Below are positions 1 through 64,000 of a DNA stretch of 64,000 bases, piece after piece. The translations under genes were made by a program, and so were the position numbers. This DNA comes from a virus. The DNA lies in the IMG/VR virus record IMGVR_UViG_3300042691_030776; one strand, written 5' to 3'. How positions within the stretch are numbered: position 1 is the stretch's first letter; each line of letters begins with the position of its first letter. Under the pieces are notes generated by a model. The model ran no database searches and was not told the DNA's origin. It worked only from the letters and a program-made list of their open reading frames with translations.

Positions 1-10000: not shown

Positions 10001-10033
10001 GAAGCATCGGCTTTTAGTCCGTTCCAGGCATGA
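7031..10033 (+). CDS. Putative baseplate hub protein (gp27-like) with low-complexity extensions
   Basis: Lies between gp53 and gp5; ASLTIIGDP and GKFTQRL hub-like motifs. Confidence 0.6.
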   Translation: MAINFFLSSKAAERFLNQAEKQLDTARRVNGELAAAVATRNVQRSENLYGQVNNFLGLATTNNNSAKREISDMARDAVIEPERELVQVYTARTKDIDTGINGVRLSSTQLITELGQARYNEQNNAPRPAVTSSGADAIEAQRAADDDARAQNPPAPLQTFNDEGELIDVPENVSEDTNADQPRLLGGPEDIGNDDGSAVVGANRPTVILARSQGAGAPGAPSDDQRSQPGAVSGSGIAEGGRPAIAPEFLAPIIPTPNPLAKLASMNYAVSIYLLNIEEYKRMLIAQKKVLPTQQLIIQSGGIDQGAGFGIGQRNKYFDVDFYLDNINIDSSIGTQGGTRAHNALTLNFTVTEPTGITFIQRLRKAVREHQNIGTSTVSEANQNFLMVIRFYGYDANGQMVNGSQLGIKEVGSDNNAVIEKWIPFQIADIRYKLANKVIEYVVTATVPQTAVGFSQMYATIPFDFELQAPDVATLLNGKTVLSRTNTANNEDLARDQEGSSNPPPNATPISALKQYTNGLAQALNEHQKNLVDTRQQQRADQYEIVIANVKGLSDAKIARPGRQDKQRTATPPPTTANQALNPQTSSYNNNSKTWSVTRGTQIVQLIDLVIRNSTYITSQQNVIFDEQTKQPKAQTPVATVQWFRIGCQVTPLEYDNIRRNLSYKIVYTVSPYQINDPRVAVFPPARFRGTHKVYNYWFTGENAEVLDLDIQVDYNYTTTFSNFQGGVPFADWTSSSRIYEKRAFQNKPNSEGTGGTGDTTTPAAQLAERLYNDADIQKASLTIIGDPDWVQQSEVFYNDPKSINLSPFMPDGSVNTAASEVLYEIKFNPVNDYNLSSGLAAINSNGGLYGQTTADIALEPQSTVFNALLVKSNFRQGKFTQRLIGAVRYFNPATATGQVQAQGSTVTRVNAEQNASADGIRGQQADVRRVDNQIAANETAAARARFLNGALPAPTDWADPYGTSDAAAIIAAQAGPPSVKPGSSTPNDDEASAFSPFQA

Positions 10034-10039
10034 CCTTAA

Positions 10040-10045
10040 TAAGTA
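10040..10045 (+). promoter_or_regulatory. Late-promoter-like TAAGTA box
   Basis: 7 nt upstream of the gp5 ATG in a short intergenic gap. Confidence 0.5.
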
Positions 10046-10052
10046 GAAAACC

Positions 10053-12383
10053 ATGGCAAATAATATGCAACGCTCATCGGGTATACCCGGTGGTTATAGA
10101 TTAGATCGAGGAAATGCACCCACACAAGTGGGTATGTACATTGGCGAAGTGCGCCAGGTACTTGACAGCACTCGTAGTGGACAAGTCAAAGTTTGGATCG
10201 AAGACTTTGCCGGCCCTGACAAAACCAATCCAGATCTCTGGCGTCCTGTGAGTCCTGTGAGTCCATTTTATGGGACCACGAATCCGCCCGCTGATCAACA
10301 AACAGGCGAAGGTAGCTATGTACTTAACAAGCAGAGCTACGGTATGTGGTTCACGCCTCCCGACATTGGCACACAACTGATATGCTTTTTTGCTTCTGGT
10401 GACTCTAACTATGGTTATTATCTTGGAGCAGTGGTCGAGCCCGGCGTCAACCATATGTTACCAGCCATTGGTGCGTCGCGCAACTTTAAACTAGACAACA
10501 GCGCACAGCAACCCTATTTCAATGGCGCCAAACAACTGCCAGTGGTTGAGCTCAACATCAACAATCAACAGATTGCAGAAAACCCCAAATTTTACGACAG
10601 CAAAAAACCAGTACACTCTGTTGTTGCCGCTGTGATGTTACAGCAAGGCTTGATCAAAGATCCCATACGAGGTCCCATCAACTCTAACGCCCAACGAGAA
10701 AGCCCCAGCACAGTATATGGCATCAGCACTCCTGGCAGACCTATATACCTTGGAGGTATGACCGATGCTGACGTACTGCAACGAGCACAGTCAGGCAGTT
10801 TAAATCCTCAAGATGCCACAATAGTCGCACGTCGTGGCGGACATTCTTTTGTCATGGATGATGGTGATATTTCTGGCAACGATGCCTTGGTACGATTGCG
10901 TACATCCAAAGGCCATCAGATCACAATGAGTGATTCGGGAGATTGCTTCTTTATCATACACGCCAATGGTCAAACATGGTTGGAGTTTGGTAACCAAGGT
11001 ACTGTGGATATCTATTCGACCAACTCTATCAATCTGCGCAGTAACGGTGACATCAACTTGCATGCCGACCGCAACATCAATATGAATGCCAAAGGGGTGA
11101 TCAATGTCAAAGGCGAAAGAGCTATTGCTCTAGAGAGTGAATTGATCACTGCCAAATCATCCAAGGCCATGTTGTTGTACAGCAAAGAATATGTGGGCAT
11201 CAAGAGCGATGGAACATTGAGCCTTAAATCTGATAAATCAGGAACCTGGGATGCTGGTAGCAACATGGTACTCAGTGCTGGTTGTATTTCTCTCAATGGC
11301 GGTGATGCGCCTGACGTACCCAAACCTGGCGATATACTCAAACAAAGTTTGCCCGACGTCAAGTTTGAACAAAACCGAGGCTGGGTGGTGCAAAATGGAG
11401 CATTGACATCAATCGTTACTCGAGCACCCACACATCAACCTTATCCTTTGGCCAATCGTGGTATCAACAATCAAACTGATCTACAAGCATCCACAGCACC
11501 AGTGGCTGTGTCAGGAGAAATCAACACCAAGTATGCAGAGATACAAGATGTAGATTTTAATCCAATACAGGCCGAAGACTATGAAGTACAACAGCCAGCC
11601 ACAAGAAGCATAGGTTCGATTGAGCCTGATCAAGTCACAGGTATGTTGGCACAAACCAGGCTAGACTCTGGCCAAGATTCCACTGATCTCAGTGAGGAAG
11701 GACTTGGAGAATACAAGTTAACACCAGCACAGTTGGAAGCCGCAGGATATCTCAAACCAGGCACAGTTGAGTTTTATTTGAGCGATGGTACAGCCACCGC
11801 CGTAGACGTGTTGACCAGTCCGTCGGTGTGGACCGGGCAATCAGGGGTCAGCAATGTGTCTGCTTTGTTGTCAGATCGTAACTTACAAGCACAGGTACAA
11901 ACAGATCTTTATTCACAATCATTGCAACGACTCAGATCTGCAGGAGTAGTAACTGGTGGCGAAGATCCTGCAAAACTGGCTGGTATTGTGCAGGCCGGAT
12001 CTAAATATGGAGCAGAAACAGTCAAACAGTGGATACAAGGAAAACTGGGAGATTCAAACAAAAACTCTGAGATCAACAAACTGGTTCGTGGAGCCCAGTA
12101 TGCAGTGGATCTTGCCAACCAAAAAATCAGTGACGCCCTCAAAGGCTACAGCACCACAGGTATAGGATCTACTTCTACTGTAAATCGCAGTGGAATAGAT
12201 TCCGCAGTCACGTCGGTGATCGGAGATGCTAAAATCACCACTCCCAACTACACCACTCCGTTTACCATATATTCCAATGTAACTGATGCGGATCTAACTT
12301 ATTCCGGAGACGACCCCATTGTGTTAGCCAACATAAATGCTGAACGTCGCCGCCGCGGTCTTCCTCCCATACAAACGGCTTAA
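10053..12383 (+). CDS. gp5: Baseplate central spike (gp5/VgrG-like) with C-terminal extension
   Basis: OB-fold (DSTRSGQVKVWI, YGMWFTPPDIG), GHSFVMDD and LRTSKGHQITMSD beta-helix repeats, RAPTHQPYP tip. Confidence 0.8.
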   Translation: MANNMQRSSGIPGGYRLDRGNAPTQVGMYIGEVRQVLDSTRSGQVKVWIEDFAGPDKTNPDLWRPVSPVSPFYGTTNPPADQQTGEGSYVLNKQSYGMWFTPPDIGTQLICFFASGDSNYGYYLGAVVEPGVNHMLPAIGASRNFKLDNSAQQPYFNGAKQLPVVELNINNQQIAENPKFYDSKKPVHSVVAAVMLQQGLIKDPIRGPINSNAQRESPSTVYGISTPGRPIYLGGMTDADVLQRAQSGSLNPQDATIVARRGGHSFVMDDGDISGNDALVRLRTSKGHQITMSDSGDCFFIIHANGQTWLEFGNQGTVDIYSTNSINLRSNGDINLHADRNINMNAKGVINVKGERAIALESELITAKSSKAMLLYSKEYVGIKSDGTLSLKSDKSGTWDAGSNMVLSAGCISLNGGDAPDVPKPGDILKQSLPDVKFEQNRGWVVQNGALTSIVTRAPTHQPYPLANRGINNQTDLQASTAPVAVSGEINTKYAEIQDVDFNPIQAEDYEVQQPATRSIGSIEPDQVTGMLAQTRLDSGQDSTDLSEEGLGEYKLTPAQLEAAGYLKPGTVEFYLSDGTATAVDVLTSPSVWTGQSGVSNVSALLSDRNLQAQVQTDLYSQSLQRLRSAGVVTGGEDPAKLAGIVQAGSKYGAETVKQWIQGKLGDSNKNSEINKLVRGAQYAVDLANQKISDALKGYSTTGIGSTSTVNRSGIDSAVTSVIGDAKITTPNYTTPFTIYSNVTDADLTYSGDDPIVLANINAERRRRGLPPIQTA

Positions 12384-12386
12384 ATA
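12381..12386 (+). promoter_or_regulatory. Late promoter TAAATA
   Basis: 7 nt upstream of the gp25 ATG. Confidence 0.6.
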
Positions 12387-12393
12387 CTAGACC

Positions 12394-12768
12394 ATGGCTA
12401 CATTTATTGGATTCAACACCATCGATCAGTACAAGAAGTTCACACTTGTGGACTTCCAGTTGATTAAGCGCGACTTGCTGAACTATTTCAATATACGACA
12501 AGGTGAAAAAGTTGGTAGGCCCGAAGTAGGTACTACAATGTGGAACTTGGTATTTGAACCACAAACAGAACAAACAGCCTCACTAATAGTACAGGAAATG
12601 CAACGCATCGTGGGACAAGATCCAAGGATTTATCTATCCAGTGCCGAAGCCTACCCACAGGTCAACGGCATTCTCGTTGAGTTAGAAATACAAACAGTGC
12701 AGGGACAAACTGCTGAACTGCTGAGTGTATTCTTTGATCAACAGACTCGCACCGCCAGTTACATCTAA
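12394..12768 (+). CDS. gp25: Baseplate wedge subunit gp25-like
   Basis: IRQGEKVGRPEVGTTMWNLVFEP...DPRI motif; between gp5 and gp6. Confidence 0.85.
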   Translation: MATFIGFNTIDQYKKFTLVDFQLIKRDLLNYFNIRQGEKVGRPEVGTTMWNLVFEPQTEQTASLIVQEMQRIVGQDPRIYLSSAEAYPQVNGILVELEIQTVQGQTAELLSVFFDQQTRTASYI

Positions 12769-12773
12769 ATCTG

Positions 12774-12797
12774 AGCCGTTTATTCAAACCATAAATA
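12774..12797 (+). promoter_or_regulatory. Late promoter (AGCCGTTT-N10-TAAATA)
   Basis: Same architecture as 4589-4612. Confidence 0.7.
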
Positions 12798-12813
12798 CTT
12801 CACGGAAGGTATT

Positions 12814-15800
12814 ATGGCCAAGACTACTAGACAAACAGCAATATTTGGGGTAGAAGACTGGAAACGGATCTACACAACATATCGAGAAGCAGACTTTCAA
12901 AGTTATGATTTTGAGACTCTGCGTAAGAGCTTTGTTGATTATATTCGTATCTATTACCCTGAAAACTTCAATGACTACATTGAATCGTCAGAGTTTGTAG
13001 CTCTCTTGGACGTCATGGCCTTTATGGGCCAAGCACTGGCTTTCCGTAACGATTTAAACATCCGCGAAAACTTCTTAGACACAGCTGAAAGACGTGATTC
13101 CGTGGTACAGCTGGCCAATCTAGTCAGCTATACTCCTAAACGCAATCAAGAAGCACAGGGATATCTCAAAGTTTTCAACGTTTCAACCACAGAAAATGTT
13201 ATAGACTACAACGGTCAGAACCTCAGCGGTGTGACCATAAACTGGAATGATGTTACAAACCCCAACTGGCAAGAACAGTTCACAGTGATCGTGAATGCGG
13301 CCTTGGCTGACAGCCAACGATTTGGCAAGCCTGGAGCTACAAAAAACATCCTAGGCATTGAAACCCAGGAATACAGTTTAAATCTTGTGCCAGGCTACTT
13401 ACCGATCGTGCCATTTACATCTGAAGTTGATGGCACATCAATGAGTTTTGAAGCTGTGAGTGCCACTTTCCAAAACGAAGATTATGTGTATGAACCATCG
13501 CCACGCCCGTCGGGTATCTTCAACGTGCTGTTCCGTAATGATAGACTAGGCTTTGGCAGTCCCAACACAGGATTCTTCTTTTATTTTAAACAAGGTTCAT
13601 TGCAGAATCAAGATTTTAACCTCGGCGAGCGCATTTCAAATCGTGTGGTAGCTGTCAACATTGAAGGCATCAACAACGATGACGTGTGGCTATATCAACT
13701 CGATGATGTGGGCAACATCCAATACGAGTGGGAAAAAGTGGACAGTATCTACAGTGCGGCAGTAGAACAGTTAGCACCAGATGCTCGCAAGTTCTTTTCT
13801 GTAACATCAAGAACCAACGATCAGATCAACTTGAACTTTGGCGATGGAGTTTTTACTGAAATCCCTGTAGGCACATTCCGTAGCTATGTCCGTGCGTCCA
13901 ACGGTTTGCAGTACATCATCAATCCAGAAGAAATGCAGGCCGTACAGATCTCCATCGGTTACGTTAGCCGTACAGGTAGATTAGAAAACATCACATTCAC
14001 CTGCGGTTTGAGCCAGCCAGTGAGCAATGCTTCTGCTAGAGAAACAATCGCTGCCATCAAGCAACGTGCTCCTGCTCGTTACTACACACAGAACCGCATG
14101 GTCAACGGTGAAGACTATTCAAACTTACCTTATACATTGTTTGGTACGATCATCAAATCCAAAGCTGTGAATCGTAGTTCCATTGGTACCAGTAGATATC
14201 TCGATCTAGTAGACATCACCGGAAAATACTCGTCTACCAACATATTTGGTAGCGACGGCCTGATTTGGGAAAATACTGCCAGTCCAAGTTTTACATTTAC
14301 TTTTGTTGATCAAAATGACATTGCCAACGCTATCATCAATGAAGTAGAACCTGTGCTTGGAAGTCGCGGAATGTTGGAGTTTTACTATCAGAACTTCCCT
14401 CGCCCAAGTCTGACTACATTGAACATTGAATGGCAACAAAGTACCACTGCTGCCAACGAAACCACAGGTTATTTTAAATTCAAAGCCAGCGGTGCGCCAG
14501 CACCTATTGGGCCCCAGACCAGCGACAACAAAAAATACATGGCGCAGGGATCCTTGATCAAGTTTGTTCCGCCAGCTGGTTATTACTTTGATCAGAACAA
14601 CAGATTAAAACTAGGTGTGCCTTCACAGCCCAATGACAAGTTGGTGTTGTGGGCCACGGTCAGCGCACTGGTATTAGACGGAACCAACTTTGGTAATGGA
14701 AACTTTCCAGACGGAGTTGGCCCTGTCACGCTCAACAACTTTATACCCACAGATGCTGTTCCTGTGCAAGTCATACCTAAATTTGTGACAGATTTGCCAA
14801 CCACGGTTGAGCAGTCAATGACTGAACAAATAGAACTGTATAGAAATTTTGGTATTGGATTTGACAATCTAACATCAACTTGGTATGTGATCACTTCCAA
14901 CAACTTGGATGCAGATACCACATTTAGTTTGGCTTATGCGCAGGATCAGTCAGGTCAAGGGCTTGACAACTCTTGGTTGGTAGCATTCACTACAGATGGC
15001 GTGACTTACACAGTGACCTATCGTTCACTGCAACGATTCTGGGGTAGCGTGTTGCAGACACGTTTCTTCTACGATGGATCACAGCGTGTATATGATCCAC
15101 GCACAGGTACTGTAATCAACGATTTCATCAACTGCCTCAAGACCAATAATCTTCCAGACGTGAGCTTGCCACAGAACTCAGACATCGTCATGGACATCAT
15201 CGGTCAGCCTATCGAAAGCGATGGCTATGTCGATGATTTCCAAGTGCGCATCAGTTTCAAAGACTTTGACAATGATGGTGTTGCTGACGACCCTGACTAC
15301 TTCCAAACCATTGTGGCTCCCACTGTGAATCCTTCCAGCAAGTATGTGTTTTTCCAACGTACAGTAGACTTTGACAATCTTGAACGCTACTTACCGTTGA
15401 ATGCCGGAGAAGTTATCAGCGAGTATCAAACCAAAGATCAGATTGAACTGGTCAAAGCAGAATACGCAGATGGACAGTATTTCTATGCCACCAATGAGTT
15501 GGCATTCTACGAGCTCGACATTGCCTTCAACGGTGTAAGAACACTGAGCCAAGTCACAGATTTGTTGGCCAAAGTTGGTCGCCAAGATCTAGCATTCCAG
15601 TATCGTCACAACGCACCATTGAGTCGCAGGATCGATCCTGGTTCATCCAACATTATTGACTTGTATTTGGTCACACAGGCCTATTACACAGCCTACCAAA
15701 ACTATATCAAAGATTCAACAAACACAGTGCCCGAGCCTAGCCCGCCGACCATTGATGAGCTGTCAGCGTCCTACAACGGGCTACAAAAGTACAAAATGAT

Positions 15801-16221
15801 TTCAGACAACGTGATCCTTAACTCTGTAGTATTCAAACCATTGTTTGGTGTCAAATCTCCTCCTGAACTACGAGCCACACTCAAAGTGATACGTAGTTCA
15901 AACTCTGTGGTCAGTGTCAGCGAAATCAAGAGTCGCATGGTTGCCGCTCTTAATGAATATTTTACCATTGACAAATGGGATTTTGGGTTGACCTTCTATT
16001 TCTCAGAGCTGGCTGCTTATCTACACAAAGAGTTAGGGGACATTATTTCCACAGTGGTATTGGTTCCACAAGATCCTCTAAAGAGCTTTGGTGACCTGTA
16101 TGAGATACGTAGCCAACCCAATGAAATATTTGTCAACGCTGCCACTGTGACAGATATTGAAGTGATTGACGCATTGACCAGCAGTGAATTGAGAACCGCT
16201 CCCAACAGTGGTGTTGTATAA
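12814..16221 (+). CDS. gp6: Baseplate wedge subunit gp6-like (enlarged, 1135 aa)
   Basis: DFETLRKS, ENFLDTAERRDSV, INLNFGDG, RETIAAIKQRAP...QNRMVNGEDY baseplate J/gp6 motifs. Confidence 0.85.
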   Translation: MAKTTRQTAIFGVEDWKRIYTTYREADFQSYDFETLRKSFVDYIRIYYPENFNDYIESSEFVALLDVMAFMGQALAFRNDLNIRENFLDTAERRDSVVQLANLVSYTPKRNQEAQGYLKVFNVSTTENVIDYNGQNLSGVTINWNDVTNPNWQEQFTVIVNAALADSQRFGKPGATKNILGIETQEYSLNLVPGYLPIVPFTSEVDGTSMSFEAVSATFQNEDYVYEPSPRPSGIFNVLFRNDRLGFGSPNTGFFFYFKQGSLQNQDFNLGERISNRVVAVNIEGINNDDVWLYQLDDVGNIQYEWEKVDSIYSAAVEQLAPDARKFFSVTSRTNDQINLNFGDGVFTEIPVGTFRSYVRASNGLQYIINPEEMQAVQISIGYVSRTGRLENITFTCGLSQPVSNASARETIAAIKQRAPARYYTQNRMVNGEDYSNLPYTLFGTIIKSKAVNRSSIGTSRYLDLVDITGKYSSTNIFGSDGLIWENTASPSFTFTFVDQNDIANAIINEVEPVLGSRGMLEFYYQNFPRPSLTTLNIEWQQSTTAANETTGYFKFKASGAPAPIGPQTSDNKKYMAQGSLIKFVPPAGYYFDQNNRLKLGVPSQPNDKLVLWATVSALVLDGTNFGNGNFPDGVGPVTLNNFIPTDAVPVQVIPKFVTDLPTTVEQSMTEQIELYRNFGIGFDNLTSTWYVITSNNLDADTTFSLAYAQDQSGQGLDNSWLVAFTTDGVTYTVTYRSLQRFWGSVLQTRFFYDGSQRVYDPRTGTVINDFINCLKTNNLPDVSLPQNSDIVMDIIGQPIESDGYVDDFQVRISFKDFDNDGVADDPDYFQTIVAPTVNPSSKYVFFQRTVDFDNLERYLPLNAGEVISEYQTKDQIELVKAEYADGQYFYATNELAFYELDIAFNGVRTLSQVTDLLAKVGRQDLAFQYRHNAPLSRRIDPGSSNIIDLYLVTQAYYTAYQNYIKDSTNTVPEPSPPTIDELSASYNGLQKYKMISDNVILNSVVFKPLFGVKSPPELRATLKVIRSSNSVVSVSEIKSRMVAALNEYFTIDKWDFGLTFYFSELAAYLHKELGDIISTVVLVPQDPLKSFGDLYEIRSQPNEIFVNAATVTDIEVIDALTSSELRTAPNSGVV

Positions 16222-16223
16222 AC

Positions 16224-19200
16224 ATGGCAAACACAAGAATTAGAACAGTAGATTTTTTACCAGAGATTTTCCGCACGGCTACCAATCGCCAGTTTCTCAG
16301 CGCGACTCTAGATCAGCTGGTACAAGACCCCAAGCTCAAACCTACACAAGGATATATTGGACGCAGAGTAGGACCTGGTGTTAACCCCAATGACAACTAT
16401 GTTCTAGAACCTACCAAAACAAGAACAGATTATCAGTTGGAACCAGGTGTGGTGTTTTTAAAACCCAACACCAACACTGTTGAAACAGCGGTGACATATC
16501 CAGGCTTGATTGATTCGATCAAAGTCAAAGGTGGCAATGTATCAAGACAAGACAGACTCTGGGAAAGCGAATACTACAGCTGGGATCCGTTTGTTGATCT
16601 TGACAAGTTTATCAACTTCAGCCAATATTATTGGCTGCCCGGTGGACCTGATTCTGTAGACGTATTTGCTGATCCTATTCCGCTGACCGATGATTACACT
16701 GTCACTCGTAACGCCACAAACTATGAGTTCAGTGGTGTACCTGGACAGAATCCAACCATCACATTGGCCAGACAAGGCACCTACGAATTCAATGTACAAC
16801 AAACTGGCCATCGTTTCTGGATACAAGCAGTTCCAGGAATATCAGGAACATTGCCTCAAACTCCTAACCAGAGCAGTAGAGAAGTGCTGGGTGTAATCAA
16901 CAACGGCGATGACAATGGAACTATCACTTTCAATGTTCCAGAGAAGTCTGCACAGAACTTTTATTATACATTGGCTGATGCTGGTTCGGTGTCATTTGCC
17001 ACAAACATTGACTTTGATCAGATCAATAATCAATACGTATCCGAGTTTTTGAGAAACTATGGTGGCATTGATGGCGTCACCGATCTTGATGGCCGCACAG
17101 TTATTTTCTTAGGTGATTCGGGTTGGTTCTTTACAGGACTATATGATAGTCCAGGTCAGCCCTATGATACTGTACCATTTGATGAAACGATAGAAATCAC
17201 TCTAGATTCTCAAAAGTATTCTGTATGGCGAATCACGTATGTCTATGATGACCCTACCAATCCTTATATCAAACTCACAGTAGATCGTCCAGTCAACAAC
17301 CTTAGTCGACTGTTGATAGAATACGGTACGCAGTATTCAAATATCAGCTTTTATAAAACTGCATCAGGATTTTTTGAGCGTATACCACTGATCACAGCCA
17401 ATCTTGACGTGCTGTATTATCAAGATCAAGACAATCCAGCCTTGTTTGGACTGATTAGACTGGTTGATAATCCTAATACTGCTCCTATCGTTGTACAAGA
17501 CGAAAGTATTCCCAGCGTAAGATTAATCAATGCCAACATCAATGACACTGTGTTGACCTTTACCACGGCCATTGGCGGAGCACTATTGCCAGGTATGGTT
17601 CTCAGTGGCGGAGGCGTCACTGACGGTACGTATCTTGTGAGCTCTCTGGGCGACAACACTTGGTTACTGAATCAAACAGCCACAGGACAACCAAACGTAG
17701 CTCAAATAGTTGATATCATCGGAGCAAGATATTATACCAGCCCCAATGGTGTGGTATTTTCCAATGGTCTCAAAGTGCAGTTCCAAGGACCAACTGTGCC
17801 CGCCAGCTATTCAGGCAACACCTATTATGTCGAAGGAGTTGGAGCGTCAATACAACTGCTGCCAGTTGAAAACTTTATCACTCCTGAAACCTACACAAGA
17901 TCAACCACAGTTCCCTATGATTCGACTCCGTATGACGCAACACCATTTGATGATTCGTTAAATGCGCCATTGGACACAGACTATCTCACGATCAACCGCG
18001 CCAGCCAGGATCAAAATGCTTGGAGTCGTAGCAATCGCTGGTTCCACGTTGACATCATCAATGCCACAGCTGAATACAATGGCACTGTGCCATTCCTAGA
18101 CAATCGATATCGTGCTAAAAGACCAATCATAGAGTTCATTGCCAATCTTAAACTGTTTGATTATGGCACTGAAGCCATAGCCCCAGTCAACATCATCGAC
18201 TTCAGAGAAACAGATGCGTTGAGTAATATCAATGGTACCATTGGCTATAGTGTGGATGGATATGCGTTTGCCAACGGCACACGGGTTATTTTTGCCGCAG
18301 ATATCGATCCCGAAGTGCGTAACAAAGTCTATGAAGTTCAGTTCATATTGCCCACTGGGTCAGGTGTGCCAATCATTGATTTGCAACCTGCTGATTTGAA
18401 TTCACCAGATCAACTCTACGGTCAGAATACCATTATCACCAGCGGTATCACGCAACAAGGAAAGAGTTTTTGGTACAATGGCATCACCTGGGTCCCAGCA
18501 CAACAAAAAACCGGTGTTAATCAAGCACCGTTGTTTGATGTGTTTGACGGCAATGGTTTTAGTTTCAGCGACAGATTGGTTTATCCAGGAACATCGTTCA
18601 CGGGCACTAAACTTTTCAGTTATGCCATCGGTGAAGGCGTCACCGACAAAGTCATTGGGCAGCCTCTGAAATATCTCACAATCAACAACGTTGGAGACAT
18701 TGTATTTGATAACAATCTTTACATTGATGAGTTTACCTACGTTGAAGATACAATCACAGTTACAGAACAGATTGGCACAGGTTTTGTAAGACAATACTAC
18801 AGCCGTCTTGAGTTTGACAAGTTAATAGGTTGGACCACAGCATATACCACTGTGACATCTCGACAAGGATTCTCTTTCACTTACACTGGTGATCCACTGG
18901 TAATTGATGTTCCAGTAAACACCAACAGTACCGCAGTACCGATAAAAGTGTTTGTCGACGCTATATTTTTAACCACAGACAACTACACCTACGAGATCAA
19001 ACCAAACAACAGCACTGTTATTACATTTATAAATCCACCTCCGTTGAATTCTTCTATAGAAGTTTCCATAGTCAGCGATGTGGCCAGCCCAACTGGATTC
19101 TACAGTGTTCCTTTGAATCTTGAAAACAATCCTCTAAACAGTCAAGTCACTGAGGTCACACTGGGCACGGTTAGAAACTACTACGGCAGTATCTGCCAGA

Positions 19201-22200
19201 ATCTTCGTACGTTCTCGGGAATCATCAACGGCCAAAACAACACACGAGATCTTGGAAACCTTATTCCTTACGGTGATACCATCATACAAAACAGTGCGCC
19301 TGTGACCCTGACTGCGTTGTTCGCTAATAATACACAGTATGATTTTTTCCGAGCCCTGGAGTTTTCGGCAAGAGAATACGAAAAATATAAAAATCTTGTG
19401 ATGGATGCAGTGGTCAAAAACAACTTCCAAAATATGACCGCGGCCGAGATACTTGATGATTGTATGACCATCATCAACTTTGGTAAAAACGAACTGTCAC
19501 CATTTTATTTTACTGACACAGTTCCTTCGGGAGAAACCTTCCAAGAAACAAACTACACAGTGACACCTATCACCGGCAATACTTTTGACACACTGTATAG
19601 CTATAACTTTACCGAAGCAAACTATCGTGCAATCCTAGTTTATCTCAATGGTCGCCAACTCTTGGGCAATGGCATTGAGTACACAGTGGCTACAGATGGT
19701 CCACGAGTGACAATAGACGTTCCGTTACAACTTGGCGATGTTGTTACGCTAAAAGAATATACACTGACTGTTGGAAACTTTGTTCCTTCGACACCCAGCA
19801 AACTAGGATTATACCCTGCGTATGTTCCTGAAATGTTTATAGATGACACTTATGTTGATCCAACTCCGGTGATTAGAGGTCACGACGGATCAATCACAGT
19901 GGCTTACCAGGATATCCGCGATGAAGTATTACTTGAGTTTGAAAAGAGAATCTACAATAATCTTAAGTTAGTGGGCAACCCTGTTCCTTTGGTCTACGAA
20001 GATGTGTCACCAGGTGAGTTCCGTCGAACAGATTACACTCCAGAAGAAATCACGCAAATAATGAGTGTGAGCTTCTTGGCCTGGGTTGGTACAAATAAAC
20101 TTAACTATCGTGAACAAGAATACAACGCCAATAACCAGTTCACTTGGAACTATAGTTCATGCCAGAGCAAACTAAATGGTACAGAGTTGCTGGGCGCCTG
20201 GAGAGGTATCTACAACTATTTTTATGACACCGATGCTCCCAACACCAGACCATGGGAAATGCTGGGTATTTCGGAAAAACCCGCATGGTGGGAAGAACAG
20301 TATGGCCCTGCACCTTATACTTCAGGTAACTTGGTGCTGTGGGAAGATCTTGAAGCTGGTCGCGTGATGGATCCTGCAGGATCATATATCATTGAAAAAT
20401 ATATACGTCCTGGCTTGACACAAGTTATACCAAGTGATTCAGAAGGTGCCTTGTTGTCGCCATTTGAAGTTGTTGTGGGCGAGTATGCTCCCAACAGTTT
20501 CCGCAAGAGTTGGACAGTGGGCGATGATGGTCCTGTGGAAGCCTCTTGGCAAAAATCCAGTGCCTGGCCATTTGCAGTGATGCGCTTGCTGGCGTTGACC
20601 AAACCTGCACAGTTTTTTACATATTTTGAAGACCGAGATGTATATCGATTTGATCCCACTCTCGACGAGTTTGTGTATGCTGGAAGATCTCGCTCGAAGC
20701 AGTCAGTTGAGTTAGAAATATATGGTCAAGGCGCAGCCAAACACAGCTACGTAAACTTTATTGTTGATTACAACAAACTACAAGGCCGAGACAGCACTGC
20801 TGAGATCGCCGAGGCACTAAACTGGATTGATGTAAGATTGTGTTACCGTATGGCTGCTTTCTCTGACAAGCAGTACATCAAGATCTTTACTGAAAAATCT
20901 AGCCCCAACAGCTTGAATACAAGTCTTTTATTGCCAGACGAAAGTTATCAGATCCTGCTTTATAAAAATCCAACCATGGATTCTTTGGTATGGAGCTCTG
21001 TAGTGATACAAAAGACTGAGCTTGGTTATGCGGTTTATGGATATTCAACTACTAGACCATACTTTGAAATACTGACCAGTATTCCCAATGGCAACTATCG
21101 TACAATCACCGTGGCCGATAAATCAGTGAGAGTTCTCAACGATTACAGCAACACAGTGGTACAAATACCTTATGGGTACGAGTTTATTGGCATCAACTCT
21201 GTGGCAGACTTCTTGATGAGCTATGGTGCTTTCTTGACAAGACAAGGTATGACTTTTGAAGACCAAGATAGAGGTCGTATCTTGAACTGGAGCCAGATGG
21301 TCCAGGAGTTTATGTATTGGAGTCAGCAAGGCTGGGCTCCTGGCAGTCTGATTAATATCAATCCTGCGGCCAATGTATTGAATGTTGTCAAACCTGGGCT
21401 AGTGGCTGAACCACTGAGTACAGTTGCTCCCGAAGATATCCTGCTCAATCAAAACAAAGAACCTCTGCAGTCGCAAGACTACGTGGTAGAACGTTTTGAG
21501 AATGATCTTACTCTGCGCGGAATCAACAACAACACATTCAGCTATCTATCGGCCAAGTTTACAGAGTTTGAGCACATCATCATTATTGACAATACCAGTG
21601 TGTTCAATGATTTGATCTATGATCCAACCACGGGCGCAAGACAGAGCCGTTTGCTGTTCACAGGCTATACTACCTATGAATGGAACGGTAGTTTAGATGC
21701 CCAAGGCTTTATCCTTAACCAAGATAACATACAAGAATGGTCACCAAATAGAAGCTACACTAAAGGGCAGATCGTCAAGTACAAGGATGCCTACTGGTCA
21801 GCAGTAAAAATCATTCCTCCCAGTGAGAAGTTTGATTTTGAGTTTTGGCTCAAGAGTGATTATGCACAGATACAAAAAGGTCTGTTGCCCAATGCCGCTA
21901 CCAAAGCAGAACAAATACGTGGGTTCTATAACACTAACCAAGCTAACCTTGAACGCGATGCTGATCTTTTTGCATTTGGTCTGATCGGATTCCGACCACG
22001 TCGCTACATGCAGAACTTAAACTTGGATGACATCAGCCAAGTTAATCTTTACAGCCAGTTCCTGGGAGTCAAAGGTACCACACAGGCCACAGACATATTC
22101 ACCAAGGCTAATCTTGGTAAAGAAGTTGCTGAATATGAAATATTTGAAAACTGGGCAATACAAAGATCCATCTACGGTGCCAATGCCAATCGCAGTTACT

Positions 22201-25200
22201 ACGAGCTTAGACTCAACGAAGCCGATCTCTTGGGCAACCCGTCGACCATAGAAATCATAGAACCTCAACAGTTCAGTGAAGCTGATCAGACAGTGCTAGT
22301 GAGTGAGATTTGGAAACAGAGCTACCCAATAACCAACACAGACATACTGCCTACTACGTTCTTGAACGCAACAGATATACAATATCCCAGTGCTGGATAT
22401 GTCAACTGGGATGACGCTGATATCAAGTTGTTTAACTTCACTGATCTTGACGCGATTATCAACGACATTGAAAACATCTACGTTGGAACTAGCGTATGGG
22501 TAGCCAAAGATAATGCTTATGACTGGAATATCTATCGAAACAATCTTGTACTATATTCAGTTGCACAGGTACGAGACAACCTAAACGGAACTTGTACAAT
22601 ACAGTTTGCAGGACAGCACGGACTCAGTGCCAATCAAAAAATAGTGATCAAGTATTTTGGCCAAGGAGTGGATGGAGCATACACTGTGATATCTACTCCT
22701 AGTCTGACCACAATCACTGTGGCTCTTACATTGGGTGGTGCCGTGACTCAGATCACAGGCACCGGCATCTGTTTTGTACTTGAAACCATGCGTGTACGCC
22801 AGGCCGCAGATGTTTCTACCCTGATCTATGCCAATAGCTTGTTGCCTGGTAACCGTGCCTGGGTAGATGACGATGGCACCGGACACTGGGTAGTGTACGA
22901 AAAGATCAATCCATTCACAGCCACACCTGGAATAGTACCTTCAGAACCAGTGATCAGTTCAAGATTTGGCGCTGCCATATCTCAAGGTTTTGGTGGCCTG
23001 GCCGCATTGGTAGGCGCACCTGGATACAATGGGGATGTTGGTGCAGTTTACACATTCACTAAAGGTGGCACAGTTGATTATGTAGAGACTGGTGTGTTGA
23101 CCATGGGTGCGGCAAACTTTGTAAACTACGGTGCCGCTGTGGCATCTGGTGGCAACCAATGGGGTGCCATAGGCGCAGGCAACTCCTGGGCTAAACAAGG
23201 ATACGCAGCCACAGTTAATCGTAACACTAACTCAGGTGATTTTATCCAAAGTCAACTGCTGACCGAAGTTCCTTACCGACTTTATCAAGTCACCAGTACC
23301 GGATTGGCCACATATACTCCAACTGGGGTATCTCTTACCAACCCAGATACTGTCAGCATAGTTGTCAGTGACGTGGTCAAAGTCAGAGGTGTTGATTACA
23401 ACATCATTGGTTCGACTGTGGTATTCTTACCGGGCAAGATTCCTACTGCTGGCCTGCAAGTTAATATTTTCAACTACGATGAGTACGGCTATAGTGTTGC
23501 AATCAGCAACGACGAACGCTGGCTATATGTTGGTGCTCCTGCCGGCAATAGGGTCTATGCCTACAACCGAGTTGATGTGCAACAACAAGTCAAAAACTTT
23601 GTTGGCGATGGTGTAACTACGGATTTCTATGTGGCTGATGTGATCATCGTCGATGATGATTCTGCCGCAGGTGGTATTGGCGCTCAGCAGATTGGTGTGA
23701 CGGTCAACGATCTTCCAAAGACAGCAGGAGTCGATTATGACTATACCAACGGCACAGTGGTGTTTGCCGCACCGCCCAACGGCGATGACGAAATAAGAGT
23801 GATCCGCCTACAGAGCAAGACATTTTTCCCAACAACTCCTACAACAACATTCCCTATCGAAGACCTCTACACAGTCACAGATATCTATAGTTTCAGTGTG
23901 TATGTAAACAGTGTTCTACAGCGTCCAAACATGGATTACTCTTTTGATTCCATGACAAAAACCATTACATTTGTATTGGCAGGACAGACAGGAACAATAT
24001 TGGTCAACTCTGGAACTTATTGGCAGTATGTAGATTACATCGATGGCACTGCACTAGGAGCCATAGCAAGTTCAAGATTTGGACATTCTGTGTCTTCAAC
24101 CACTGATGGTCGCCAGATAGTGATTGGTGCTCCCAACGACACTGCCAACAGCAAACTTTTAGCAGGTAAAGTGTATGTGATTGATCGCAGTGTTGAACGG
24201 TTTACAGTGACTAGCACATCACAGACCGAATACTCTACACTACGAACCTTCAATGGAGCACCCAGTGTCAAGGTTAATGCAACATATTTGATACCCGATG
24301 GGTTCAACAACAATGGTCAGTTTACACAGGTTGATTCAGACACCGTAGACATCCAAGTGCCATTGAATGTTGGCGACGTCATAGAAATAGATACTAATAC
24401 TTTTGCATTGGTAGAGTCAGCCGCTTCCGAAGAACCAACCGCAGGGGCCAACTTTGGTAGTGTAGTTCAACAATGTCCGACCAACTGTAGTTTGTACATT
24501 GGTCAACCCAATGACTCACGTATAGTACCCGAAGGCGGCAGTGTTGAAAGATTTATCAATCAAGCAAGATTATATGGAAGCATTACCAGCGACAATCAAA
24601 ACCCAACACTGACACCAAGCACTACTTTGAATCCACAAACTGTGAGAATACAACAGGTTGACGTTGAAGTATCAACTCCTCAATCTTGGAATAGTGCCAT
24701 TGGCTGGCCCGCAGGAACGTTTGTGATCAGCGGCCTTGACATCTATCAAGCCATAAGAACAGTTCCAGCATCAATCAGTATCAATGATACCAGCTACTGG
24801 AAACCATCAAGTTGGGTAGAACTTTTTGCCAACGATATCAATCTGGCCGCAAAACCAAATAGCATTGGACTAGTTGAGGTACCCAATGTACAGGCCATAG
24901 CCAACAACGGATACTTGACACTGACCATTAGAAACTCTGATGCGGCTGTGCCATTTACTCAACTCACAGTATTGCCCGGCGCCGGCAGTGCATACTACGA
25001 TCTTGGATTCACTCCTCAGGTTTATGCACAAACTGTGGAAGCTCCAAATCAACTGGCTTATGCACACTTTGGCGCATCACTGAGTATCAGCGATGACAGT
25101 TTAACACTGGTGGTGGGATCACCACAAGGCACCGCAGCCAAACCAACTACCTTTGACAATGGTACTACATTCTTTGACAGCAAGTCTACAAACTTCTTTG

Positions 25201-28200
25201 ACCTACTGCCAGAAAGTGGTGTTGCCTACACTTATGATTTGTTGAGCGCAGCCAACGCCAGCGTAACCAATCCTAGCAAGTTTGTGTTTGGTGCCCAGAT
25301 CTATGATCAAGATGTAAACTCTCTCGATAACTTTGGTACAGCAGTTAGTTACTTCAATGGTATATTATTGATTGGTAGTCCACAGGATGACCTTGGCGAT
25401 TCAGTAGGAGACTATGGTAGAATATCACAGTTGAACAATCCTACACGTTTGGCCGCCTGGGATGTGATCTACAGACAAAAACCGATTGTGGATGTCAAGT
25501 TAATCAACTCAGTGTACATGTATGATAGGTTAGAAAGCAAAGTCACACAGTTCTTTGATTTTATTGACCCATTGCAAGGCAAGATCTTGGGTGTGGCCAG
25601 ACAGAACATTGATTACATTGGTGCTGTAGACCCTGCGGCATACAATGTTGGAACGGTCAATAACTATGGCGACACATGGAATGATTCGCACCTTGGCGAA
25701 ATATGGTGGGATCTTTCTACAGTGCGTTTCATTGACTATCATCAGTCGACCATTGCCTACGAAAGCCAGCGTTGGAGCCAAGTGTTCCCGGGCAGTAGAG
25801 TGGATGTGTATCAATGGATAGAAAGTCCTGTTCCGCCTGCTGAATACAGCGGCCCGGGTACTGTGTTTAGCACAACCAGTTTTGTTGTAGGAAGCAAGCT
25901 CAACAATGATGGCTTGTTTACGTCTAGATATTTCTTCTGGGTCCGCGGAATACCAGAAGTCGCATCACGGATTGGTAAAACTCTAAGTACACAGGCTATC
26001 TCGCAATACATCGAAAATCCACGCAGTTCAGGCATACCTTATGTTGCATTCCTTGGGCCCAGCACCACAGCTATCTATAACGGAAGACCATATATCATTG
26101 CACAGGATACTATATTCCATGTTGAGTTTGATAAGATCGCCAACGATGACAATGTCCACTCAGAATACGATCTCATAGCGTCGAACAATCCCAACAGTTT
26201 CCTTGTGCCTGGATTGTTCCGTAAGATGCTGGACAGTTTCTGCGGTGAAGATACCTTGGGCAACAAAGTACCTGACCCAACACTGAGTCCTGCTGATCGG
26301 TATGGTGTGCAGTTCCGACCACGTCAGAGTTTCTTTGTTGATCGATTCTTGGCGTTGCAAAACTATCTTGAACGTGCCAATGCAATAATGGCGCAGTTCT
26401 CAGTGAGCGACAGCCGTCCATTCAATCTACTTAACAGTTCAGAACCCGAGCCAACTTCTGCATCAGGAGAATGGAACAAGCGTGTGCTGGATTATCAAGA
26501 ACTCACATTCCAGGACTTGTCTGAAGTTCCTCCGGGTTACAAATACTTGGTTGCTTTGGATGCAACCAATGATGGCTTATGGACCATCTATACAGTGGTA
26601 CTCAGCCTTGACGGCATAAGAAAAGAGTTGTTGTTGAGTCGGGTACAAAACTACGACACACGACTCTATTGGGAGTATATCAACTGGGTCAAGCCTGGCT
26701 ACAATGCCAGCGTCAAACCAGTGGCTGAAGTGACTACATTCAGCGAGCTAAGTCGATTGACCTTGCCTGAAGGTTCCAGTGCTCTTGTCAGACGCAATAG
26801 CTTTGGTAAGTTTGAGATATATCAGTACCTCAACGGTGTTTGGGAACGTGTGGTGTTAGAAGATGGCACTGTCAGAATCAAAGAAGAAGTCTGGAACTAC
26901 GAACTTGGGCGTTTTGGTTTTGATGTTGAAACTTTCGACAGTCAACGTTTTGATCAATACCCTGCCATTGAAACACGACAAATAATCCGCGCCATCAACG
27001 AAGAAATCCTAGTTGATGAGTGGGCTATCTTCCGCAATGAACTGTTGCTGTTGACATTCGACTTTATATTAACCGAACAGTTGGCACCAGACTGGTTGTT
27101 CAAGACTTCGTTGATCGACGTCAATCACAAAATCCGAGATCTGTTACCGTATCAGATCTTCCGTACAGATAATCAGGACTTTGTGCTGGATTATATCAAA
27201 GAAGTCAAGCCATACCATGTCAAGATCAAAGAGTTCAACCTGCGTTATGACGGGTTTGATTCCTATGATGGTAACATCACAGACTTTGATTGCCCAGCAT
27301 ATTATGATTCGGCCCTGCAAGAGTTTGAGGCTCCTGCACTAGATGATTCAGAACCTCCAAAGTATTCAAATAGTGTACCAAGTACCGCGGCAATCTGGGG
27401 TGAAATACCATGGCAACAATGGTTTGAAAACTATAAACTCCTGCTCACTGGTGCCACGATCATTGAAGCCGGCACAGGATATACCGTACCTCCTGTGGTA
27501 GTAGTGACAGGTGATGCGGCACGTGAAGCTAGGCTAGTAGCAAGAGTAAACACAGCTGGTCAAGTGGTTGAACTCATAGTGTTAGATCCTGGATCAGGAT
27601 ACACTACCACACCAATCATTACCATTGAAGGTGGCAATGGAGTGGGTGCCAGAGCAGTGGCTGTGCTGGAAAGCCAACTGGTAAGAACCATTACCACCAC
27701 GCTCAAGTACGATCGTTACAACTATACCAGTCAGGTAGTAGATTGGCAACCAAACACCAAGTACACTGAGGGACAGTTGGTGCGATTCCGTGATCAAGTC
27801 TACAGTGTCAATGAAGTCGATGACAGCGTAGAGCTTGACAGCGGTCCAATATTCAATCCCGCGCAGTATACTCTAGTAGATTCTGCAACGTTAGATGCGG
27901 CTGATCGTGTGATTGGTCTTTACACACCAACACCCAACGAACCAGGCAGAGAACTAGCGCAGGTCATGGTTGGCATCGACTATCCAGGCGTGCAGGTCAT
28001 GGGACCCAACTTTAATCAGAACACTGGTTATGATGTTGGTAACTTTGATGTTAACCCATATGACAACATTGACTACGGTCCAGAAGGCCGTCCAACCTAT
28101 TCTGAGAGCATACTGGATGCCATCTACGAAAGTTCGTTCACAGATACCTATCTAGGAACCAGAATCACAGACATCAATGTTGACGGTGGCGCATTTATTG

Positions 28201-30806
28201 ACACTTACTCGAGCCATGCACCAGAAGAGCTGGTGCCCGGATCAACTTTTGACACACTAGATTTTAGAGTTTACACTCGTCCAGGTGCTGACTGGCAAGG
28301 TGACGGCCATGGATTCAACATCAAGCAGATCAATCTGTTGTATACCAGTACAGATGATACTGTGAGCTTCGCTGAAGTCATGGCACACGCAGTGGCAGTG
28401 CGGGCCGTAAACGTCACAAATCGTATATCGTTGGTTCCTGAAATAGATTATACTGTAGATTGGCCAACCCGCACATTGACCATATTGTCTGGTCCAGATA
28501 CCAGCTTTGATGATATTATCGAAGTCAACGTCTATGGAGTAGGCGGCGGTAGCCAACTGTTCAAGGAAAGTTATCCAGGAAATGTTGTCGGAAACTCACT
28601 GACTATTCCTGTGATCACTGCTGTACCCTGGACAACATTTACAGTGTATCAACAAGGAAGCTATGTTCGTTTCAATGACAATGTATATCGTGTAAACAGA
28701 ACTATCAACAGTGGATCGTCATTTGATTTCTTATTCTACACTATCATTGATGCTGACAGTGTTCTTGAAGAACTGTTAATTTTGGTCAACGGTGAAATCG
28801 TCAACAACTATACTTCAGCGCCAATCAACGGTTACGAAACTAGAATCACATTCAGCAATACCTATGATGCCACAGACTGGGTAGTTGTGACCGCATTGGG
28901 CCCAACAGATCCACAGAAATCTTGGAGCTTCCCTGTAACACAGTATGTTGTTTACGACGGTAGCACAACGGATTACACCTTGGTCAACAGTTTGCAAGGA
29001 ACTAATCCTATTGATTTAATCGTCGAAAGAGGAGGCCAGCGTTTGCGTCCTCCAGAAAGCATTGAATACTTTGGTGATGGTAGTTCCATAGGACCTTTCT
29101 ATCTGCCCACACGTGGCGGAACACCACAAGGGTTGATTGCAGACAATGATGTAGTAGTTTACATCGACGGTGTGTTGTACAACCTTTCTGTGGATTACAC
29201 TGTAAGTCCTTGGGACGGCAGCAGTGATCGTTATGTAGAGTTTGCAACTCCTCCTGCACTGGGTTCAACTATCAAGATCGCAGTGACCACAGATGCAGAT
29301 TATTTGGTCAACGGAGACCAGTTGATATTGAGAGTTGGTGCAGCCACAGGTGCTGTGATTGCGGTGACAACTTGGAACGATACTTCTGAACAAGGCTTGC
29401 TCACACAAGTATTCCAAGGACCTACACAGAGCGGTGTCAGTGTTGGTCAGCCCTATGATGACACAACATTTGACGAAGGCAATGTCACTGGAGATCCAGG
29501 ATCGTTTGACTATGGAACAGGTACTGTTGTATCAAGCAACGACTTTGATACAGGTCGTATAATCACAGATTCGGGACGTCTATGGGTCACATTAGATGGC
29601 TGGCGCTTGGTCGCTGGCGAAGATTACACTGTATCTGGCAGTGTTGTGACCATTGGAGGCAGTATCATTGGTCCAGGACAAGTGGTGGCAATAACATCCT
29701 TTACACAAAGCGTGACACCAGAAGCCATCAGCTTCCGTATCTTCCAGGACATGTTGGGCAATCAACGCATCTATCGTATCACACCAGAAAACAGCACTGT
29801 GCTGACACAGCCGCTGAGCGAAACTGACGACGTGATATATGTGTTCAATGCCAGCGATTTGAGTCAACCTAATCCTACCAATAACATTTTTGGCCAGCTC
29901 ACAATCAACGGCGAAAGAATCACATATCGCAACAGAGACGTGATCAACAACACTGTTTCTGGTCTACGACGCGGCACGGCTGGCACTGCGATAGATTCAC
30001 ACGCAGTGGGTAGCGTGGCCATAGACATTGGATTTGGTGAACTGTTGCCAGCACGTTATCAAAAGAAAACATTGGCCAGTGTTGCCTTGGGCGATGGTGT
30101 CACACAAACTTACAACACAGATATTGGGTATGTCAACGATATTGATGTATACATAGGTGGGTCAGTGAGGTGTTATCTTGGACCCACGCTGGGCACCTTG
30201 GTCGAAATACCTCAAGAAGATTTCACGATCATCAGCGTAGATCCCATAACTGTGCAGTTGGATTTTATTCCTGAGCCCGGCTTGGTATTTCAGTTAGCCT
30301 ATATACCAACTGTGGGATCGCCGTCAGTGCTCAACGTACCAACCACTGGTTCAACCAGCCGCTGGGCCGCACCATTCTCGGCCACAGACTTGGTGTTGCA
30401 ATCCACCGATGATTATCAGATAACAAATCTCAACCCAATCACAGTAGAGTTTAACACTCCTGTGCCAGTCAAGCGTGTGGTGGTGATCAACGATCTAAAC
30501 AGTGACACATTCTTTATCAGTCAAGTTGATGTTGCTACAACAACATTTATAACAGATATTTCTGTGACAAGACCAGTGCAGGTCAAAGTAGGCGGTACGA
30601 CTGTGGCAGATACTACATATACAGTACCATCTGTCAACCCAATCACAGTGACGTTTGATACTGCTCCTGCCAACGGAGTAGAAGTAGAAATATACATCCA
30701 ACAAGCACAAGTAATGTATGCTCAGGGCATTGACACAGCCAGCAATGGCCGCCCACTGCAAGAGCAACCTACCTTGGCTGCTTGGTTTATAGAAGGAAGG
30801 GTATAA
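16224..30806 (+). CDS. Giant virion structural protein (4860 aa; baseplate wedge gp7-like/fibre scaffold)
   Basis: Follows gp6; YIKEVKPYHVKI gp7-like motif; FG-GAP-like propeller repeats, CBM5/12-like W-x5-Y modules and Ig-like beta repeats. Confidence 0.7.
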   Translation: MANTRIRTVDFLPEIFRTATNRQFLSATLDQLVQDPKLKPTQGYIGRRVGPGVNPNDNYVLEPTKTRTDYQLEPGVVFLKPNTNTVETAVTYPGLIDSIKVKGGNVSRQDRLWESEYYSWDPFVDLDKFINFSQYYWLPGGPDSVDVFADPIPLTDDYTVTRNATNYEFSGVPGQNPTITLARQGTYEFNVQQTGHRFWIQAVPGISGTLPQTPNQSSREVLGVINNGDDNGTITFNVPEKSAQNFYYTLADAGSVSFATNIDFDQINNQYVSEFLRNYGGIDGVTDLDGRTVIFLGDSGWFFTGLYDSPGQPYDTVPFDETIEITLDSQKYSVWRITYVYDDPTNPYIKLTVDRPVNNLSRLLIEYGTQYSNISFYKTASGFFERIPLITANLDVLYYQDQDNPALFGLIRLVDNPNTAPIVVQDESIPSVRLINANINDTVLTFTTAIGGALLPGMVLSGGGVTDGTYLVSSLGDNTWLLNQTATGQPNVAQIVDIIGARYYTSPNGVVFSNGLKVQFQGPTVPASYSGNTYYVEGVGASIQLLPVENFITPETYTRSTTVPYDSTPYDATPFDDSLNAPLDTDYLTINRASQDQNAWSRSNRWFHVDIINATAEYNGTVPFLDNRYRAKRPIIEFIANLKLFDYGTEAIAPVNIIDFRETDALSNINGTIGYSVDGYAFANGTRVIFAADIDPEVRNKVYEVQFILPTGSGVPIIDLQPADLNSPDQLYGQNTIITSGITQQGKSFWYNGITWVPAQQKTGVNQAPLFDVFDGNGFSFSDRLVYPGTSFTGTKLFSYAIGEGVTDKVIGQPLKYLTINNVGDIVFDNNLYIDEFTYVEDTITVTEQIGTGFVRQYYSRLEFDKLIGWTTAYTTVTSRQGFSFTYTGDPLVIDVPVNTNSTAVPIKVFVDAIFLTTDNYTYEIKPNNSTVITFINPPPLNSSIEVSIVSDVASPTGFYSVPLNLENNPLNSQVTEVTLGTVRNYYGSICQNLRTFSGIINGQNNTRDLGNLIPYGDTIIQNSAPVTLTALFANNTQYDFFRALEFSAREYEKYKNLVMDAVVKNNFQNMTAAEILDDCMTIINFGKNELSPFYFTDTVPSGETFQETNYTVTPITGNTFDTLYSYNFTEANYRAILVYLNGRQLLGNGIEYTVATDGPRVTIDVPLQLGDVVTLKEYTLTVGNFVPSTPSKLGLYPAYVPEMFIDDTYVDPTPVIRGHDGSITVAYQDIRDEVLLEFEKRIYNNLKLVGNPVPLVYEDVSPGEFRRTDYTPEEITQIMSVSFLAWVGTNKLNYREQEYNANNQFTWNYSSCQSKLNGTELLGAWRGIYNYFYDTDAPNTRPWEMLGISEKPAWWEEQYGPAPYTSGNLVLWEDLEAGRVMDPAGSYIIEKYIRPGLTQVIPSDSEGALLSPFEVVVGEYAPNSFRKSWTVGDDGPVEASWQKSSAWPFAVMRLLALTKPAQFFTYFEDRDVYRFDPTLDEFVYAGRSRSKQSVELEIYGQGAAKHSYVNFIVDYNKLQGRDSTAEIAEALNWIDVRLCYRMAAFSDKQYIKIFTEKSSPNSLNTSLLLPDESYQILLYKNPTMDSLVWSSVVIQKTELGYAVYGYSTTRPYFEILTSIPNGNYRTITVADKSVRVLNDYSNTVVQIPYGYEFIGINSVADFLMSYGAFLTRQGMTFEDQDRGRILNWSQMVQEFMYWSQQGWAPGSLININPAANVLNVVKPGLVAEPLSTVAPEDILLNQNKEPLQSQDYVVERFENDLTLRGINNNTFSYLSAKFTEFEHIIIIDNTSVFNDLIYDPTTGARQSRLLFTGYTTYEWNGSLDAQGFILNQDNIQEWSPNRSYTKGQIVKYKDAYWSAVKIIPPSEKFDFEFWLKSDYAQIQKGLLPNAATKAEQIRGFYNTNQANLERDADLFAFGLIGFRPRRYMQNLNLDDISQVNLYSQFLGVKGTTQATDIFTKANLGKEVAEYEIFENWAIQRSIYGANANRSYYELRLNEADLLGNPSTIEIIEPQQFSEADQTVLVSEIWKQSYPITNTDILPTTFLNATDIQYPSAGYVNWDDADIKLFNFTDLDAIINDIENIYVGTSVWVAKDNAYDWNIYRNNLVLYSVAQVRDNLNGTCTIQFAGQHGLSANQKIVIKYFGQGVDGAYTVISTPSLTTITVALTLGGAVTQITGTGICFVLETMRVRQAADVSTLIYANSLLPGNRAWVDDDGTGHWVVYEKINPFTATPGIVPSEPVISSRFGAAISQGFGGLAALVGAPGYNGDVGAVYTFTKGGTVDYVETGVLTMGAANFVNYGAAVASGGNQWGAIGAGNSWAKQGYAATVNRNTNSGDFIQSQLLTEVPYRLYQVTSTGLATYTPTGVSLTNPDTVSIVVSDVVKVRGVDYNIIGSTVVFLPGKIPTAGLQVNIFNYDEYGYSVAISNDERWLYVGAPAGNRVYAYNRVDVQQQVKNFVGDGVTTDFYVADVIIVDDDSAAGGIGAQQIGVTVNDLPKTAGVDYDYTNGTVVFAAPPNGDDEIRVIRLQSKTFFPTTPTTTFPIEDLYTVTDIYSFSVYVNSVLQRPNMDYSFDSMTKTITFVLAGQTGTILVNSGTYWQYVDYIDGTALGAIASSRFGHSVSSTTDGRQIVIGAPNDTANSKLLAGKVYVIDRSVERFTVTSTSQTEYSTLRTFNGAPSVKVNATYLIPDGFNNNGQFTQVDSDTVDIQVPLNVGDVIEIDTNTFALVESAASEEPTAGANFGSVVQQCPTNCSLYIGQPNDSRIVPEGGSVERFINQARLYGSITSDNQNPTLTPSTTLNPQTVRIQQVDVEVSTPQSWNSAIGWPAGTFVISGLDIYQAIRTVPASISINDTSYWKPSSWVELFANDINLAAKPNSIGLVEVPNVQAIANNGYLTLTIRNSDAAVPFTQLTVLPGAGSAYYDLGFTPQVYAQTVEAPNQLAYAHFGASLSISDDSLTLVVGSPQGTAAKPTTFDNGTTFFDSKSTNFFDLLPESGVAYTYDLLSAANASVTNPSKFVFGAQIYDQDVNSLDNFGTAVSYFNGILLIGSPQDDLGDSVGDYGRISQLNNPTRLAAWDVIYRQKPIVDVKLINSVYMYDRLESKVTQFFDFIDPLQGKILGVARQNIDYIGAVDPAAYNVGTVNNYGDTWNDSHLGEIWWDLSTVRFIDYHQSTIAYESQRWSQVFPGSRVDVYQWIESPVPPAEYSGPGTVFSTTSFVVGSKLNNDGLFTSRYFFWVRGIPEVASRIGKTLSTQAISQYIENPRSSGIPYVAFLGPSTTAIYNGRPYIIAQDTIFHVEFDKIANDDNVHSEYDLIASNNPNSFLVPGLFRKMLDSFCGEDTLGNKVPDPTLSPADRYGVQFRPRQSFFVDRFLALQNYLERANAIMAQFSVSDSRPFNLLNSSEPEPTSASGEWNKRVLDYQELTFQDLSEVPPGYKYLVALDATNDGLWTIYTVVLSLDGIRKELLLSRVQNYDTRLYWEYINWVKPGYNASVKPVAEVTTFSELSRLTLPEGSSALVRRNSFGKFEIYQYLNGVWERVVLEDGTVRIKEEVWNYELGRFGFDVETFDSQRFDQYPAIETRQIIRAINEEILVDEWAIFRNELLLLTFDFILTEQLAPDWLFKTSLIDVNHKIRDLLPYQIFRTDNQDFVLDYIKEVKPYHVKIKEFNLRYDGFDSYDGNITDFDCPAYYDSALQEFEAPALDDSEPPKYSNSVPSTAAIWGEIPWQQWFENYKLLLTGATIIEAGTGYTVPPVVVVTGDAAREARLVARVNTAGQVVELIVLDPGSGYTTTPIITIEGGNGVGARAVAVLESQLVRTITTTLKYDRYNYTSQVVDWQPNTKYTEGQLVRFRDQVYSVNEVDDSVELDSGPIFNPAQYTLVDSATLDAADRVIGLYTPTPNEPGRELAQVMVGIDYPGVQVMGPNFNQNTGYDVGNFDVNPYDNIDYGPEGRPTYSESILDAIYESSFTDTYLGTRITDINVDGGAFIDTYSSHAPEELVPGSTFDTLDFRVYTRPGADWQGDGHGFNIKQINLLYTSTDDTVSFAEVMAHAVAVRAVNVTNRISLVPEIDYTVDWPTRTLTILSGPDTSFDDIIEVNVYGVGGGSQLFKESYPGNVVGNSLTIPVITAVPWTTFTVYQQGSYVRFNDNVYRVNRTINSGSSFDFLFYTIIDADSVLEELLILVNGEIVNNYTSAPINGYETRITFSNTYDATDWVVVTALGPTDPQKSWSFPVTQYVVYDGSTTDYTLVNSLQGTNPIDLIVERGGQRLRPPESIEYFGDGSSIGPFYLPTRGGTPQGLIADNDVVVYIDGVLYNLSVDYTVSPWDGSSDRYVEFATPPALGSTIKIAVTTDADYLVNGDQLILRVGAATGAVIAVTTWNDTSEQGLLTQVFQGPTQSGVSVGQPYDDTTFDEGNVTGDPGSFDYGTGTVVSSNDFDTGRIITDSGRLWVTLDGWRLVAGEDYTVSGSVVTIGGSIIGPGQVVAITSFTQSVTPEAISFRIFQDMLGNQRIYRITPENSTVLTQPLSETDDVIYVFNASDLSQPNPTNNIFGQLTINGERITYRNRDVINNTVSGLRRGTAGTAIDSHAVGSVAIDIGFGELLPARYQKKTLASVALGDGVTQTYNTDIGYVNDIDVYIGGSVRCYLGPTLGTLVEIPQEDFTIISVDPITVQLDFIPEPGLVFQLAYIPTVGSPSVLNVPTTGSTSRWAAPFSATDLVLQSTDDYQITNLNPITVEFNTPVPVKRVVVINDLNSDTFFISQVDVATTTFITDISVTRPVQVKVGGTTVADTTYTVPSVNPITVTFDTAPANGVEVEIYIQQAQVMYAQGIDTASNGRPLQEQPTLAAWFIEGRV

Positions 30807-30979
30807 TGGACGAGCTAAATAGTTCTATGAATGATAAATCCGCACAACAACCCAAAACCGATCCTGTGCAGAAGGCACCGCAGACTCGCCCTAACGAACG
30901 AGCTGGTTTCATGGTAATGGGCCATGTAAAAATCTTCGATCCAAATACCAAAGAAGTGATTGTGGAGACACGAGCATGA
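30806..30979 (+). CDS. Small hypothetical virion-associated protein
   Basis: TAATG coupling to the upstream gene (alternative start 30827 after TAAATA at 30816); C-terminus resembles the N-terminus of the next protein. Confidence 0.65.
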   Translation: MDELNSSMNDKSAQQPKTDPVQKAPQTRPNERAGFMVMGHVKIFDPNTKEVIVETRA

Positions 30980-31578
30980 TGCAGGTACCAGTGAAAATCG
31001 AAGGTTTTGTCAAGATATTTGACCCAAATACCCTAGAAGTATTTGTGGACAAAAAGAATGCCATACACTACGAAAACATTTCAATAAGCATGGCCAACAG
31101 CTTGGCCAACAAGGGAATCGGGCAAATCTACTTGATGAGTTTTGGCAATGGTGGAAGCTCTGTGGACCCCACAGGCGTGATCACTTACCTGCCCCCTAAT
31201 ACTACCGGTCAAAATGCTGACTTGTACAATCCTACCTACAGTAAAGTGGTTGATGATAACTCAGCAGCCAATACCGATCCCAGCAGAAACAATCTCACTG
31301 TGCTACACACCACGGGCACAGTTTATACAGATATTTTGGTAAGCTGTTTGTTAGACTACGGTGAACCCGCAGGACAGCAAGCATTTGATAACTCAACCAA
31401 CTTCAATGGCGAATATGTTTTTGATGAGTTGGGTTTAAAAACCTGGAACGGAAGTCCGACTGATTTACGCTTGATTACACATGTGATTTTTCACCCTGTA
31501 CAAAAGAGCTTGAACCGTCAGATTCAGATAGATTACACAGTGCGTATCCAAACACTGACTAATCTAAGTAGCACATAA
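30976..31578 (+). CDS. Putative baseplate/structural protein (200 aa)
   Basis: Late operon context; FDELGL...LITHVIFHPVQKSLNR..IDYT resembles baseplate-fibre anchor proteins. Confidence 0.55.
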   Translation: MMQVPVKIEGFVKIFDPNTLEVFVDKKNAIHYENISISMANSLANKGIGQIYLMSFGNGGSSVDPTGVITYLPPNTTGQNADLYNPTYSKVVDDNSAANTDPSRNNLTVLHTTGTVYTDILVSCLLDYGEPAGQQAFDNSTNFNGEYVFDELGLKTWNGSPTDLRLITHVIFHPVQKSLNRQIQIDYTVRIQTLTNLSST

Positions 31579-31606
31579 ATATGGATATATTAAGATATCA
31601 TAAATA
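31576..31606 (+). promoter_or_regulatory. Tandem late promoter boxes TAAATA (31576 and 31601)
   Basis: Two TAAATA copies upstream of the fibre gene, which has a GGAG RBS. Confidence 0.6.
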
Positions 31607-31628
31607 TCTCTAAAGCGGAGTAGAACAG

Positions 31629-33065
31629 ATGGCATATACAATCAACCTAACTGATGGTACTATTTTTGCGGTAATCGCGGACGGTACTATTAACACTGAT
31701 TCCAGCATGACCCTGGTGGGCAAGAACTATGCTGGTTACGGTGAATTCTTGGATGAAAACTTCATCCACTTGTTGGAAAACAGTGCTAATACCACTGCAC
31801 CTGGCGACCCACTGATTGGTCAGCTGTGGTGGGACAAGACCAATGATGTTCTCAAGGTCTACACTGGTACCAACTTCAAAGTTATTTCTACTGCGTTGGC
31901 CAGTGCATCTGCCCCAACACAGAGCTTGGTCACAGGTGACCTTTGGTACGACACTGTCAACGCTCAGCTCAAAGTCTTTAATGGTTCTGGCTTCATCCTA
32001 GTTGGTCCAGCGTTTACTGCTGGCACTGGAACATCCGGCGCCATTGTTGACACAGTCACAGATTCATCACCAGGTGCAGATCACGTGGTGGTGAAAGTAT
32101 TTGTCAACAACACCATCGTATCTATTTTCTCCAAGGACGCTACATTTACTCCTGCTGCCGCTTTGTCAGGATTTGCGACCATTGGCCCAGGTCTGAACAT
32201 GAGCACCACAGTGGCTGGTGCAGTGTTCAACGGTACAGCAACCAACGCAGACAATCTTGATGGGTTGACATCGGGCCAGTTCATGCGTTCAGACACAAAT
32301 ACTTCAACCAGCGGTACGTTAAGCATACTCAACGACACTGGCCTGTATGTTGGTGGAGATTCAGACGGTCGTTTGTTTGTACAAGGTACAGATGTATATC
32401 TCCGTAATCAAACATTAGATGGTGACATCTACATCCAAGTCAACGACGGTGGGTCAACAACGTCACCAATCGTGATTGACGGTGCCACCAGCAATGTTAC
32501 AATCCTAAACGGACTCACAGTTGGCGGAACTATTTCGTCAACAGGCGGATCTGTAAACTTTGGCACAGCCGCTGTGTCATTGGGCAGTATTATCAACAAC
32601 AATGCCAACGGAGTTGGCAACATTGGTAGCTCGAGCGGTTACTTTAACACTATATTTGCTAAAGCCACATCAGCAGAATACGCTGACTTGGCAGAACGTT
32701 TTGAAGCAGATGCTGTGTATGCTCCAGGAACTGTTGTGATGCTTGGTGGTGAAAAAGAAATCACTGCCGCAATGGAAGAAGCCACAGACGACGTGTTTGG
32801 TGTTATTAGTACCAGACCAGCTTATACAATGAATGGTGCAGCCGGCGACGATGCCACACATCCTCCAATCGCAATGACAGGCCGCGTGCCAGTGTTGGTC
32901 ATTGGACCGGTTCGCAAAGGTGATCGCTTGATTAGCGCAGGTAACGGGTTGGCCAGGGCGGCTCGCCAGGGTGAAGCTACAGCGTTCAATGTCATAGGAC
33001 GTGCCCTTACATCTAAGATTGCCAATGATGAAGGAACCGTTGAAGCCATTGTGACCATTAACTAA
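31629..33065 (+). CDS. Tail fibre-like protein with C-terminal intramolecular chaperone/autoproteolytic (peptidase G2-like) domain
   Basis: LVGKNYAGYG..ENFIHLLEN and GQLWWD/GDLWYD fibre motifs; C-terminal YADLAERF...GVIST.P...GRVPV...KGDRL. Confidence 0.7.
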   Translation: MAYTINLTDGTIFAVIADGTINTDSSMTLVGKNYAGYGEFLDENFIHLLENSANTTAPGDPLIGQLWWDKTNDVLKVYTGTNFKVISTALASASAPTQSLVTGDLWYDTVNAQLKVFNGSGFILVGPAFTAGTGTSGAIVDTVTDSSPGADHVVVKVFVNNTIVSIFSKDATFTPAAALSGFATIGPGLNMSTTVAGAVFNGTATNADNLDGLTSGQFMRSDTNTSTSGTLSILNDTGLYVGGDSDGRLFVQGTDVYLRNQTLDGDIYIQVNDGGSTTSPIVIDGATSNVTILNGLTVGGTISSTGGSVNFGTAAVSLGSIINNNANGVGNIGSSSGYFNTIFAKATSAEYADLAERFEADAVYAPGTVVMLGGEKEITAAMEEATDDVFGVISTRPAYTMNGAAGDDATHPPIAMTGRVPVLVIGPVRKGDRLISAGNGLARAARQGEATAFNVIGRALTSKIANDEGTVEAIVTIN

Positions 33066-33075
33066 GGATTAAGAC

Positions 33076-34047
33076 ATGGCCTATTCAACCGGATCAGTAA
33101 TATTAGACGACGACTATAACATCTTTGCCACGGGCAATGCCTCGGGCACTGGTGACAACAACGTCGCAAACGTAAACACCGTGTGGGGCATCGGTAACGG
33201 TGACAAAGGATACGGTCAGACCACTCTTCCTGTGCTGAGTGCAGTCACAGCAGGTCAAACGGTGACAGCCACACAATGGTCCACAATGTTGGCTCGGATT
33301 TCTTCAGCAGCCACACACCAAAATTCAAGTATTACTCCAATTTCCAGCCCAGTAGCCGGTGACACTATTAGTGCTTACGCCGCACTGTCAACCAACATCA
33401 CAACAATCTACAACAACAGATTGAACTGTGTTTCCAGTGGAACAAGTATTACTTCAGGCGGTAGTATAAGCAGAACAACCAGCTGGACCAGCAGTGTTTT
33501 ATTCACACAAACTATCACATTTGCATCAGGCGACGCCGCACGTTATTATTTTAATGCAGGCGGCCGTATTACACTAAGCTATAGCCGAACAGGTGGTAGT
33601 GTAAACTCGCAAAACACAGCTATCACAGATTTGTGTACAGCGGTAGGCACGATCACCATCACTGGTGGATCCGGTACTGCTACAATCGCTGGCGGTTCGT
33701 TCACCGGAACCAACAAAACAGGTGGTTCGGGTTCACCAACCATTGCTAGTACAACAGGTTACTACGATCTGACCACTGCCAACGTCCAAGTGTTTACACA
33801 GAGTTCGAGTTCTTACTATGGTTACGAAGGCAACAGTTTGACAATCAACGTTAAGAGCAACGGCACTCAAGGTTCTAACGCAGACACAGGATCAGTGATT
33901 ACAGTGTACACAAACATTGTCAAGTCTGGTGGATTGACCACCGTTGATGGTACGTTGAATTCAACCATGACATTGATACCAAGCGAGTCAACCAATCTTA
34001 CCACAGTGAGTTGGGGGACACCAACTATGAGTGGATCGCAGGCTTAA
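33076..34047 (+). CDS. Ser/Thr/Gly-rich fibre-like structural protein
   Basis: Last gene before the terminator; GYGQ and RYYFNAGG motifs; roughly a third Ser+Thr by eye. Confidence 0.6.
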   Translation: MAYSTGSVILDDDYNIFATGNASGTGDNNVANVNTVWGIGNGDKGYGQTTLPVLSAVTAGQTVTATQWSTMLARISSAATHQNSSITPISSPVAGDTISAYAALSTNITTIYNNRLNCVSSGTSITSGGSISRTTSWTSSVLFTQTITFASGDAARYYFNAGGRITLSYSRTGGSVNSQNTAITDLCTAVGTITITGGSGTATIAGGSFTGTNKTGGSGSPTIASTTGYYDLTTANVQVFTQSSSSYYGYEGNSLTINVKSNGTQGSNADTGSVITVYTNIVKSGGLTTVDGTLNSTMTLIPSESTNLTTVSWGTPTMSGSQA

Positions 34048-34064
34048 TAGAGCAAATCGATTAG

Positions 34065-34094
34065 AAAAAAAGGGCCTCCGGGCCCTTTACTTTT
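34065..34094. terminator. Intrinsic, probably bidirectional, terminator ending the late structural operon
   Basis: AAAGGGCC-TCCG-GGCCCTTT hairpin flanked by an A-run and a T-rich tract. Confidence 0.8.
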
Positions 34095-34114
34095 GGTACA
34101 TACTCTGTTATAAT
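34086..34114 (+). promoter_or_regulatory. Sigma70-type extended -10 promoter of the rightward modification operon
   Basis: TTTACT-N17-TATAAT with TGn, 5 nt before ATG 34120. Confidence 0.7.
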
Positions 34115-34119
34115 GGAGT

Positions 34120-34431
34120 ATGACCTTGGACACTGAAAAACTCACACAAGAAATCAAGAGCCGTTTTGATCACGCTACTCAAAAGAAGCTCTTAAAAGAG
34201 AAATATCAAAGCAAAATGACTTTTGCCTACAGCGGAGGCATGTGGTGTGCAGGAGCCGAACTGCTGACTTTGCTACAGGCCTGCCCCACTGAAGATGCTG
34301 TACTTTTAGATGTGTACGATACTCCAGTTCGAGTCAATGTGCTCGAGCTACAGCATCTAGCACATGATCGCTGGCAAGAACAACTCACGGCTTGGATGAT
34401 AGAGCTAGAAACCCTGAGCAAAAATCGATGA
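34120..34431 (+). CDS. Hypothetical protein (103 aa)
   Basis: First gene after the promoter; ATGA-coupled to the next gene. Confidence 0.75.
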   Translation: MTLDTEKLTQEIKSRFDHATQKKLLKEKYQSKMTFAYSGGMWCAGAELLTLLQACPTEDAVLLDVYDTPVRVNVLELQHLAHDRWQEQLTAWMIELETLSKNR

Positions 34432-35249
34432 CTCGTGGTGCCGTATTATTCGCATTTAACAATGATCGCGTTGACTATGTGAGTCAGGCACAGTGGTCTG
34501 CACCTCGTATCACAAGACATCTTAGATTACCAGTTACCTTGATCACCGATCAAGCACCCAACGATGTGTCAATGTTTGATCAAGTAATCATACGTGAGAG
34601 TCGGTCAGGAGGAACACGCAAGTTTGATCATATGAATGCGGATTCTTCAGCCACCTGGTTCAACAGAGGACGTTGTAGAGCATTCGATGTTAGCCCCTAC
34701 GATGAAACATTGGTACTAGATACTGATTACATTGTAGCATCGGATAGACTGCGGATTTTGTTTGATTGCGAGCAAGATTTGTTATGTCATAGAGAAGTGC
34801 TAGACGTCACAGACCGTAGGAACTTTGCTAGAGATACTAGATTTGGAGAAACAGAGTTTCCAATGTGGTGGGCCACTGTGTTGTATTTCCGACGCACACA
34901 CACCGCAGAATCTGTTTTCGATATGATGAACATGATCGAAGATAACTGGTACCACTATAGTCGTCTTTACAAGTTCAATCAGGAACCTTATCGTAACGAC
35001 TATGCCATCAGCATAGCACTCAACACAGTGTACGGACATTTACCAGCGGCAGTGCCTAGTATTCCGTGGCCGTTGTTCACAAGTTTTTATGATGTGTATC
35101 TGAACCAGCTGGAAGATGACGTGTTTCAACTCAACTATGTACGCATGGTGGACAATCAAGCACGACATTTCCGAATGCTACTGCGTGACTGTGACCTGCA
35201 TGTGATGAACAAACCTGACTTGGGGAAAATCTGTGGCAGTAGAATTTGA
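34428..35249 (+). CDS. GT-A fold glycosyltransferase-like protein (GT8-like)
   Basis: SPYDETLVLDTDY DxD motif, late HVMNK; start moved to the ATGA overlap at 34428. Confidence 0.65.
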   Translation: MTRGAVLFAFNNDRVDYVSQAQWSAPRITRHLRLPVTLITDQAPNDVSMFDQVIIRESRSGGTRKFDHMNADSSATWFNRGRCRAFDVSPYDETLVLDTDYIVASDRLRILFDCEQDLLCHREVLDVTDRRNFARDTRFGETEFPMWWATVLYFRRTHTAESVFDMMNMIEDNWYHYSRLYKFNQEPYRNDYAISIALNTVYGHLPAAVPSIPWPLFTSFYDVYLNQLEDDVFQLNYVRMVDNQARHFRMLLRDCDLHVMNKPDLGKICGSRI

Positions 35250-36063
35250 ACGCGGTTATCTAATACTGGCATCAAACAATGGCCAAGATGACTATGTGGC
35301 CTGTGCTCGTGCTTTGGCTAAAAGTCTACGTTACTGGATTCCTGACTGCAAGATTTGTTTGGTCACCGATGCCGATGAGCACGATCCTGTGTTTGATATT
35401 GTGAGACCTTTTCCTTACGGTGATCAAGATCCCAATGGCAAATGGAAACTCAGCAATGACTGGCAGGCATTTCATGCTAGTCCCTTTAGAGAAACCATCA
35501 AGCTAGAAGCAGACACAGTGATAGTAGAGAACATTGATCACTGGTGGGCATGGTTTGAACATCGTGATGTTGTTGTGAGTCGCGGTATTAAAAACTATCT
35601 CAACGAGTCTAGCCAATCAAGAGTGTATCGTAGATTGTTTGATGACAACGAGTTGCCCGACGTATACAATGCTGTGACTTATTGGAGACTGAGTCAGACC
35701 GCAGCCGAGTTCTTTTATTTGGTACGATTGTTTTTTGAGCAGTGGCCCACGGCAAGACAAACATTAAAGTATTGTGATTCCGTATCCGCCAACACAGACA
35801 TGATCTATGCCATGGTTGCCAAGTACATGGGAGTAGAACGAGTGACATTACCCAGTGACTGGCCTGCAATGACGCACATGAAACCTGCTGTGAACTTTTT
35901 AAAAACAGACGCTAGACCCTGGACTGCCGAAATGGTATGGGAACTAGTCGAAGGTAGATTGAGAATCAACACAGTAGAGCAACAGGGCGTTGTGCATTAT
36001 CATCACAAGGCTTTTGCCAAAGAACTAGAGGAACATTATGGACGCCTTTTGGCAAGCCGCTAA
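35233..36063 (+). CDS. GT-A fold glycosyltransferase-like protein, paralogue of the upstream gene
   Basis: SPFRETIKLEADT (ExD variant), THMKP, VVHYHHK. Confidence 0.6.
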   Translation: MAVEFERGYLILASNNGQDDYVACARALAKSLRYWIPDCKICLVTDADEHDPVFDIVRPFPYGDQDPNGKWKLSNDWQAFHASPFRETIKLEADTVIVENIDHWWAWFEHRDVVVSRGIKNYLNESSQSRVYRRLFDDNELPDVYNAVTYWRLSQTAAEFFYLVRLFFEQWPTARQTLKYCDSVSANTDMIYAMVAKYMGVERVTLPSDWPAMTHMKPAVNFLKTDARPWTAEMVWELVEGRLRINTVEQQGVVHYHHKAFAKELEEHYGRLLASR

Positions 36064-36382
36064 CTCGCACGATTGGGTTCAGCCCGAAGCTAGACAGGAG
36101 TTTAGGCTCTACTATGATGACACAGGAAATGTGTTATACTACAGCATGGAAGATTTACCAGGCACATTCCTTGTCATTGATCGATTGACATTTGATCAAC
36201 AACGATTTGATATCCGAATCAAGGATGGTAAAATCGTAAAGCTGAATCATCCGGCCAGTTGGAAACTGGCGCCCGCCGACTCAGGAACCGCTTGCCATCC
36301 ACAAGATGTTTCTTTGGTAGTGGGCGAAACAGCACACGACAAACAATATTGGGAAGTGAAAACAACTTATGAATCAGATTGA
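36038..36382 (+). CDS. Hypothetical protein (114 aa)
   Basis: GAGG RBS; overlaps both neighbours within the operon. Confidence 0.7.
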   Translation: MDAFWQAANSHDWVQPEARQEFRLYYDDTGNVLYYSMEDLPGTFLVIDRLTFDQQRFDIRIKDGKIVKLNHPASWKLAPADSGTACHPQDVSLVVGETAHDKQYWEVKTTYESD

Positions 36383-37298
36383 CATAGCAGACTTAGACTG
36401 CATTTATTTGAGTTACGACGAACCTCAAAAGGAAGAGTTTTGGGTACGCATCAAGAACATGGTTCCTTGGGCCAAACGTGTAGATGGAGTCAAAGGATCT
36501 GACGCCGCACACAAAGCCGCGGCCGATGCCAGCGAAACAGAACGATTTATACTTGTTGACGGCGACAACTTACCTGATGAACGTTTTTTCAATCTTACGT
36601 TAGAATATCACAGTGATGAATGGGAGCGAGCAGTATATCGTTGGCGAGCTCGCAATCACATCAACGGGCTTATGTACGGTAATGGCGGCATTAGTAGTTG
36701 GACACGAGAGTTTGTATGGAACATGAAAACACACGAAAACACCGATGGCCGAACAGAAACTGAAGTAGAGTTTTGTTTTGATCCCTTGTACTGGCCCATG
36801 TACGATTGCTACTCTACCACATATCCCAATGGATCACCGTTCCATGCCTGGCGTGCCGGCTTCCGTGAAGGTGTAAAAATGTGCTTGGATCGTGGCAAAA
36901 AGCCTACGGTGAGCGAGTTTAAAGATCGTGTGCATAAACGAAACTTTGATCATCTCTCTATCTGGCACAATGTGGGCTGTGATGTAGAAAATGGTTTCTG
37001 GGCCATCGCCGGAGCACGGCAAGGCACATACATGACCATGCTCAGCGAATGGGATCATCGAGAAGTTCAGAACTTTGATTGTCTTAAAAACATTTGGGAA
37101 GCAGTGGCCGCGCCTAGGGAGCCAGCAGATCTCATTGACCAATATCATGAACCATTACTGACGCAGTTAGGACTACCCATGGCCTTCATGCCTCCGTTCC
37201 AGAGTGCATTCTTCAAAGATCATTACAGGTCAAACTGGCATAATCGTGGTGTAATGACTCGAGAGATTGATGTTATCCGGAGCCAAGAAGGATGGTAA
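36369..37298 (+). CDS. GT-A/GT2-like glycosyltransferase
   Basis: LDCIYLSYDEP, AAHKAAA, RFILVDGDN DxD motif. Confidence 0.65.
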   Translation: MNQIDIADLDCIYLSYDEPQKEEFWVRIKNMVPWAKRVDGVKGSDAAHKAAADASETERFILVDGDNLPDERFFNLTLEYHSDEWERAVYRWRARNHINGLMYGNGGISSWTREFVWNMKTHENTDGRTETEVEFCFDPLYWPMYDCYSTTYPNGSPFHAWRAGFREGVKMCLDRGKKPTVSEFKDRVHKRNFDHLSIWHNVGCDVENGFWAIAGARQGTYMTMLSEWDHREVQNFDCLKNIWEAVAAPREPADLIDQYHEPLLTQLGLPMAFMPPFQSAFFKDHYRSNWHNRGVMTREIDVIRSQEGW

Positions 37299-38287
37299 TC
37301 CTGGTTTACACTAGAGATCGATTAATATGGAATCACTCTGAAATGTTAATCGATCTGTGTAAGGCAATGAGCATAGACGATGACATTGTGATAGATCTCA
37401 ACAGCGAAGGCTGCGACTGCAAAGACATAGGCTTATACGATCTCATTGATCAGTGTGCTAAGAAGTTTGATTACGACATATCAAAGATTTCAATACACAC
37501 CAACAACGTATTAGAACGTCACGAAAAGATCAATATAAAAACATCTTTTACTTGGAGTCTAATGAGAAGAGAAGCTAAAATTCACGCCAACGAACCACAG
37601 GTCAAACAATCTACACTCAAACACTTTGGTAGATTCATTGGAAGAAGTAATGCTCCTCGATTGATACTTAGCACTTACCTGGATGAACATCACCCAGAAA
37701 AAACTCTAGGAACTTTTCATTACAATCCGGAAGATGATTTTCACAAAGATTTTGCGGGTCTGGAGTCTATAATAAATGATTTCCAAATAACTAACATAGA
37801 ATCACATGCTAGATTTTTAGCATCCTGTCCGAGATCTGTCAGCAATCAAAACTTTAGATTTCAAGTAGGATCACCAGACGATCACTATACGCAGATGCTG
37901 GCCGGAGACAGGAATCAGTTTGTGAACTTGTATTCGAGTGTCTTTGTAGACATCGTGTCGGAATCCTTTTACAATGGTAATACATTCTTTGTCACCGAAA
38001 AAACCTATAGGCCAATGCTTTGCCTCACACCTTTTATCATTCAAGGCCCAACAGGATTTTTAAAAAATCTCAAAAACTTTGGATTCAAGACCTTTGACAA
38101 ATGGTGGGACGAAGGCTATGACGAAGATCCTCCTGCCTGGGCTATTAAAGAAATAATAAAAGTCATTGAGCACTTGGCTTCTAAGTCGCAGTCCGAACTT
38201 CGAGCCATGCTACTGGACATGCAAGATGTGTTAGCGCACAATAGAAATCTGATAATCGAGATGGATAAAAAACATGTTACAAAATAA
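37292..38287 (+). CDS. GT10-like (GT-B) glycosyltransferase paralogue 1
   Basis: DIVSES...FVTEKTYRP...PF...GFKTF..WDEGYD, resembling the alpha-1,3-fucosyltransferase motif (EN...Y[VI]TEK). Confidence 0.55.
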   Translation: MVILVYTRDRLIWNHSEMLIDLCKAMSIDDDIVIDLNSEGCDCKDIGLYDLIDQCAKKFDYDISKISIHTNNVLERHEKINIKTSFTWSLMRREAKIHANEPQVKQSTLKHFGRFIGRSNAPRLILSTYLDEHHPEKTLGTFHYNPEDDFHKDFAGLESIINDFQITNIESHARFLASCPRSVSNQNFRFQVGSPDDHYTQMLAGDRNQFVNLYSSVFVDIVSESFYNGNTFFVTEKTYRPMLCLTPFIIQGPTGFLKNLKNFGFKTFDKWWDEGYDEDPPAWAIKEIIKVIEHLASKSQSELRAMLLDMQDVLAHNRNLIIEMDKKHVTK

Positions 38288-39698
38288 AGGCGACGAAGTT
38301 ACTACAGATTTTAAATCAAAGTTTCTCAGCGACGCTGAACGAATGAAGCAACAACTGGACTCAGTGAGTCCCAGCATGTGTTTGGCCAAGTGGAAACAAG
38401 TAAGTCTACACCTAACAACAGGACATACCAATAGCTGTTATCATCCTCCCTTGCACAAGATACGAATCGAAGACATACAACGAAGCCCATCGGGCATTCA
38501 CAACACTGAGCATAAAAAACAACAAAGAAAACTCATGCTAGAAGGCACACGCCCCGGGGAATGTCAGTACTGTTGGACCATGGAAGACAACGGCAAGCTC
38601 AGTGATCGACACTATCGTTCGGGTGAGCCCTGGGCAGCCAAAGACTTTGAAAAAATCACACAGGCACCTTGGGACCAGGATGCTATTCCCAGCTACGTCG
38701 AAGTCAACTTCAATTCGGCGTGTAATCTAAAGTGCAGTTATTGTAGTCCACAGTTCAGTTCTAGCTGGATGGATGAAGCAGAACGTGAGGGCGCATTCCC
38801 TACATCAACTCCACACAATGATCCTGCTTACTTTTCAGGCGAACGCAGACCCATACCCAACAGAGAAGATAACCCTTATGTAGATGCATTTTGGGAATGG
38901 TGGCCTACCTTGTATCCTGAGCTGGAACATTTTCGAATGACTGGCGGCGAACCGCTGATGGATAAAAACACCTATCGCGTGTTTGACTATGTACTCACAC
39001 ACAACAACCCCAAGCTACATCTAAATGTCACATCAAACTTTTCAGTAGACGAAAAACTCTGGCAAAGATATCTTGGCTATGTGAAGATGTTGTGCGAAAA
39101 AGAAAAAGTTGAACACTTCATGCAGTATGTAAGTCTCGATGCATGGATGGACAAGGCCGAATACATTCGAAATGGATTGGATTTTAGATTGTTATGGGAT
39201 CGCGTCAATCAGTTCCTTACAGAGATTCCTGGACGTTCTAGTATCACCTTTATTGTTACCATGAACAACTTGTCTGTGACTAGTTTTCAAGATCTCATGG
39301 TAGCGATACTGGGACTAAGACAAATCTATTCAACGACATATCAGAGAGTATGGTTTGACACTCCTGTGCTACGCACACCAACTTGGCAGAGCATGCAACT
39401 GCTGCCAGAGAGCTATGCAGACATGTTAGAATCTACCTGGGTCTGGATGATGAAAAATCTTGAAACTGAAGAAACACGTTTCAAAGGATTTAAAGATTAC
39501 GAACTCAGCAGATTAGACAGAGACATTGTTTGGATGCGTGACGGCGCCAAACTAGACCCAGACTATGTGCGTAGACAAAAAGCAGACTTCTACAGATTCT
39601 TCAATGAACATGACAGACGTCGTGGCACAAGATTTTTAAAGGTATTTCCTGAAATGGTTGAGTGGTGGGTAGATTGCGGAAACTGGAGTAAACAATGA
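38274..39698 (+). CDS. Radical SAM enzyme with N-terminal Twitch module (1)
   Basis: CNLKCSYC, TGGEP; N-terminal CLAKW...SCYH...CQYC. Confidence 0.9.
   Translation: MLQNKGDEVTTDFKSKFLSDAERMKQQLDSVSPSMCLAKWKQVSLHLTTGHTNSCYHPPLHKIRIEDIQRSPSGIHNTEHKKQQRKLMLEGTRPGECQYCWTMEDNGKLSDRHYRSGEPWAAKDFEKITQAPWDQDAIPSYVEVNFNSACNLKCSYCSPQFSSSWMDEAEREGAFPTSTPHNDPAYFSGERRPIPNREDNPYVDAFWEWWPTLYPELEHFRMTGGEPLMDKNTYRVFDYVLTHNNPKLHLNVTSNFSVDEKLWQRYLGYVKMLCEKEKVEHFMQYVSLDAWMDKAEYIRNGLDFRLLWDRVNQFLTEIPGRSSITFIVTMNNLSVTSFQDLMVAILGLRQIYSTTYQRVWFDTPVLRTPTWQSMQLLPESYADMLESTWVWMMKNLETEETRFKGFKDYELSRLDRDIVWMRDGAKLDPDYVRRQKADFYRFFNEHDRRRGTRFLKVFPEMVEWWVDCGNWSKQ
39674..39698 (+). repeat. Direct repeat, copy 1
   Basis: TTGCGGAAACTGGAGTAAACAATGA, 24/25 identical to 40611-40635. 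Confidence 0.85.
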
Positions 39699-40585
39699 AA
39701 ACCTTAGAGATAACTACGCAGATCGGATGCCCGTTGATGTGTACCTTTTGTCCGCAAGACAAGTTGAGACAGGCCTACACAGATCCTATAAAAAAAATGT
39801 CCGTAGAAACGTTTGCCACCGTACTATCTAAACTACCCAAAGATGTACGCATAGTGTTTGCTGGTTACACCGAACCCTGGGCCAATGATTTATGTAATGA
39901 TTTTTTAGAATTATCTTTACAACAAGGATTTGATGTCAGTATCTACACTACGTTATACAACATAACTCCTGCACGGTGTGATCAACTAATCGTATTATTA
40001 AAACAATACAAACTGCAGATTAAAGAGTTTTGGGTACATCTGCCAGATCAAAATAAAAATATGGTTGGGTTCAGATATAGCAAAGATTTTGAATATGCGC
40101 TTGACTGTGTTTCTCGGCTTAAAAATGTAAATTACATGACCATGGATTCAGAATCTAAAATGGATCCTACTATACAAACAAATATTGTGCCGCAGTCTTG
40201 GTATCTGCATACACGAGCAAACAATTTAACAATCAAAAATATTAAACAACAACCAGTGAACTCGCCGCCTCGTTATGAATTTATTGTGGAATGTACACGC
40301 AACAAAGATTACCATTCCAATATATTATTGCCCAATGGTGATGTGATACTTTGTTGTATGGACTATGGACTTAAACATACTTTGGGAAATTTATTGACAC
40401 AATCATACGATGAAATTTTACACGGCCGCGAACTAAAACGATTAACTGAACTAAACAATCAAATAGGTTTTTCAGAAGAAACATTATGCAAATCGTGCAA
40501 TGATGCATATTGTCATACCCCATGGAATAATAAAAAAGTCTGGGATATTGTGGCCAAAATTGACCCGGATAGCCTGGGACTATAA
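39695..40585 (+). CDS. Radical SAM enzyme with C-terminal SPASM/Twitch domain
   Basis: CPLMCTFC; C-terminal C...ILCCMDY...LGNL...CKSC; AT-rich. Confidence 0.9.
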   Translation: MKTLEITTQIGCPLMCTFCPQDKLRQAYTDPIKKMSVETFATVLSKLPKDVRIVFAGYTEPWANDLCNDFLELSLQQGFDVSIYTTLYNITPARCDQLIVLLKQYKLQIKEFWVHLPDQNKNMVGFRYSKDFEYALDCVSRLKNVNYMTMDSESKMDPTIQTNIVPQSWYLHTRANNLTIKNIKQQPVNSPPRYEFIVECTRNKDYHSNILLPNGDVILCCMDYGLKHTLGNLLTQSYDEILHGRELKRLTELNNQIGFSEETLCKSCNDAYCHTPWNNKKVWDIVAKIDPDSLGL

Positions 40586-40610
40586 AATGCCAAGATTTTT
40601 AAAAACATTT

Positions 40611-40635
40611 TTGCGGACACTGGAGTAAACAATGA
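40611..40635 (+). repeat. Direct repeat, copy 2
   Basis: TTGCGGACACTGGAGTAAACAATGA; CAAGATTTTTAAA is also shared (39628-39640 and 40591-40603). Confidence 0.85.
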
Positions 40636-41657
40636 CCACTGAATTTATTGGAGTCTATTTTTCTGAAGATATGGAATATTCTTCTGAAGAGCGATTTTGC
40701 AGTGCTGATATTCTGAATCAGATCAATTTGGCATTCCCAAATGAAAAAAATCTATTGGTCAATCTTACCTGGTTTGGGCCACAGTTTGACAACGATACCT
40801 GGGATCAGTTGTTGCATCTGGAAAATAACAAAATACATTTTGATAACGTATTCTTCTTGGCCACGGTTGACCCAGCATATCTGAATGTAACTGAATTGCA
40901 ACAAGTAAAAAACATGGTCCAGGCTTTGAAAGTTTTTTATTTAGGTAACTTTGACAGTGAATACCAGTTTAATTTTTTTGCACCTATAACTGCAAAAAAG
41001 TTTAAAAAATATGATGATAATCAACTGTTATTAGATAATCTAAAATATTTGTTTGTTAACTATAATAGAAAACCCAAACAACATCGTGTTGAGTTTGTTA
41101 AAAAATTAATAGCTCAAGACTTGTCTAGTCTAGGAGTTATCACTTTGGGAACAGATGCCACAAATGATCTTTTGTTGACCATTGGTGAAAAAGACGAAGA
41201 CTATCTTGATTACGGAAATTCCAAAGTGCATTGGGGGAAGTTTGGAGTACCACACGACATGTACAGTTTACATCGTATGGACATTTGGAATCATACCTTT
41301 TTGTACATCAATGGTGCAACAGAATTCAACCCAGTCAATGATTTATTCTGCCAGCAAGACACATTCAAACCCATGATTGGGCTACGTCCATTTGTGATAA
41401 ACGGTGTACAAAAAACCTATCGATGGCTCAGGAATCATGGTTTTAAAACTTTTAACCAGTACTGGTCACACATTGACATTGAAAACGGAGATGTACACGA
41501 TACGTTGATAGAGTTAATCAAGTATTTAAAAGCAACTCCGTCGGAAGATATCATCTCCATGTACAATGACATGTTGCCAGATTTGCAACACAATAAACAA
41601 AGATTTTATGAATTTGCCAAGGAACAAAAATACAAAATGGAACATCTATTTCAGTGA
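40632..41657 (+). CDS. GT10-like glycosyltransferase paralogue 2 (variant motif)
   Basis: YNRKPKQHR; ATE...FCQQDTFKP...RPF...GFKTF (TEK replaced by QQD). Confidence 0.5.
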   Translation: MTTEFIGVYFSEDMEYSSEERFCSADILNQINLAFPNEKNLLVNLTWFGPQFDNDTWDQLLHLENNKIHFDNVFFLATVDPAYLNVTELQQVKNMVQALKVFYLGNFDSEYQFNFFAPITAKKFKKYDDNQLLLDNLKYLFVNYNRKPKQHRVEFVKKLIAQDLSSLGVITLGTDATNDLLLTIGEKDEDYLDYGNSKVHWGKFGVPHDMYSLHRMDIWNHTFLYINGATEFNPVNDLFCQQDTFKPMIGLRPFVINGVQKTYRWLRNHGFKTFNQYWSHIDIENGDVHDTLIELIKYLKATPSEDIISMYNDMLPDLQHNKQRFYEFAKEQKYKMEHLFQ

Positions 41658-41674
41658 GATGGATATAAGATATC

Positions 41675-42688
41675 ATGCAAATCATCCTTGAACCAGGTCT
41701 GGCTCTTAACTATCTCAGTCACGACAGTGACATCACTGTGGGGCATCTTGCCATGACACCTGACATCTATGTGATTAGTCTTAGGACACTGATACAAAAT
41801 TGGCGCCATGCCAGAATCCTTGACATACTAGAACTAGGCGGTCGTATTATTATAGAAAAAACAGATGAAAGTGTGGTAACTCAATGGCATATAGCATCCA
41901 ATCCACATTATTTGTCTAAAATGCAATCAGGACAGATACGTTGGATCACCGGCGGAGATGCACCCAACGGAATAGTTAACTTAAACTCAGAACATTTTTT
42001 GGCAGCCACTATTGGTAGTCAGCCCTACGGTGTTCCATTGCTAGATTACAACAGGTACAATCGCAAACACACATTTCTTTTTACAAATCGAAAACTGCGA
42101 CCACACAGACAGTATCTTATTAATCTTTTACAAAAGCAAGAGCTATTGGAAAATGCGTTATGGTGCAATCACGACAAAGACATTACCTGGGGGCATCCTG
42201 ACTTTAACAAAGTGTATTCTCAGGAAACTGTGGAGACCAAACATTTACCCGCAGGGTATGATGTCGATGCTGACTGGGTTGACGGAGTTATTGTTCCAGC
42301 ACAATACAAGGAAACATGGTTTACATTGGTTTCTGAAACAGTGTTTGAAACGCCGGCAAGTTTTCGAACTGAAAAGTTTTACAAGCCTGTGTTAGCTGGG
42401 CATCCTTTTATAGTGTGCGCTAACCGTGACTTCTACAAAGATTTAAAACATCTTGGATTCCAAACGTACGGACAATGGATCGACGAGTCATTTGATAGTA
42501 TCGATGACGGTCAAGAAAGAATACAACGGTTGGTACAGGAAGTATCATGGCTCACGCAACAAGATTTACCAAAATTTTGGGAAGAAACCAAGGAAACACG
42601 TTTATATAATCTACGCCATGCATTTGCGATACATAGTAGTCAACAACAGACATTTACACAACAGCTGAAAGATTTCGTCAATGCCTAG
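41675..42688 (+). CDS. GT10-like glycosyltransferase paralogue 3
   Basis: NRKLRPHR; LVSET...FRTEKFYKP...HPF...GFQTY..IDESFD. Confidence 0.55.
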   Translation: MQIILEPGLALNYLSHDSDITVGHLAMTPDIYVISLRTLIQNWRHARILDILELGGRIIIEKTDESVVTQWHIASNPHYLSKMQSGQIRWITGGDAPNGIVNLNSEHFLAATIGSQPYGVPLLDYNRYNRKHTFLFTNRKLRPHRQYLINLLQKQELLENALWCNHDKDITWGHPDFNKVYSQETVETKHLPAGYDVDADWVDGVIVPAQYKETWFTLVSETVFETPASFRTEKFYKPVLAGHPFIVCANRDFYKDLKHLGFQTYGQWIDESFDSIDDGQERIQRLVQEVSWLTQQDLPKFWEETKETRLYNLRHAFAIHSSQQQTFTQQLKDFVNA

Positions 42689-44033
42689 ATTAAATAACGA
42701 AACCGACCTCGAATACAAACGCAGAGTGATTGACATCAAGTCCGAATCATTCTGCGGAGCCAAATGGTACAATGCCACTATCTGGCTGGGTTCAGGCATG
42801 ACCACCAGCTGTCATCATCCCTTGCCGCACCGAGTGGAAGTAGCAGAAGTAGAAGCTAACCCCAAAGCCTTACACAACACACAAAAGAAAAAAATGGAAC
42901 GTGAGCAAATGCAACGTGGCGAACGTCCCCGAGGTTGTGAATACTGTTGGAAGATTGAAGACATTGGACGAGACAACATTTCAGATCGTGTTTACAAAAC
43001 TGTATTATACTCAGATGAGGATCTAGCACATGCATACCGGACACCACCCAGTGAAGACTTTGATCTACAAACACTGGAAATCGCTTTTGACCGTACTTGC
43101 CAATTCGCTTGTTCTTATTGCAATCCGGCTTTCTCAAGCACATGGGTGCGTGATATTAAACAACACGGATCCTACCAAGGATTGATCAGCGACGGTCGCA
43201 ATCACTTTACACATCCGCATGATTCGGCACAGCTCTATACCATCAACGATCGTAACCCTTATGTGGAAGCGTTTTTTAAGTGGTGGGATTTGAGCCTGCA
43301 CCGCACTCTCAAAGAACTACGCATCACAGGCGGAGAGCCTTTGATGTCAGGTTACACATGGAAACTGTTGGATTGGTTCAAAGAGAACCGTGGTAAATCT
43401 TCTACTCGCCTGGCCATAAACTCTAACCTAGGCATGTCAACAGAGGATGTAGTCAAACTGTTGGATCGAGCACAAGGTGTTACACTGGATATCTATACCA
43501 GCAACGAAAGCCTGAACGAAGATGCTGAATACATACGCGACGGACTCGAATGGAATCAATGGATGACCAACATGCACATGTTAGCTGGCAGTGGCCGCTT
43601 GCGCGGACTGCATGTGATGTGTACTATCAATGCACTGTGTTTGGAAACTTTGCCTGACTTCTTGAACCTGATGTTGAAGTTCAAACAACAGTACGGTAGA
43701 GATTTTCCTACCTTTACATTGAACATACTACGATTCCCCAGCTTCCAAAGTCCTCTGGTACTGCCCGATGACATCAGAACACAATATAAAAATAACCTAC
43801 AACAATGGTATGACGACAATAAGAACAGTGAACTGTTACATCAGATGGAGATCAATCAGGTGCAACGATTGATCGATTATCTTGACGTTGTAAAAACCCC
43901 GCATTCAGATACATTTGATCGTGCTAGTTTACACAACGATTTTAAAAGATTCCACGAACAATATGATCAGCGTCGCGGAAAGGATTTCCGCAAAACATTT
44001 CCTGCCTTGGCAGATTGGTACGATTCATTATGA
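42681..44033 (+). CDS. Radical SAM enzyme with N-terminal Twitch module (2)
   Basis: CQFACSYC, TGGEP; N-terminal CGAKW...SCHH...CEYC. Confidence 0.9.
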   Translation: MPRLNNETDLEYKRRVIDIKSESFCGAKWYNATIWLGSGMTTSCHHPLPHRVEVAEVEANPKALHNTQKKKMEREQMQRGERPRGCEYCWKIEDIGRDNISDRVYKTVLYSDEDLAHAYRTPPSEDFDLQTLEIAFDRTCQFACSYCNPAFSSTWVRDIKQHGSYQGLISDGRNHFTHPHDSAQLYTINDRNPYVEAFFKWWDLSLHRTLKELRITGGEPLMSGYTWKLLDWFKENRGKSSTRLAINSNLGMSTEDVVKLLDRAQGVTLDIYTSNESLNEDAEYIRDGLEWNQWMTNMHMLAGSGRLRGLHVMCTINALCLETLPDFLNLMLKFKQQYGRDFPTFTLNILRFPSFQSPLVLPDDIRTQYKNNLQQWYDDNKNSELLHQMEINQVQRLIDYLDVVKTPHSDTFDRASLHNDFKRFHEQYDQRRGKDFRKTFPALADWYDSL

Positions 44034-45400
44034 CAAAGAAAAGCAACCTTAGCAACTACAACTGGAAGGATCGGGTGCCCAGTTGGATTCCAATGGAACA
44101 ACTAACAGAAAAGCAACAACATCGCTTGATGCATTCTGACACATTTTGTATGTTACCCTGGATTCATTTACACGCCTGGCCCGATGGCCGTGCCTATCCT
44201 TGCTGTTTGGGCAAGGCAGAACATCCGGTGGGCAACTTCAAAGAAAAATCTATGAAAGAAATCTGGAACGACGACCCCATGCGACAGATGCGCCGTAACA
44301 TGCTGGAAGATCGACCCTGTGCTGAGTGCGGAGACTGCTATGAACAAGAATCAGCAGGGTTTGCATCCATGCGTAACAACTCCAACAAGAACTTTGCTCA
44401 ACACATTGACTTAATAGATCAAACGTTGCCCGATGGTACCTCGCCAGATATGAAGTTACACTATTGGGACGTGCGCTTTAGCAATATTTGTAATCTTAAA
44501 TGCCGTAGTTGCGGTAGCATTTTCTCAAGCCGTTGGTATGACGATGACATCAAACTCTGGGGCAAAGAGCTACGCCCACGTGTACAGTTTGCTGGACGCC
44601 ACGAAGAAGATGTCTGGGAACAAATGCAAGAACATATTCCGCATTTAGATCAGATCTATTTTGCAGGTGGTGAACCCTTGATCATGGAAGAGCACAATCG
44701 TATTCTCAAACTCCTGATTGAAAAAGGCAACACCAATGTACGATTGATCTACAACACTAATCTAACTGAACTACGTTTTAAGAAAGAAAGCGTGATAGAT
44801 CTATGGAAACATTTCCCCAATGTATGTGTGGCCGCTAGTTTAGATGACATGAGAGAACGTGCGGCAGTTATCCGGTCAGGCACAGACTGGGCGCAGGTGG
44901 AACAAAATATTCGAGATATCAAACGCGAGTGCCCGCACATTGATTTTATGATCTCGCCTACATTGAGTCTTATGAACATATGGAACTTTGTGAAATATCA
45001 TCGTTATATGATTGATCAAGGATTCATTGAACCCAAAGATTTTAATCTCAATATCTTGCAAGGACCAATGAACTATCGTATTGATCTACTACCACCAGAT
45101 ATCAAGCAAAGATTCAAGAAAGAGTTTGAGGAACATATTGAATGGTTGATTCCTAGAGATCCTATACAACGTGCAGTTGGCGGGTTCCAAGCCGCTATTG
45201 CTTTTATGATGTCCACCGACAACAGTCATCTGCTTCCAGAGTTTTGGAAAACAGTAATGGATCTTGATTGGGCTCGCAATGAATCATTGGAACAAGTAGT
45301 TCCTGAACTGGTAGAAATAGCCAGTTACAAACCAGATCACAGAAGATTGCCTATTGATCGCAATCATCGTGTGCTGAAACAACACAGTCAGTTTGAATAA
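44030..45400 (+). CDS. Radical SAM enzyme with N-terminal Twitch/SPASM module (3)
   Basis: CNLKCRSC, AGGEP; N-terminal CMLPW...YPCC...CGDC; start at the ATGA overlap. Confidence 0.9.
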   Translation: MTKKSNLSNYNWKDRVPSWIPMEQLTEKQQHRLMHSDTFCMLPWIHLHAWPDGRAYPCCLGKAEHPVGNFKEKSMKEIWNDDPMRQMRRNMLEDRPCAECGDCYEQESAGFASMRNNSNKNFAQHIDLIDQTLPDGTSPDMKLHYWDVRFSNICNLKCRSCGSIFSSRWYDDDIKLWGKELRPRVQFAGRHEEDVWEQMQEHIPHLDQIYFAGGEPLIMEEHNRILKLLIEKGNTNVRLIYNTNLTELRFKKESVIDLWKHFPNVCVAASLDDMRERAAVIRSGTDWAQVEQNIRDIKRECPHIDFMISPTLSLMNIWNFVKYHRYMIDQGFIEPKDFNLNILQGPMNYRIDLLPPDIKQRFKKEFEEHIEWLIPRDPIQRAVGGFQAAIAFMMSTDNSHLLPEFWKTVMDLDWARNESLEQVVPELVEIASYKPDHRRLPIDRNHRVLKQHSQFE

Positions 45401-45401
45401 T

Positions 45402-46610
45402 ATGAAAATACCACACGATAAGTTTTGTGTCCTACCCTGGGTCAGCATTGAAGCCAGCCCCATTGGCACTGTGCGTCCTTGTTGTTTGGCTACAGACGAA
45501 ATCCTAGACGATGCCGGCAACAAATTCAAACTCAATCAAGCATCATTCCAAGAAATACAAAATAGTCAGCATATGAGATCTCTTAGAGAGCAGTTTCTTG
45601 CGGGCGAGCAACCCCAAACTTGTCGCCGTTGTTGGAATGAAGAACGTGCTGGCCGTACCAGCAAGCGTATGCATACCTTGGATAGACTCAAGCACATGGG
45701 CATCAGTTCTGAATGGACAGCAGATGCCAAGCCCTTGATGTTCTTAGATCTCAAACTGGGTAACATCTGCAACCTTAAATGTCGTATCTGTGGATCGTGG
45801 TCGAGTTCGCAGTTTGCCACAGAAGAACTCAACTTCATCATTGACAAGGAAGAAAAGAAAACTAGCTTCCACTATCAAATGTTACGTGATGGCGCATGGC
45901 CCCGAGAGAGTGAGCAGTTTTGGGCACAGTTGGATTCAGCCATGGGCGAAGTTCGTTACATAGAGTTCACAGGTGGCGAACCTTTTATGATCCGTGAGCA
46001 TTTTGACCTGTTAAAAAAGTTAGTTGAGAAAAACTATGCACATCAAATAGAAATACATTATAACACCAACGGTACTCAGTATCCTAAAGAAGCTGAAGAG
46101 ATTTGGCAGTATTTTAAACATGTAGAGATTGCGTTTAGCATTGATGATGTTGGGTCACGTTTTGAATATCAACGCACCAATGCAGTATGGACAGAAGTTG
46201 TTGACAACATTGAAAAGTTCCAAGCCATGCGCGAAAGAAATCTCAACATGACTTTGCAAGTGTGTTGTACAATCAATGTATTTAATGTAATGTATCTTGA
46301 AGATGTAGCACAGTGGATTGACACACAGGATTTTGATTTTGTATATTGGAATATGTTGCATGATGCTTACTATTTTAGTATTGGCACTTTGCCTGCGGAA
46401 GCCAAACGTGTGGCCACTGAAAGATTGACAAAGGCCAATGTTCCTGCAAAGTTCCGAGCAGAGTTTGACCGTGTGATTGATTTCATGAACAACGGTGCCA
46501 GTCTTGATGGACAGCTATTACGCATAAAAGTCGAAGACTTAGATTTTAAACGTCAGCAACGGCTAGTAGACTACTTGCCAGAACTTGCTGGTGCCATTGG
46601 ATATCAATGA
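45402..46610 (+). CDS. Radical SAM enzyme with N-terminal Twitch/SPASM module (4)
   Basis: CNLKCRIC, TGGEP; N-terminal CVLPW...RPCC...CRRC. Confidence 0.9.
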   Translation: MKIPHDKFCVLPWVSIEASPIGTVRPCCLATDEILDDAGNKFKLNQASFQEIQNSQHMRSLREQFLAGEQPQTCRRCWNEERAGRTSKRMHTLDRLKHMGISSEWTADAKPLMFLDLKLGNICNLKCRICGSWSSSQFATEELNFIIDKEEKKTSFHYQMLRDGAWPRESEQFWAQLDSAMGEVRYIEFTGGEPFMIREHFDLLKKLVEKNYAHQIEIHYNTNGTQYPKEAEEIWQYFKHVEIAFSIDDVGSRFEYQRTNAVWTEVVDNIEKFQAMRERNLNMTLQVCCTINVFNVMYLEDVAQWIDTQDFDFVYWNMLHDAYYFSIGTLPAEAKRVATERLTKANVPAKFRAEFDRVIDFMNNGASLDGQLLRIKVEDLDFKRQQRLVDYLPELAGAIGYQ

Positions 46611-47512
46611 TTGACTTAGTATTATTACCTGAATATAAATCTGCGTTCATGACTCGCTACTTGTTGCCAGTTTTTTCGCAATGGTTTAGATTCCGGCAAT
46701 GGGATGCCAACACTACCTATGATAAAAGTTCATTGTTTGTAACACATCACAACTCTGACGTGGAGTTAGCCAACAGACTGTATGAACAAGGCTATTGTGT
46801 TGCAGTTGAAGAACTTTGGGAATACAGAGATCCACATCCACGATTTCATACCATTTCTTCTCTACGATGGTTTTGGATCAATGAAGCGCATTGGTACATG
46901 ATGTTGGGGTACGACCGCTATTATCCTACAAGAAACTACAGCAAACTTGCACTCATGCCCATGTGCAGACCACGTCCTCACAGAGACATGACACTACAAA
47001 AACTAGCACCTTGGCTTGATCAGTTTGTTTGGAGCTATCATAATCGTATGTTGCCCAACGATCTTTCATTGGAAAAACGAGAGCCTGGTGATTTTATCAA
47101 CTGGCAGCGATACTTTAATCCTGAATGGTATGACTCTACTTCTTTTTCTATAGCAGTAGAAACCATGATCACAGGACGTGGGTTCATAACAGAGAAAACT
47201 TGGAAGCCCATCGCTTACATGCATCCTTACATGGTGGTTGCACCCAACGGCACACTGAAACATTTACGCAGTTGGGGATTTGAAACCTACAGCAATATTT
47301 TTAACGAAAGCTATGATGACATAGATTTCAACGCAGGCAAACTAGATATCATTGCAGAGAATGTACGTTGTTATCAAGTGCAACCCTATGATGACGAAAC
47401 ACGAGATCGTGTGTCTTACAATAAAAATAGATTTTACAATCTCAATCTCTTAAAAACGGTGATCAGAGAAGACATACTAAATCCCTTGCAGGAGTTTATC
47501 AATGCGTCCTGA
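46607..47512 (+). CDS. GT10-like glycosyltransferase paralogue 4
   Basis: CRPRPHR; IAVET...FITEKTWKP...HPY...GFETY..FNESYD. Confidence 0.55.
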   Translation: MIDLVLLPEYKSAFMTRYLLPVFSQWFRFRQWDANTTYDKSSLFVTHHNSDVELANRLYEQGYCVAVEELWEYRDPHPRFHTISSLRWFWINEAHWYMMLGYDRYYPTRNYSKLALMPMCRPRPHRDMTLQKLAPWLDQFVWSYHNRMLPNDLSLEKREPGDFINWQRYFNPEWYDSTSFSIAVETMITGRGFITEKTWKPIAYMHPYMVVAPNGTLKHLRSWGFETYSNIFNESYDDIDFNAGKLDIIAENVRCYQVQPYDDETRDRVSYNKNRFYNLNLLKTVIREDILNPLQEFINAS

Positions 47513-48800
47513 CACACTTTGTATGGCCCCATGGACTCATACCTATCTGTCACCACAGACTGAGCGTCGTATGTGCTGTGCGTCAAGAGAACCTGCACAG
47601 AACTTTGAGCAGTACATCGACACTGCCGCAGGCACAGGTCGATATATTCCTATCACATTAGACGAACATTGGAACTCAGAACACATGAAGTCAGTACGTC
47701 GCAGGATGATGGCTGGAGAGACTCTGCCAGAATGTGATGTATGCAACAGCAAGCTCTTAAATACAGACGTCTATCGCAGTTATTTTTGGGGTTTGTTTAG
47801 CCACAAGTATGATGACGCCATGCAATCAACCGCTCCTGATGGGTCAACTACAATGAAGCCCGTGAGCTGGGATTACAGATTTAGTAATCTTTGTAACTTT
47901 AAATGTCGTATGTGTGGTGACATGCTGTCAAGTTCTTGGGAAACTGAGGAAAAGCGGCATGACATGGTTGACTGGTCTAATCCTAAAAACAACTGGATGC
48001 GCCCTGAAGTCAAACGTGAAATCACAAAGTTTCAAGACACACAGATAGAAGCAGAGTTTGCCCAGGCAGTAGAAGAACATCGCGTAGAAGAAATCTACTG
48101 GGTGGGCGGTGAGCCGTTGATGTATGAGCAACATTGGCGATATATGAAAAGAATTATTGAACTAGGCGATGGCCCTAAACTTTATGCAAGATACAATACC
48201 AACCTTAGCCGCGTGGATTATAATGGGATTAGTCTTTATCGTGATTTGTTATCAAATATACGTGACTTCCAAATCTGTGCAAGCATCGACGGAACAGGAC
48301 AAATCGGAGAATACATCAGAACCGGTCTGGCCTGGCCCGTATTTCTAGACAACTTCTGTCGTGGACTAGAAATAGCACGTCACCGCAGACAAATGCGCCT
48401 GGACTTTACTTTGACCTTACCAGGCTTGTTCGAAGTAGAAACCATGCAACGCACAGCTGATGAGCTAGGTGTGGATATCCTGGCCAAAGTAGTATTTGCG
48501 TTTACTCCTGACATTGTAATGAGTCCATTGGCTTTGCCTAGAGAAATACTAGACCGTAAAGTAGATGAACTGGTGCCTGCTACACGCGGCGCACTACAAG
48601 ATGTGCTACTACAGCTCAAGCAAAGGCCCACGTTTGAAGAACAATGGCCAGATCAGTACCACGCAGGTATTGCACGAGGCAAGGCTCGTGTGTTAAAATT
48701 AGAACAGATAAGAAACGATTCGTTTACAATGAACGACATATTGGAAAAAGATGCAGACATATATCGCTGGTGGCAAGACATTAGACCAAGTAACGATTGA
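47502..48800 (+). CDS. Radical SAM enzyme with N-terminal Twitch/SPASM module (5)
   Basis: CNFKCRMC, VGGEP; N-terminal CMAPW...RMCC...CDVC. Confidence 0.9.
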   Translation: MRPDTLCMAPWTHTYLSPQTERRMCCASREPAQNFEQYIDTAAGTGRYIPITLDEHWNSEHMKSVRRRMMAGETLPECDVCNSKLLNTDVYRSYFWGLFSHKYDDAMQSTAPDGSTTMKPVSWDYRFSNLCNFKCRMCGDMLSSSWETEEKRHDMVDWSNPKNNWMRPEVKREITKFQDTQIEAEFAQAVEEHRVEEIYWVGGEPLMYEQHWRYMKRIIELGDGPKLYARYNTNLSRVDYNGISLYRDLLSNIRDFQICASIDGTGQIGEYIRTGLAWPVFLDNFCRGLEIARHRRQMRLDFTLTLPGLFEVETMQRTADELGVDILAKVVFAFTPDIVMSPLALPREILDRKVDELVPATRGALQDVLLQLKQRPTFEEQWPDQYHAGIARGKARVLKLEQIRNDSFTMNDILEKDADIYRWWQDIRPSND

Positions 48801-49851
48801 GCTTAAGAACAGACAAACACAAGAAGTGTTTCCTGTTCGTATCAATGTGTTTGACAACTCCTTGAGTCACAAGTGGCTCCAGGCTCTCAATGAACTTTTA
48901 AAAAACAACTATCATTTAGAAAAGAACTACTGTTTCTTTGGCTTTGTCGAGCATAAAAGAAATGGCTGGCACATACTCAACGAAGTAAATCGTAGCATCG
49001 ATGCCATCAACCGTGCTGGGCTTGGATATCATATTGACGATTACTTTGACATGAGTAATACCGTCACAGACGAGCCTATCGATGGTCGCACAGCAGGACG
49101 AAACATACGACAGGAAAAGCTCAACTGGTTACATCGCTACTTTGAAGATCTGCAGGGCGTAAGTGGCGCACCAAAAGAATATTATCAACGGGCCGATGCC
49201 AAAACACGCTGGCATATTCGTCAGCTTAACTTGTTGTGTCATGAGTTTGAATCCTGGGCACTAAGTTATCGTAAACAGATAGAAGCACCCGAATGGCAAC
49301 GACCCAGTCAGCTGATGTGTTGGCTTAACGCACCGCGCTTTGTACTGGATGAAAAAGACTATGAACTATTCGGCATAGAAACGATCAACCGTCCTCTGGG
49401 CGGAGTATTTGTTGGAGTAAACAAAGCAGTGGGCAAGCATCATTGGGAAGTGTTTCAAGATGAAGGCCGGGACAGCCGCGTGGGCGAGCTAGTGTCAACT
49501 ACATTGCGCAGTCAAACAGAAGCTGCCGGTGACTTTGACATAGAGTGGGCCAACAATCCCGGCAACTACGAGTGGCAAAAAACACGCCTTAAAGAGTTTC
49601 GAGAATGGTTAACAGTCAATGGTTTTGATCCTGAAGATCCTGCACTGACCATTGGTCATCCGCAGATTGGACAGGTTGATCTCATTGATACATTCTGGAC
49701 AAATGATTACCAGGCCATCTGGCGCCGCCTAAATACACATCTCGATGTGTACAGCGTGAGTACCACAGATGCCCGAGCAGTGTATGATTATTGCTGGAGT
49801 GACTCTGACTATGCACAACAACAGATCAATATTATAGGACATACAAAATGA
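48751..49851 (+). CDS. Hypothetical protein (start uncertain)
   Basis: Long ORF within the operon; His/Glu helical motifs LNWLHRYFE and LNLLCHEFE. Confidence 0.75.
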   Translation: MQTYIAGGKTLDQVTIELKNRQTQEVFPVRINVFDNSLSHKWLQALNELLKNNYHLEKNYCFFGFVEHKRNGWHILNEVNRSIDAINRAGLGYHIDDYFDMSNTVTDEPIDGRTAGRNIRQEKLNWLHRYFEDLQGVSGAPKEYYQRADAKTRWHIRQLNLLCHEFESWALSYRKQIEAPEWQRPSQLMCWLNAPRFVLDEKDYELFGIETINRPLGGVFVGVNKAVGKHHWEVFQDEGRDSRVGELVSTTLRSQTEAAGDFDIEWANNPGNYEWQKTRLKEFREWLTVNGFDPEDPALTIGHPQIGQVDLIDTFWTNDYQAIWRRLNTHLDVYSVSTTDARAVYDYCWSDSDYAQQQINIIGHTK

Positions 49852-49949
49852 AATGGTTACGCAACTTGATCAACAGGATCCGACTCGAAATACGCTATCG
49901 TAAAAAACTCAAAGAACTTCGCAAACGAGATCCTTTTATTTACAAATGA
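49848..49949 (+). CDS. 33-aa basic micro-protein MKWLRNLINRIRLEIRYRKKLKELRKRDPFIYK
   Basis: Not in the ORF track; fills the gap exactly, with ATGA overlaps at both ends. Confidence 0.75.
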   Translation: MKWLRNLINRIRLEIRYRKKLKELRKRDPFIYK

Positions 49950-51433
49950 AACATATCTTAGGTATTAGTGCAGGGTTCCACGACGCCGCAGCCACTGTCA
50001 TCAACTCAGATGGTGAAATAGTTTTTGCCGGTCACTCTGAACGTTACAGTAAAAACAAAAACGATCCTGCAATATCTCCAGAGTTACTCAATGAACTCTG
50101 TGCTTGGGAATACGATACCATAGCGTTTTATGAACGTCCTTGGGTACACAACCTTCAACAGATTTATTCTGGCCAGCGACATTTTGGTCCCTGGACCACT
50201 CGCGGTGCGTTAAAGCAACACCTTGGCATCTGGTACCAAACACCTGCTCGACGGGAAGTCAGCTTTAATCATCACCTAAGCCACGCAGCCGCCGGCTTCC
50301 AAACAAGTCCCTATGACAGCGCGGCAGTTGTTGTGATTGATGCCATTGGCGAGCTAGACACTATAAGCATATTCCGAGCTTGGTACGACAACAAAGGTCG
50401 TGCGCAATACAAAAGAGTGTGGCGACAGCGTTACCCACATTCGATTGGCTTGTTTTACAGCGCAATGACTGATCGAGTTGGATTGAAGCCCATGGACGAA
50501 GAATACATAACCATGGGCATGGCCGCCTGGGGCAAGGATTCTTGGTATCCTACACTGTACAATCACGTAGTAAAAGATCACGAAAACGTCAGACTCAACG
50601 AGAACTTTCACATAGGTGTTGATGCTACTTTGCTAGAAGCTGCCACACCAGAAGATATTGCCTGCGCCACACAGTTGGTAGCAGAAGATCTCATAATGAA
50701 TGTGATGCAAAGGGCTTGGGAACTCACAGGAGAAACCAATCTTGTGTACATGGGCGGTGTGGCACTAAACTGTCTTGCCAACAGAAATCTTGGAGACCTT
50801 TATGAAAATATTTGGATCATGCCTAATCCTGGTGATGCTGGTAGCAGTCTTGGTGCTGCCGCTCTGGCTCATGGGCATAGAGTTAACTGGAGAAATCCTT
50901 ATCTCGGTCATGATATTCATGGCCCTTATCCCGTTGTGGAGCTTATGGATAGGCTACTTGCTGAACAAATTGTCGGAGTTGCCTCAGGAAGAGCCGAGTT
51001 CGGACCCCGCGCACTGGGAAACCGTAGCCTCCTGGCAGACCCTAGAGGTAGCACGATTAAGGAACGAGTCAATGAGATCAAACGTCGCCAACAGTTCCGA
51101 CCATTCGCTCCTGTGATCTTAGAAGAATGTGTCAACGACTATTTTGAAATGCCAGAAGGATACTCAACCAGTCCTTATATGCAAGTGGTAGCACGATGCA
51201 GGCATCCAGATCATTTTCCGGCTATTATACATGTAGATGGAACTAGTCGTGTGCAGACTGTGAGCCGAGATTGTGGTTCGGGTATCCGACAACTGCTGGA
51301 AGCATGGTATTTAGAAACAGGGTGTCCTATGTTGTTGAATACCAGCTTGAACATACGAGGAGAACCCATGGTCAATGACCGAGCCGACGCTGATCGTTTT
51401 GAAGCAAAATACGGTGTTAAAGTTTGTAGTTAG
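49946..51433 (+). CDS. O-carbamoyltransferase (NodU/CmcH/TobZ family)
   Basis: HDAAA, HHLSHAAAG, GGVALN, GDAG, EFGPRALGNRS, FRPFAP, HVDGTSRVQTV, LLNTSLN. Confidence 0.95.
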   Translation: MKHILGISAGFHDAAATVINSDGEIVFAGHSERYSKNKNDPAISPELLNELCAWEYDTIAFYERPWVHNLQQIYSGQRHFGPWTTRGALKQHLGIWYQTPARREVSFNHHLSHAAAGFQTSPYDSAAVVVIDAIGELDTISIFRAWYDNKGRAQYKRVWRQRYPHSIGLFYSAMTDRVGLKPMDEEYITMGMAAWGKDSWYPTLYNHVVKDHENVRLNENFHIGVDATLLEAATPEDIACATQLVAEDLIMNVMQRAWELTGETNLVYMGGVALNCLANRNLGDLYENIWIMPNPGDAGSSLGAAALAHGHRVNWRNPYLGHDIHGPYPVVELMDRLLAEQIVGVASGRAEFGPRALGNRSLLADPRGSTIKERVNEIKRRQQFRPFAPVILEECVNDYFEMPEGYSTSPYMQVVARCRHPDHFPAIIHVDGTSRVQTVSRDCGSGIRQLLEAWYLETGCPMLLNTSLNIRGEPMVNDRADADRFEAKYGVKVCS

Positions 51434-52184
51434 TTCTTAAGAACGGAAGCAAATGTTGTCGAGTCCAAGATAAATGCCCGTCAGGGCTAGGATGAAAATC
51501 ATCCATATCGAGTAAGTCATTTTTGATTGAAAAACGATATAGATTTTCCACACTGTATTCAATCATGCTATTGTATTTTGATTTTAAATCATCATTGAGA
51601 TGATCACGTATTTCAAAATCATATCCTCTGTTGGGGATCGATCGATCTAAATAATCTAAAAATAAAAATTTATATTGTTTTTGACGCAAGTAATGGTACA
51701 ACATTGACACGTAGAGATAGTTTTCTACAGTTCTTGATTCAATACTTTTTATCTGATCCATATCTTTAATACATTGAGTCTGAGCATTTCCTTTGCTTTC
51801 AGGATGATTTCCGCCACTGATGCCCGATACTACCGAGTCGGTATAACTAAAGGTCATCGGAAATCCATTCAATGAATTATCGGATATGATAGCATCATCT
51901 CTATTATGACAACTCCACATTACGATCACCAACGTATCTGCAGGATTGAGATTTAGAGTTTCTAAGGTCCATATCACACTGTGACTGATATGATAGTTCC
52001 CAGCACCGGGCAAGGAACAATCATAGACTTGGTCTATGCCAGCAAGATCTTTAATATAGTAAGGCCAAGTAACAGCACTGTTTTCACTGTTGTTGTAGGT
52101 AAAACTACACCCGCTGACTAAAAGATTCTTATATCCAAGATCAGTTTCTGTGGCAAACTGTTTTGGGATCAATCTAGTTTTCAT
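51417..52184 (-). CDS. SGNH/GDSL-like hydrolase or acyltransferase
   Basis: LLVSGCSFT (block I), GAGN (block II), DDFHPSPDGH (block V); start at the ATGA overlap 52184. Confidence 0.7.
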   Translation of the reverse strand: MKTRLIPKQFATETDLGYKNLLVSGCSFTYNNSENSAVTWPYYIKDLAGIDQVYDCSLPGAGNYHISHSVIWTLETLNLNPADTLVIVMWSCHNRDDAIISDNSLNGFPMTFSYTDSVVSGISGGNHPESKGNAQTQCIKDMDQIKSIESRTVENYLYVSMLYHYLRQKQYKFLFLDYLDRSIPNRGYDFEIRDHLNDDLKSKYNSMIEYSVENLYRFSIKNDLLDMDDFHPSPDGHLSWTRQHLLPFLRTNYKL

Positions 52185-53209
52185 AGGTAAGACTCTAGCC
52201 CACCTTTGCGTCGAATGTCTTGTGTACAGCAACTCACTCCACCGTCCCAGAAGTAGCTGTGTCGCAGTTCACTAATGATTGGCTCAATGCGATGTTTTTT
52301 GCAGAAATCAAAAACGTCTTTGTTGTAAGCTGAAAAGATAACATGACTTTCGTCTAGCACAAGACAGTTTACATCAAACACAGTTTCGCTGACAAAGCCA
52401 ACCCAACTGCTTAGATATTTGTCTACAAAGGCAGAAAACTCAGCAGTCGGTGTTTGTCCTTGTACATACCAAGCGCCATTGAAGTTTTCTTCTTTAAACT
52501 TGCCAACTTCCATGGCAGCCCAGATAGAACTATCCCAAATCTTGCACACATCCCAACTAGGAAAATCTCTAGCCAAGTCTAAGTTCACATCATGTTTACT
52601 GCTCAGTATTACTCCGGGCTTGAGTATGGCAAATACAGCATCACCGTGACCGTCTGTGATAGCTTCATGGATGCGATATTCGGATCCTAGTACGTTGTCT
52701 ACAATCCAACGGGTTTGTTCAGGCTTCAAAAAGTCTGAGTTGTCAAAGAATACATCACGACCCACACGCACAATACAACTAGCCGACGCACCGTTGAGTA
52801 TGCAGTTGGGATCCCAAGTTCCGTTATGTGGATCAATGACTTGATCTCCGTATGAAGAGCAAATATCATTGAGCTCGGCTACAGGTAACACACGTAGCAG
52901 TTTATTACCCAAAGTAATCTGCCAGTCTCTTGGTGTAAGAGGTGGGAGAGGCGCTCCTTCTCCAGATGTTTGCCAAGTTTGAAACTGATCTCGGTTGGGT
53001 AAGCTAGGTCTGCGTACAGTGGCACCATAGGTTTCTATAGTACGTTGTAGGTTATCAAGGTCTTCGGCTGTCTCTGCTAAGATCTGTTGTAGTTGATTTC
53101 TAACCTGAAGGTTGTCAATAAAATCAAAATAGTCTGGATCATAGGCTCTTCCTACTATGACTTCTTCTAAAGGTTGCCAACTGGTGTAGCTGTTTACGAT
53201 ATTGTTCAT
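52181..53209 (-). CDS. Amidinotransferase (StrB1/glycine amidinotransferase family)
   Basis: NSYTSWQPLEEVIVG, TPRD, GHGD (catalytic His), DGGVSCCTQD (catalytic Cys). Confidence 0.85.
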   Translation of the reverse strand: MNNIVNSYTSWQPLEEVIVGRAYDPDYFDFIDNLQVRNQLQQILAETAEDLDNLQRTIETYGATVRRPSLPNRDQFQTWQTSGEGAPLPPLTPRDWQITLGNKLLRVLPVAELNDICSSYGDQVIDPHNGTWDPNCILNGASASCIVRVGRDVFFDNSDFLKPEQTRWIVDNVLGSEYRIHEAITDGHGDAVFAILKPGVILSSKHDVNLDLARDFPSWDVCKIWDSSIWAAMEVGKFKEENFNGAWYVQGQTPTAEFSAFVDKYLSSWVGFVSETVFDVNCLVLDESHVIFSAYNKDVFDFCKKHRIEPIISELRHSYFWDGGVSCCTQDIRRKGGLESYL

Positions 53210-54393
53210 TGTTTTGTAAGTTCTCTGATCAAACTATTTAAACGATCCTGTTTGTTGCTTAAAAATAATCTTTGGTTGTGCAACAGATCATCACGGCAGT
53301 CAATATAAAGTTGATGCAAGTCAACTTGTGTTACTAACCGTTCTATTTCAGTACAGGCCATATCCCATCGACGAGTATTGTTGGTCTCTTGATCGTAGCT
53401 GTGGTCAATCACATGATCAAATATTCGATAACCCATTGACTTTAACTGTGCAATACTGCCTGCAGGCGCTAATAATAAAAACGGCTGACAGTTTTTAATA
53501 GGTTTAAATGTTTTTTCGGTCAGAAACGTTCCGCCGCTTTGATCAGCATCTAAATGTGTTTCGAGTATGATGTTGAGATAACTGTCATTGAAGTGTTGAT
53601 GTACCGTGGTGGCATACAGATTGTGCGTGGCTGAATCTAACTCATCAGCACGGAAAGGTCCGCTGTTTAGAAATTGATGTGTATCGGCACGGAGTCCATT
53701 AAATTGATCAACTTCTATTGGATTATCGATGTGTTCATCGTCGTTGATCAACTGTTGCGTATTGTAAGAAAAATATCCTGATTGATGCAAACCTTGACGC
53801 CAGAGTCGAGCCATGGTAGTAGCTCTCCACCATTTGTGTGTTCGAACTAACGCGGTGTACTTCTTTGTTCTTTTAATGCTGTGATCAAACGCTATGGGAG
53901 GTTCTTGGTTGCGTAGTTGATACAAGCATTCGTCATCAACAAAATGTGTGAAGTTCTTGATCTGTTGAGCCGCTGAGTTCGCACTGGTAAACTTGATACG
54001 ATCAGGATCAATGTCTTGATTAGAAAACTGTGACAGTATGTGTTGCTGTATACGAAAAGGGTTGTCACCTTCGCTGTAGAAGAACCATAGTGTAAGACTT
54101 TTAGTCCTGAGTTTTTCTCTAATAAACGTTGGTAATAGTTCAAACCAGTTGATATCAAAGTCAAAATAACTGAGACTGATAGGGTATAGTGTTTCTTTGG
54201 TGGCCTGTGTCCACTCTACCAACTGATATTCAACACCAGCACGATCAAGATAATCTAAAAAGTGTACAGGTTCACTGTAGGGCCATTGTCTGCTGAACTG
54301 CCACCATTCAGATGTGTAAGGTTCGGCCTCCCATCTAGCGAGATTAGGATAAGGTTTGTTGTTTACAATACGGTCAACGCAGAAAGTTACCAT
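53206..54393 (-). CDS. GT10-like glycosyltransferase paralogue 5
   Basis: NIILET...FLTEKTFKP...QPF...GYRIF..IDHSYD. Confidence 0.55.
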   Translation of the reverse strand: MVTFCVDRIVNNKPYPNLARWEAEPYTSEWWQFSRQWPYSEPVHFLDYLDRAGVEYQLVEWTQATKETLYPISLSYFDFDINWFELLPTFIREKLRTKSLTLWFFYSEGDNPFRIQQHILSQFSNQDIDPDRIKFTSANSAAQQIKNFTHFVDDECLYQLRNQEPPIAFDHSIKRTKKYTALVRTHKWWRATTMARLWRQGLHQSGYFSYNTQQLINDDEHIDNPIEVDQFNGLRADTHQFLNSGPFRADELDSATHNLYATTVHQHFNDSYLNIILETHLDADQSGGTFLTEKTFKPIKNCQPFLLLAPAGSIAQLKSMGYRIFDHVIDHSYDQETNNTRRWDMACTEIERLVTQVDLHQLYIDCRDDLLHNQRLFLSNKQDRLNSLIRELTKQ

Positions 54394-55448
54394 TGTTTGA
54401 TCATGTCAGTGAGTTCTTGCCATAACAAACTTTCAAACTCTCTAGAGTAAAACCAATGTAAGTTGTGCTCTACAACAGGTGCCAAGTGTTGTTGTAGTTG
54501 AGCTTTTTCTTTAGCACTCATTGACTCAAGATCTGCTAAGAGTTTGCCTATACGAGATATTCGTAGATCATCGTCTTTGTCGTCGTAATCTTCGTTCCAA
54601 AAATCACCAAAGGTCTTAAAACCATACCGCCGCAGATACTCTAGGCTACCTTGACAGGATACTAACACAAACGGTTGTTGCATAACGATAGGGCGGAATG
54701 TTTTTTCTGTCAGGTGTTGTCTGCGTCCAGAGTACACTGTTTCTGTAACCACATTGAGCAGGCTTCGATTAGCCAAGTCCCACATATCTATTCTATGACT
54801 GCTACCAGCATGATTAGCTCCATGATCAATGATCAATGGTAGGTTGACGTGCCCCAATGGGATATCGTATTCTTGACATAATTCGGCTACGGTTTTATTT
54901 TCATAAGGACAGCGTTCAGGAAAACTAATGAAGTTTGAGTCAATGAGTTCTCGATCAACTAACTCGTTTAACAATGCCACTCTATGATGTCTCCGACCAC
55001 CGATGATGTTGTTGGGGCAAAGGAATGTTCTTTCAATCTTTCTATCTAGAAATGGTTGTGATAGAAATGTATGATTGTAACCTCGATACCAGTCCAGTGC
55101 GGCCCATGCATGAAAGAAGTAATACCCAGAAGTCATGTTATAAGTATCGCATGTCCACTTTACATATTCGCTGTCATACTCTGAAGTTATTAACCAAAAT
55201 GGACCTTTATTCCACTTATTGCGATATATTGGAACAAACTGATCAAATAGTATTTTTACTCGATCCAGATGCAAAGGTTCTTGATCCCAAAAAAAGATTC
55301 GACCTTGGCTTTCATTTAACAACGGGTGATTTTTTATATCTTCAAAACTAGTAGACCCAAACGGATCAAACCAATGTAGCCCTATATCAGCTCGGTGTTG
55401 CAGAGCCGACACAAATGTGTTATAATATATTTCATCGATACGAATCAT
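54387..55448 (-). CDS. GT10-like glycosyltransferase paralogue 6
   Basis: NVVTET...HLTEKTFRP...QPF...GFKTF..WNEDYD. Confidence 0.55.
   Translation of the reverse strand: MIRIDEIYYNTFVSALQHRADIGLHWFDPFGSTSFEDIKNHPLLNESQGRIFFWDQEPLHLDRVKILFDQFVPIYRNKWNKGPFWLITSEYDSEYVKWTCDTYNMTSGYYFFHAWAALDWYRGYNHTFLSQPFLDRKIERTFLCPNNIIGGRRHHRVALLNELVDRELIDSNFISFPERCPYENKTVAELCQEYDIPLGHVNLPLIIDHGANHAGSSHRIDMWDLANRSLLNVVTETVYSGRRQHLTEKTFRPIVMQQPFVLVSCQGSLEYLRRYGFKTFGDFWNEDYDDKDDDLRISRIGKLLADLESMSAKEKAQLQQHLAPVVEHNLHWFYSREFESLLWQELTDMIKQW
55398..55426 (+). promoter_or_regulatory. Sigma70-type extended -10 promoter embedded antisense within the neighbouring CDS
   Basis: TTGCAG-N17-TATAAT with TGn, 20 nt before ATG 55447. 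Confidence 0.6.
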
Positions 55449-57063
55449 GTTTGACGTCTTTTATCTAACCACTCCAACTTATCGTTGGCCTCACGAGCGC
55501 CAAGCGAATAGTATTGAACACGCTTGTGAACTCAGCAGGACAAGATACTTATGGATAGTCGATGGGCTGAATGACTATTCTAACTTTGATTGGTTATGGG
55601 AACCCGTACCTTGGGAAGCACATCAAACTCATGTATGGCCTAGCCAACATCAGGAAAACGGTGGAACATATCTTGTACCCAAAACAGGCGTTAGCGAGAT
55701 AAACAGAAAGCATTGTCCTGTACCGCGTATTGGATCAGTGCCACGTATTGGAATAGATCACGGCAACGGGCTAGGCATAATGTGCAAGGAAAAATCTCGT
55801 TATATCTCTGACTACCTTGGCACCATGCGACGAGTTCTCAGCAAATGCAAACATGAATATGTCTGGATAGTCAGCAGTGTGTGTGACTACAGCACTTTTG
55901 ATTTTACATGGCACCCCAGCGAGTGGCAACAAGATATGCTACATGTATTTGCCAGTAACGAACAACAGTTCGGAGATACATTCTACGTACACGTTCCTAG
56001 CTTCCTTGCCAAAACAGAAAGTCTGGCCATACTAGAATGGTTTGAGACACTGAACTTTATCACTGATCGACCTGTGCCTAGGCTTCCAGTTCCTGTGTAT
56101 CGCCATGGTCACGACAGTCAAGTTCCTGCTGTATGGGAATATAACTTCCAGGACCCAGTGGTACTGTTTGTCAACAACGAATCTACTCCGGTAAACAATA
56201 TTCCTACTATGAGTCTTTGGAGAGAAAAAACCAAAACCATAGTACCATTGACACCGGGCGCCAGCTCTGTGCTAGTTCCCAGAGAAGCCAAGAACCATCT
56301 CAAGAAGCAGTTATACGATTATCCTCACGTTGATAAAACGCACAAAGATCTTGGAGAAGATCGTCCGTTGGATATAGTGTTTATTAGCAACGGAGAGCCC
56401 AATGCTGAACGCAACTGGACTACTCTATTAGAGGCCACTTACATGAAACCAAACAATGTGGTTCGCAGTGACGGAGTAAATGGGCGAGCGGCTGCCTATC
56501 ATGCCGCAGCCAATGCCAGCGGCACTGATTGGTTTTTTGCTGTGTTTGCCAAGCTCAGAGTCAATAGTGATTTTGATTGGTCCTGGCAGCCCGACCGCAT
56601 GCAACAGGCCAAACACTACATCTTTCATGCAAAAAATCCTGTAAATGGACTGATTTACGGACACCAGGCCATGATTGCTTACAATAAGAGATTAGTGTTA
56701 GCCAACCCAGGGCGCGGCCTGGACTTTACCTTAGATGATGAACATGAAGTAGTACCTATATTTTCTGGCACAGCAGAGTATGCTCATTCCAAATGGTCAG
56801 CATGGCGTACAGCATTCCGGGAGTGTTTGAAACTCAAAGGTCAGGAAGATGTAGAAAGTAAGTATCGCTTGAACAAGTGGTTGAACTTTGACAACACTGA
56901 TCAACACATAGTCAACGAAGATTGGAGCCGATGGGGTGCAGAGGATGCTGTGGCTTATTATGAAGAAGTAGACGGCAACTTTGATGCTCTCAAGAAGAGC
57001 TATGAATGGTCCTGGTTGGCCAGCTATGCCTTGCTCAAGCGCAATCTAACACCTGATCAATAA
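55447..57063 (+). CDS. Multi-repeat GT-A-like protein
   Basis: C-terminal domain homologous to 36369-37298 (LDIVFISNGEP, DGVNGRAAAYHAAA, AWRTAFRECLK); three W.V...FD[WF].W.P repeats. Confidence 0.6.
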   Translation: MFDVFYLTTPTYRWPHERQANSIEHACELSRTRYLWIVDGLNDYSNFDWLWEPVPWEAHQTHVWPSQHQENGGTYLVPKTGVSEINRKHCPVPRIGSVPRIGIDHGNGLGIMCKEKSRYISDYLGTMRRVLSKCKHEYVWIVSSVCDYSTFDFTWHPSEWQQDMLHVFASNEQQFGDTFYVHVPSFLAKTESLAILEWFETLNFITDRPVPRLPVPVYRHGHDSQVPAVWEYNFQDPVVLFVNNESTPVNNIPTMSLWREKTKTIVPLTPGASSVLVPREAKNHLKKQLYDYPHVDKTHKDLGEDRPLDIVFISNGEPNAERNWTTLLEATYMKPNNVVRSDGVNGRAAAYHAAANASGTDWFFAVFAKLRVNSDFDWSWQPDRMQQAKHYIFHAKNPVNGLIYGHQAMIAYNKRLVLANPGRGLDFTLDDEHEVVPIFSGTAEYAHSKWSAWRTAFRECLKLKGQEDVESKYRLNKWLNFDNTDQHIVNEDWSRWGAEDAVAYYEEVDGNFDALKKSYEWSWLASYALLKRNLTPDQ

Positions 57064-58129
57064 CATACTCAACTTCAAGATCTGTTAGTTCAGGGTACAA
57101 CGGCAGCGTCAACACACGGCGGCTCAGCGCCGAAGCACAACTCAAAATGTCTGGACCTTGATATTGTCGAAAGGTACCAATCTCGTGCAGTGGTTGTGTG
57201 TAATGTATTTTAGTTTCTATCTTCCGTACAGCAAGGTTTTTTTGTAGTATGTCTCTGTTGTTGACATCTATTACAAACTTGTGGTAAGCGTGATCGTGTC
57301 GGTTGTCTTGATCAATCAAACAACGGATATCCGATTGTTTTAATCGTTCAATCCAATAGCCAGCAATCTTCTGTCTACGTGTTTGCCATGCGTCAATGTA
57401 TCGAGTCTTGACCAACATGTGGGCACAATCAAGTTCACTCATACGACTGTTGGTTCCTGTTTCGTTGTGCGTGGTTTTACCATTGTCTCTCCAAGTTCGT
57501 ACAAAATCAAATATATCACGCTCGTTGGTCACAACAGCACCCCCGTTGCCATAGCAGGGTAGATTTTTCATAGGATCAAAACTGAGTGCGGCTGCCTTGC
57601 CAATACGCTGACAATCCGCGGCCAGCCAATGTTGAGCCGCATCTTCAATGACAATCTTATCGTTGAGAGTCCATTGTCTCCAGGTGCTGACGTCGCCCAT
57701 GTGTGTGATACCGGCACCGTACAGCCCAATCAGGACCACAGCTTGATAGCTGACATCGGGAATCTTTTTTATGTCGATCACACCATTGTGATCAGTGTCG
57801 ATAAAATGCACATTCCATCCTGCACGAATGAAAGCATTGGCAGTGGCCGCATAAGTCAAGCTAGGGATTAAAACTGTGGGAGGGCTGGGAGCTAGAGTAT
57901 CTGCGGCATAGTATTCAGCAATGGCTTCTAGTGCAGAAGTACCTGAGTGTACGCACACCGCATACTTTGCATGATTTTTTTTAGCTAGCCATGCTTCGAA
58001 CTCAGTGGTGTTATTACCGTTCATCAAGCTACCACTGCGAAGAACTTCGTCAGTGGCATCCAGTATCTCCTGCCGGAGATTGTTATACTGTTTTTTTAGA
58101 CCAGTAAACGGAATTGTTAAGCCACTCAT
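57035..58129 (-). CDS. DegT/DnrJ/EryC1/StrS PLP-dependent sugar aminotransferase
   Basis: SGTSAL, IEDAAQ, SFDPMKNL (PLP lysine), GNGGAVVT, GTNSRM, LTLPLYP. Confidence 0.92.
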   Translation of the reverse strand: MSGLTIPFTGLKKQYNNLRQEILDATDEVLRSGSLMNGNNTTEFEAWLAKKNHAKYAVCVHSGTSALEAIAEYYAADTLAPSPPTVLIPSLTYAATANAFIRAGWNVHFIDTDHNGVIDIKKIPDVSYQAVVLIGLYGAGITHMGDVSTWRQWTLNDKIVIEDAAQHWLAADCQRIGKAAALSFDPMKNLPCYGNGGAVVTNERDIFDFVRTWRDNGKTTHNETGTNSRMSELDCAHMLVKTRYIDAWQTRRQKIAGYWIERLKQSDIRCLIDQDNRHDHAYHKFVIDVNNRDILQKNLAVRKIETKIHYTQPLHEIGTFRQYQGPDILSCASALSRRVLTLPLYPELTDLEVEYVIDQVLDCA

Positions 58130-59057
58130 AATACCTTTGGAAGCCTTCTTCTACATCTACTTTGGGATCGTAGCCAAAATCTCTACGTGCGGCGTCAATG
58201 TTTAGAGCACCTCGACTAGGAAAATCAGCATCTTTGTCTCTGACTTCTATTGTGCCTTGCCCTACTATTTTTACAGCAAGGTTAGCCGCATCTAACAGCG
58301 TCCGACTATGACTCTTGGTGATGTTGTAGGTTTTGTTTGCAGTGTTATCGCTGAGAGCTGAGGACACTATACCATCGGCGGCGTCTTCTACATAGGTAAA
58401 ATCTAAAGTTTCGTTGGCACCGTTGACTTTGATTACACCGTTACGCATAGCAGTCAACAGAAACTTTGAAACAACACGATCTTCAACATCGTATTCTCCG
58501 TATACAGCGGAAGGACGAATAATGACATGATCAAAAAGATCACGCCTACTATAATCTCGGACAAGCCATTCTCCAGCAAGTTTCATGATACCGTATTGCC
58601 CTTGTGGACGGCACACAGCATCTTCTGTGACATCATCTGTGAAGTCTCCATAGACCATACTAGATGATATGTACACAAACTTATTTACACTGTGTTTCTT
58701 CGAAGCTTCTAGTAGATTGAGTAATCCTTCGCTCATGGCACGTGAGCCAATCATAGGATTTACATTCACTACTTTCTGACGGGGGAAGCTGGCCAGATGT
58801 ACTACAATGTCTGGACGATATGTTCTGAACATCCAGTCTATACCATCTTGATCAGCGATATCAATACCATGAACTCTGACATCGGGTATCTTTTTCCTAC
58901 GTTCCATCATAAGATAGTTTAGCTCGTCCTGTGGGACCAATCCATAGTTGGTTTTGGTATCCGTGACTGATACTTCATGTCCCTGGGTCATCAGACGTTG
59001 CACTACATTATGTCCGATCAATCCTAGACCGCCTGTTACTAAAATTTTTTGTTTCAT
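58083..59057 (-). CDS. NAD-dependent NDP-sugar epimerase/dehydratase (extended SDR)
   Basis: VTGGLGLIG, SSSMVYG, YGIMK (YxxxK), DFTYVED. Confidence 0.92.
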   Translation of the reverse strand: MKQKILVTGGLGLIGHNVVQRLMTQGHEVSVTDTKTNYGLVPQDELNYLMMERRKKIPDVRVHGIDIADQDGIDWMFRTYRPDIVVHLASFPRQKVVNVNPMIGSRAMSEGLLNLLEASKKHSVNKFVYISSSMVYGDFTDDVTEDAVCRPQGQYGIMKLAGEWLVRDYSRRDLFDHVIIRPSAVYGEYDVEDRVVSKFLLTAMRNGVIKVNGANETLDFTYVEDAADGIVSSALSDNTANKTYNITKSHSRTLLDAANLAVKIVGQGTIEVRDKDADFPSRGALNIDAARRDFGYDPKVDVEEGFQRYYEWLNNSVYWSKKTV

Positions 59058-60178
59058 ATCTGTTTCTCTTTAAGAGCATCCTCGATGTATTGTATAGCAA
59101 TATTTTCTTTGTTTTTATACAGTTCTTGTATCAATGTATAGTTTTGATCAAATCGAGACTTACATCGATGCCATTGGGCCAATGCTACTTCTCTATTTTC
59201 AAGTATTAGTCTATTAGAATTTATAGCAGTAACCATACGAGTATAGTGATCTTCAATGGTATCATAACCGTGATCAATCACGTCGTCAAATAGATCAAAT
59301 CCTAGTTTTCTCAAGTGATTTATTGACCCTGCCATACCAATGTAGATTGGAAAATTATAACCGTATACGCTATTGAGATATTTTTCTGTAATGATTCCAG
59401 ACCTATTGATAAAAACAGTTTCGGTCATGATGTCAACTATACTGTTACCAAATATATTGCGCAGATATCTATCAAAATTTGTGTGCGATCCTCTTGCAAT
59501 ACCTGCAGAATCTAGAAATTCATATTTGTTCTGGAAATACCCATCTACTGTTTTAACTTTATTAAATCCTTGTTGTAGCACAGGATAAAGAGAGGATATA
59601 GAATGAAGATATTCGTATTTGTTAATTTTAAAATATTTCAAAAATGATTTCCAGTCAGAATGCGGCATTATGGCTGCCGGATCTAATCTTATGTAACCAT
59701 GAGGTATATTTTCACCTAGCAACATCATTACACAGATGTTTCTATTCATTCGAATATTATTATTTAAACACACCCAGTGCCAGCCTTCGGAAAAAGTTTT
59801 AGCATCCACTGGATCAAGTTGATGATATTGGTTTATTGGATTTAGTAAAAAGTCTTCTCCCCATCGAATAATGTTTAAATTTTTGATTGCTGGAACTACT
59901 TCTTGCAAAAAAGGACAAACAGTCAACAGATAAAACATGTGATTGGGATTATTTTTTACAAGTTTTAACAAAACTTCAATCATTGTTTCAGATCGTCGAT
60001 CAACCGGAGTCAACAAAAATTCATCGTCGCCCCAATGGTCAACAGTCATTATGACAACATTTTTTTTACTTCGATCCCAGTCTTGATTTATAAAATTAAT
60101 AATACTTACATCATGATGAAATTTTGTTTTGAGATAGTCTTTGACACAACGAAAGGAGTTTCGAAAATCATAGTTCAT
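59054..60178 (-). CDS. GT10-like glycosyltransferase paralogue 7
   Basis: DIMTET...IITEKYLNS...FP...GFDLF..IDHGYD; AT-rich. Confidence 0.5.
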   Translation of the reverse strand: MNYDFRNSFRCVKDYLKTKFHHDVSIINFINQDWDRSKKNVVIMTVDHWGDDEFLLTPVDRRSETMIEVLLKLVKNNPNHMFYLLTVCPFLQEVVPAIKNLNIIRWGEDFLLNPINQYHQLDPVDAKTFSEGWHWVCLNNNIRMNRNICVMMLLGENIPHGYIRLDPAAIMPHSDWKSFLKYFKINKYEYLHSISSLYPVLQQGFNKVKTVDGYFQNKYEFLDSAGIARGSHTNFDRYLRNIFGNSIVDIMTETVFINRSGIITEKYLNSVYGYNFPIYIGMAGSINHLRKLGFDLFDDVIDHGYDTIEDHYTRMVTAINSNRLILENREVALAQWHRCKSRFDQNYTLIQELYKNKENIAIQYIEDALKEKQI

Positions 60179-60416
60179 ATTGATTCGCCCATCTCAGATA
60201 ATACTCCGTTGCTTTGATGTCTTCTAACTCACCGCGTATTGTAACTCTATGTCCAAACGTATTATGGTCGGCATGTGTGTAATATTTAAGGTCGGTCGCA
60301 TGGGCCATGACCCATTTTCCTTTGTCAGTTTGTTGCCATTCCCATATAGGTTGGGCGATGTAGATATCAAGGTCTTCTACATCGCCCATGGTGAAAGAAT
60401 GAAATATGACCTTCAT
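60168..60416 (-). CDS. Hypothetical protein
   Basis: First gene of the leftward operon; ATG 6 nt after the -10 box. Confidence 0.7.
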   Translation of the reverse strand: MKVIFHSFTMGDVEDLDIYIAQPIWEWQQTDKGKWVMAHATDLKYYTHADHNTFGHRVTIRGELEDIKATEYYLRWANQYEL

Positions 60417-60422
60417 AGTCAT

Positions 60423-60451
60423 ATTTTAACAGAGATGTTAAGAGTTTGCAA
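60423..60451 (-). promoter_or_regulatory. Sigma70-type extended -10 promoter of the leftward modification operon
   Basis: Minus strand TTGCAA-N17-TAAAAT with TGn. Confidence 0.65.
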
Positions 60452-61130
60452 CCAAGTCTGCAGCCATTGGAAATATTTCAGCAATGACTTTGGCGCAGGC
60501 ATGTGCGATTTGCATGTGTTCTTTTTGTGTGCCATTGCCGCCACGCAGTTCAATAAAATGTACCCAGCTACGCAAGGTACCATTCATGTACATACGGCTC
60601 ACAGTGAGCCCTTCGGGTAGCACAGCACGAGCTTGCTCTTTGGCAATACCGTTTTTGATGGCCCAGGCGTATTCTTGTTTGACAGAAAACAGCACACGTT
60701 TTTGAGCACGTTCCCATTCAATGGCCAGCAGTCGTTGTGCTTCATCAGATTGATCAATCTCTACACTGTTTTGTCTATTCTTTGTGTCCTGGAATCTTGC
60801 CTCACGTAACACAAACGCTTCGTCAAGCTCAGCTGTAGGATCAGCATATCGCTGGGAGAACTCTTGAAAGGAGAAACTTCTGTGACGTAAAATCTGTCGG
60901 GCAATGTCTCGGGTTGTCGTGATCTCACAGCAGGCTGAGACCATCTCAAGTGGCGACCAGTGTTTGTGTTTGACCAAGTATTTAATGAGTCGTTCTGATG
61001 TTTCTGTGTTGAATTGATTGGCTGGGTTGGAGACACGGGCGCAATACGCAATAAGTTCTTGCGCATCCTCGACACCCATGCCCCTAAACTCGCCAGTGGG
61101 CTGGGAGTAAGAGACAAGTTTAACATTCAT
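60438..61130 (-). CDS. thyX: Flavin-dependent thymidylate synthase
   Basis: HWSPLE, RQILRHRSFSFQEFSQRY (RHR-x7-S), EQARAVLP, LRSWVHF. Confidence 0.95.
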   Translation of the reverse strand: MNVKLVSYSQPTGEFRGMGVEDAQELIAYCARVSNPANQFNTETSERLIKYLVKHKHWSPLEMVSACCEITTTRDIARQILRHRSFSFQEFSQRYADPTAELDEAFVLREARFQDTKNRQNSVEIDQSDEAQRLLAIEWERAQKRVLFSVKQEYAWAIKNGIAKEQARAVLPEGLTVSRMYMNGTLRSWVHFIELRGGNGTQKEHMQIAHACAKVIAEIFPMAADLVANS

Positions 61131-61429
61131 AGTTTACTTAAGATTTTATCCGTAAAAGGCTGGATATGCTGGGCAACAGTTTTAACATCTATGACAAAGT
61201 CTACGTTGATGATATCTCGGCCACGTTCGGCCATGGCTCGTGCTACCACACCCTCAATGTCTTCCACATCAAGACCATTGCGTCTCAGCGTTTCTAGGTT
61301 GATGGTCTTTTGACGACCACCACGCAATTTTAGCGTGACTTTTTTGACACAGTCAATGGGAATATGCTCTTTGTCTACCGAACTTACAACATCTTCCCAT
61401 TTCTCTAGATCATCAACTTTGAGTTGCAT
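61127..61429 (-). CDS. Hypothetical protein (~100 aa)
   Basis: Coupled to thyX; start at MQLKV after GGTGG. Confidence 0.65.
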   Translation of the reverse strand: MQLKVDDLEKWEDVVSSVDKEHIPIDCVKKVTLKLRGGRQKTINLETLRRNGLDVEDIEGVVARAMAERGRDIINVDFVIDVKTVAQHIQPFTDKILSKL

Positions 61430-62099
61430 CCGCCACCTTCGCTTTCGCTGGACGACCGCGCTTGGGCGCAGTGGTGGTTTCTGGAGTGACTCCTTCAAGA
61501 GCCGCGGCTTCTTTGGCTAATCTGGCACTCTCGGCCAGCAAGCCCTTTGCCTCAGCTTCCATCTTGGCAGCCTGCTGACGGAAGTTTGCGGCCAACGCAC
61601 CGTCATCAAGAGCTTGATTGCTACCCATGAGATTTGAACGAGCTTGTGGTGGTGGACGCAGTTCGCGACCAAAGTCATCGCGTACTTTGGCCTTGCCAGT
61701 GATACCAGAGTTGGCATCTAGTTCGGCTAGTTTACTGATGGCCTGTTGTCCTTCTTTCATTTGACGAAGGATTGAGTTGAGTTCGCTGAGTTTGACAGAA
61801 GCACTGGGTGTAGGTGTAACTACAACAGTTTCTGTTTGCACTTTTTTCAGCATGCCTTCTGAGTGCAAGGCAACCAACATTGGACGACCGTCTGGGAACA
61901 TCTTGCTGTTGATGGCCATGGCCAAGTCTTCTGCTTGCTGTGCCTCGGGCGTTTCAATGGCCTTCATCAGGGCATCGTGCATATGAGTTGGAAGTACGTC
62001 AGGATAAACGACCAAACACATATGGTCCTCTCCGGGCACTTCTCTGAATACTATGGCTACCCTACGGTCGCCTTGTTTACCTACGTGTTTAATGAACAT
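61413..62099 (-). CDS. Hypothetical protein with C-terminal coiled coil and AT-hook-like KRGRP
   Basis: AGGAG RBS before MFIKHVGK; PKRGRPAK near the C-terminus. Confidence 0.7.
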   Translation of the reverse strand: MFIKHVGKQGDRRVAIVFREVPGEDHMCLVVYPDVLPTHMHDALMKAIETPEAQQAEDLAMAINSKMFPDGRPMLVALHSEGMLKKVQTETVVVTPTPSASVKLSELNSILRQMKEGQQAISKLAELDANSGITGKAKVRDDFGRELRPPPQARSNLMGSNQALDDGALAANFRQQAAKMEAEAKGLLAESARLAKEAAALEGVTPETTTAPKRGRPAKAKVADATQS

Positions 62100-62101
62100 G
62101 G

Positions 62102-62305
62102 TCATTCTCCTTTTGGTTCTTCGGGTTGTTGTGGTGTTTCTTGTGCCGCTTGCATCTGTGCTAGCCAAGCTGATAGTCGATCGTAACATTGACCAATCTG
62201 GCTCATTTCTTCTGCGCGAAAAGCACCGCGTTCACAGGCCACCTGTACTACGCTTTGGAGCATAATAAGATCTGATACTGCTAGGTTTACGGGTTGGTTT
62301 TCCAT
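62102..62305 (-). CDS. Small hypothetical protein
   Basis: Start MENQP, 5 nt after a TAAATA box. Confidence 0.65.
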   Translation of the reverse strand: MENQPVNLAVSDLIMLQSVVQVACERGAFRAEEMSQIGQCYDRLSAWLAQMQAAQETPQQPEEPKGE

Positions 62306-62310
62306 ACATC

Positions 62311-62316
62311 TATTTA
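62311..62316 (-). promoter_or_regulatory. Late promoter TAAATA
   Basis: Downstream of a terminator, directly before an ATG. Confidence 0.55.
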
Positions 62317-62350
62317 ATGGCAAAAAAGAAATAGACGTAGTTTATGTCAC

Positions 62351-62374
62351 AAAAAAACCGCCTTAGCGGCGGTT
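62351..62374 (-). terminator. Intrinsic terminator
   Basis: AACCGCC-N5-GGCGGTT hairpin followed by a U-run on the minus strand. Confidence 0.8.
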
Positions 62375-62417
62375 GTAGAAAAGGTTTTTGATCAGTTTAA
62401 CCTTTTTGATCTTTATT

Positions 62418-62762
62418 TCACGGGTTTTTGCCATGTTCTGCTATCAAGGCCTTCATCACATTGAATTTGTCGTACAAGTCTCGCAAACCAGGATGTTTTT
62501 CCATCATCATTTCGAGCTCTTCTTCTTCTTTCATTTTCCTGTATGCCCAGTCCAGTGTGGCTTGTGCTTCGGGACTGAGTCCAACATCTGCTGATCCACT
62601 CAAGGCCAGCCAAGCATTGCCGTCATAGACTTCTAGGTTTTGTGAGTTGGAGTTATAACGCACCATCCCGGCACTCATGGATCCTGGGCTGATGTACGGA
62701 CTTTGTGATGGACTGTAAACCGACATCCATCGCGGGCTCTGAGTAGTGATACTTTTGATCAT
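62418..62762 (-). CDS. Hypothetical protein (114 aa)
   Basis: ATGA-coupled to the upstream gene; GMVRYN...LEVYDG..W motif. Confidence 0.7.
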   Translation of the reverse strand: MIKSITTQSPRWMSVYSPSQSPYISPGSMSAGMVRYNSNSQNLEVYDGNAWLALSGSADVGLSPEAQATLDWAYRKMKEEEELEMMMEKHPGLRDLYDKFNVMKALIAEHGKNP

Positions 62763-63082
62763 CCCGACTGCTTCATTGATTCTAGTGTGATCATCTTACC
62801 CAGTTCTTTTTCAAACTCTTGATCGTCGGTGATAATATAATGGCGTTCGTTGTTGCGATCGGTCTTGCGATCATAACTGCGGAAGCTCACGATGAATCCA
62901 CCGATAACTTTTTTAACATTGATACGCAGGCCGTCTTCCCAACCGGTTGAGTCTTCTGCCACCGATAGTTGCATTTTTGCCCCTCGTATTTTGTTGACAT
63001 AGATATCTTGTTCTTCGAGCATATCTTTGTTTTCCCATGCCCACTTGCACTTACGAGCAAACCATAAATCAAACCACTTCAT
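62759..63082 (-). CDS. Hypothetical protein (107 aa)
   Basis: GGAGG RBS and TAATG coupling at 63082. Confidence 0.7.
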   Translation of the reverse strand: MKWFDLWFARKCKWAWENKDMLEEQDIYVNKIRGAKMQLSVAEDSTGWEDGLRINVKKVIGGFIVSFRSYDRKTDRNNERHYIITDDQEFEKELGKMITLESMKQSG

Positions 63083-63207
63083 TACTGCCTCCAACGTGTT
63101 TCTCGGATCTCACGGATCATCTTGGGAATAAAATCAGACAGGGCTGGTCCTAGGAACCAACCCAGCCAACAACCTACTGCAAAGTAAAGGAAGTTGACAA
63201 AGGTCAT
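63082..63207 (-). CDS. 41-aa membrane peptide MTFVNFLYFAVGCWLGWFLGPALSDFIPKMIREIRETRWRQ
   Basis: Not in the ORF track; GAGGAG RBS, ATGA and TAATG overlaps at its ends, one hydrophobic helix. Confidence 0.65.
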   Translation of the reverse strand: MTFVNFLYFAVGCWLGWFLGPALSDFIPKMIREIRETRWRQ

Positions 63208-64000
63208 TTGTCCTCCTCATACAGTGCAAAAGTACCAAACGGTGGGTTGGGATTCTTGTCACCATGGATGATCCATACTGTATCACAGTAGTTGGGATCA
63301 CCCCAGCTACCGCAAGGATAACCGTCTGTGAACACCACCAAGCGTTTGGGTTCAATCTGTTCGTCTTTCAAGTGTTTAAAGATACAGTCGAAGTCTGTGC
63401 CACCACCTCCGGCTAACTGATAATCATCGATGGTATCAAGATTGTCTGAGTTGTACTGTTGTAGATTGTAAACTTCCGTATCAAAACAAGCGATATGGAT
63501 CTTGTAAGATTCAAAGGCTTCCATGATACCCTTGACTTCGCTGAGGAAGTCCTTGCCTTGCTTTTCAGAAATACTGCCAGACATATCAATGTACACAGCG
63601 ATGTCAATGGCATCAGTACGGCTCATACCAGGCAGTACAGCATCCATGTCCCATCCACGACGGCTAGGACGCATCCAGGTGTAATCACTCTTGATGGTGC
63701 TCTCCAACTGCATGCGGAGCAGTTCGCGCCAGTTCATCTGCGGATCAGTGAGATCGCTGATCAGGCGTTTGACACCTGCCGGAATGCTACCTGCGTCAGA
63801 TGCTTGAGCGGCCGCCAACATGGCTTCTTTGATCTCATCTTTGATCTTTTGACGCTCTTCGGCACTGAGCTTGGGACGACCTTTGCCGGGCTTGTCGCCG
63901 TCTTGGCTGTCACCGTCACCATCGCCTTCACCATCCAAGTGATCGTCCAGGAGCCTGTCAATGAGATCACTGAGACTGATCTTTTCAGCATTTTCGTAGA
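63204..64000 (-). CDS. vWA-domain protein (DUF2201-like), N-terminus outside the window
   Basis: MIDAS DMSGS, GGGGTDF, VFTDGY; frame stays open to the window edge. Confidence 0.85.
   Translation of the reverse strand, partial: YENAEKISLSDLIDRLLDDHLDGEGDGDGDSQDGDKPGKGRPKLSAEERQKIKDEIKEAMLAAAQASDAGSIPAGVKRLISDLTDPQMNWRELLRMQLESTIKSDYTWMRPSRRGWDMDAVLPGMSRTDAIDIAVYIDMSGSISEKQGKDFLSEVKGIMEAFESYKIHIACFDTEVYNLQQYNSDNLDTIDDYQLAGGGGTDFDCIFKHLKDEQIEPKRLVVFTDGYPCGSWGDPNYCDTVWIIHGDKNPNPPFGTFALYEEDK

Follow-up and report, generated by a model that had tools for sequence, protein, structure and literature searches.

In virus-encoded glycosylation, soluble viral transferases and sugar-nucleotide enzymes build the glycans of virion proteins in the cytoplasm. 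Systems of this kind, which serve the chlorovirus capsid, the mimivirus fibril and the mycobacteriophage virion, are cited in PMC12619734. Cassettes of glycosyltransferase and radical SAM genes are described from the tail-fibre "host recognition cluster" of pelagimyophages (PMC7029224).

Here we analyzed a locus of about 26 kb which is placed directly behind the tail-fibre genes of an uncultured freshwater giant phage, in a window of 64,000 nucleotides (the whole stretch of DNA that was analyzed). The locus very probably encodes a pathway for the building and tailoring of a glycan. Our tentative reading is that of a phage-encoded cytoplasmic pathway which builds and edits a complex glycan, with a phage protein of the virion as its most likely acceptor. 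The key unknown proteins have no homologue in GenBank phages except Ralstonia phage RsoM2USA, in line with the sequence-only reading, which could not match the locus to a described pathway.

Layout, conservation and transcription of the locus

The ORF map of the window gives 27 tightly packed genes (34120-60422) in two convergent arms. The plus arm covers 34120-51433 and the minus arm 51417-60422, and their 3′ ends overlap tail-to-tail by 17 nt (51417-51433). Within the minus arm one gene (55447-57063) is on the plus strand; tail-fibre genes form the upstream flank and thyX the downstream flank. The sequence-only reading had described the arms, their meeting point, the inverted gene and both flanks in the same way. 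Its end for the minus arm (60416) was corrected to 60422, and its gene inventory had left a conserved 33-aa ORF (49848-49949) uncounted. All 27 proteins are predicted to be soluble, and a transmembrane-like segment was met only once, as a borderline case in the barrel of one radical SAM enzyme. Genes for a flippase, polymerase, ligase, polyprenyl-phosphate transferase or Gtr-like protein were not found among them, in agreement with the earlier reading, which saw no flippase, polymerase or polytopic membrane protein.

Co-conservation had been set beforehand as a refuting test, and the core genes were found in 50-52 of the 52 full-length related loci; at least 158 contigs of IMG/VR carry the core, and many of these are 300-345 kb long. 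When the window is compared with a collinear relative, G001 (99% complete), four TEK transferases (described below), one radical SAM gene and the SGNH-like gene occur in only one of the two phages, and one radical SAM allele is just 51% identical between them, while elsewhere they are 80-95% identical. Such cassette variation is reminiscent of a surface structure that diversifies in a serotype-like way. The first right-arm gene (34120-34431, +; 103 aa) and the first left-arm gene (60168-60422, −; 84 aa) belong to no known family and are 88% and 91% identical to their G001 orthologues; a 114-aa protein (36038-36382, +) was left unassigned to a family by the ORF map and profile searches.

The late tail-fibre transcript would end at an intrinsic terminator (34069-34088 plus T-run, +), and a putative extended −10 sigma-70-type promoter, TTTACT-17-TGtTATAAT (34086-34114, +), is located 5 nt before the first ATG. 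The segment 34069-34114 is 100% identical in G001, with diverged flanks. At the head of the left arm a promoter of the same type, TTGCAA-17-TGtTAAAAT (60423-60451, −), is predicted in a 15-nt gap after thyX, and it is conserved in G001 at 222150. The distribution of the TGTTAWAAT motif was examined, and the 55447 gene has its own TGTTATAAT element at 55418-55426. Both arms are predicted to start at conserved extended −10 sigma-70-type promoters rather than at ATAAATA, the late motif of the neighbouring tail genes. Early or host-type promoters of its own and an isolating terminator are not what one would expect of a locus that is simply co-expressed with virion proteins.

Enzymes encoded in the locus

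The six radical SAM enzymes claimed earlier were all recovered, five of the N-terminal-twitch type and one of the C-terminal SPASM type. The five twitch proteins match the whole length of the NCBIfam model NF033640 (N_Twi_rSAM) with 286-416 bits, above its curated cut-off of 170 (E 4e-85 to 2e-124). They are encoded on the plus strand at 38274-39698 (E 6e-92), 42681-44033 (2e-89), 44015-45400 (2e-124), 45393-46610 (8e-102) and 47502-48800 (4e-85), and each is present in 52 of 52 loci; the first is 35% identical to RsoM2USA ORF349 and the last has a median identity of 73%. Their N-terminal Cys-rich twitch/SPASM module is followed by the CxxxCxxC barrel, and in the alignment of the 42681-46610 group CxxxCxxC and four N-terminal Cys are invariant. 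The SPASM enzyme (39695-40585, +), found in 1 of 52 loci and absent from G001, is encoded on an AT-rich accessory cassette, and the 40-42 kb bin has a GC of 0.358. The literature searched gave no reaction, substrate or paper for NF033640. Bacterial N_Twi_rSAM genes have GT2, GT4, RmlD, SDR, NDP-hexose C-methyltransferase, NTP_transferase and GDSL genes as neighbours, and one family member (P0312) is fused to GT2.

Seven proteins with the motif E-T...F-x-T-E-K-T-x-K-P...P-F...G, here called TEK, were found by paralogy search and alignment to be true paralogues. Their genes are located at 37292-38287, 40632-41657, 41675-42688 and 46607-47512 on the plus strand and at 53206-54393, 54387-55448 and 59054-60178 on the minus strand. 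The third is core; the first, second, fourth and seventh are accessory, the first being absent from G001 and the seventh having an unrelated 224-aa gene in its place there; the fifth and sixth are in 48 of 52 loci. The paralogues gave no Pfam or PHROG match and no GT10 or CAZy-family HMM match even at E 0.01. The AF2 model of the fifth (pLDDT 91) has a GT-B fold, and every Foldseek and VIA match of it is a GT-B glycosyltransferase; T4 beta-glucosyltransferase was matched by Foldseek at E 2.5e-4, and the best VIA matches tie (alpha1,3-FucT Z 12.0, T4 BGT 11.8, EXTL3 11.3). A structural relative was found in a metagenomic mimivirus, and a UDP-glucose/GDP-mannose dehydrogenase domain occurs as a fusion in one BFVD relative. 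From this model the TEK family is predicted to consist of GT-B glycosyltransferases. Of the earlier "seven GT10-like" call, the number and the glycosyltransferase nature stand, but GT10 ties with the other two. GT10 and the T4 enzyme (GT63) share the GT-B fold with TEK as its best structural matches, but identity to the structural matches is 8-10%, and EXT/GT47 and others tie within one Z; the presumed resemblance of the TEK motif to the GT10 donor-binding block was used as a lead only.

The carbamoyltransferase, amidinotransferase, DegT aminotransferase and SDR epimerase named earlier were each borne out by Pfam or PDB matches. The carbamoyltransferase (49946-51433, +; NodU/CmcH/TobZ type, Pfam E 2e-51 and 1e-34) is in 50 of 52 loci and is 46% identical to RsoM2USA ORF199. 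The amidinotransferase (52181-53209, −; 36 of 52 loci, median identity 80%) belongs to the AGAT/StrB1/SxtG/HsvA family, with PDB matches to AGAT (E 5e-16) and also to StrB1, SxtG and HsvA, and keeps the catalytic Cys in the context GGVSCC. The sugar aminotransferase (57035-58129, −) is a PLP enzyme of DegT/PseC type (E 2e-60), and the SDR (58083-59057, −; E 3e-42) is an NDP-sugar 4,6-dehydratase/epimerase whose best model, dTDP-glucose 4,6-dehydratase, was matched at E 5e-36, below that model's cut-off.

The GT-A-like and SGNH-like assignments depend on motifs. The GT8/GT-A-like proteins at 34392-35249 and 35233-36063 (both +) are paralogues (E 5e-10) with a phrog_1903 match and a weak Mannosyl_trans3 match (E 0.12) listed for the pair; their homologues are RsoM2USA ORF353 and ORF352, and the aligned block ETIKLESD is conserved. 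The 36369-37298 (+) product carries YLSYDEP and IDGDN (DxD) motifs, is 37.5% identical to RsoM2USA ORF350 and is a paralogue of the C-terminal domain of the inverted-gene product (538 aa; 51 of 52 loci), which is GT-A-like without DxD. The latter protein has two Trp-rich FD(W/F)xW repeats and matched nothing but viral clusters in the atlas search; neither of these two products gave a PDB sequence match. Motifs are therefore present for the "four GT-A-like" proteins claimed earlier, but no significant Pfam or PDB match was obtained for any of them. Likewise the claimed SGNH hydrolase (51417-52232, −; accessory, 2 of 52 loci) has the motifs GCS and DxxHP only, with no Pfam or PDB match, and its start is most likely ATG 52184 rather than TTG 52232. 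A 366-aa protein of no known family (48751-49851, +) is present in 52 of 52 loci. Its AF2 model (pLDDT 86) shows a beta-barrel that resembles cyclophilin and is interrupted by a helical insert (residues 65-180); VIA matched it to cyclophilins (Z 8-9.5) and to the Pictet-Spenglerases McbB and KslB (Z 8.2-8.3), a further cyclophilin-like match came from the atlas search, and Foldseek returned nothing for the model.

Proposed pathway and rival explanations

The enzyme identities, the modelled GT-B fold and the bacterial N_Twi_rSAM contexts point to sugar chemistry. As no nucleotidyltransferase is encoded by the phage, the pathway would start from NDP-hexoses of the host. The SDR would convert an NDP-hexose to a 4-keto-6-deoxy intermediate, DegT would transaminate it, and the amidinotransferase may turn the amine into a guanidino or amidino sugar. 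Up to seven TEK GT-B and up to four GT-A-like transferases would link the sugars, and the NodU/TobZ-type enzyme would O-carbamoylate the product. The five twitch enzymes and the SPASM enzyme may carry out radical edits such as epimerisation, dehydration, oxidation or C-C bond formation, probably as transferase-plus-editor modules. Transcription would start at the locus's own promoters and would precede that of the late tail genes or be separate from it. The earlier claim of a complex tailored glycan made in the cytoplasm is supported by the enzyme families, the GT-B fold and the lack of a membrane protein; the step order, the guanidino sugar, the radical chemistry and the virion acceptor are what we infer. 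The adjacent fibres, a 4860-aa baseplate protein and the capsid are candidate acceptors, and a variable surface coat would result.

The virion is a possible destination of the product, at somewhat less than an even chance. The post-fibre position, which is kept in RsoM2USA, supports it, as do the carbamoyltransferase and sugar genes that a cyanophage has between its tail-fibre genes; the promoters and terminator which isolate the locus from the late fibre genes weigh against it. The motif-based GT-A-like and SGNH-like calls count against the proposed pathway as a whole.

The uncounted ORF opens a third possibility, that of a product built on a peptide. It encodes a basic 33-aa peptide (49848-49949, +) ending in ...LKELRKRDPFIYK, with ATGA overlaps to both neighbour genes and no Pfam family. 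As precursor or carrier, it would be acted on by the radical SAMs, the carbamoyltransferase and then the glycosyltransferases, giving a glycosylated, peptide-derived small molecule or a modified peptide; the logic would be similar to that of mycofactocin, in which a radical SAM enzyme modifies a C-terminal Tyr before sugars are attached by a glycosyltransferase. The peptide is present in 73 of 73 loci holding the carbamoyltransferase gene start, with 18 of 33 columns and the DPFIYK end invariant. This end is kept in RsoM2USA, where the peptide is unannotated, while its remainder and the neighbour enzymes have diverged to 46-50% identity, and in both lineages it travels with the 42681-type radical SAM and the carbamoyltransferase. 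The locus radical SAMs also match SPASM/twitch models of peptide maturases weakly, and TPR or Sel1 repeats occur in 8 of the 18 fused N_Twi_rSAM members tested; these fusions and the invariant peptide fit a protein or a peptide substrate, without telling which. However, Cys, Ser and Thr are missing from the peptide, as is a core-like variable region; the sugar clusters in which bacterial N_Twi_rSAM members are found contain no such peptide, and it is also absent beside the carbamoyltransferases of cyanophages. A role as a small subunit or as a coupling device is an alternative. We consider this explanation rather unlikely.

Remodelling of the host envelope, in which LPS, capsule or glycoprotein precursors are altered early to block superinfection or to keep progeny from becoming trapped on debris, would suit the early or host-type promoters and the cassette variation between close relatives, and it has been proposed for the glycosyltransferases of the pelagimyophage cluster (PMC7029224). 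We regard it as doubtful, for the 27 proteins are not membrane-bound, no export or Gtr-like gene accompanies them, and every step would have to feed the host export machinery.

The sequence-only reading had left virion and DNA as alternative glycan acceptors and called for a search for hydroxymethylase and TET genes. The search was run on G001: no thymidylate-synthase-family hydroxymethylase was found (control genomes gave matches) and no TGT/DpdA gene, and the Tet/JBP search gave no match anywhere and was uninformative. Restriction-site avoidance is extreme in both the window and G001: RCGCGY occurs in none of 380 CGCG in G001 and none of 67 in the window, and AGCGCT and ATTAAT are absent against 35 and 32 expected. 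Bulky blanket DNA modification should relax such avoidance, an expectation that we infer from what is established about palindrome avoidance. DNA hypermodification by the locus is unlikely because of this avoidance and the gene content of G001, and a T-even style glycan placed on phage bases by the transferases and tailoring enzymes is very improbable, despite the T4 beta-glucosyltransferase match, the early-type promoters and the adjoining thyX, as transferase content also varies between near-identical phages.

Comparison with known systems

The virion-glycan pathway that we favour shares its twitch/SPASM module and CxxxCxxC barrel with the NF033640 family, which is a catalogue entry only, whereas here five copies stand in one operon and nine in one related genome. 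It recalls aminoglycoside/streptidine logic by DegT, StrB1- and TobZ-type families within 9 kb, but there is no cyclitol synthase or other aminoglycoside core enzyme in the locus, where 11 transferase-like genes form part of a tail-proximal phage operon. From the chlorovirus, mimivirus and mycobacteriophage systems it differs in that virion attachment is putative, and to our knowledge those systems have no radical SAM arrays, amidinotransferase or carbamoyltransferase.

The pelagimyophage/cyanomyophage cluster (PMC7029224) is likewise a variable tail-fibre island of T4-like aquatic myophages with glycosyltransferases, sugar-nucleotide genes and radical SAM, but its description stays at the level of annotation and concerns phages of about 150-200 kb, with dominant GT8-type enzymes and without the TEK family, amidinotransferase, DPFIYK peptide or a proposed radical SAM chemistry. 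Cyanophage S-CAM1 also has carbamoyltransferase and heptose genes between fibre genes.

The closest cultured carrier is RsoM2USA (MG752970), with a minimal module (ORF349-354 and ORF199-203) which is split over two sites and annotated "hypothetical". It has no TEK family, no amidinotransferase or DegT match in the two regions examined, and three DUF6071 paralogues where the window has the 48751 gene. It nevertheless carries, after a giant virion protein, homologues of the genes at 34392, 35233 and 36369 and a 38274-type radical SAM, and at the second site a 42681-type radical SAM, the carbamoyltransferase and the DPFIYK peptide. ORF361, ORF359 and ORF356, after which the module stands, are virion proteins confirmed by experiment.

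Layout and transcription of the locus

Judged by its gene content, the window comes from the genome of an uncultured T4-type jumbo myophage. Upstream of the locus (34120-60422), PHROG matches reveal genes for nuclease subunits like gp46/47, a late sigma factor of gp55 type, the hub and wedge of the baseplate, and tail-fibre proteins. The wedge shares ~33% identity with its counterparts in jumbo phages such as Atu_ph07 and 121Q. The stretch is present in DNA runs from freshwater and lake metagenomes, and its gene-by-gene amino acid identity to G001, a collinear IMG/VR relative (343,632 bp, estimated 99% complete), is 80-95%. Behind the wedge gene lies a single ORF of 4860 aa (16224-30806, plus strand), which has 74% identity to its equivalent in G001 and local similarity to ORF361, a confirmed virion protein of the cultured Ralstonia phage RsoM2USA (MG752970). 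Downstream of thyX an HNH homing-endonuclease gene (phrog_1314; 63204-63938, minus strand) lies near nucleotide-metabolism genes. A 228-nt gap (62190-62420, minus strand) follows a strong terminator (62374-62356), and an alternative ATG at ~62303 opens a frame other than that of the listed ORF 61413-62189, whose gene start is uncertain.

The ORF map reproduced the architecture proposed in the sequence-only reading, namely a plus-strand arm (34120-51433) and a convergent minus-strand arm (51417-60422) overlapping by 17 nt, with one inverted plus-strand gene (55447-57063) inside the latter. Nearly all gene junctions of the locus overlap or leave a gap of <20 nt. The Kyte-Doolittle scan likewise found no membrane protein in the locus. 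No sugar nucleotidyltransferase is encoded by the phage, and therefore host NDP-sugars must be used.

The heptamer ATAAATA, likely a gp55-type late promoter core (CATAAATA) as judged from its placement, occurs three times in the 64 kb against ~9 expected. Its copies (12791-12797, 31575-31581 and 31600-31606) each stand just upstream of a structural gene (wedge, fibre gene), and none is inside the locus. A strong terminator (34069-88) behind the last fibre gene abuts TTTACT-17-TGtTATAAT, and this 70-nt terminator/promoter segment is 100% identical in G001 with diverged flanks. The word TGTTAWAAT is found five times in the window, always inside the locus, and four of these copies directly precede gene starts, one at the head of each arm, one at the inverted gene g55447 and one at g48751, which encodes a 366-aa protein. 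Such consensus matches suggest expression by the host RNA polymerase, early or middle in infection, from several promoters.

Enzymes and their conservation

The locus is real and conserved, and is best read as a soluble pathway of glycan assembly and tailoring. All six radical SAM enzymes noticed at first match Pfam. Five of them (genes at 38274, 42681, 44015, 45393 and 47502) are full-length members of the NCBIfam family NF033640 (N_Twi_rSAM), with 286-416 bits against a curated cut-off of 170. Here SPASM (residues 7-108) comes before Radical_SAM (~122-317), so that the Fe-S "twitch" module precedes the barrel, and C45, C64, C105 and C108 are invariant ahead of the CxxxCxxC cysteines C159, C163 and C166. 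The sixth (39695-40585) has Radical_SAM followed by a C-terminal SPASM, the latter above its cut-off (E 4e-10) and the former, at 28.1 bits, slightly below the cut-off of 29.5. Literature searches on radical SAM with jumbo phage and on the N-terminal twitch found no paper.

NF033640 comprises 10,555 clusters at 50% identity. Among 18 fused members tested, eight carry TPR repeats (P0242, P0287, P0293, P0313, P0319, P0342 and P0375) or Sel1 repeats (P0272), one carries a GT2 domain (P0312), and one protein consists of two radical SAM units joined by TPRs. Neighbours of the bacterial members are GT2 and GT4 transferases, RmlD, SDR enzymes, NTP_transferase, an NDP-hexose C-methyltransferase fusion, B12-radical SAM enzymes and GDSL-TPR proteins. 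These fusions and neighbourhoods link the family with the tailoring of glycans, which may be carried by proteins.

Seven proteins of the locus are paralogues of one another and share the motif ET...FxTEKTxKP...PF...G (TEK family). None of them matches Pfam or PHROG, all of their 409 database relatives are named "hypothetical", a profile search of the family against PDB sequences gave nothing significant, and tblastn of g53206 found no match in GenBank phages. The AlphaFold model of g53206 (pLDDT 91) has a GT-B glycosyltransferase fold with two Rossmann-like domains, from which the fold of the other six is taken by paralogy. GT-B enzymes fill the first 50 places among its Foldseek and VIA matches (Z up to 12.0). 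Foldseek places T4 beta-glucosyltransferase (BGT) first, and VIA-align gives a tie of H. pylori alpha1,3-fucosyltransferase (GT10, 5zoi; Z 12.0), T4 BGT (11.8) and EXTL3/exostosins (11.3). The label "GT10-like" given to these seven proteins is thus fair for fold and motif only, because Pfam and PHROG matches are lacking and the structural comparison is tied; membership of GT10 did not hold, and the CAZy GT10 profile (Pfam Glyco_transf_10) matched none of the seven at E 0.01. Structural relatives of the family in BFVD include a protein of the metagenomic Mimivirus LCMiAC02 (TM 0.71) and another member fused to a UDP-glucose/GDP-mannose dehydrogenase domain.

The carbamoyltransferase, the DegT aminotransferase and the SDR dehydratase/epimerase were recognised by Pfam as the sequence-only reading had named them. 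The first, of NodU/CmcH/TobZ type, is above both cut-offs (Carbam_trans_N 120.9 bits, Carbam_trans_C 174.4 bits), and the DegT/DnrJ/EryC1 enzyme is matched full-length (205 bits, positions 3-359 of 360). The amidinotransferase g52181 has no Pfam match; its assignment was borne out by a PDB match to AGAT (5e-16, three aligned stretches), with further matches to StrB1, SxtG and HsvA, and its active-site Cys near the C-terminus aligns (GGVSCC vs GGFHCW of AGAT).

For the four GT-A-like proteins (34392, 35233, 36369 and the C-terminus of 55447) and the SGNH-like protein (51417) the motifs were seen but the profile support was not. Among the former there are DGD/ESD-type motifs (YLSYDEP...IDGDN, ETIKLESD), with a weak Mannosyl_trans3 match (E 0.12), an atlas lead of 0.85 and no significant profile or PDB match; the latter has GCS and DDFHP motifs and no Pfam or PDB match. 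Profile searches of PDB sequences with g55447, g48751, g36369 and g51417 gave nothing significant, and the protein atlas returned viral clusters only for g55447 and no usable lead for g48751. A saxitoxin-like pathway, considered on account of the SxtG- and SxtI-type enzymes, was dropped, since its other core enzyme types are absent and the 11 transferase-like genes favour glycans.

The model of g48751 (pLDDT 86) aligns at Z 8-9.5 with barrels of cyclophilin type, among them the Pictet-Spenglerases McbB and KslB, and adds a helical insert; this predicted likeness is a weak lead. Foldseek with the same model, and tblastn against GenBank phages, gave no match, hhalign revealed no relation of the protein to ORF200 and ORF201 of RsoM2USA, and a weak match to ThreeFoil was not upheld by the model.

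With g48751 as the only query, at least 158 viral contigs are recovered, and many of them measure 300-345 kb. In agreement with the expected co-conservation, the five twitch radical SAMs, g48751, the carbamoyltransferase and g55447 are present in 50-52 of 52 full-length related viral loci. Radical SAM identity across these loci is 49-73% (64-73% for four of the five) and that of the TEK transferases only 32-42%. Six genes of the window are missing from G001, namely those of four TEK transferases, of the AT-rich C-SPASM radical SAM and of the SGNH-like protein, and one radical SAM allele is just 51% identical between the two; all told, G001 has nine NF033640 and nine TEK genes, of which those beyond the locus are scattered around its genome. 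The sole C-SPASM radical SAM and one TEK transferase are encoded in the AT-rich stretch 39695-41657 (GC 0.358). Neither gene occurs in G001, nearly all related loci lack them too, and the stretch is therefore a recent cassette insertion. A conserved tailoring core with a fluid transferase set resembles the variation of surface-glycan loci.

Candidate targets of the product

A phage protein of the virion is the target that we favour, although tentatively and at somewhat less than even chances. The fibre-like protein encoded by the last late gene before the locus (33076-34047, plus strand) is 32.8% Ser+Thr. This protein is a possible target for O-glycosylation, although fibres commonly have such a composition.

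The product may instead be built on a small peptide, which we regard as unlikely. A 33-codon ORF (49848-49949, plus strand), missed in the sequence-only reading, shares an ATGA overlap with each neighbour gene. The peptide, which ends in DPFIYK, is present in all 73 loci holding the carbamoyltransferase gene start, with the block ...ELRKRDPFIY invariant. Its counterpart in RsoM2USA is a small ORF left out of the annotation, which closes with ...IRKQDPFIYK and lies between ORF201 and ORF200 (L114:13800-13912, minus strand, ~125.9 kb of the record). The C-terminal motif is kept across both lineages and is thus far better conserved than the surrounding enzymes. No Pfam family matches the peptide, and cyanophage carbamoyltransferases have no such neighbour. 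A complex prediction with the carbamoyltransferase scored 0.20 against a mark of 0.32, short of a verdict. The peptide may serve as substrate or scaffold, or else as a small subunit. In a specific and rather improbable form of the scaffold role, set early in infection, the twitch-first radical SAMs would cross-link or oxidise the C-terminal Tyr/Lys, followed by carbamoylation, amidination and glycosylation by phage enzymes, yielding a glycosylated peptide-derived molecule. The phage would then have its own counterpart of mycofactocin- or PQQ-type biosynthesis, or a new protein-tag chemistry.

Remodelling of the host envelope is improbable as well. Of the two targets first proposed, virion or DNA, the DNA branch fared poorly: G001 showed no acceptor-base pathway, with the PF00303 thymidylate-synthase-family hydroxymethylase (matched in control genomes) and TGT/DpdA both absent; a Tet_JBP search, silent in the control genomes too, was uninformative. 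Palindromes are extremely avoided. In G001 only six hexamers are absent altogether, namely the four RCGCGY words, AGCGCT (0 vs 35 expected) and ATTAAT (0 vs 32 expected), and RCGCGY accounts for none of the 67 CGCG sites of the window and none of the 380 of G001. The window lacks AGCGCT and GTGCAC and has seven copies of ATTAAT, so the set of avoided restriction sites differs in part even between close relatives. We infer from this avoidance that restriction enzymes have access to the DNA, which argues against a bulky blanket modification, and DNA as the target is very unlikely.

Significance and likeness to known phages

If the glycan pathway is as read here, jumbo phages that abound in freshwater and soil devote 5-8% of their genome to uncharacterised glycan chemistry, including a radical SAM family without a known reaction that numbers >10,000 clusters at 50% identity. 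N_Twi_rSAM is also linked to bacterial sugar clusters, and therefore one solved reaction would give thousands of genes an annotation. Should the virion wear a variable glycan coat, this would matter for host range, for resistance to grazing or defence, and for Ralstonia phage therapy.

By megablast the locus has no match among GenBank phages, and the moraphages (PMC12619734) are a different lineage. The cultured Ralstonia phage RsoM2USA (343.8 kb), in which virion proteins were confirmed by MS (PMC8504454), has a reduced version of the module, its genes annotated "hypothetical" throughout. This partial module and the overlooked peptide make the question directly testable in a cultured phage. 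Homologues of g34392, g35233, g36369 and the g38274-type radical SAM stand directly behind its giant virion protein, sheath and fibre-region genes, and a second site holds a g42681-type radical SAM (50% identical), a carbamoyltransferase (46%) and three DUF6071 paralogues.

Follow-up and report, generated by a model that had tools for sequence, protein, structure and literature searches.

An amidinotransferase and an O-carbamoyltransferase in a conserved, putatively glycan-building island of an uncultured jumbo phage

The phage studied here is likely to produce a sugar chain that bears positive charge and many decorations, because it carries a conserved block of soluble sugar enzymes that includes both an amidinotransferase and an O-carbamoyltransferase. 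We favour, with about even confidence, the more specific reading that the product is a guanidino- and carbamoyl-decorated glycan assembled in the cytoplasm and possibly displayed on the virion. The enzymes lie in a proposed glycan-building and -tailoring island of ~26 kb (34120-60178) within the window, the 64,000-nucleotide stretch of viral DNA that was analysed. Its owner is a jumbo myovirus of the T4 type, uncultured and a relative of PA5oct and RsoM2USA. The genes named in an initial annotation are present as intact ORFs and form the right-hand end of the island, which in all contains seven GT-B-like glycosyltransferase paralogs and six radical SAM enzymes. The island comes after the genes for the baseplate and the giant fibres, ThyX adjoins it, and the window's ORFs include T4-like replication genes. 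The features are as follows.

34069-34088: bidirectional terminator, left border of the island
34086-34114: promoter-like site, left border of the island
34120..49851, plus strand: left two thirds of the island, beyond the initial annotation (Pfam and NCBIfam NF033640 matches; paralogy from all-against-all blastp)
36369, plus strand: relative of the 538-aa repeat protein
37292, 40632, 41675 and 46607, plus strand: four GT-B-like paralogs (all-against-all blastp)
38274, 42681, 44015, 45393 and 47502, plus strand: five N-twitch radical SAM genes (Pfam/NCBIfam NF033640)
39695, plus strand: one SPASM radical SAM gene (Pfam/NCBIfam)
48751-49851, plus strand: predicted gene for a conserved 366-aa protein
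49848..49949, plus strand: 33-aa basic peptide (ORF)
49946..51433, plus strand: O-carbamoyltransferase, CmcH/NodU/TobZ family, 495 aa (Carbam_trans_N and Carbam_trans_C)
51417..52184, minus strand: accessory SGNH/DUF6071-like protein, 255 aa from ATG (structural likeness)
52181..53209, minus strand: amidinotransferase of the L-arginine type, 342 aa (AGAT/StrB1/SxtG/HsvA branch of the guanidino-group-modifying superfamily)
53206..54393, minus strand: GT-B-like paralog of the modelled 353-aa protein, 395 aa
53235..53241, minus strand: TTTAAATA promoter-like element (TTAAATA), within the 3' end of the upstream glycosyltransferase gene and ~24 nt before the amidinotransferase ATG
54387..55448, minus strand: GT-B-like paralog, 353 aa, modelled (pLDDT 78)
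55447..57063, plus strand: 538-aa protein with FDWxWxP-type repeats and a conserved C-terminal domain
57035..58129, minus strand: DegT/DnrJ/EryC1 PLP-dependent sugar aminotransferase, 364 aa (Pfam E 2.4e-60)
58083..59057, minus strand: extended SDR of the NDP-sugar epimerase/oxidoreductase type, 324 aa (Pfam Epimerase E 2.7e-42)
59054..60178, minus strand: seventh GT-B-like paralog, 374 aa, specific to this window's phage (paralogy)

Membership of the amidinotransferase in the StrB1/AGAT family, with Cys and His intact, had been proposed at the outset and was borne out by phmmer, profile and Foldseek searches. Against the PDB, phmmer returned AGAT (5e-16), StrB1 (2.6e-12), SxtG (1.9e-11) and HsvA (6.9e-11); a profile of 13 sequences gave E 4.8e-22; and the AlphaFold model matched AGAT, StrB1, SxtG and HsvA in Foldseek at E ~1e-18, as against 1e-8 for DDAH and arginine deiminase. 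No Pfam model matches the protein or 14 of its relatives. In the alignment to AGAT, C327 corresponds to C407, H188 to H303, D190 to D305 and D95 to D170. The position of AGAT Asp254, in a variable column, is occupied by Ser142, and in this phage clade Ser replaces the His that 108 of 117 relatives have before the catalytic Cys. We know of no GME-family amidinotransferase that acts on a nucleotide sugar or a glycan.

The amidinotransferase is encoded by 143 IMG/VR contigs, from which 80 loci were kept (77-91% identical); gene order is identical in all 12 of the loci listed and is preserved across dozens of IMG/VR jumbo-phage contigs, and the enzyme grouping is not a product of chance. Across the 80 loci this is the best-conserved island gene, with a median identity of 81% compared to ~41% for the neighbouring glycosyltransferases and 60-66% for DegT and the SDR, and the metagenomic clusters that match it are 77-100% identical (81-100% for the best 120). 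The clade is virus-borne, and a search of genome contigs found no close cellular copy, the sole match being a MAG contig bearing the whole phage island. Amidinotransferases had been called unusual in phages, which holds for cultured phages (3 of 50,697 records) but not for metagenomes, where the clade is abundant. The promoter-like hexamer TAAATA occurs between -50 and -5 of the start codon in 68 of 80 loci (random 45-nt windows, 0.6%), at position -24 in 47 loci, and there is synonymous constraint at the element, the Leu codon being TTA in 48 of 56 cases as against 23% gene-wide. WTAAATA also lies upstream of a gp25-like baseplate gene and neighbouring structural genes in the window; it precedes the ThyX-containing operon too (28 of 38 loci), and is therefore no proof of late timing.

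The assignment of a TobZ/NodU-type O-carbamoyltransferase was likewise confirmed. Carbam_trans_N (E 1e-34) and Carbam_trans_C (E 2e-51) both score over the Pfam cut-offs, phrog_1601 matches at E 3.5e-93, and the best PDB sequence matches are NovN (2.8e-52), GdmN (1.2e-50) and TobZ (6e-34); the gene is found in 72 of 80 loci at a median identity of 64%. The 'small peptide' of the initial annotation is a real 33-aa ORF, although it lies two codons outside the start that had been set for the gene group. Its gene shares 4 nt with the end of the 366-aa gene and another 4 nt with the beginning of the carbamoyltransferase gene (in 44 and 46 of 63 loci, respectively). The peptide was detected in 68 of 81 sources, the 20 residues at its C-terminus (LEIRYRKKLKELRKRDPFIYK type) are nearly invariant, and Pfam and PHROG searches returned no match. 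The supposed GDSL hydrolase is SGNH-like in structure, with a TM of 0.75-0.81 to viral clusters auto-named SGNH/DUF6071 (Atlas structures) as its sole support and no Pfam, PDB or PHROG match. It is accessory: only 2 of 80 IMG/VR loci and one MAG contig, L083, carry the gene (3/81), whose start codon overlaps the stop codon of the amidinotransferase (ATGA).

Pfam upholds the identities of the SDR and DegT proteins but the textbook sugar route for such a pair, which yields an NDP-4-amino-6-deoxy sugar, does not stand. Aligned to the dehydratase 2hun, the SDR keeps YxxxK but has S-S-M in place of T-D-E, which rules it out as a 4,6-dehydratase, and because that motif is missing the textbook route is not encoded. 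Best matches of the SDR include the UDP-GlcA 4-epimerase 6zl6 and UXS. The nearest PDB sequences to DegT are 7b0d (1.8e-44), QdtB, the DesV-type 2oga and WbpE, which places it closest to aminotransferases of the C3 type, QdtB, DesV and WbpE among them; its best PDB match is labelled glutamine-scyllo-inositol transaminase, and the Lys in SF-P-K-N aligns. The pair shares the island with the amidinotransferase in 46 of 58 spanning loci and is altered in the other 12 (DegT replaced in 7, DegT absent in 2, both absent in 3). Because the amidinotransferase is kept where DegT, or DegT and the SDR, are replaced or absent, it may use an acceptor from outside the cassette. At two loci (L051 and L071) a second amidinotransferase paralog is inserted between SDR and DegT, and the adjoining gene ends overlap.

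Foldseek top matches of the 353-aa glycosyltransferase model are all GT-B enzymes. An exhaustive VIA-align structural search ranked T4 BGT (Z 11.8) and T4 AGT (Z 10.8) first, with fucosyltransferases (alpha-1,3-fucosyltransferases, Z 8.7-9.4) and protein O-glycosyltransferases within 2-3 Z units of the T4 enzymes, and an E-T ... T-E-K stretch in the phage glycosyltransferase presumably recalls a fucosyltransferase motif. The 395-aa paralog occurs in 75 of the 80 loci at a median identity of 42%, the 374-aa paralog in 1 of 80 at 25% identity. The 538-aa protein has no match in Pfam or the PDB; its homologues have far more repeats and reach 1395 aa, and it is 48% identical to the C-terminus of a homologue of that length. 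In the Atlas it falls in virus-only clusters, the nearest named cluster being Glycos_transf_2 (score 0.85, weak), and a GT-A-like fold might be taken as a weak lead. None of the island ORFs has a 19-residue window of mean Kyte-Doolittle hydropathy >1.63, a crude test by which the island encodes no membrane protein and therefore no flippase, polymerase or Und-P transferase. Neither an initiating phosphoglycosyl transferase nor an ABC exporter was found among these ORFs by domain scan and hydropathy.

From the enzyme families that are observed, we infer the following order of steps and substrates. Host nucleotide sugars would be the starting material (NTP_transferase and CTP_transf_3 family nucleotidyltransferases were each found in none of five near-complete relatives searched), to be remodelled by the epimerase-type SDR. 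The SDR, or else a BtrN-type radical SAM dehydrogenase, would introduce a keto group, which DegT would transaminate to give an amino sugar. The amidinotransferase would then draw the amidino group of L-arginine onto Cys327, with His188 assisting and Asp95 and Asp190 holding the guanidinium, and pass it to the sugar amine to give a guanidino sugar, and the TobZ/NodU-type enzyme would make carbamoyl-AMP from carbamoyl phosphate and ATP before O-carbamoylating a sugar hydroxyl. The seven soluble GT-B-like paralogs may build the oligosaccharide directly on a cytoplasmic acceptor, most probably a protein of the virion, for instance one of the fibres whose genes lie immediately upstream. The initial proposal of amine-to-guanidine and O-carbamoyl chemistry on a sugar scaffold is a reasonable one, given that the seven paralogs surround the enzymes; a cationic sugar could, as that annotation suggested, neutralise DNA charge, block nucleases or alter virion surface charge. 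A decorated glycan is suggested by the enzyme identities, the seven paralogs, the synteny and the linkage of the amidinotransferase to the SDR-DegT pair. The virion is possibly its target, in view of the position after the baseplate and giant fibre genes, the WTAAATA motif in common with structural genes and a homologue reported in virions of cyanophage S-SCSM2R (PMC12801897). Set against such a glycan are the far better conservation of the amidinotransferase than of the surrounding sugar genes (81% versus 41% and 60-66%), its own promoter-like element, its retention where DegT or the SDR has changed, the replacement by Ser of AGAT Asp254 and of the His before the catalytic Cys, and the top matches of the predicted glycosyltransferase structure, which are the DNA-modifying T4 BGT and AGT.

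Several of these points would also suit an amidinotransferase that works independently of the sugar cassette, amidinating either a polyamine of the host, the kind of acceptor that HsvA uses, or an amino acid, as in the case of AGAT, AmtA and CyrA, and supplying a guanidino polycation or metabolite required at a late stage, for instance to offset the charge of DNA while a 300-kb genome is packaged. Its rank as best-conserved island gene, its 81-100% identity in the best 120 metagenomic clusters, its own conserved promoter-like element, its persistence in the 12 of 58 loci with DegT replaced or lost, an HsvA match as good as that to StrB1 and the S-SCSM2R homologue reported in virions (PMC12801897) all point this way. 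We nevertheless consider it doubtful, given that the gene is always within the glycan island, after two same-strand glycosyltransferase genes with overlapping ends, that a paralog falls exactly between SDR and DegT at two loci, and that the window showed no gene for polyamine synthesis. Alternatively, host envelope glycans (LPS, capsule or S-layer glycan) might be modified during infection, with a superinfection block or receptor change as the outcome, as has been proposed for cyanophage LPS genes. The amidinotransferase of cyanophage relatives adjoins KdsA/KdsB and glycosyltransferases, and the S-SCSM2R authors discuss kdsA and kdsB as modifiers of host phenotype (PMC12801897). This is unlikely to explain an island whose ORFs include no membrane-spanning protein, initiating phosphoglycosyl transferase, flippase, polymerase or ABC exporter, and which directly follows the fibre genes, with a promoter-like motif in common.

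The leading structural matches, T4 beta-glucosyltransferase and alpha-glucosyltransferase, together with the adjoining ThyX and the T4-like replication genes, raise the question of whether the phage DNA is hypermodified, in which case a sugar would be transferred to a modified base and then aminated, amidinated and carbamoylated, so as to block nucleases. We judge this very unlikely. BGT is a minimal GT-B equal in size to the model, fucosyltransferases and protein O-glycosyltransferases score only 2-3 Z units lower, and seven transferase paralogs with six radical SAM enzymes far exceed known DNA glycosylation systems; moreover, ThyA-family hydroxymethylase, TET/JBP, C5 DNA methylase and TGT/DpdA genes were found in 0/5 of the near-complete relatives, in which the DegT positive control was found in 5/5. 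Least probable of all is a free aminocyclitol, aminoglycoside-like or saxitoxin-like secondary metabolite, in keeping with the analogies that the initial annotation had drawn to streptidine/bluensidine chemistry and to sxtI/K/L/G. StrB1 and SxtG are among the four best amidinotransferase matches, the label of the best DegT match and the TobZ match of the carbamoyltransferase also favour it, and so does the fact that BtrN-type radical SAM dehydrogenases act on aminocyclitols. Streptidine/bluensidine chemistry, however, needs a cyclitol, and neither a DHQS-type cyclase over cut-off nor inositol-1-phosphate synthase was found in any of the five relatives. The sxt resemblance proved superficial: AGAT and StrB1 match at least as well as SxtG does, the SGNH gene is an accessory one (3/81 related loci), the peptide matches nothing in the families searched, and PKS, SxtA-like and other Sxt-type domains are absent among the window ORFs scanned, as is an exporter among those of the island. 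The absence of cyclitol cyclases, hydroxymethylases, TET, C5-methylase and DpdA from the five relatives leaves the readings as streptidine, saxitoxin or known DNA modification unsupported.

Modules similar to the one that we assign to a decorated glycan have already been noted in Campylobacter phages (2010) and in a cyanophage (2025). The T4-like Campylobacter phages CP220 and CPt10 each carry a swappable module of five radical SAM genes and one putative glycine amidinotransferase, whose description, in the portions available, mentions no carbamoyltransferase, DegT/SDR or glycosyltransferase array (Timms et al., 2010, PMC2853527). Because tblastn with the window amidinotransferase (E<=1e-3) found no CP220-type protein, the latter is a distant relative at best. 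For the Synechococcus phage S-SCSM2R, ORF305 (DegT family), ORF306 (radical SAM) and ORF309 (amidinotransferase) are reported together, genes that the authors interpret as 'antibiotic synthesis', and ORF266 is reported from the proteome of purified virions (2025, PMC12801897). ORF266, a 'glycine amidinotransferase' with 30% identity over 97% of the query, has KdsA, KdsB and a glycosyltransferase as neighbours and no carbamoyltransferase beside it; S-SCSM2R is a cyanophage and the make-up of its island differs from that of the window. At the level of single enzymes, the carbamoyltransferase has the same two-domain Kae1-like and YrdC-like architecture as TobZ, NovN and GdmN but is shorter (495 aa versus 576-702 aa) and is preceded by the gene of a 33-aa peptide without known family. 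The 353-aa paralog has the minimal two-Rossmann GT-B fold in common with the T4 beta- and alpha-glucosyltransferases and GT10-type alpha-1,3-fucosyltransferases (Z 11.8, 10.8 and 9.4), although identities are 7-14%, with no sequence-level Pfam or PDB family match, there are seven paralogs in this phage, and its relatives have no known route to a hydroxymethylated base. Finally, the amidinotransferase shares its fold with StrB1 (PDB 1bwd; L-arginine:inosamine-phosphate amidinotransferase), human AGAT (1jdw), SxtG (6u1r) and HsvA (5wpi); at only 18-22% identity it is roughly equidistant from all four, and the nucleophilic Cys, the His and both Asp residues that bind the guanidinium are all aligned.

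The phage from which the window derives is an uncultured jumbo myovirus of the T4 type. Its gp46-like SbcC subunit is 50.8% identical to that of Pseudomonas phage PA5oct. Other proteins encoded in the window are a gp25 baseplate wedge protein, a 4860-aa protein with FG-GAP and CBM5/12 matches and, at 352-786 (minus strand) adjoining gp46/gp47-like recombination nuclease genes, a SegE-like GIY-YIG homing endonuclease. No cultured phage matched the region in a megablast search. We place the block of glycan-building and tailoring genes considered here (the island) at about 34120-60178, because a bidirectional G+C-rich hairpin terminator (34069-34088) marks its left border; a TTTACT-17-TATAAT site with an upstream TG (34086-34114) follows. 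In its upstream part the island has six radical SAM genes, five of the N-twitch type (NF033640) and one of the SPASM type. At its right-hand end, the coordinates given in the initial annotation hold eight intact ORFs, preceded by a short peptide ORF:

49848-49949: 33-aa peptide ORF
49946-51433, plus strand: carbamoyltransferase
51417-52184, minus strand: SGNH-like ORF, 255 aa
52181-53209, minus strand: amidinotransferase
53206-54393, minus strand: glycosyltransferase-like (GT-like) paralog
54387-55448, minus strand: GT-like paralog
55447-57063, plus strand: repeat protein, 538 aa
57035-58129, minus strand: DegT aminotransferase
58083-59057, minus strand: SDR

The divergent genes at 54387-55448 and 55447-57063 share a 2-nt start-codon overlap (CATG, 55446-55449), and each promoter must therefore sit inside the other gene.

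The identity of the amidinotransferase is borne out by sequence matches to AGAT, StrB1, SxtG and HsvA (5e-16 to 7e-11) and by a 13-sequence profile (4.8e-22). In Foldseek searches its structural model (pLDDT 77, pTM 0.83) matched the same four enzymes with E values of 2e-18 to 1e-17, compared with about 1e-8 or worse for DDAH, arginine deiminase and agmatine deiminase. The modelled fold is that of the pentein/GME family and is nearer to the transferases than to the hydrolases, with arginine-dependent transfer as a prediction only. The active-site Cys and His, which had been described as intact, are indeed so: C327 and H188 align with AGAT C407 and H303, and are kept in 116 and 115, respectively, of 117 aligned sequences (the window protein plus 116 representatives). 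D95 (in P-R-D; 113/117) and D190 (in H-G-D; 117/117) align with AGAT D170 and D305, which we take to be the Asp pair that holds the substrate guanidinium. The third triad residue, AGAT Asp254, corresponds to Ser142 via a one-residue extension at the edge of the HMMER alignment, and this column is variable (N 22, D 17, S 16 among the 117 sequences). Immediately before the catalytic Cys, 108 of the 117 have His and the window's clade has Ser. Pfam returned no match for the enzyme, nor for 15 examined of its 30-42%-identical relatives.

The carbamoyltransferase call holds, with an N-terminal Kae1-like and a C-terminal YrdC-like domain both above curated cut-offs (PF02543, 120.9 bits against 24; PF16861, 174.4 bits against 27) and NovN, GdmN and TobZ as the nearest solved structures; it scores 145 bits against a cut-off of 1000 in the NodU equivalog model and is therefore not NodU itself. 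Of 81 sources, 68 have the 33-aa peptide, and its C-terminal 20 residues are near-invariant. In 46 of 63 loci its gene shares 4 nt with the start of the carbamoyltransferase gene, and in 44 of 63 it overlaps the stop of a 366-aa gene; this coupling does not decide which of the two proteins is its partner. Neither the peptide nor the 366-aa protein found a family in Pfam, PHROGs or PDB sequences. Small proteins beside bacterial carbamoyltransferases (SxtK/DUF5989 type) presumably end in a similar P-F-I-Y motif, a lead only, on which the Pfam search found nothing. The aminotransferase is confidently of the DegT family (PF01041, 205 bits against 19.8), and the Lys of its S-F-D-P-M-K-N motif aligns with the PLP-binding Lys of 7b0d. 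It reaches no NCBIfam equivalog cut-off; it lies nearest to the C3-type aminotransferases QdtB, DesV-type 2oga and WbpE, and the chain that it matches best carries the label glutamine-scyllo-inositol transaminase. The SDR keeps YxxxK but has S-S-M in place of the T-D-E of the aligned 4,6-dehydratase 2hun, and it is therefore an extended SDR of the epimerase/oxidoreductase type. Assignment as an RmlB-type 4,6-dehydratase was rejected (TIGR01181, 124 bits against 365), and UDP-GlcA 4-epimerase and UXS are matched about as well as dehydratases. For the SGNH-like ORF, the sole Pfam match was DUF6071 at E 0.11, PDB and PHROGs gave none, and the assignment draws its support solely from Atlas structural matches (TM 0.75-0.81) to viral clusters auto-named SGNH/DUF6071; we take G-C-S and D-x-x-H motifs to be visible in its sequence.

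All-against-all comparison revealed that seven island proteins (gene starts 37292, 40632, 41675, 46607, 53206, 54387 and 59054) form one unrecognised family, for which no Pfam, PHROGs or PDB sequence match was accepted. All Foldseek matches listed for the model of the 353-aa member (pLDDT 78) are GT-B enzymes (best E 3.8e-4), and an exhaustive VIA-align search returned 16 chains at Z>=8, those listed at that level being glycosyltransferases. By this model the seven 'TEK' paralogs have a GT-B fold with two Rossmann-like domains and are predicted transferases. The family's sole profile match, to a Fic protein (E 0.004), was dismissed as chance because the fold search gives GT-B. The 538-aa protein carries ~60-aa repeats of the FDWSWxPD...YIYxFGNQ type (FDWxWxP) before a conserved C-terminal domain, and through repeat number its relatives range from 538 to 1395 aa (the locus L032:3547-7734). 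Pfam, PHROGs and PDB sequences yielded nothing for it, and Atlas gave virus clusters only.

The top structural ranks of the 353-aa model are T4 beta-glucosyltransferase (Z 11.8) and T4 alpha-glucosyltransferase (Z 10.8), followed by alpha-1,3-fucosyltransferases (Z 8.7-9.4), and this ranking would fit a reading in which the paralogs are T4-type DNA glucosyltransferases acting on hydroxymethylated bases. Against it, no ThyA-type hydroxymethylase, TET/JBP or C5 DNA methylase scored over cut-off in any of five related IMG/VR contigs that are nearly complete (316-364 kb; CheckV completeness 89-100%). TGT/DpdA was likewise found in 0/5, and DegT, as positive control, in 5/5; these relatives lack the routes known to give glycosylatable DNA bases. 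NTP_transferase and CTP_transf_3 were also over cut-off in none of the five, and activated sugars must come from the host. The same contigs bear on the proposed streptidine/bluensidine chemistry, for which a source of cyclitol was sought in vain (DHQS-type cyclase, PF01761, and inositol-phosphate synthase, PF07994, each 0/5): a phage-made cyclitol is not supported, with supply by the host possible. The suggested echo of the saxitoxin cluster fails because SxtG (1.9e-11) is no nearer to the amidinotransferase than AGAT (5e-16) or StrB1, the SGNH gene is accessory, and no PKS or other Sxt-type domain occurs among the 45 window proteins scanned.

The amidinotransferase is widespread in metagenomes. 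In IMG/VR, 143 contigs encode it; the 80 kept are 77-91% identical and come from contigs of up to 364 kb, with the same gene order in 12 of the 12 loci listed. A collection of 5.8 billion proteins holds 1716 clusters (90% identity) at E<=1e-5, of which the best 120 are all 81-100% identical. The 50%-identity library contains 677 clusters at E<=0.001; there the clade is a single full-length representative (81%), and the next full-length relatives are at most 42% identical. Among cultured phages, 3 of 50,697 records match at E<=1e-3, namely S-SCSM2R and two marine SAG-virus contigs; RsoM2USA has the carbamoyltransferase and one related radical SAM gene without the amidinotransferase. The single match in bacterial and archaeal genomes is a MAG contig with the whole phage island. 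This 148-kb contig (NZ_JBBAKG010000003.1, from a MAG titled Haliscomenobacter sp.) has the genes in the same order and includes the rare SGNH-like gene at 45% identity. Either it is of phage origin and was binned with the MAG, or it gives a weak hint of the host. Across the 80 loci the amidinotransferase is the most conserved of the genes counted.

Presence and median identity of island genes among 80 IMG/VR loci.
Amidinotransferase: 80/80 loci; 81%
ThyX: 59/80 loci; 74%
rSAM-432: 65/80 loci; 73%
rSAM-405: 66/80 loci; 67%
SDR: 60/80 loci; 66%
Carbamoyltransferase: 72/80 loci; 64%
DegT: 60/80 loci; 60%
366-aa protein: 68/80 loci; 60%
Repeat protein: 69/80 loci; 52%
GT-like 53206-54393: 75/80 loci; 42%
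GT-like 54387-55448: 79/80 loci; 41%
SGNH-like: 2/80 loci; median identity not given
GT-like 59054-60178: 1/80 loci; median identity not given

The gene also appears to carry its own promoter-like element. In 68 of 80 loci TAAATA occurs between positions -50 and -5 relative to the start of the amidinotransferase gene (at -24 in 47 loci), compared with 0-9 loci at the same position for twelve other island gene families and 0.6% of random 45-nt windows. The element lies within the 3' coding end of the upstream glycosyltransferase gene, which is poorly conserved, and spans codons for Leu-Asn. Of 56 unique genes, 48 use TTA for this Leu, against 23% of Leu codons gene-wide, and 50 use AAT for this Asn, against 53% gene-wide; the Leu codon that follows a few codons later shows no constraint (TTA 15, CTA 14, TTG 13, CTT 3). 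This bias points to selection on the element at the nucleotide level. Five of the 13 occurrences of WTAAATA in the window fall within 60 nt upstream of a same-strand start, positions that by an arithmetic estimate make up ~2% of the sequence; two of them precede the gene at 31629, and one each the gp25-like gene, the baseplate gene after it and the amidinotransferase gene. The motif is enriched ahead of genes or in intergenic gaps, with sites at 12380, 12791, 31575, 31600, 53241(-), 60289(-) and 62317(-). WTAAATA is probably the phage's own version of the T4 late-promoter core, resembling TATAAATA, which as the exact T4 late promoter is not found in the window. We do not claim late timing, because the motif also lies ~200 nt upstream of the ThyX-containing operon in 28 of 38 loci. 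Scans for TGTTATAAT and for sigma-70-type promoters showed no enrichment over shuffles, and of 67 loci just 3 keep the TATAAT that precedes the 538-aa gene.

Evidence that the amidinotransferase works with the SDR/DegT cassette is mixed. Fifty-eight loci span the region from ThyX to the repeat protein, and all contain the amidinotransferase; 46 have both SDR and DegT orthologues, 7 combine the SDR with another DegT (28-39% identity), 2 have the SDR only and 3 have neither. A strict tie is opposed by this persistence of the amidinotransferase where DegT or SDR is replaced or absent. In favour, two related loci (L051:3632-4651 and L071:3464-4483) carry a second amidinotransferase paralog (28-29% identity) whose gene is inserted precisely between those for SDR and DegT; the gene ends overlap, and the paralog retains the usual H-C (G-G-W-H-C) motif. 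The tie is further supported by groupings in other phages. For S-SCSM2R, ORF305, 306 and 309 are reported to encode a member of the DegT family, a radical SAM enzyme and an 'inosamine amidinotransferase' (PMC12801897), and CP220 and CPt10 are reported to have a swappable module of five radical SAM genes and a putative glycine amidinotransferase (Timms et al. 2010, PMC2853527). A further S-SCSM2R amidinotransferase, ORF266 (30% identity to the window enzyme), adjoins KdsA/KdsB and a glycosyltransferase; it is also reported in the proteome of CsCl-purified virions, and the authors regard it as carried along or highly expressed (PMC12801897).

Taken together, our data are best accommodated by a cytoplasmic island for glycan assembly and tailoring, whose product probably decorates a component of the phage. 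The outline of the initial annotation (amino, guanidino and carbamoyl tailoring of a sugar) survives; its 4,6-dehydratase route and its streptidine and saxitoxin analogies do not. No membrane protein, flippase or polymerase was obvious, and in no island ORF does mean hydropathy over any 19 residues exceed 1.63, a crude test. The 4860-aa protein, a single ORF at 16224-30806 (plus strand) with FG-GAP and CBM5/12 matches directly behind the baseplate genes, can be presumed to be a giant fibre or adhesin, and it is a candidate for the acceptor of the island glycan. A more specific proposal, which we advance tentatively and consider rather unlikely as it stands, is that the amidinotransferase, transcribed from its own structural-gene-type promoter and related to a cyanophage protein recovered in purified virions, turns amino sugars of a phage-built virion glycan into guanidino sugars. 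If true, the particle would bear an arginine-mimicking, permanently cationic sugar coat. That this exceptionally conserved and separately promoted enzyme instead serves another amine is a real rival to such a role in the glycan.

The amidinotransferase is abundant in metagenomes and under unusually strong constraint, and is therefore of importance to freshwater jumbo phages of a widespread group. As a small, soluble protein that is readily assayed with arginine and candidate amines, it makes the question directly testable, and the conserved TTAAATA element offers a handle on expression timing. A full-text literature search turned up nothing published on this island or on a guanidino-glycan of phages; PMC11360552, on a viral GAMT, was set aside as not relevant. 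As far as we know, four results are new here: the evidence from synonymous sites that supports the promoter-like element, the extra paralog that separates SDR from DegT, the tests for absent families in relatives, and the ranking of T4 BGT and AGT as top structural matches. Phage-encoded glycan islands and virion glycosylation are already known. To our knowledge, however, no glycoconjugate has a guanidino-sugar group of this kind, and we know of no GME-family amidinotransferase with a sugar or glycan acceptor. A glycan bearing both guanidino and carbamoyl groups would represent new chemistry, and the amidinotransferase family would gain its first glycan or nucleotide-sugar acceptor.
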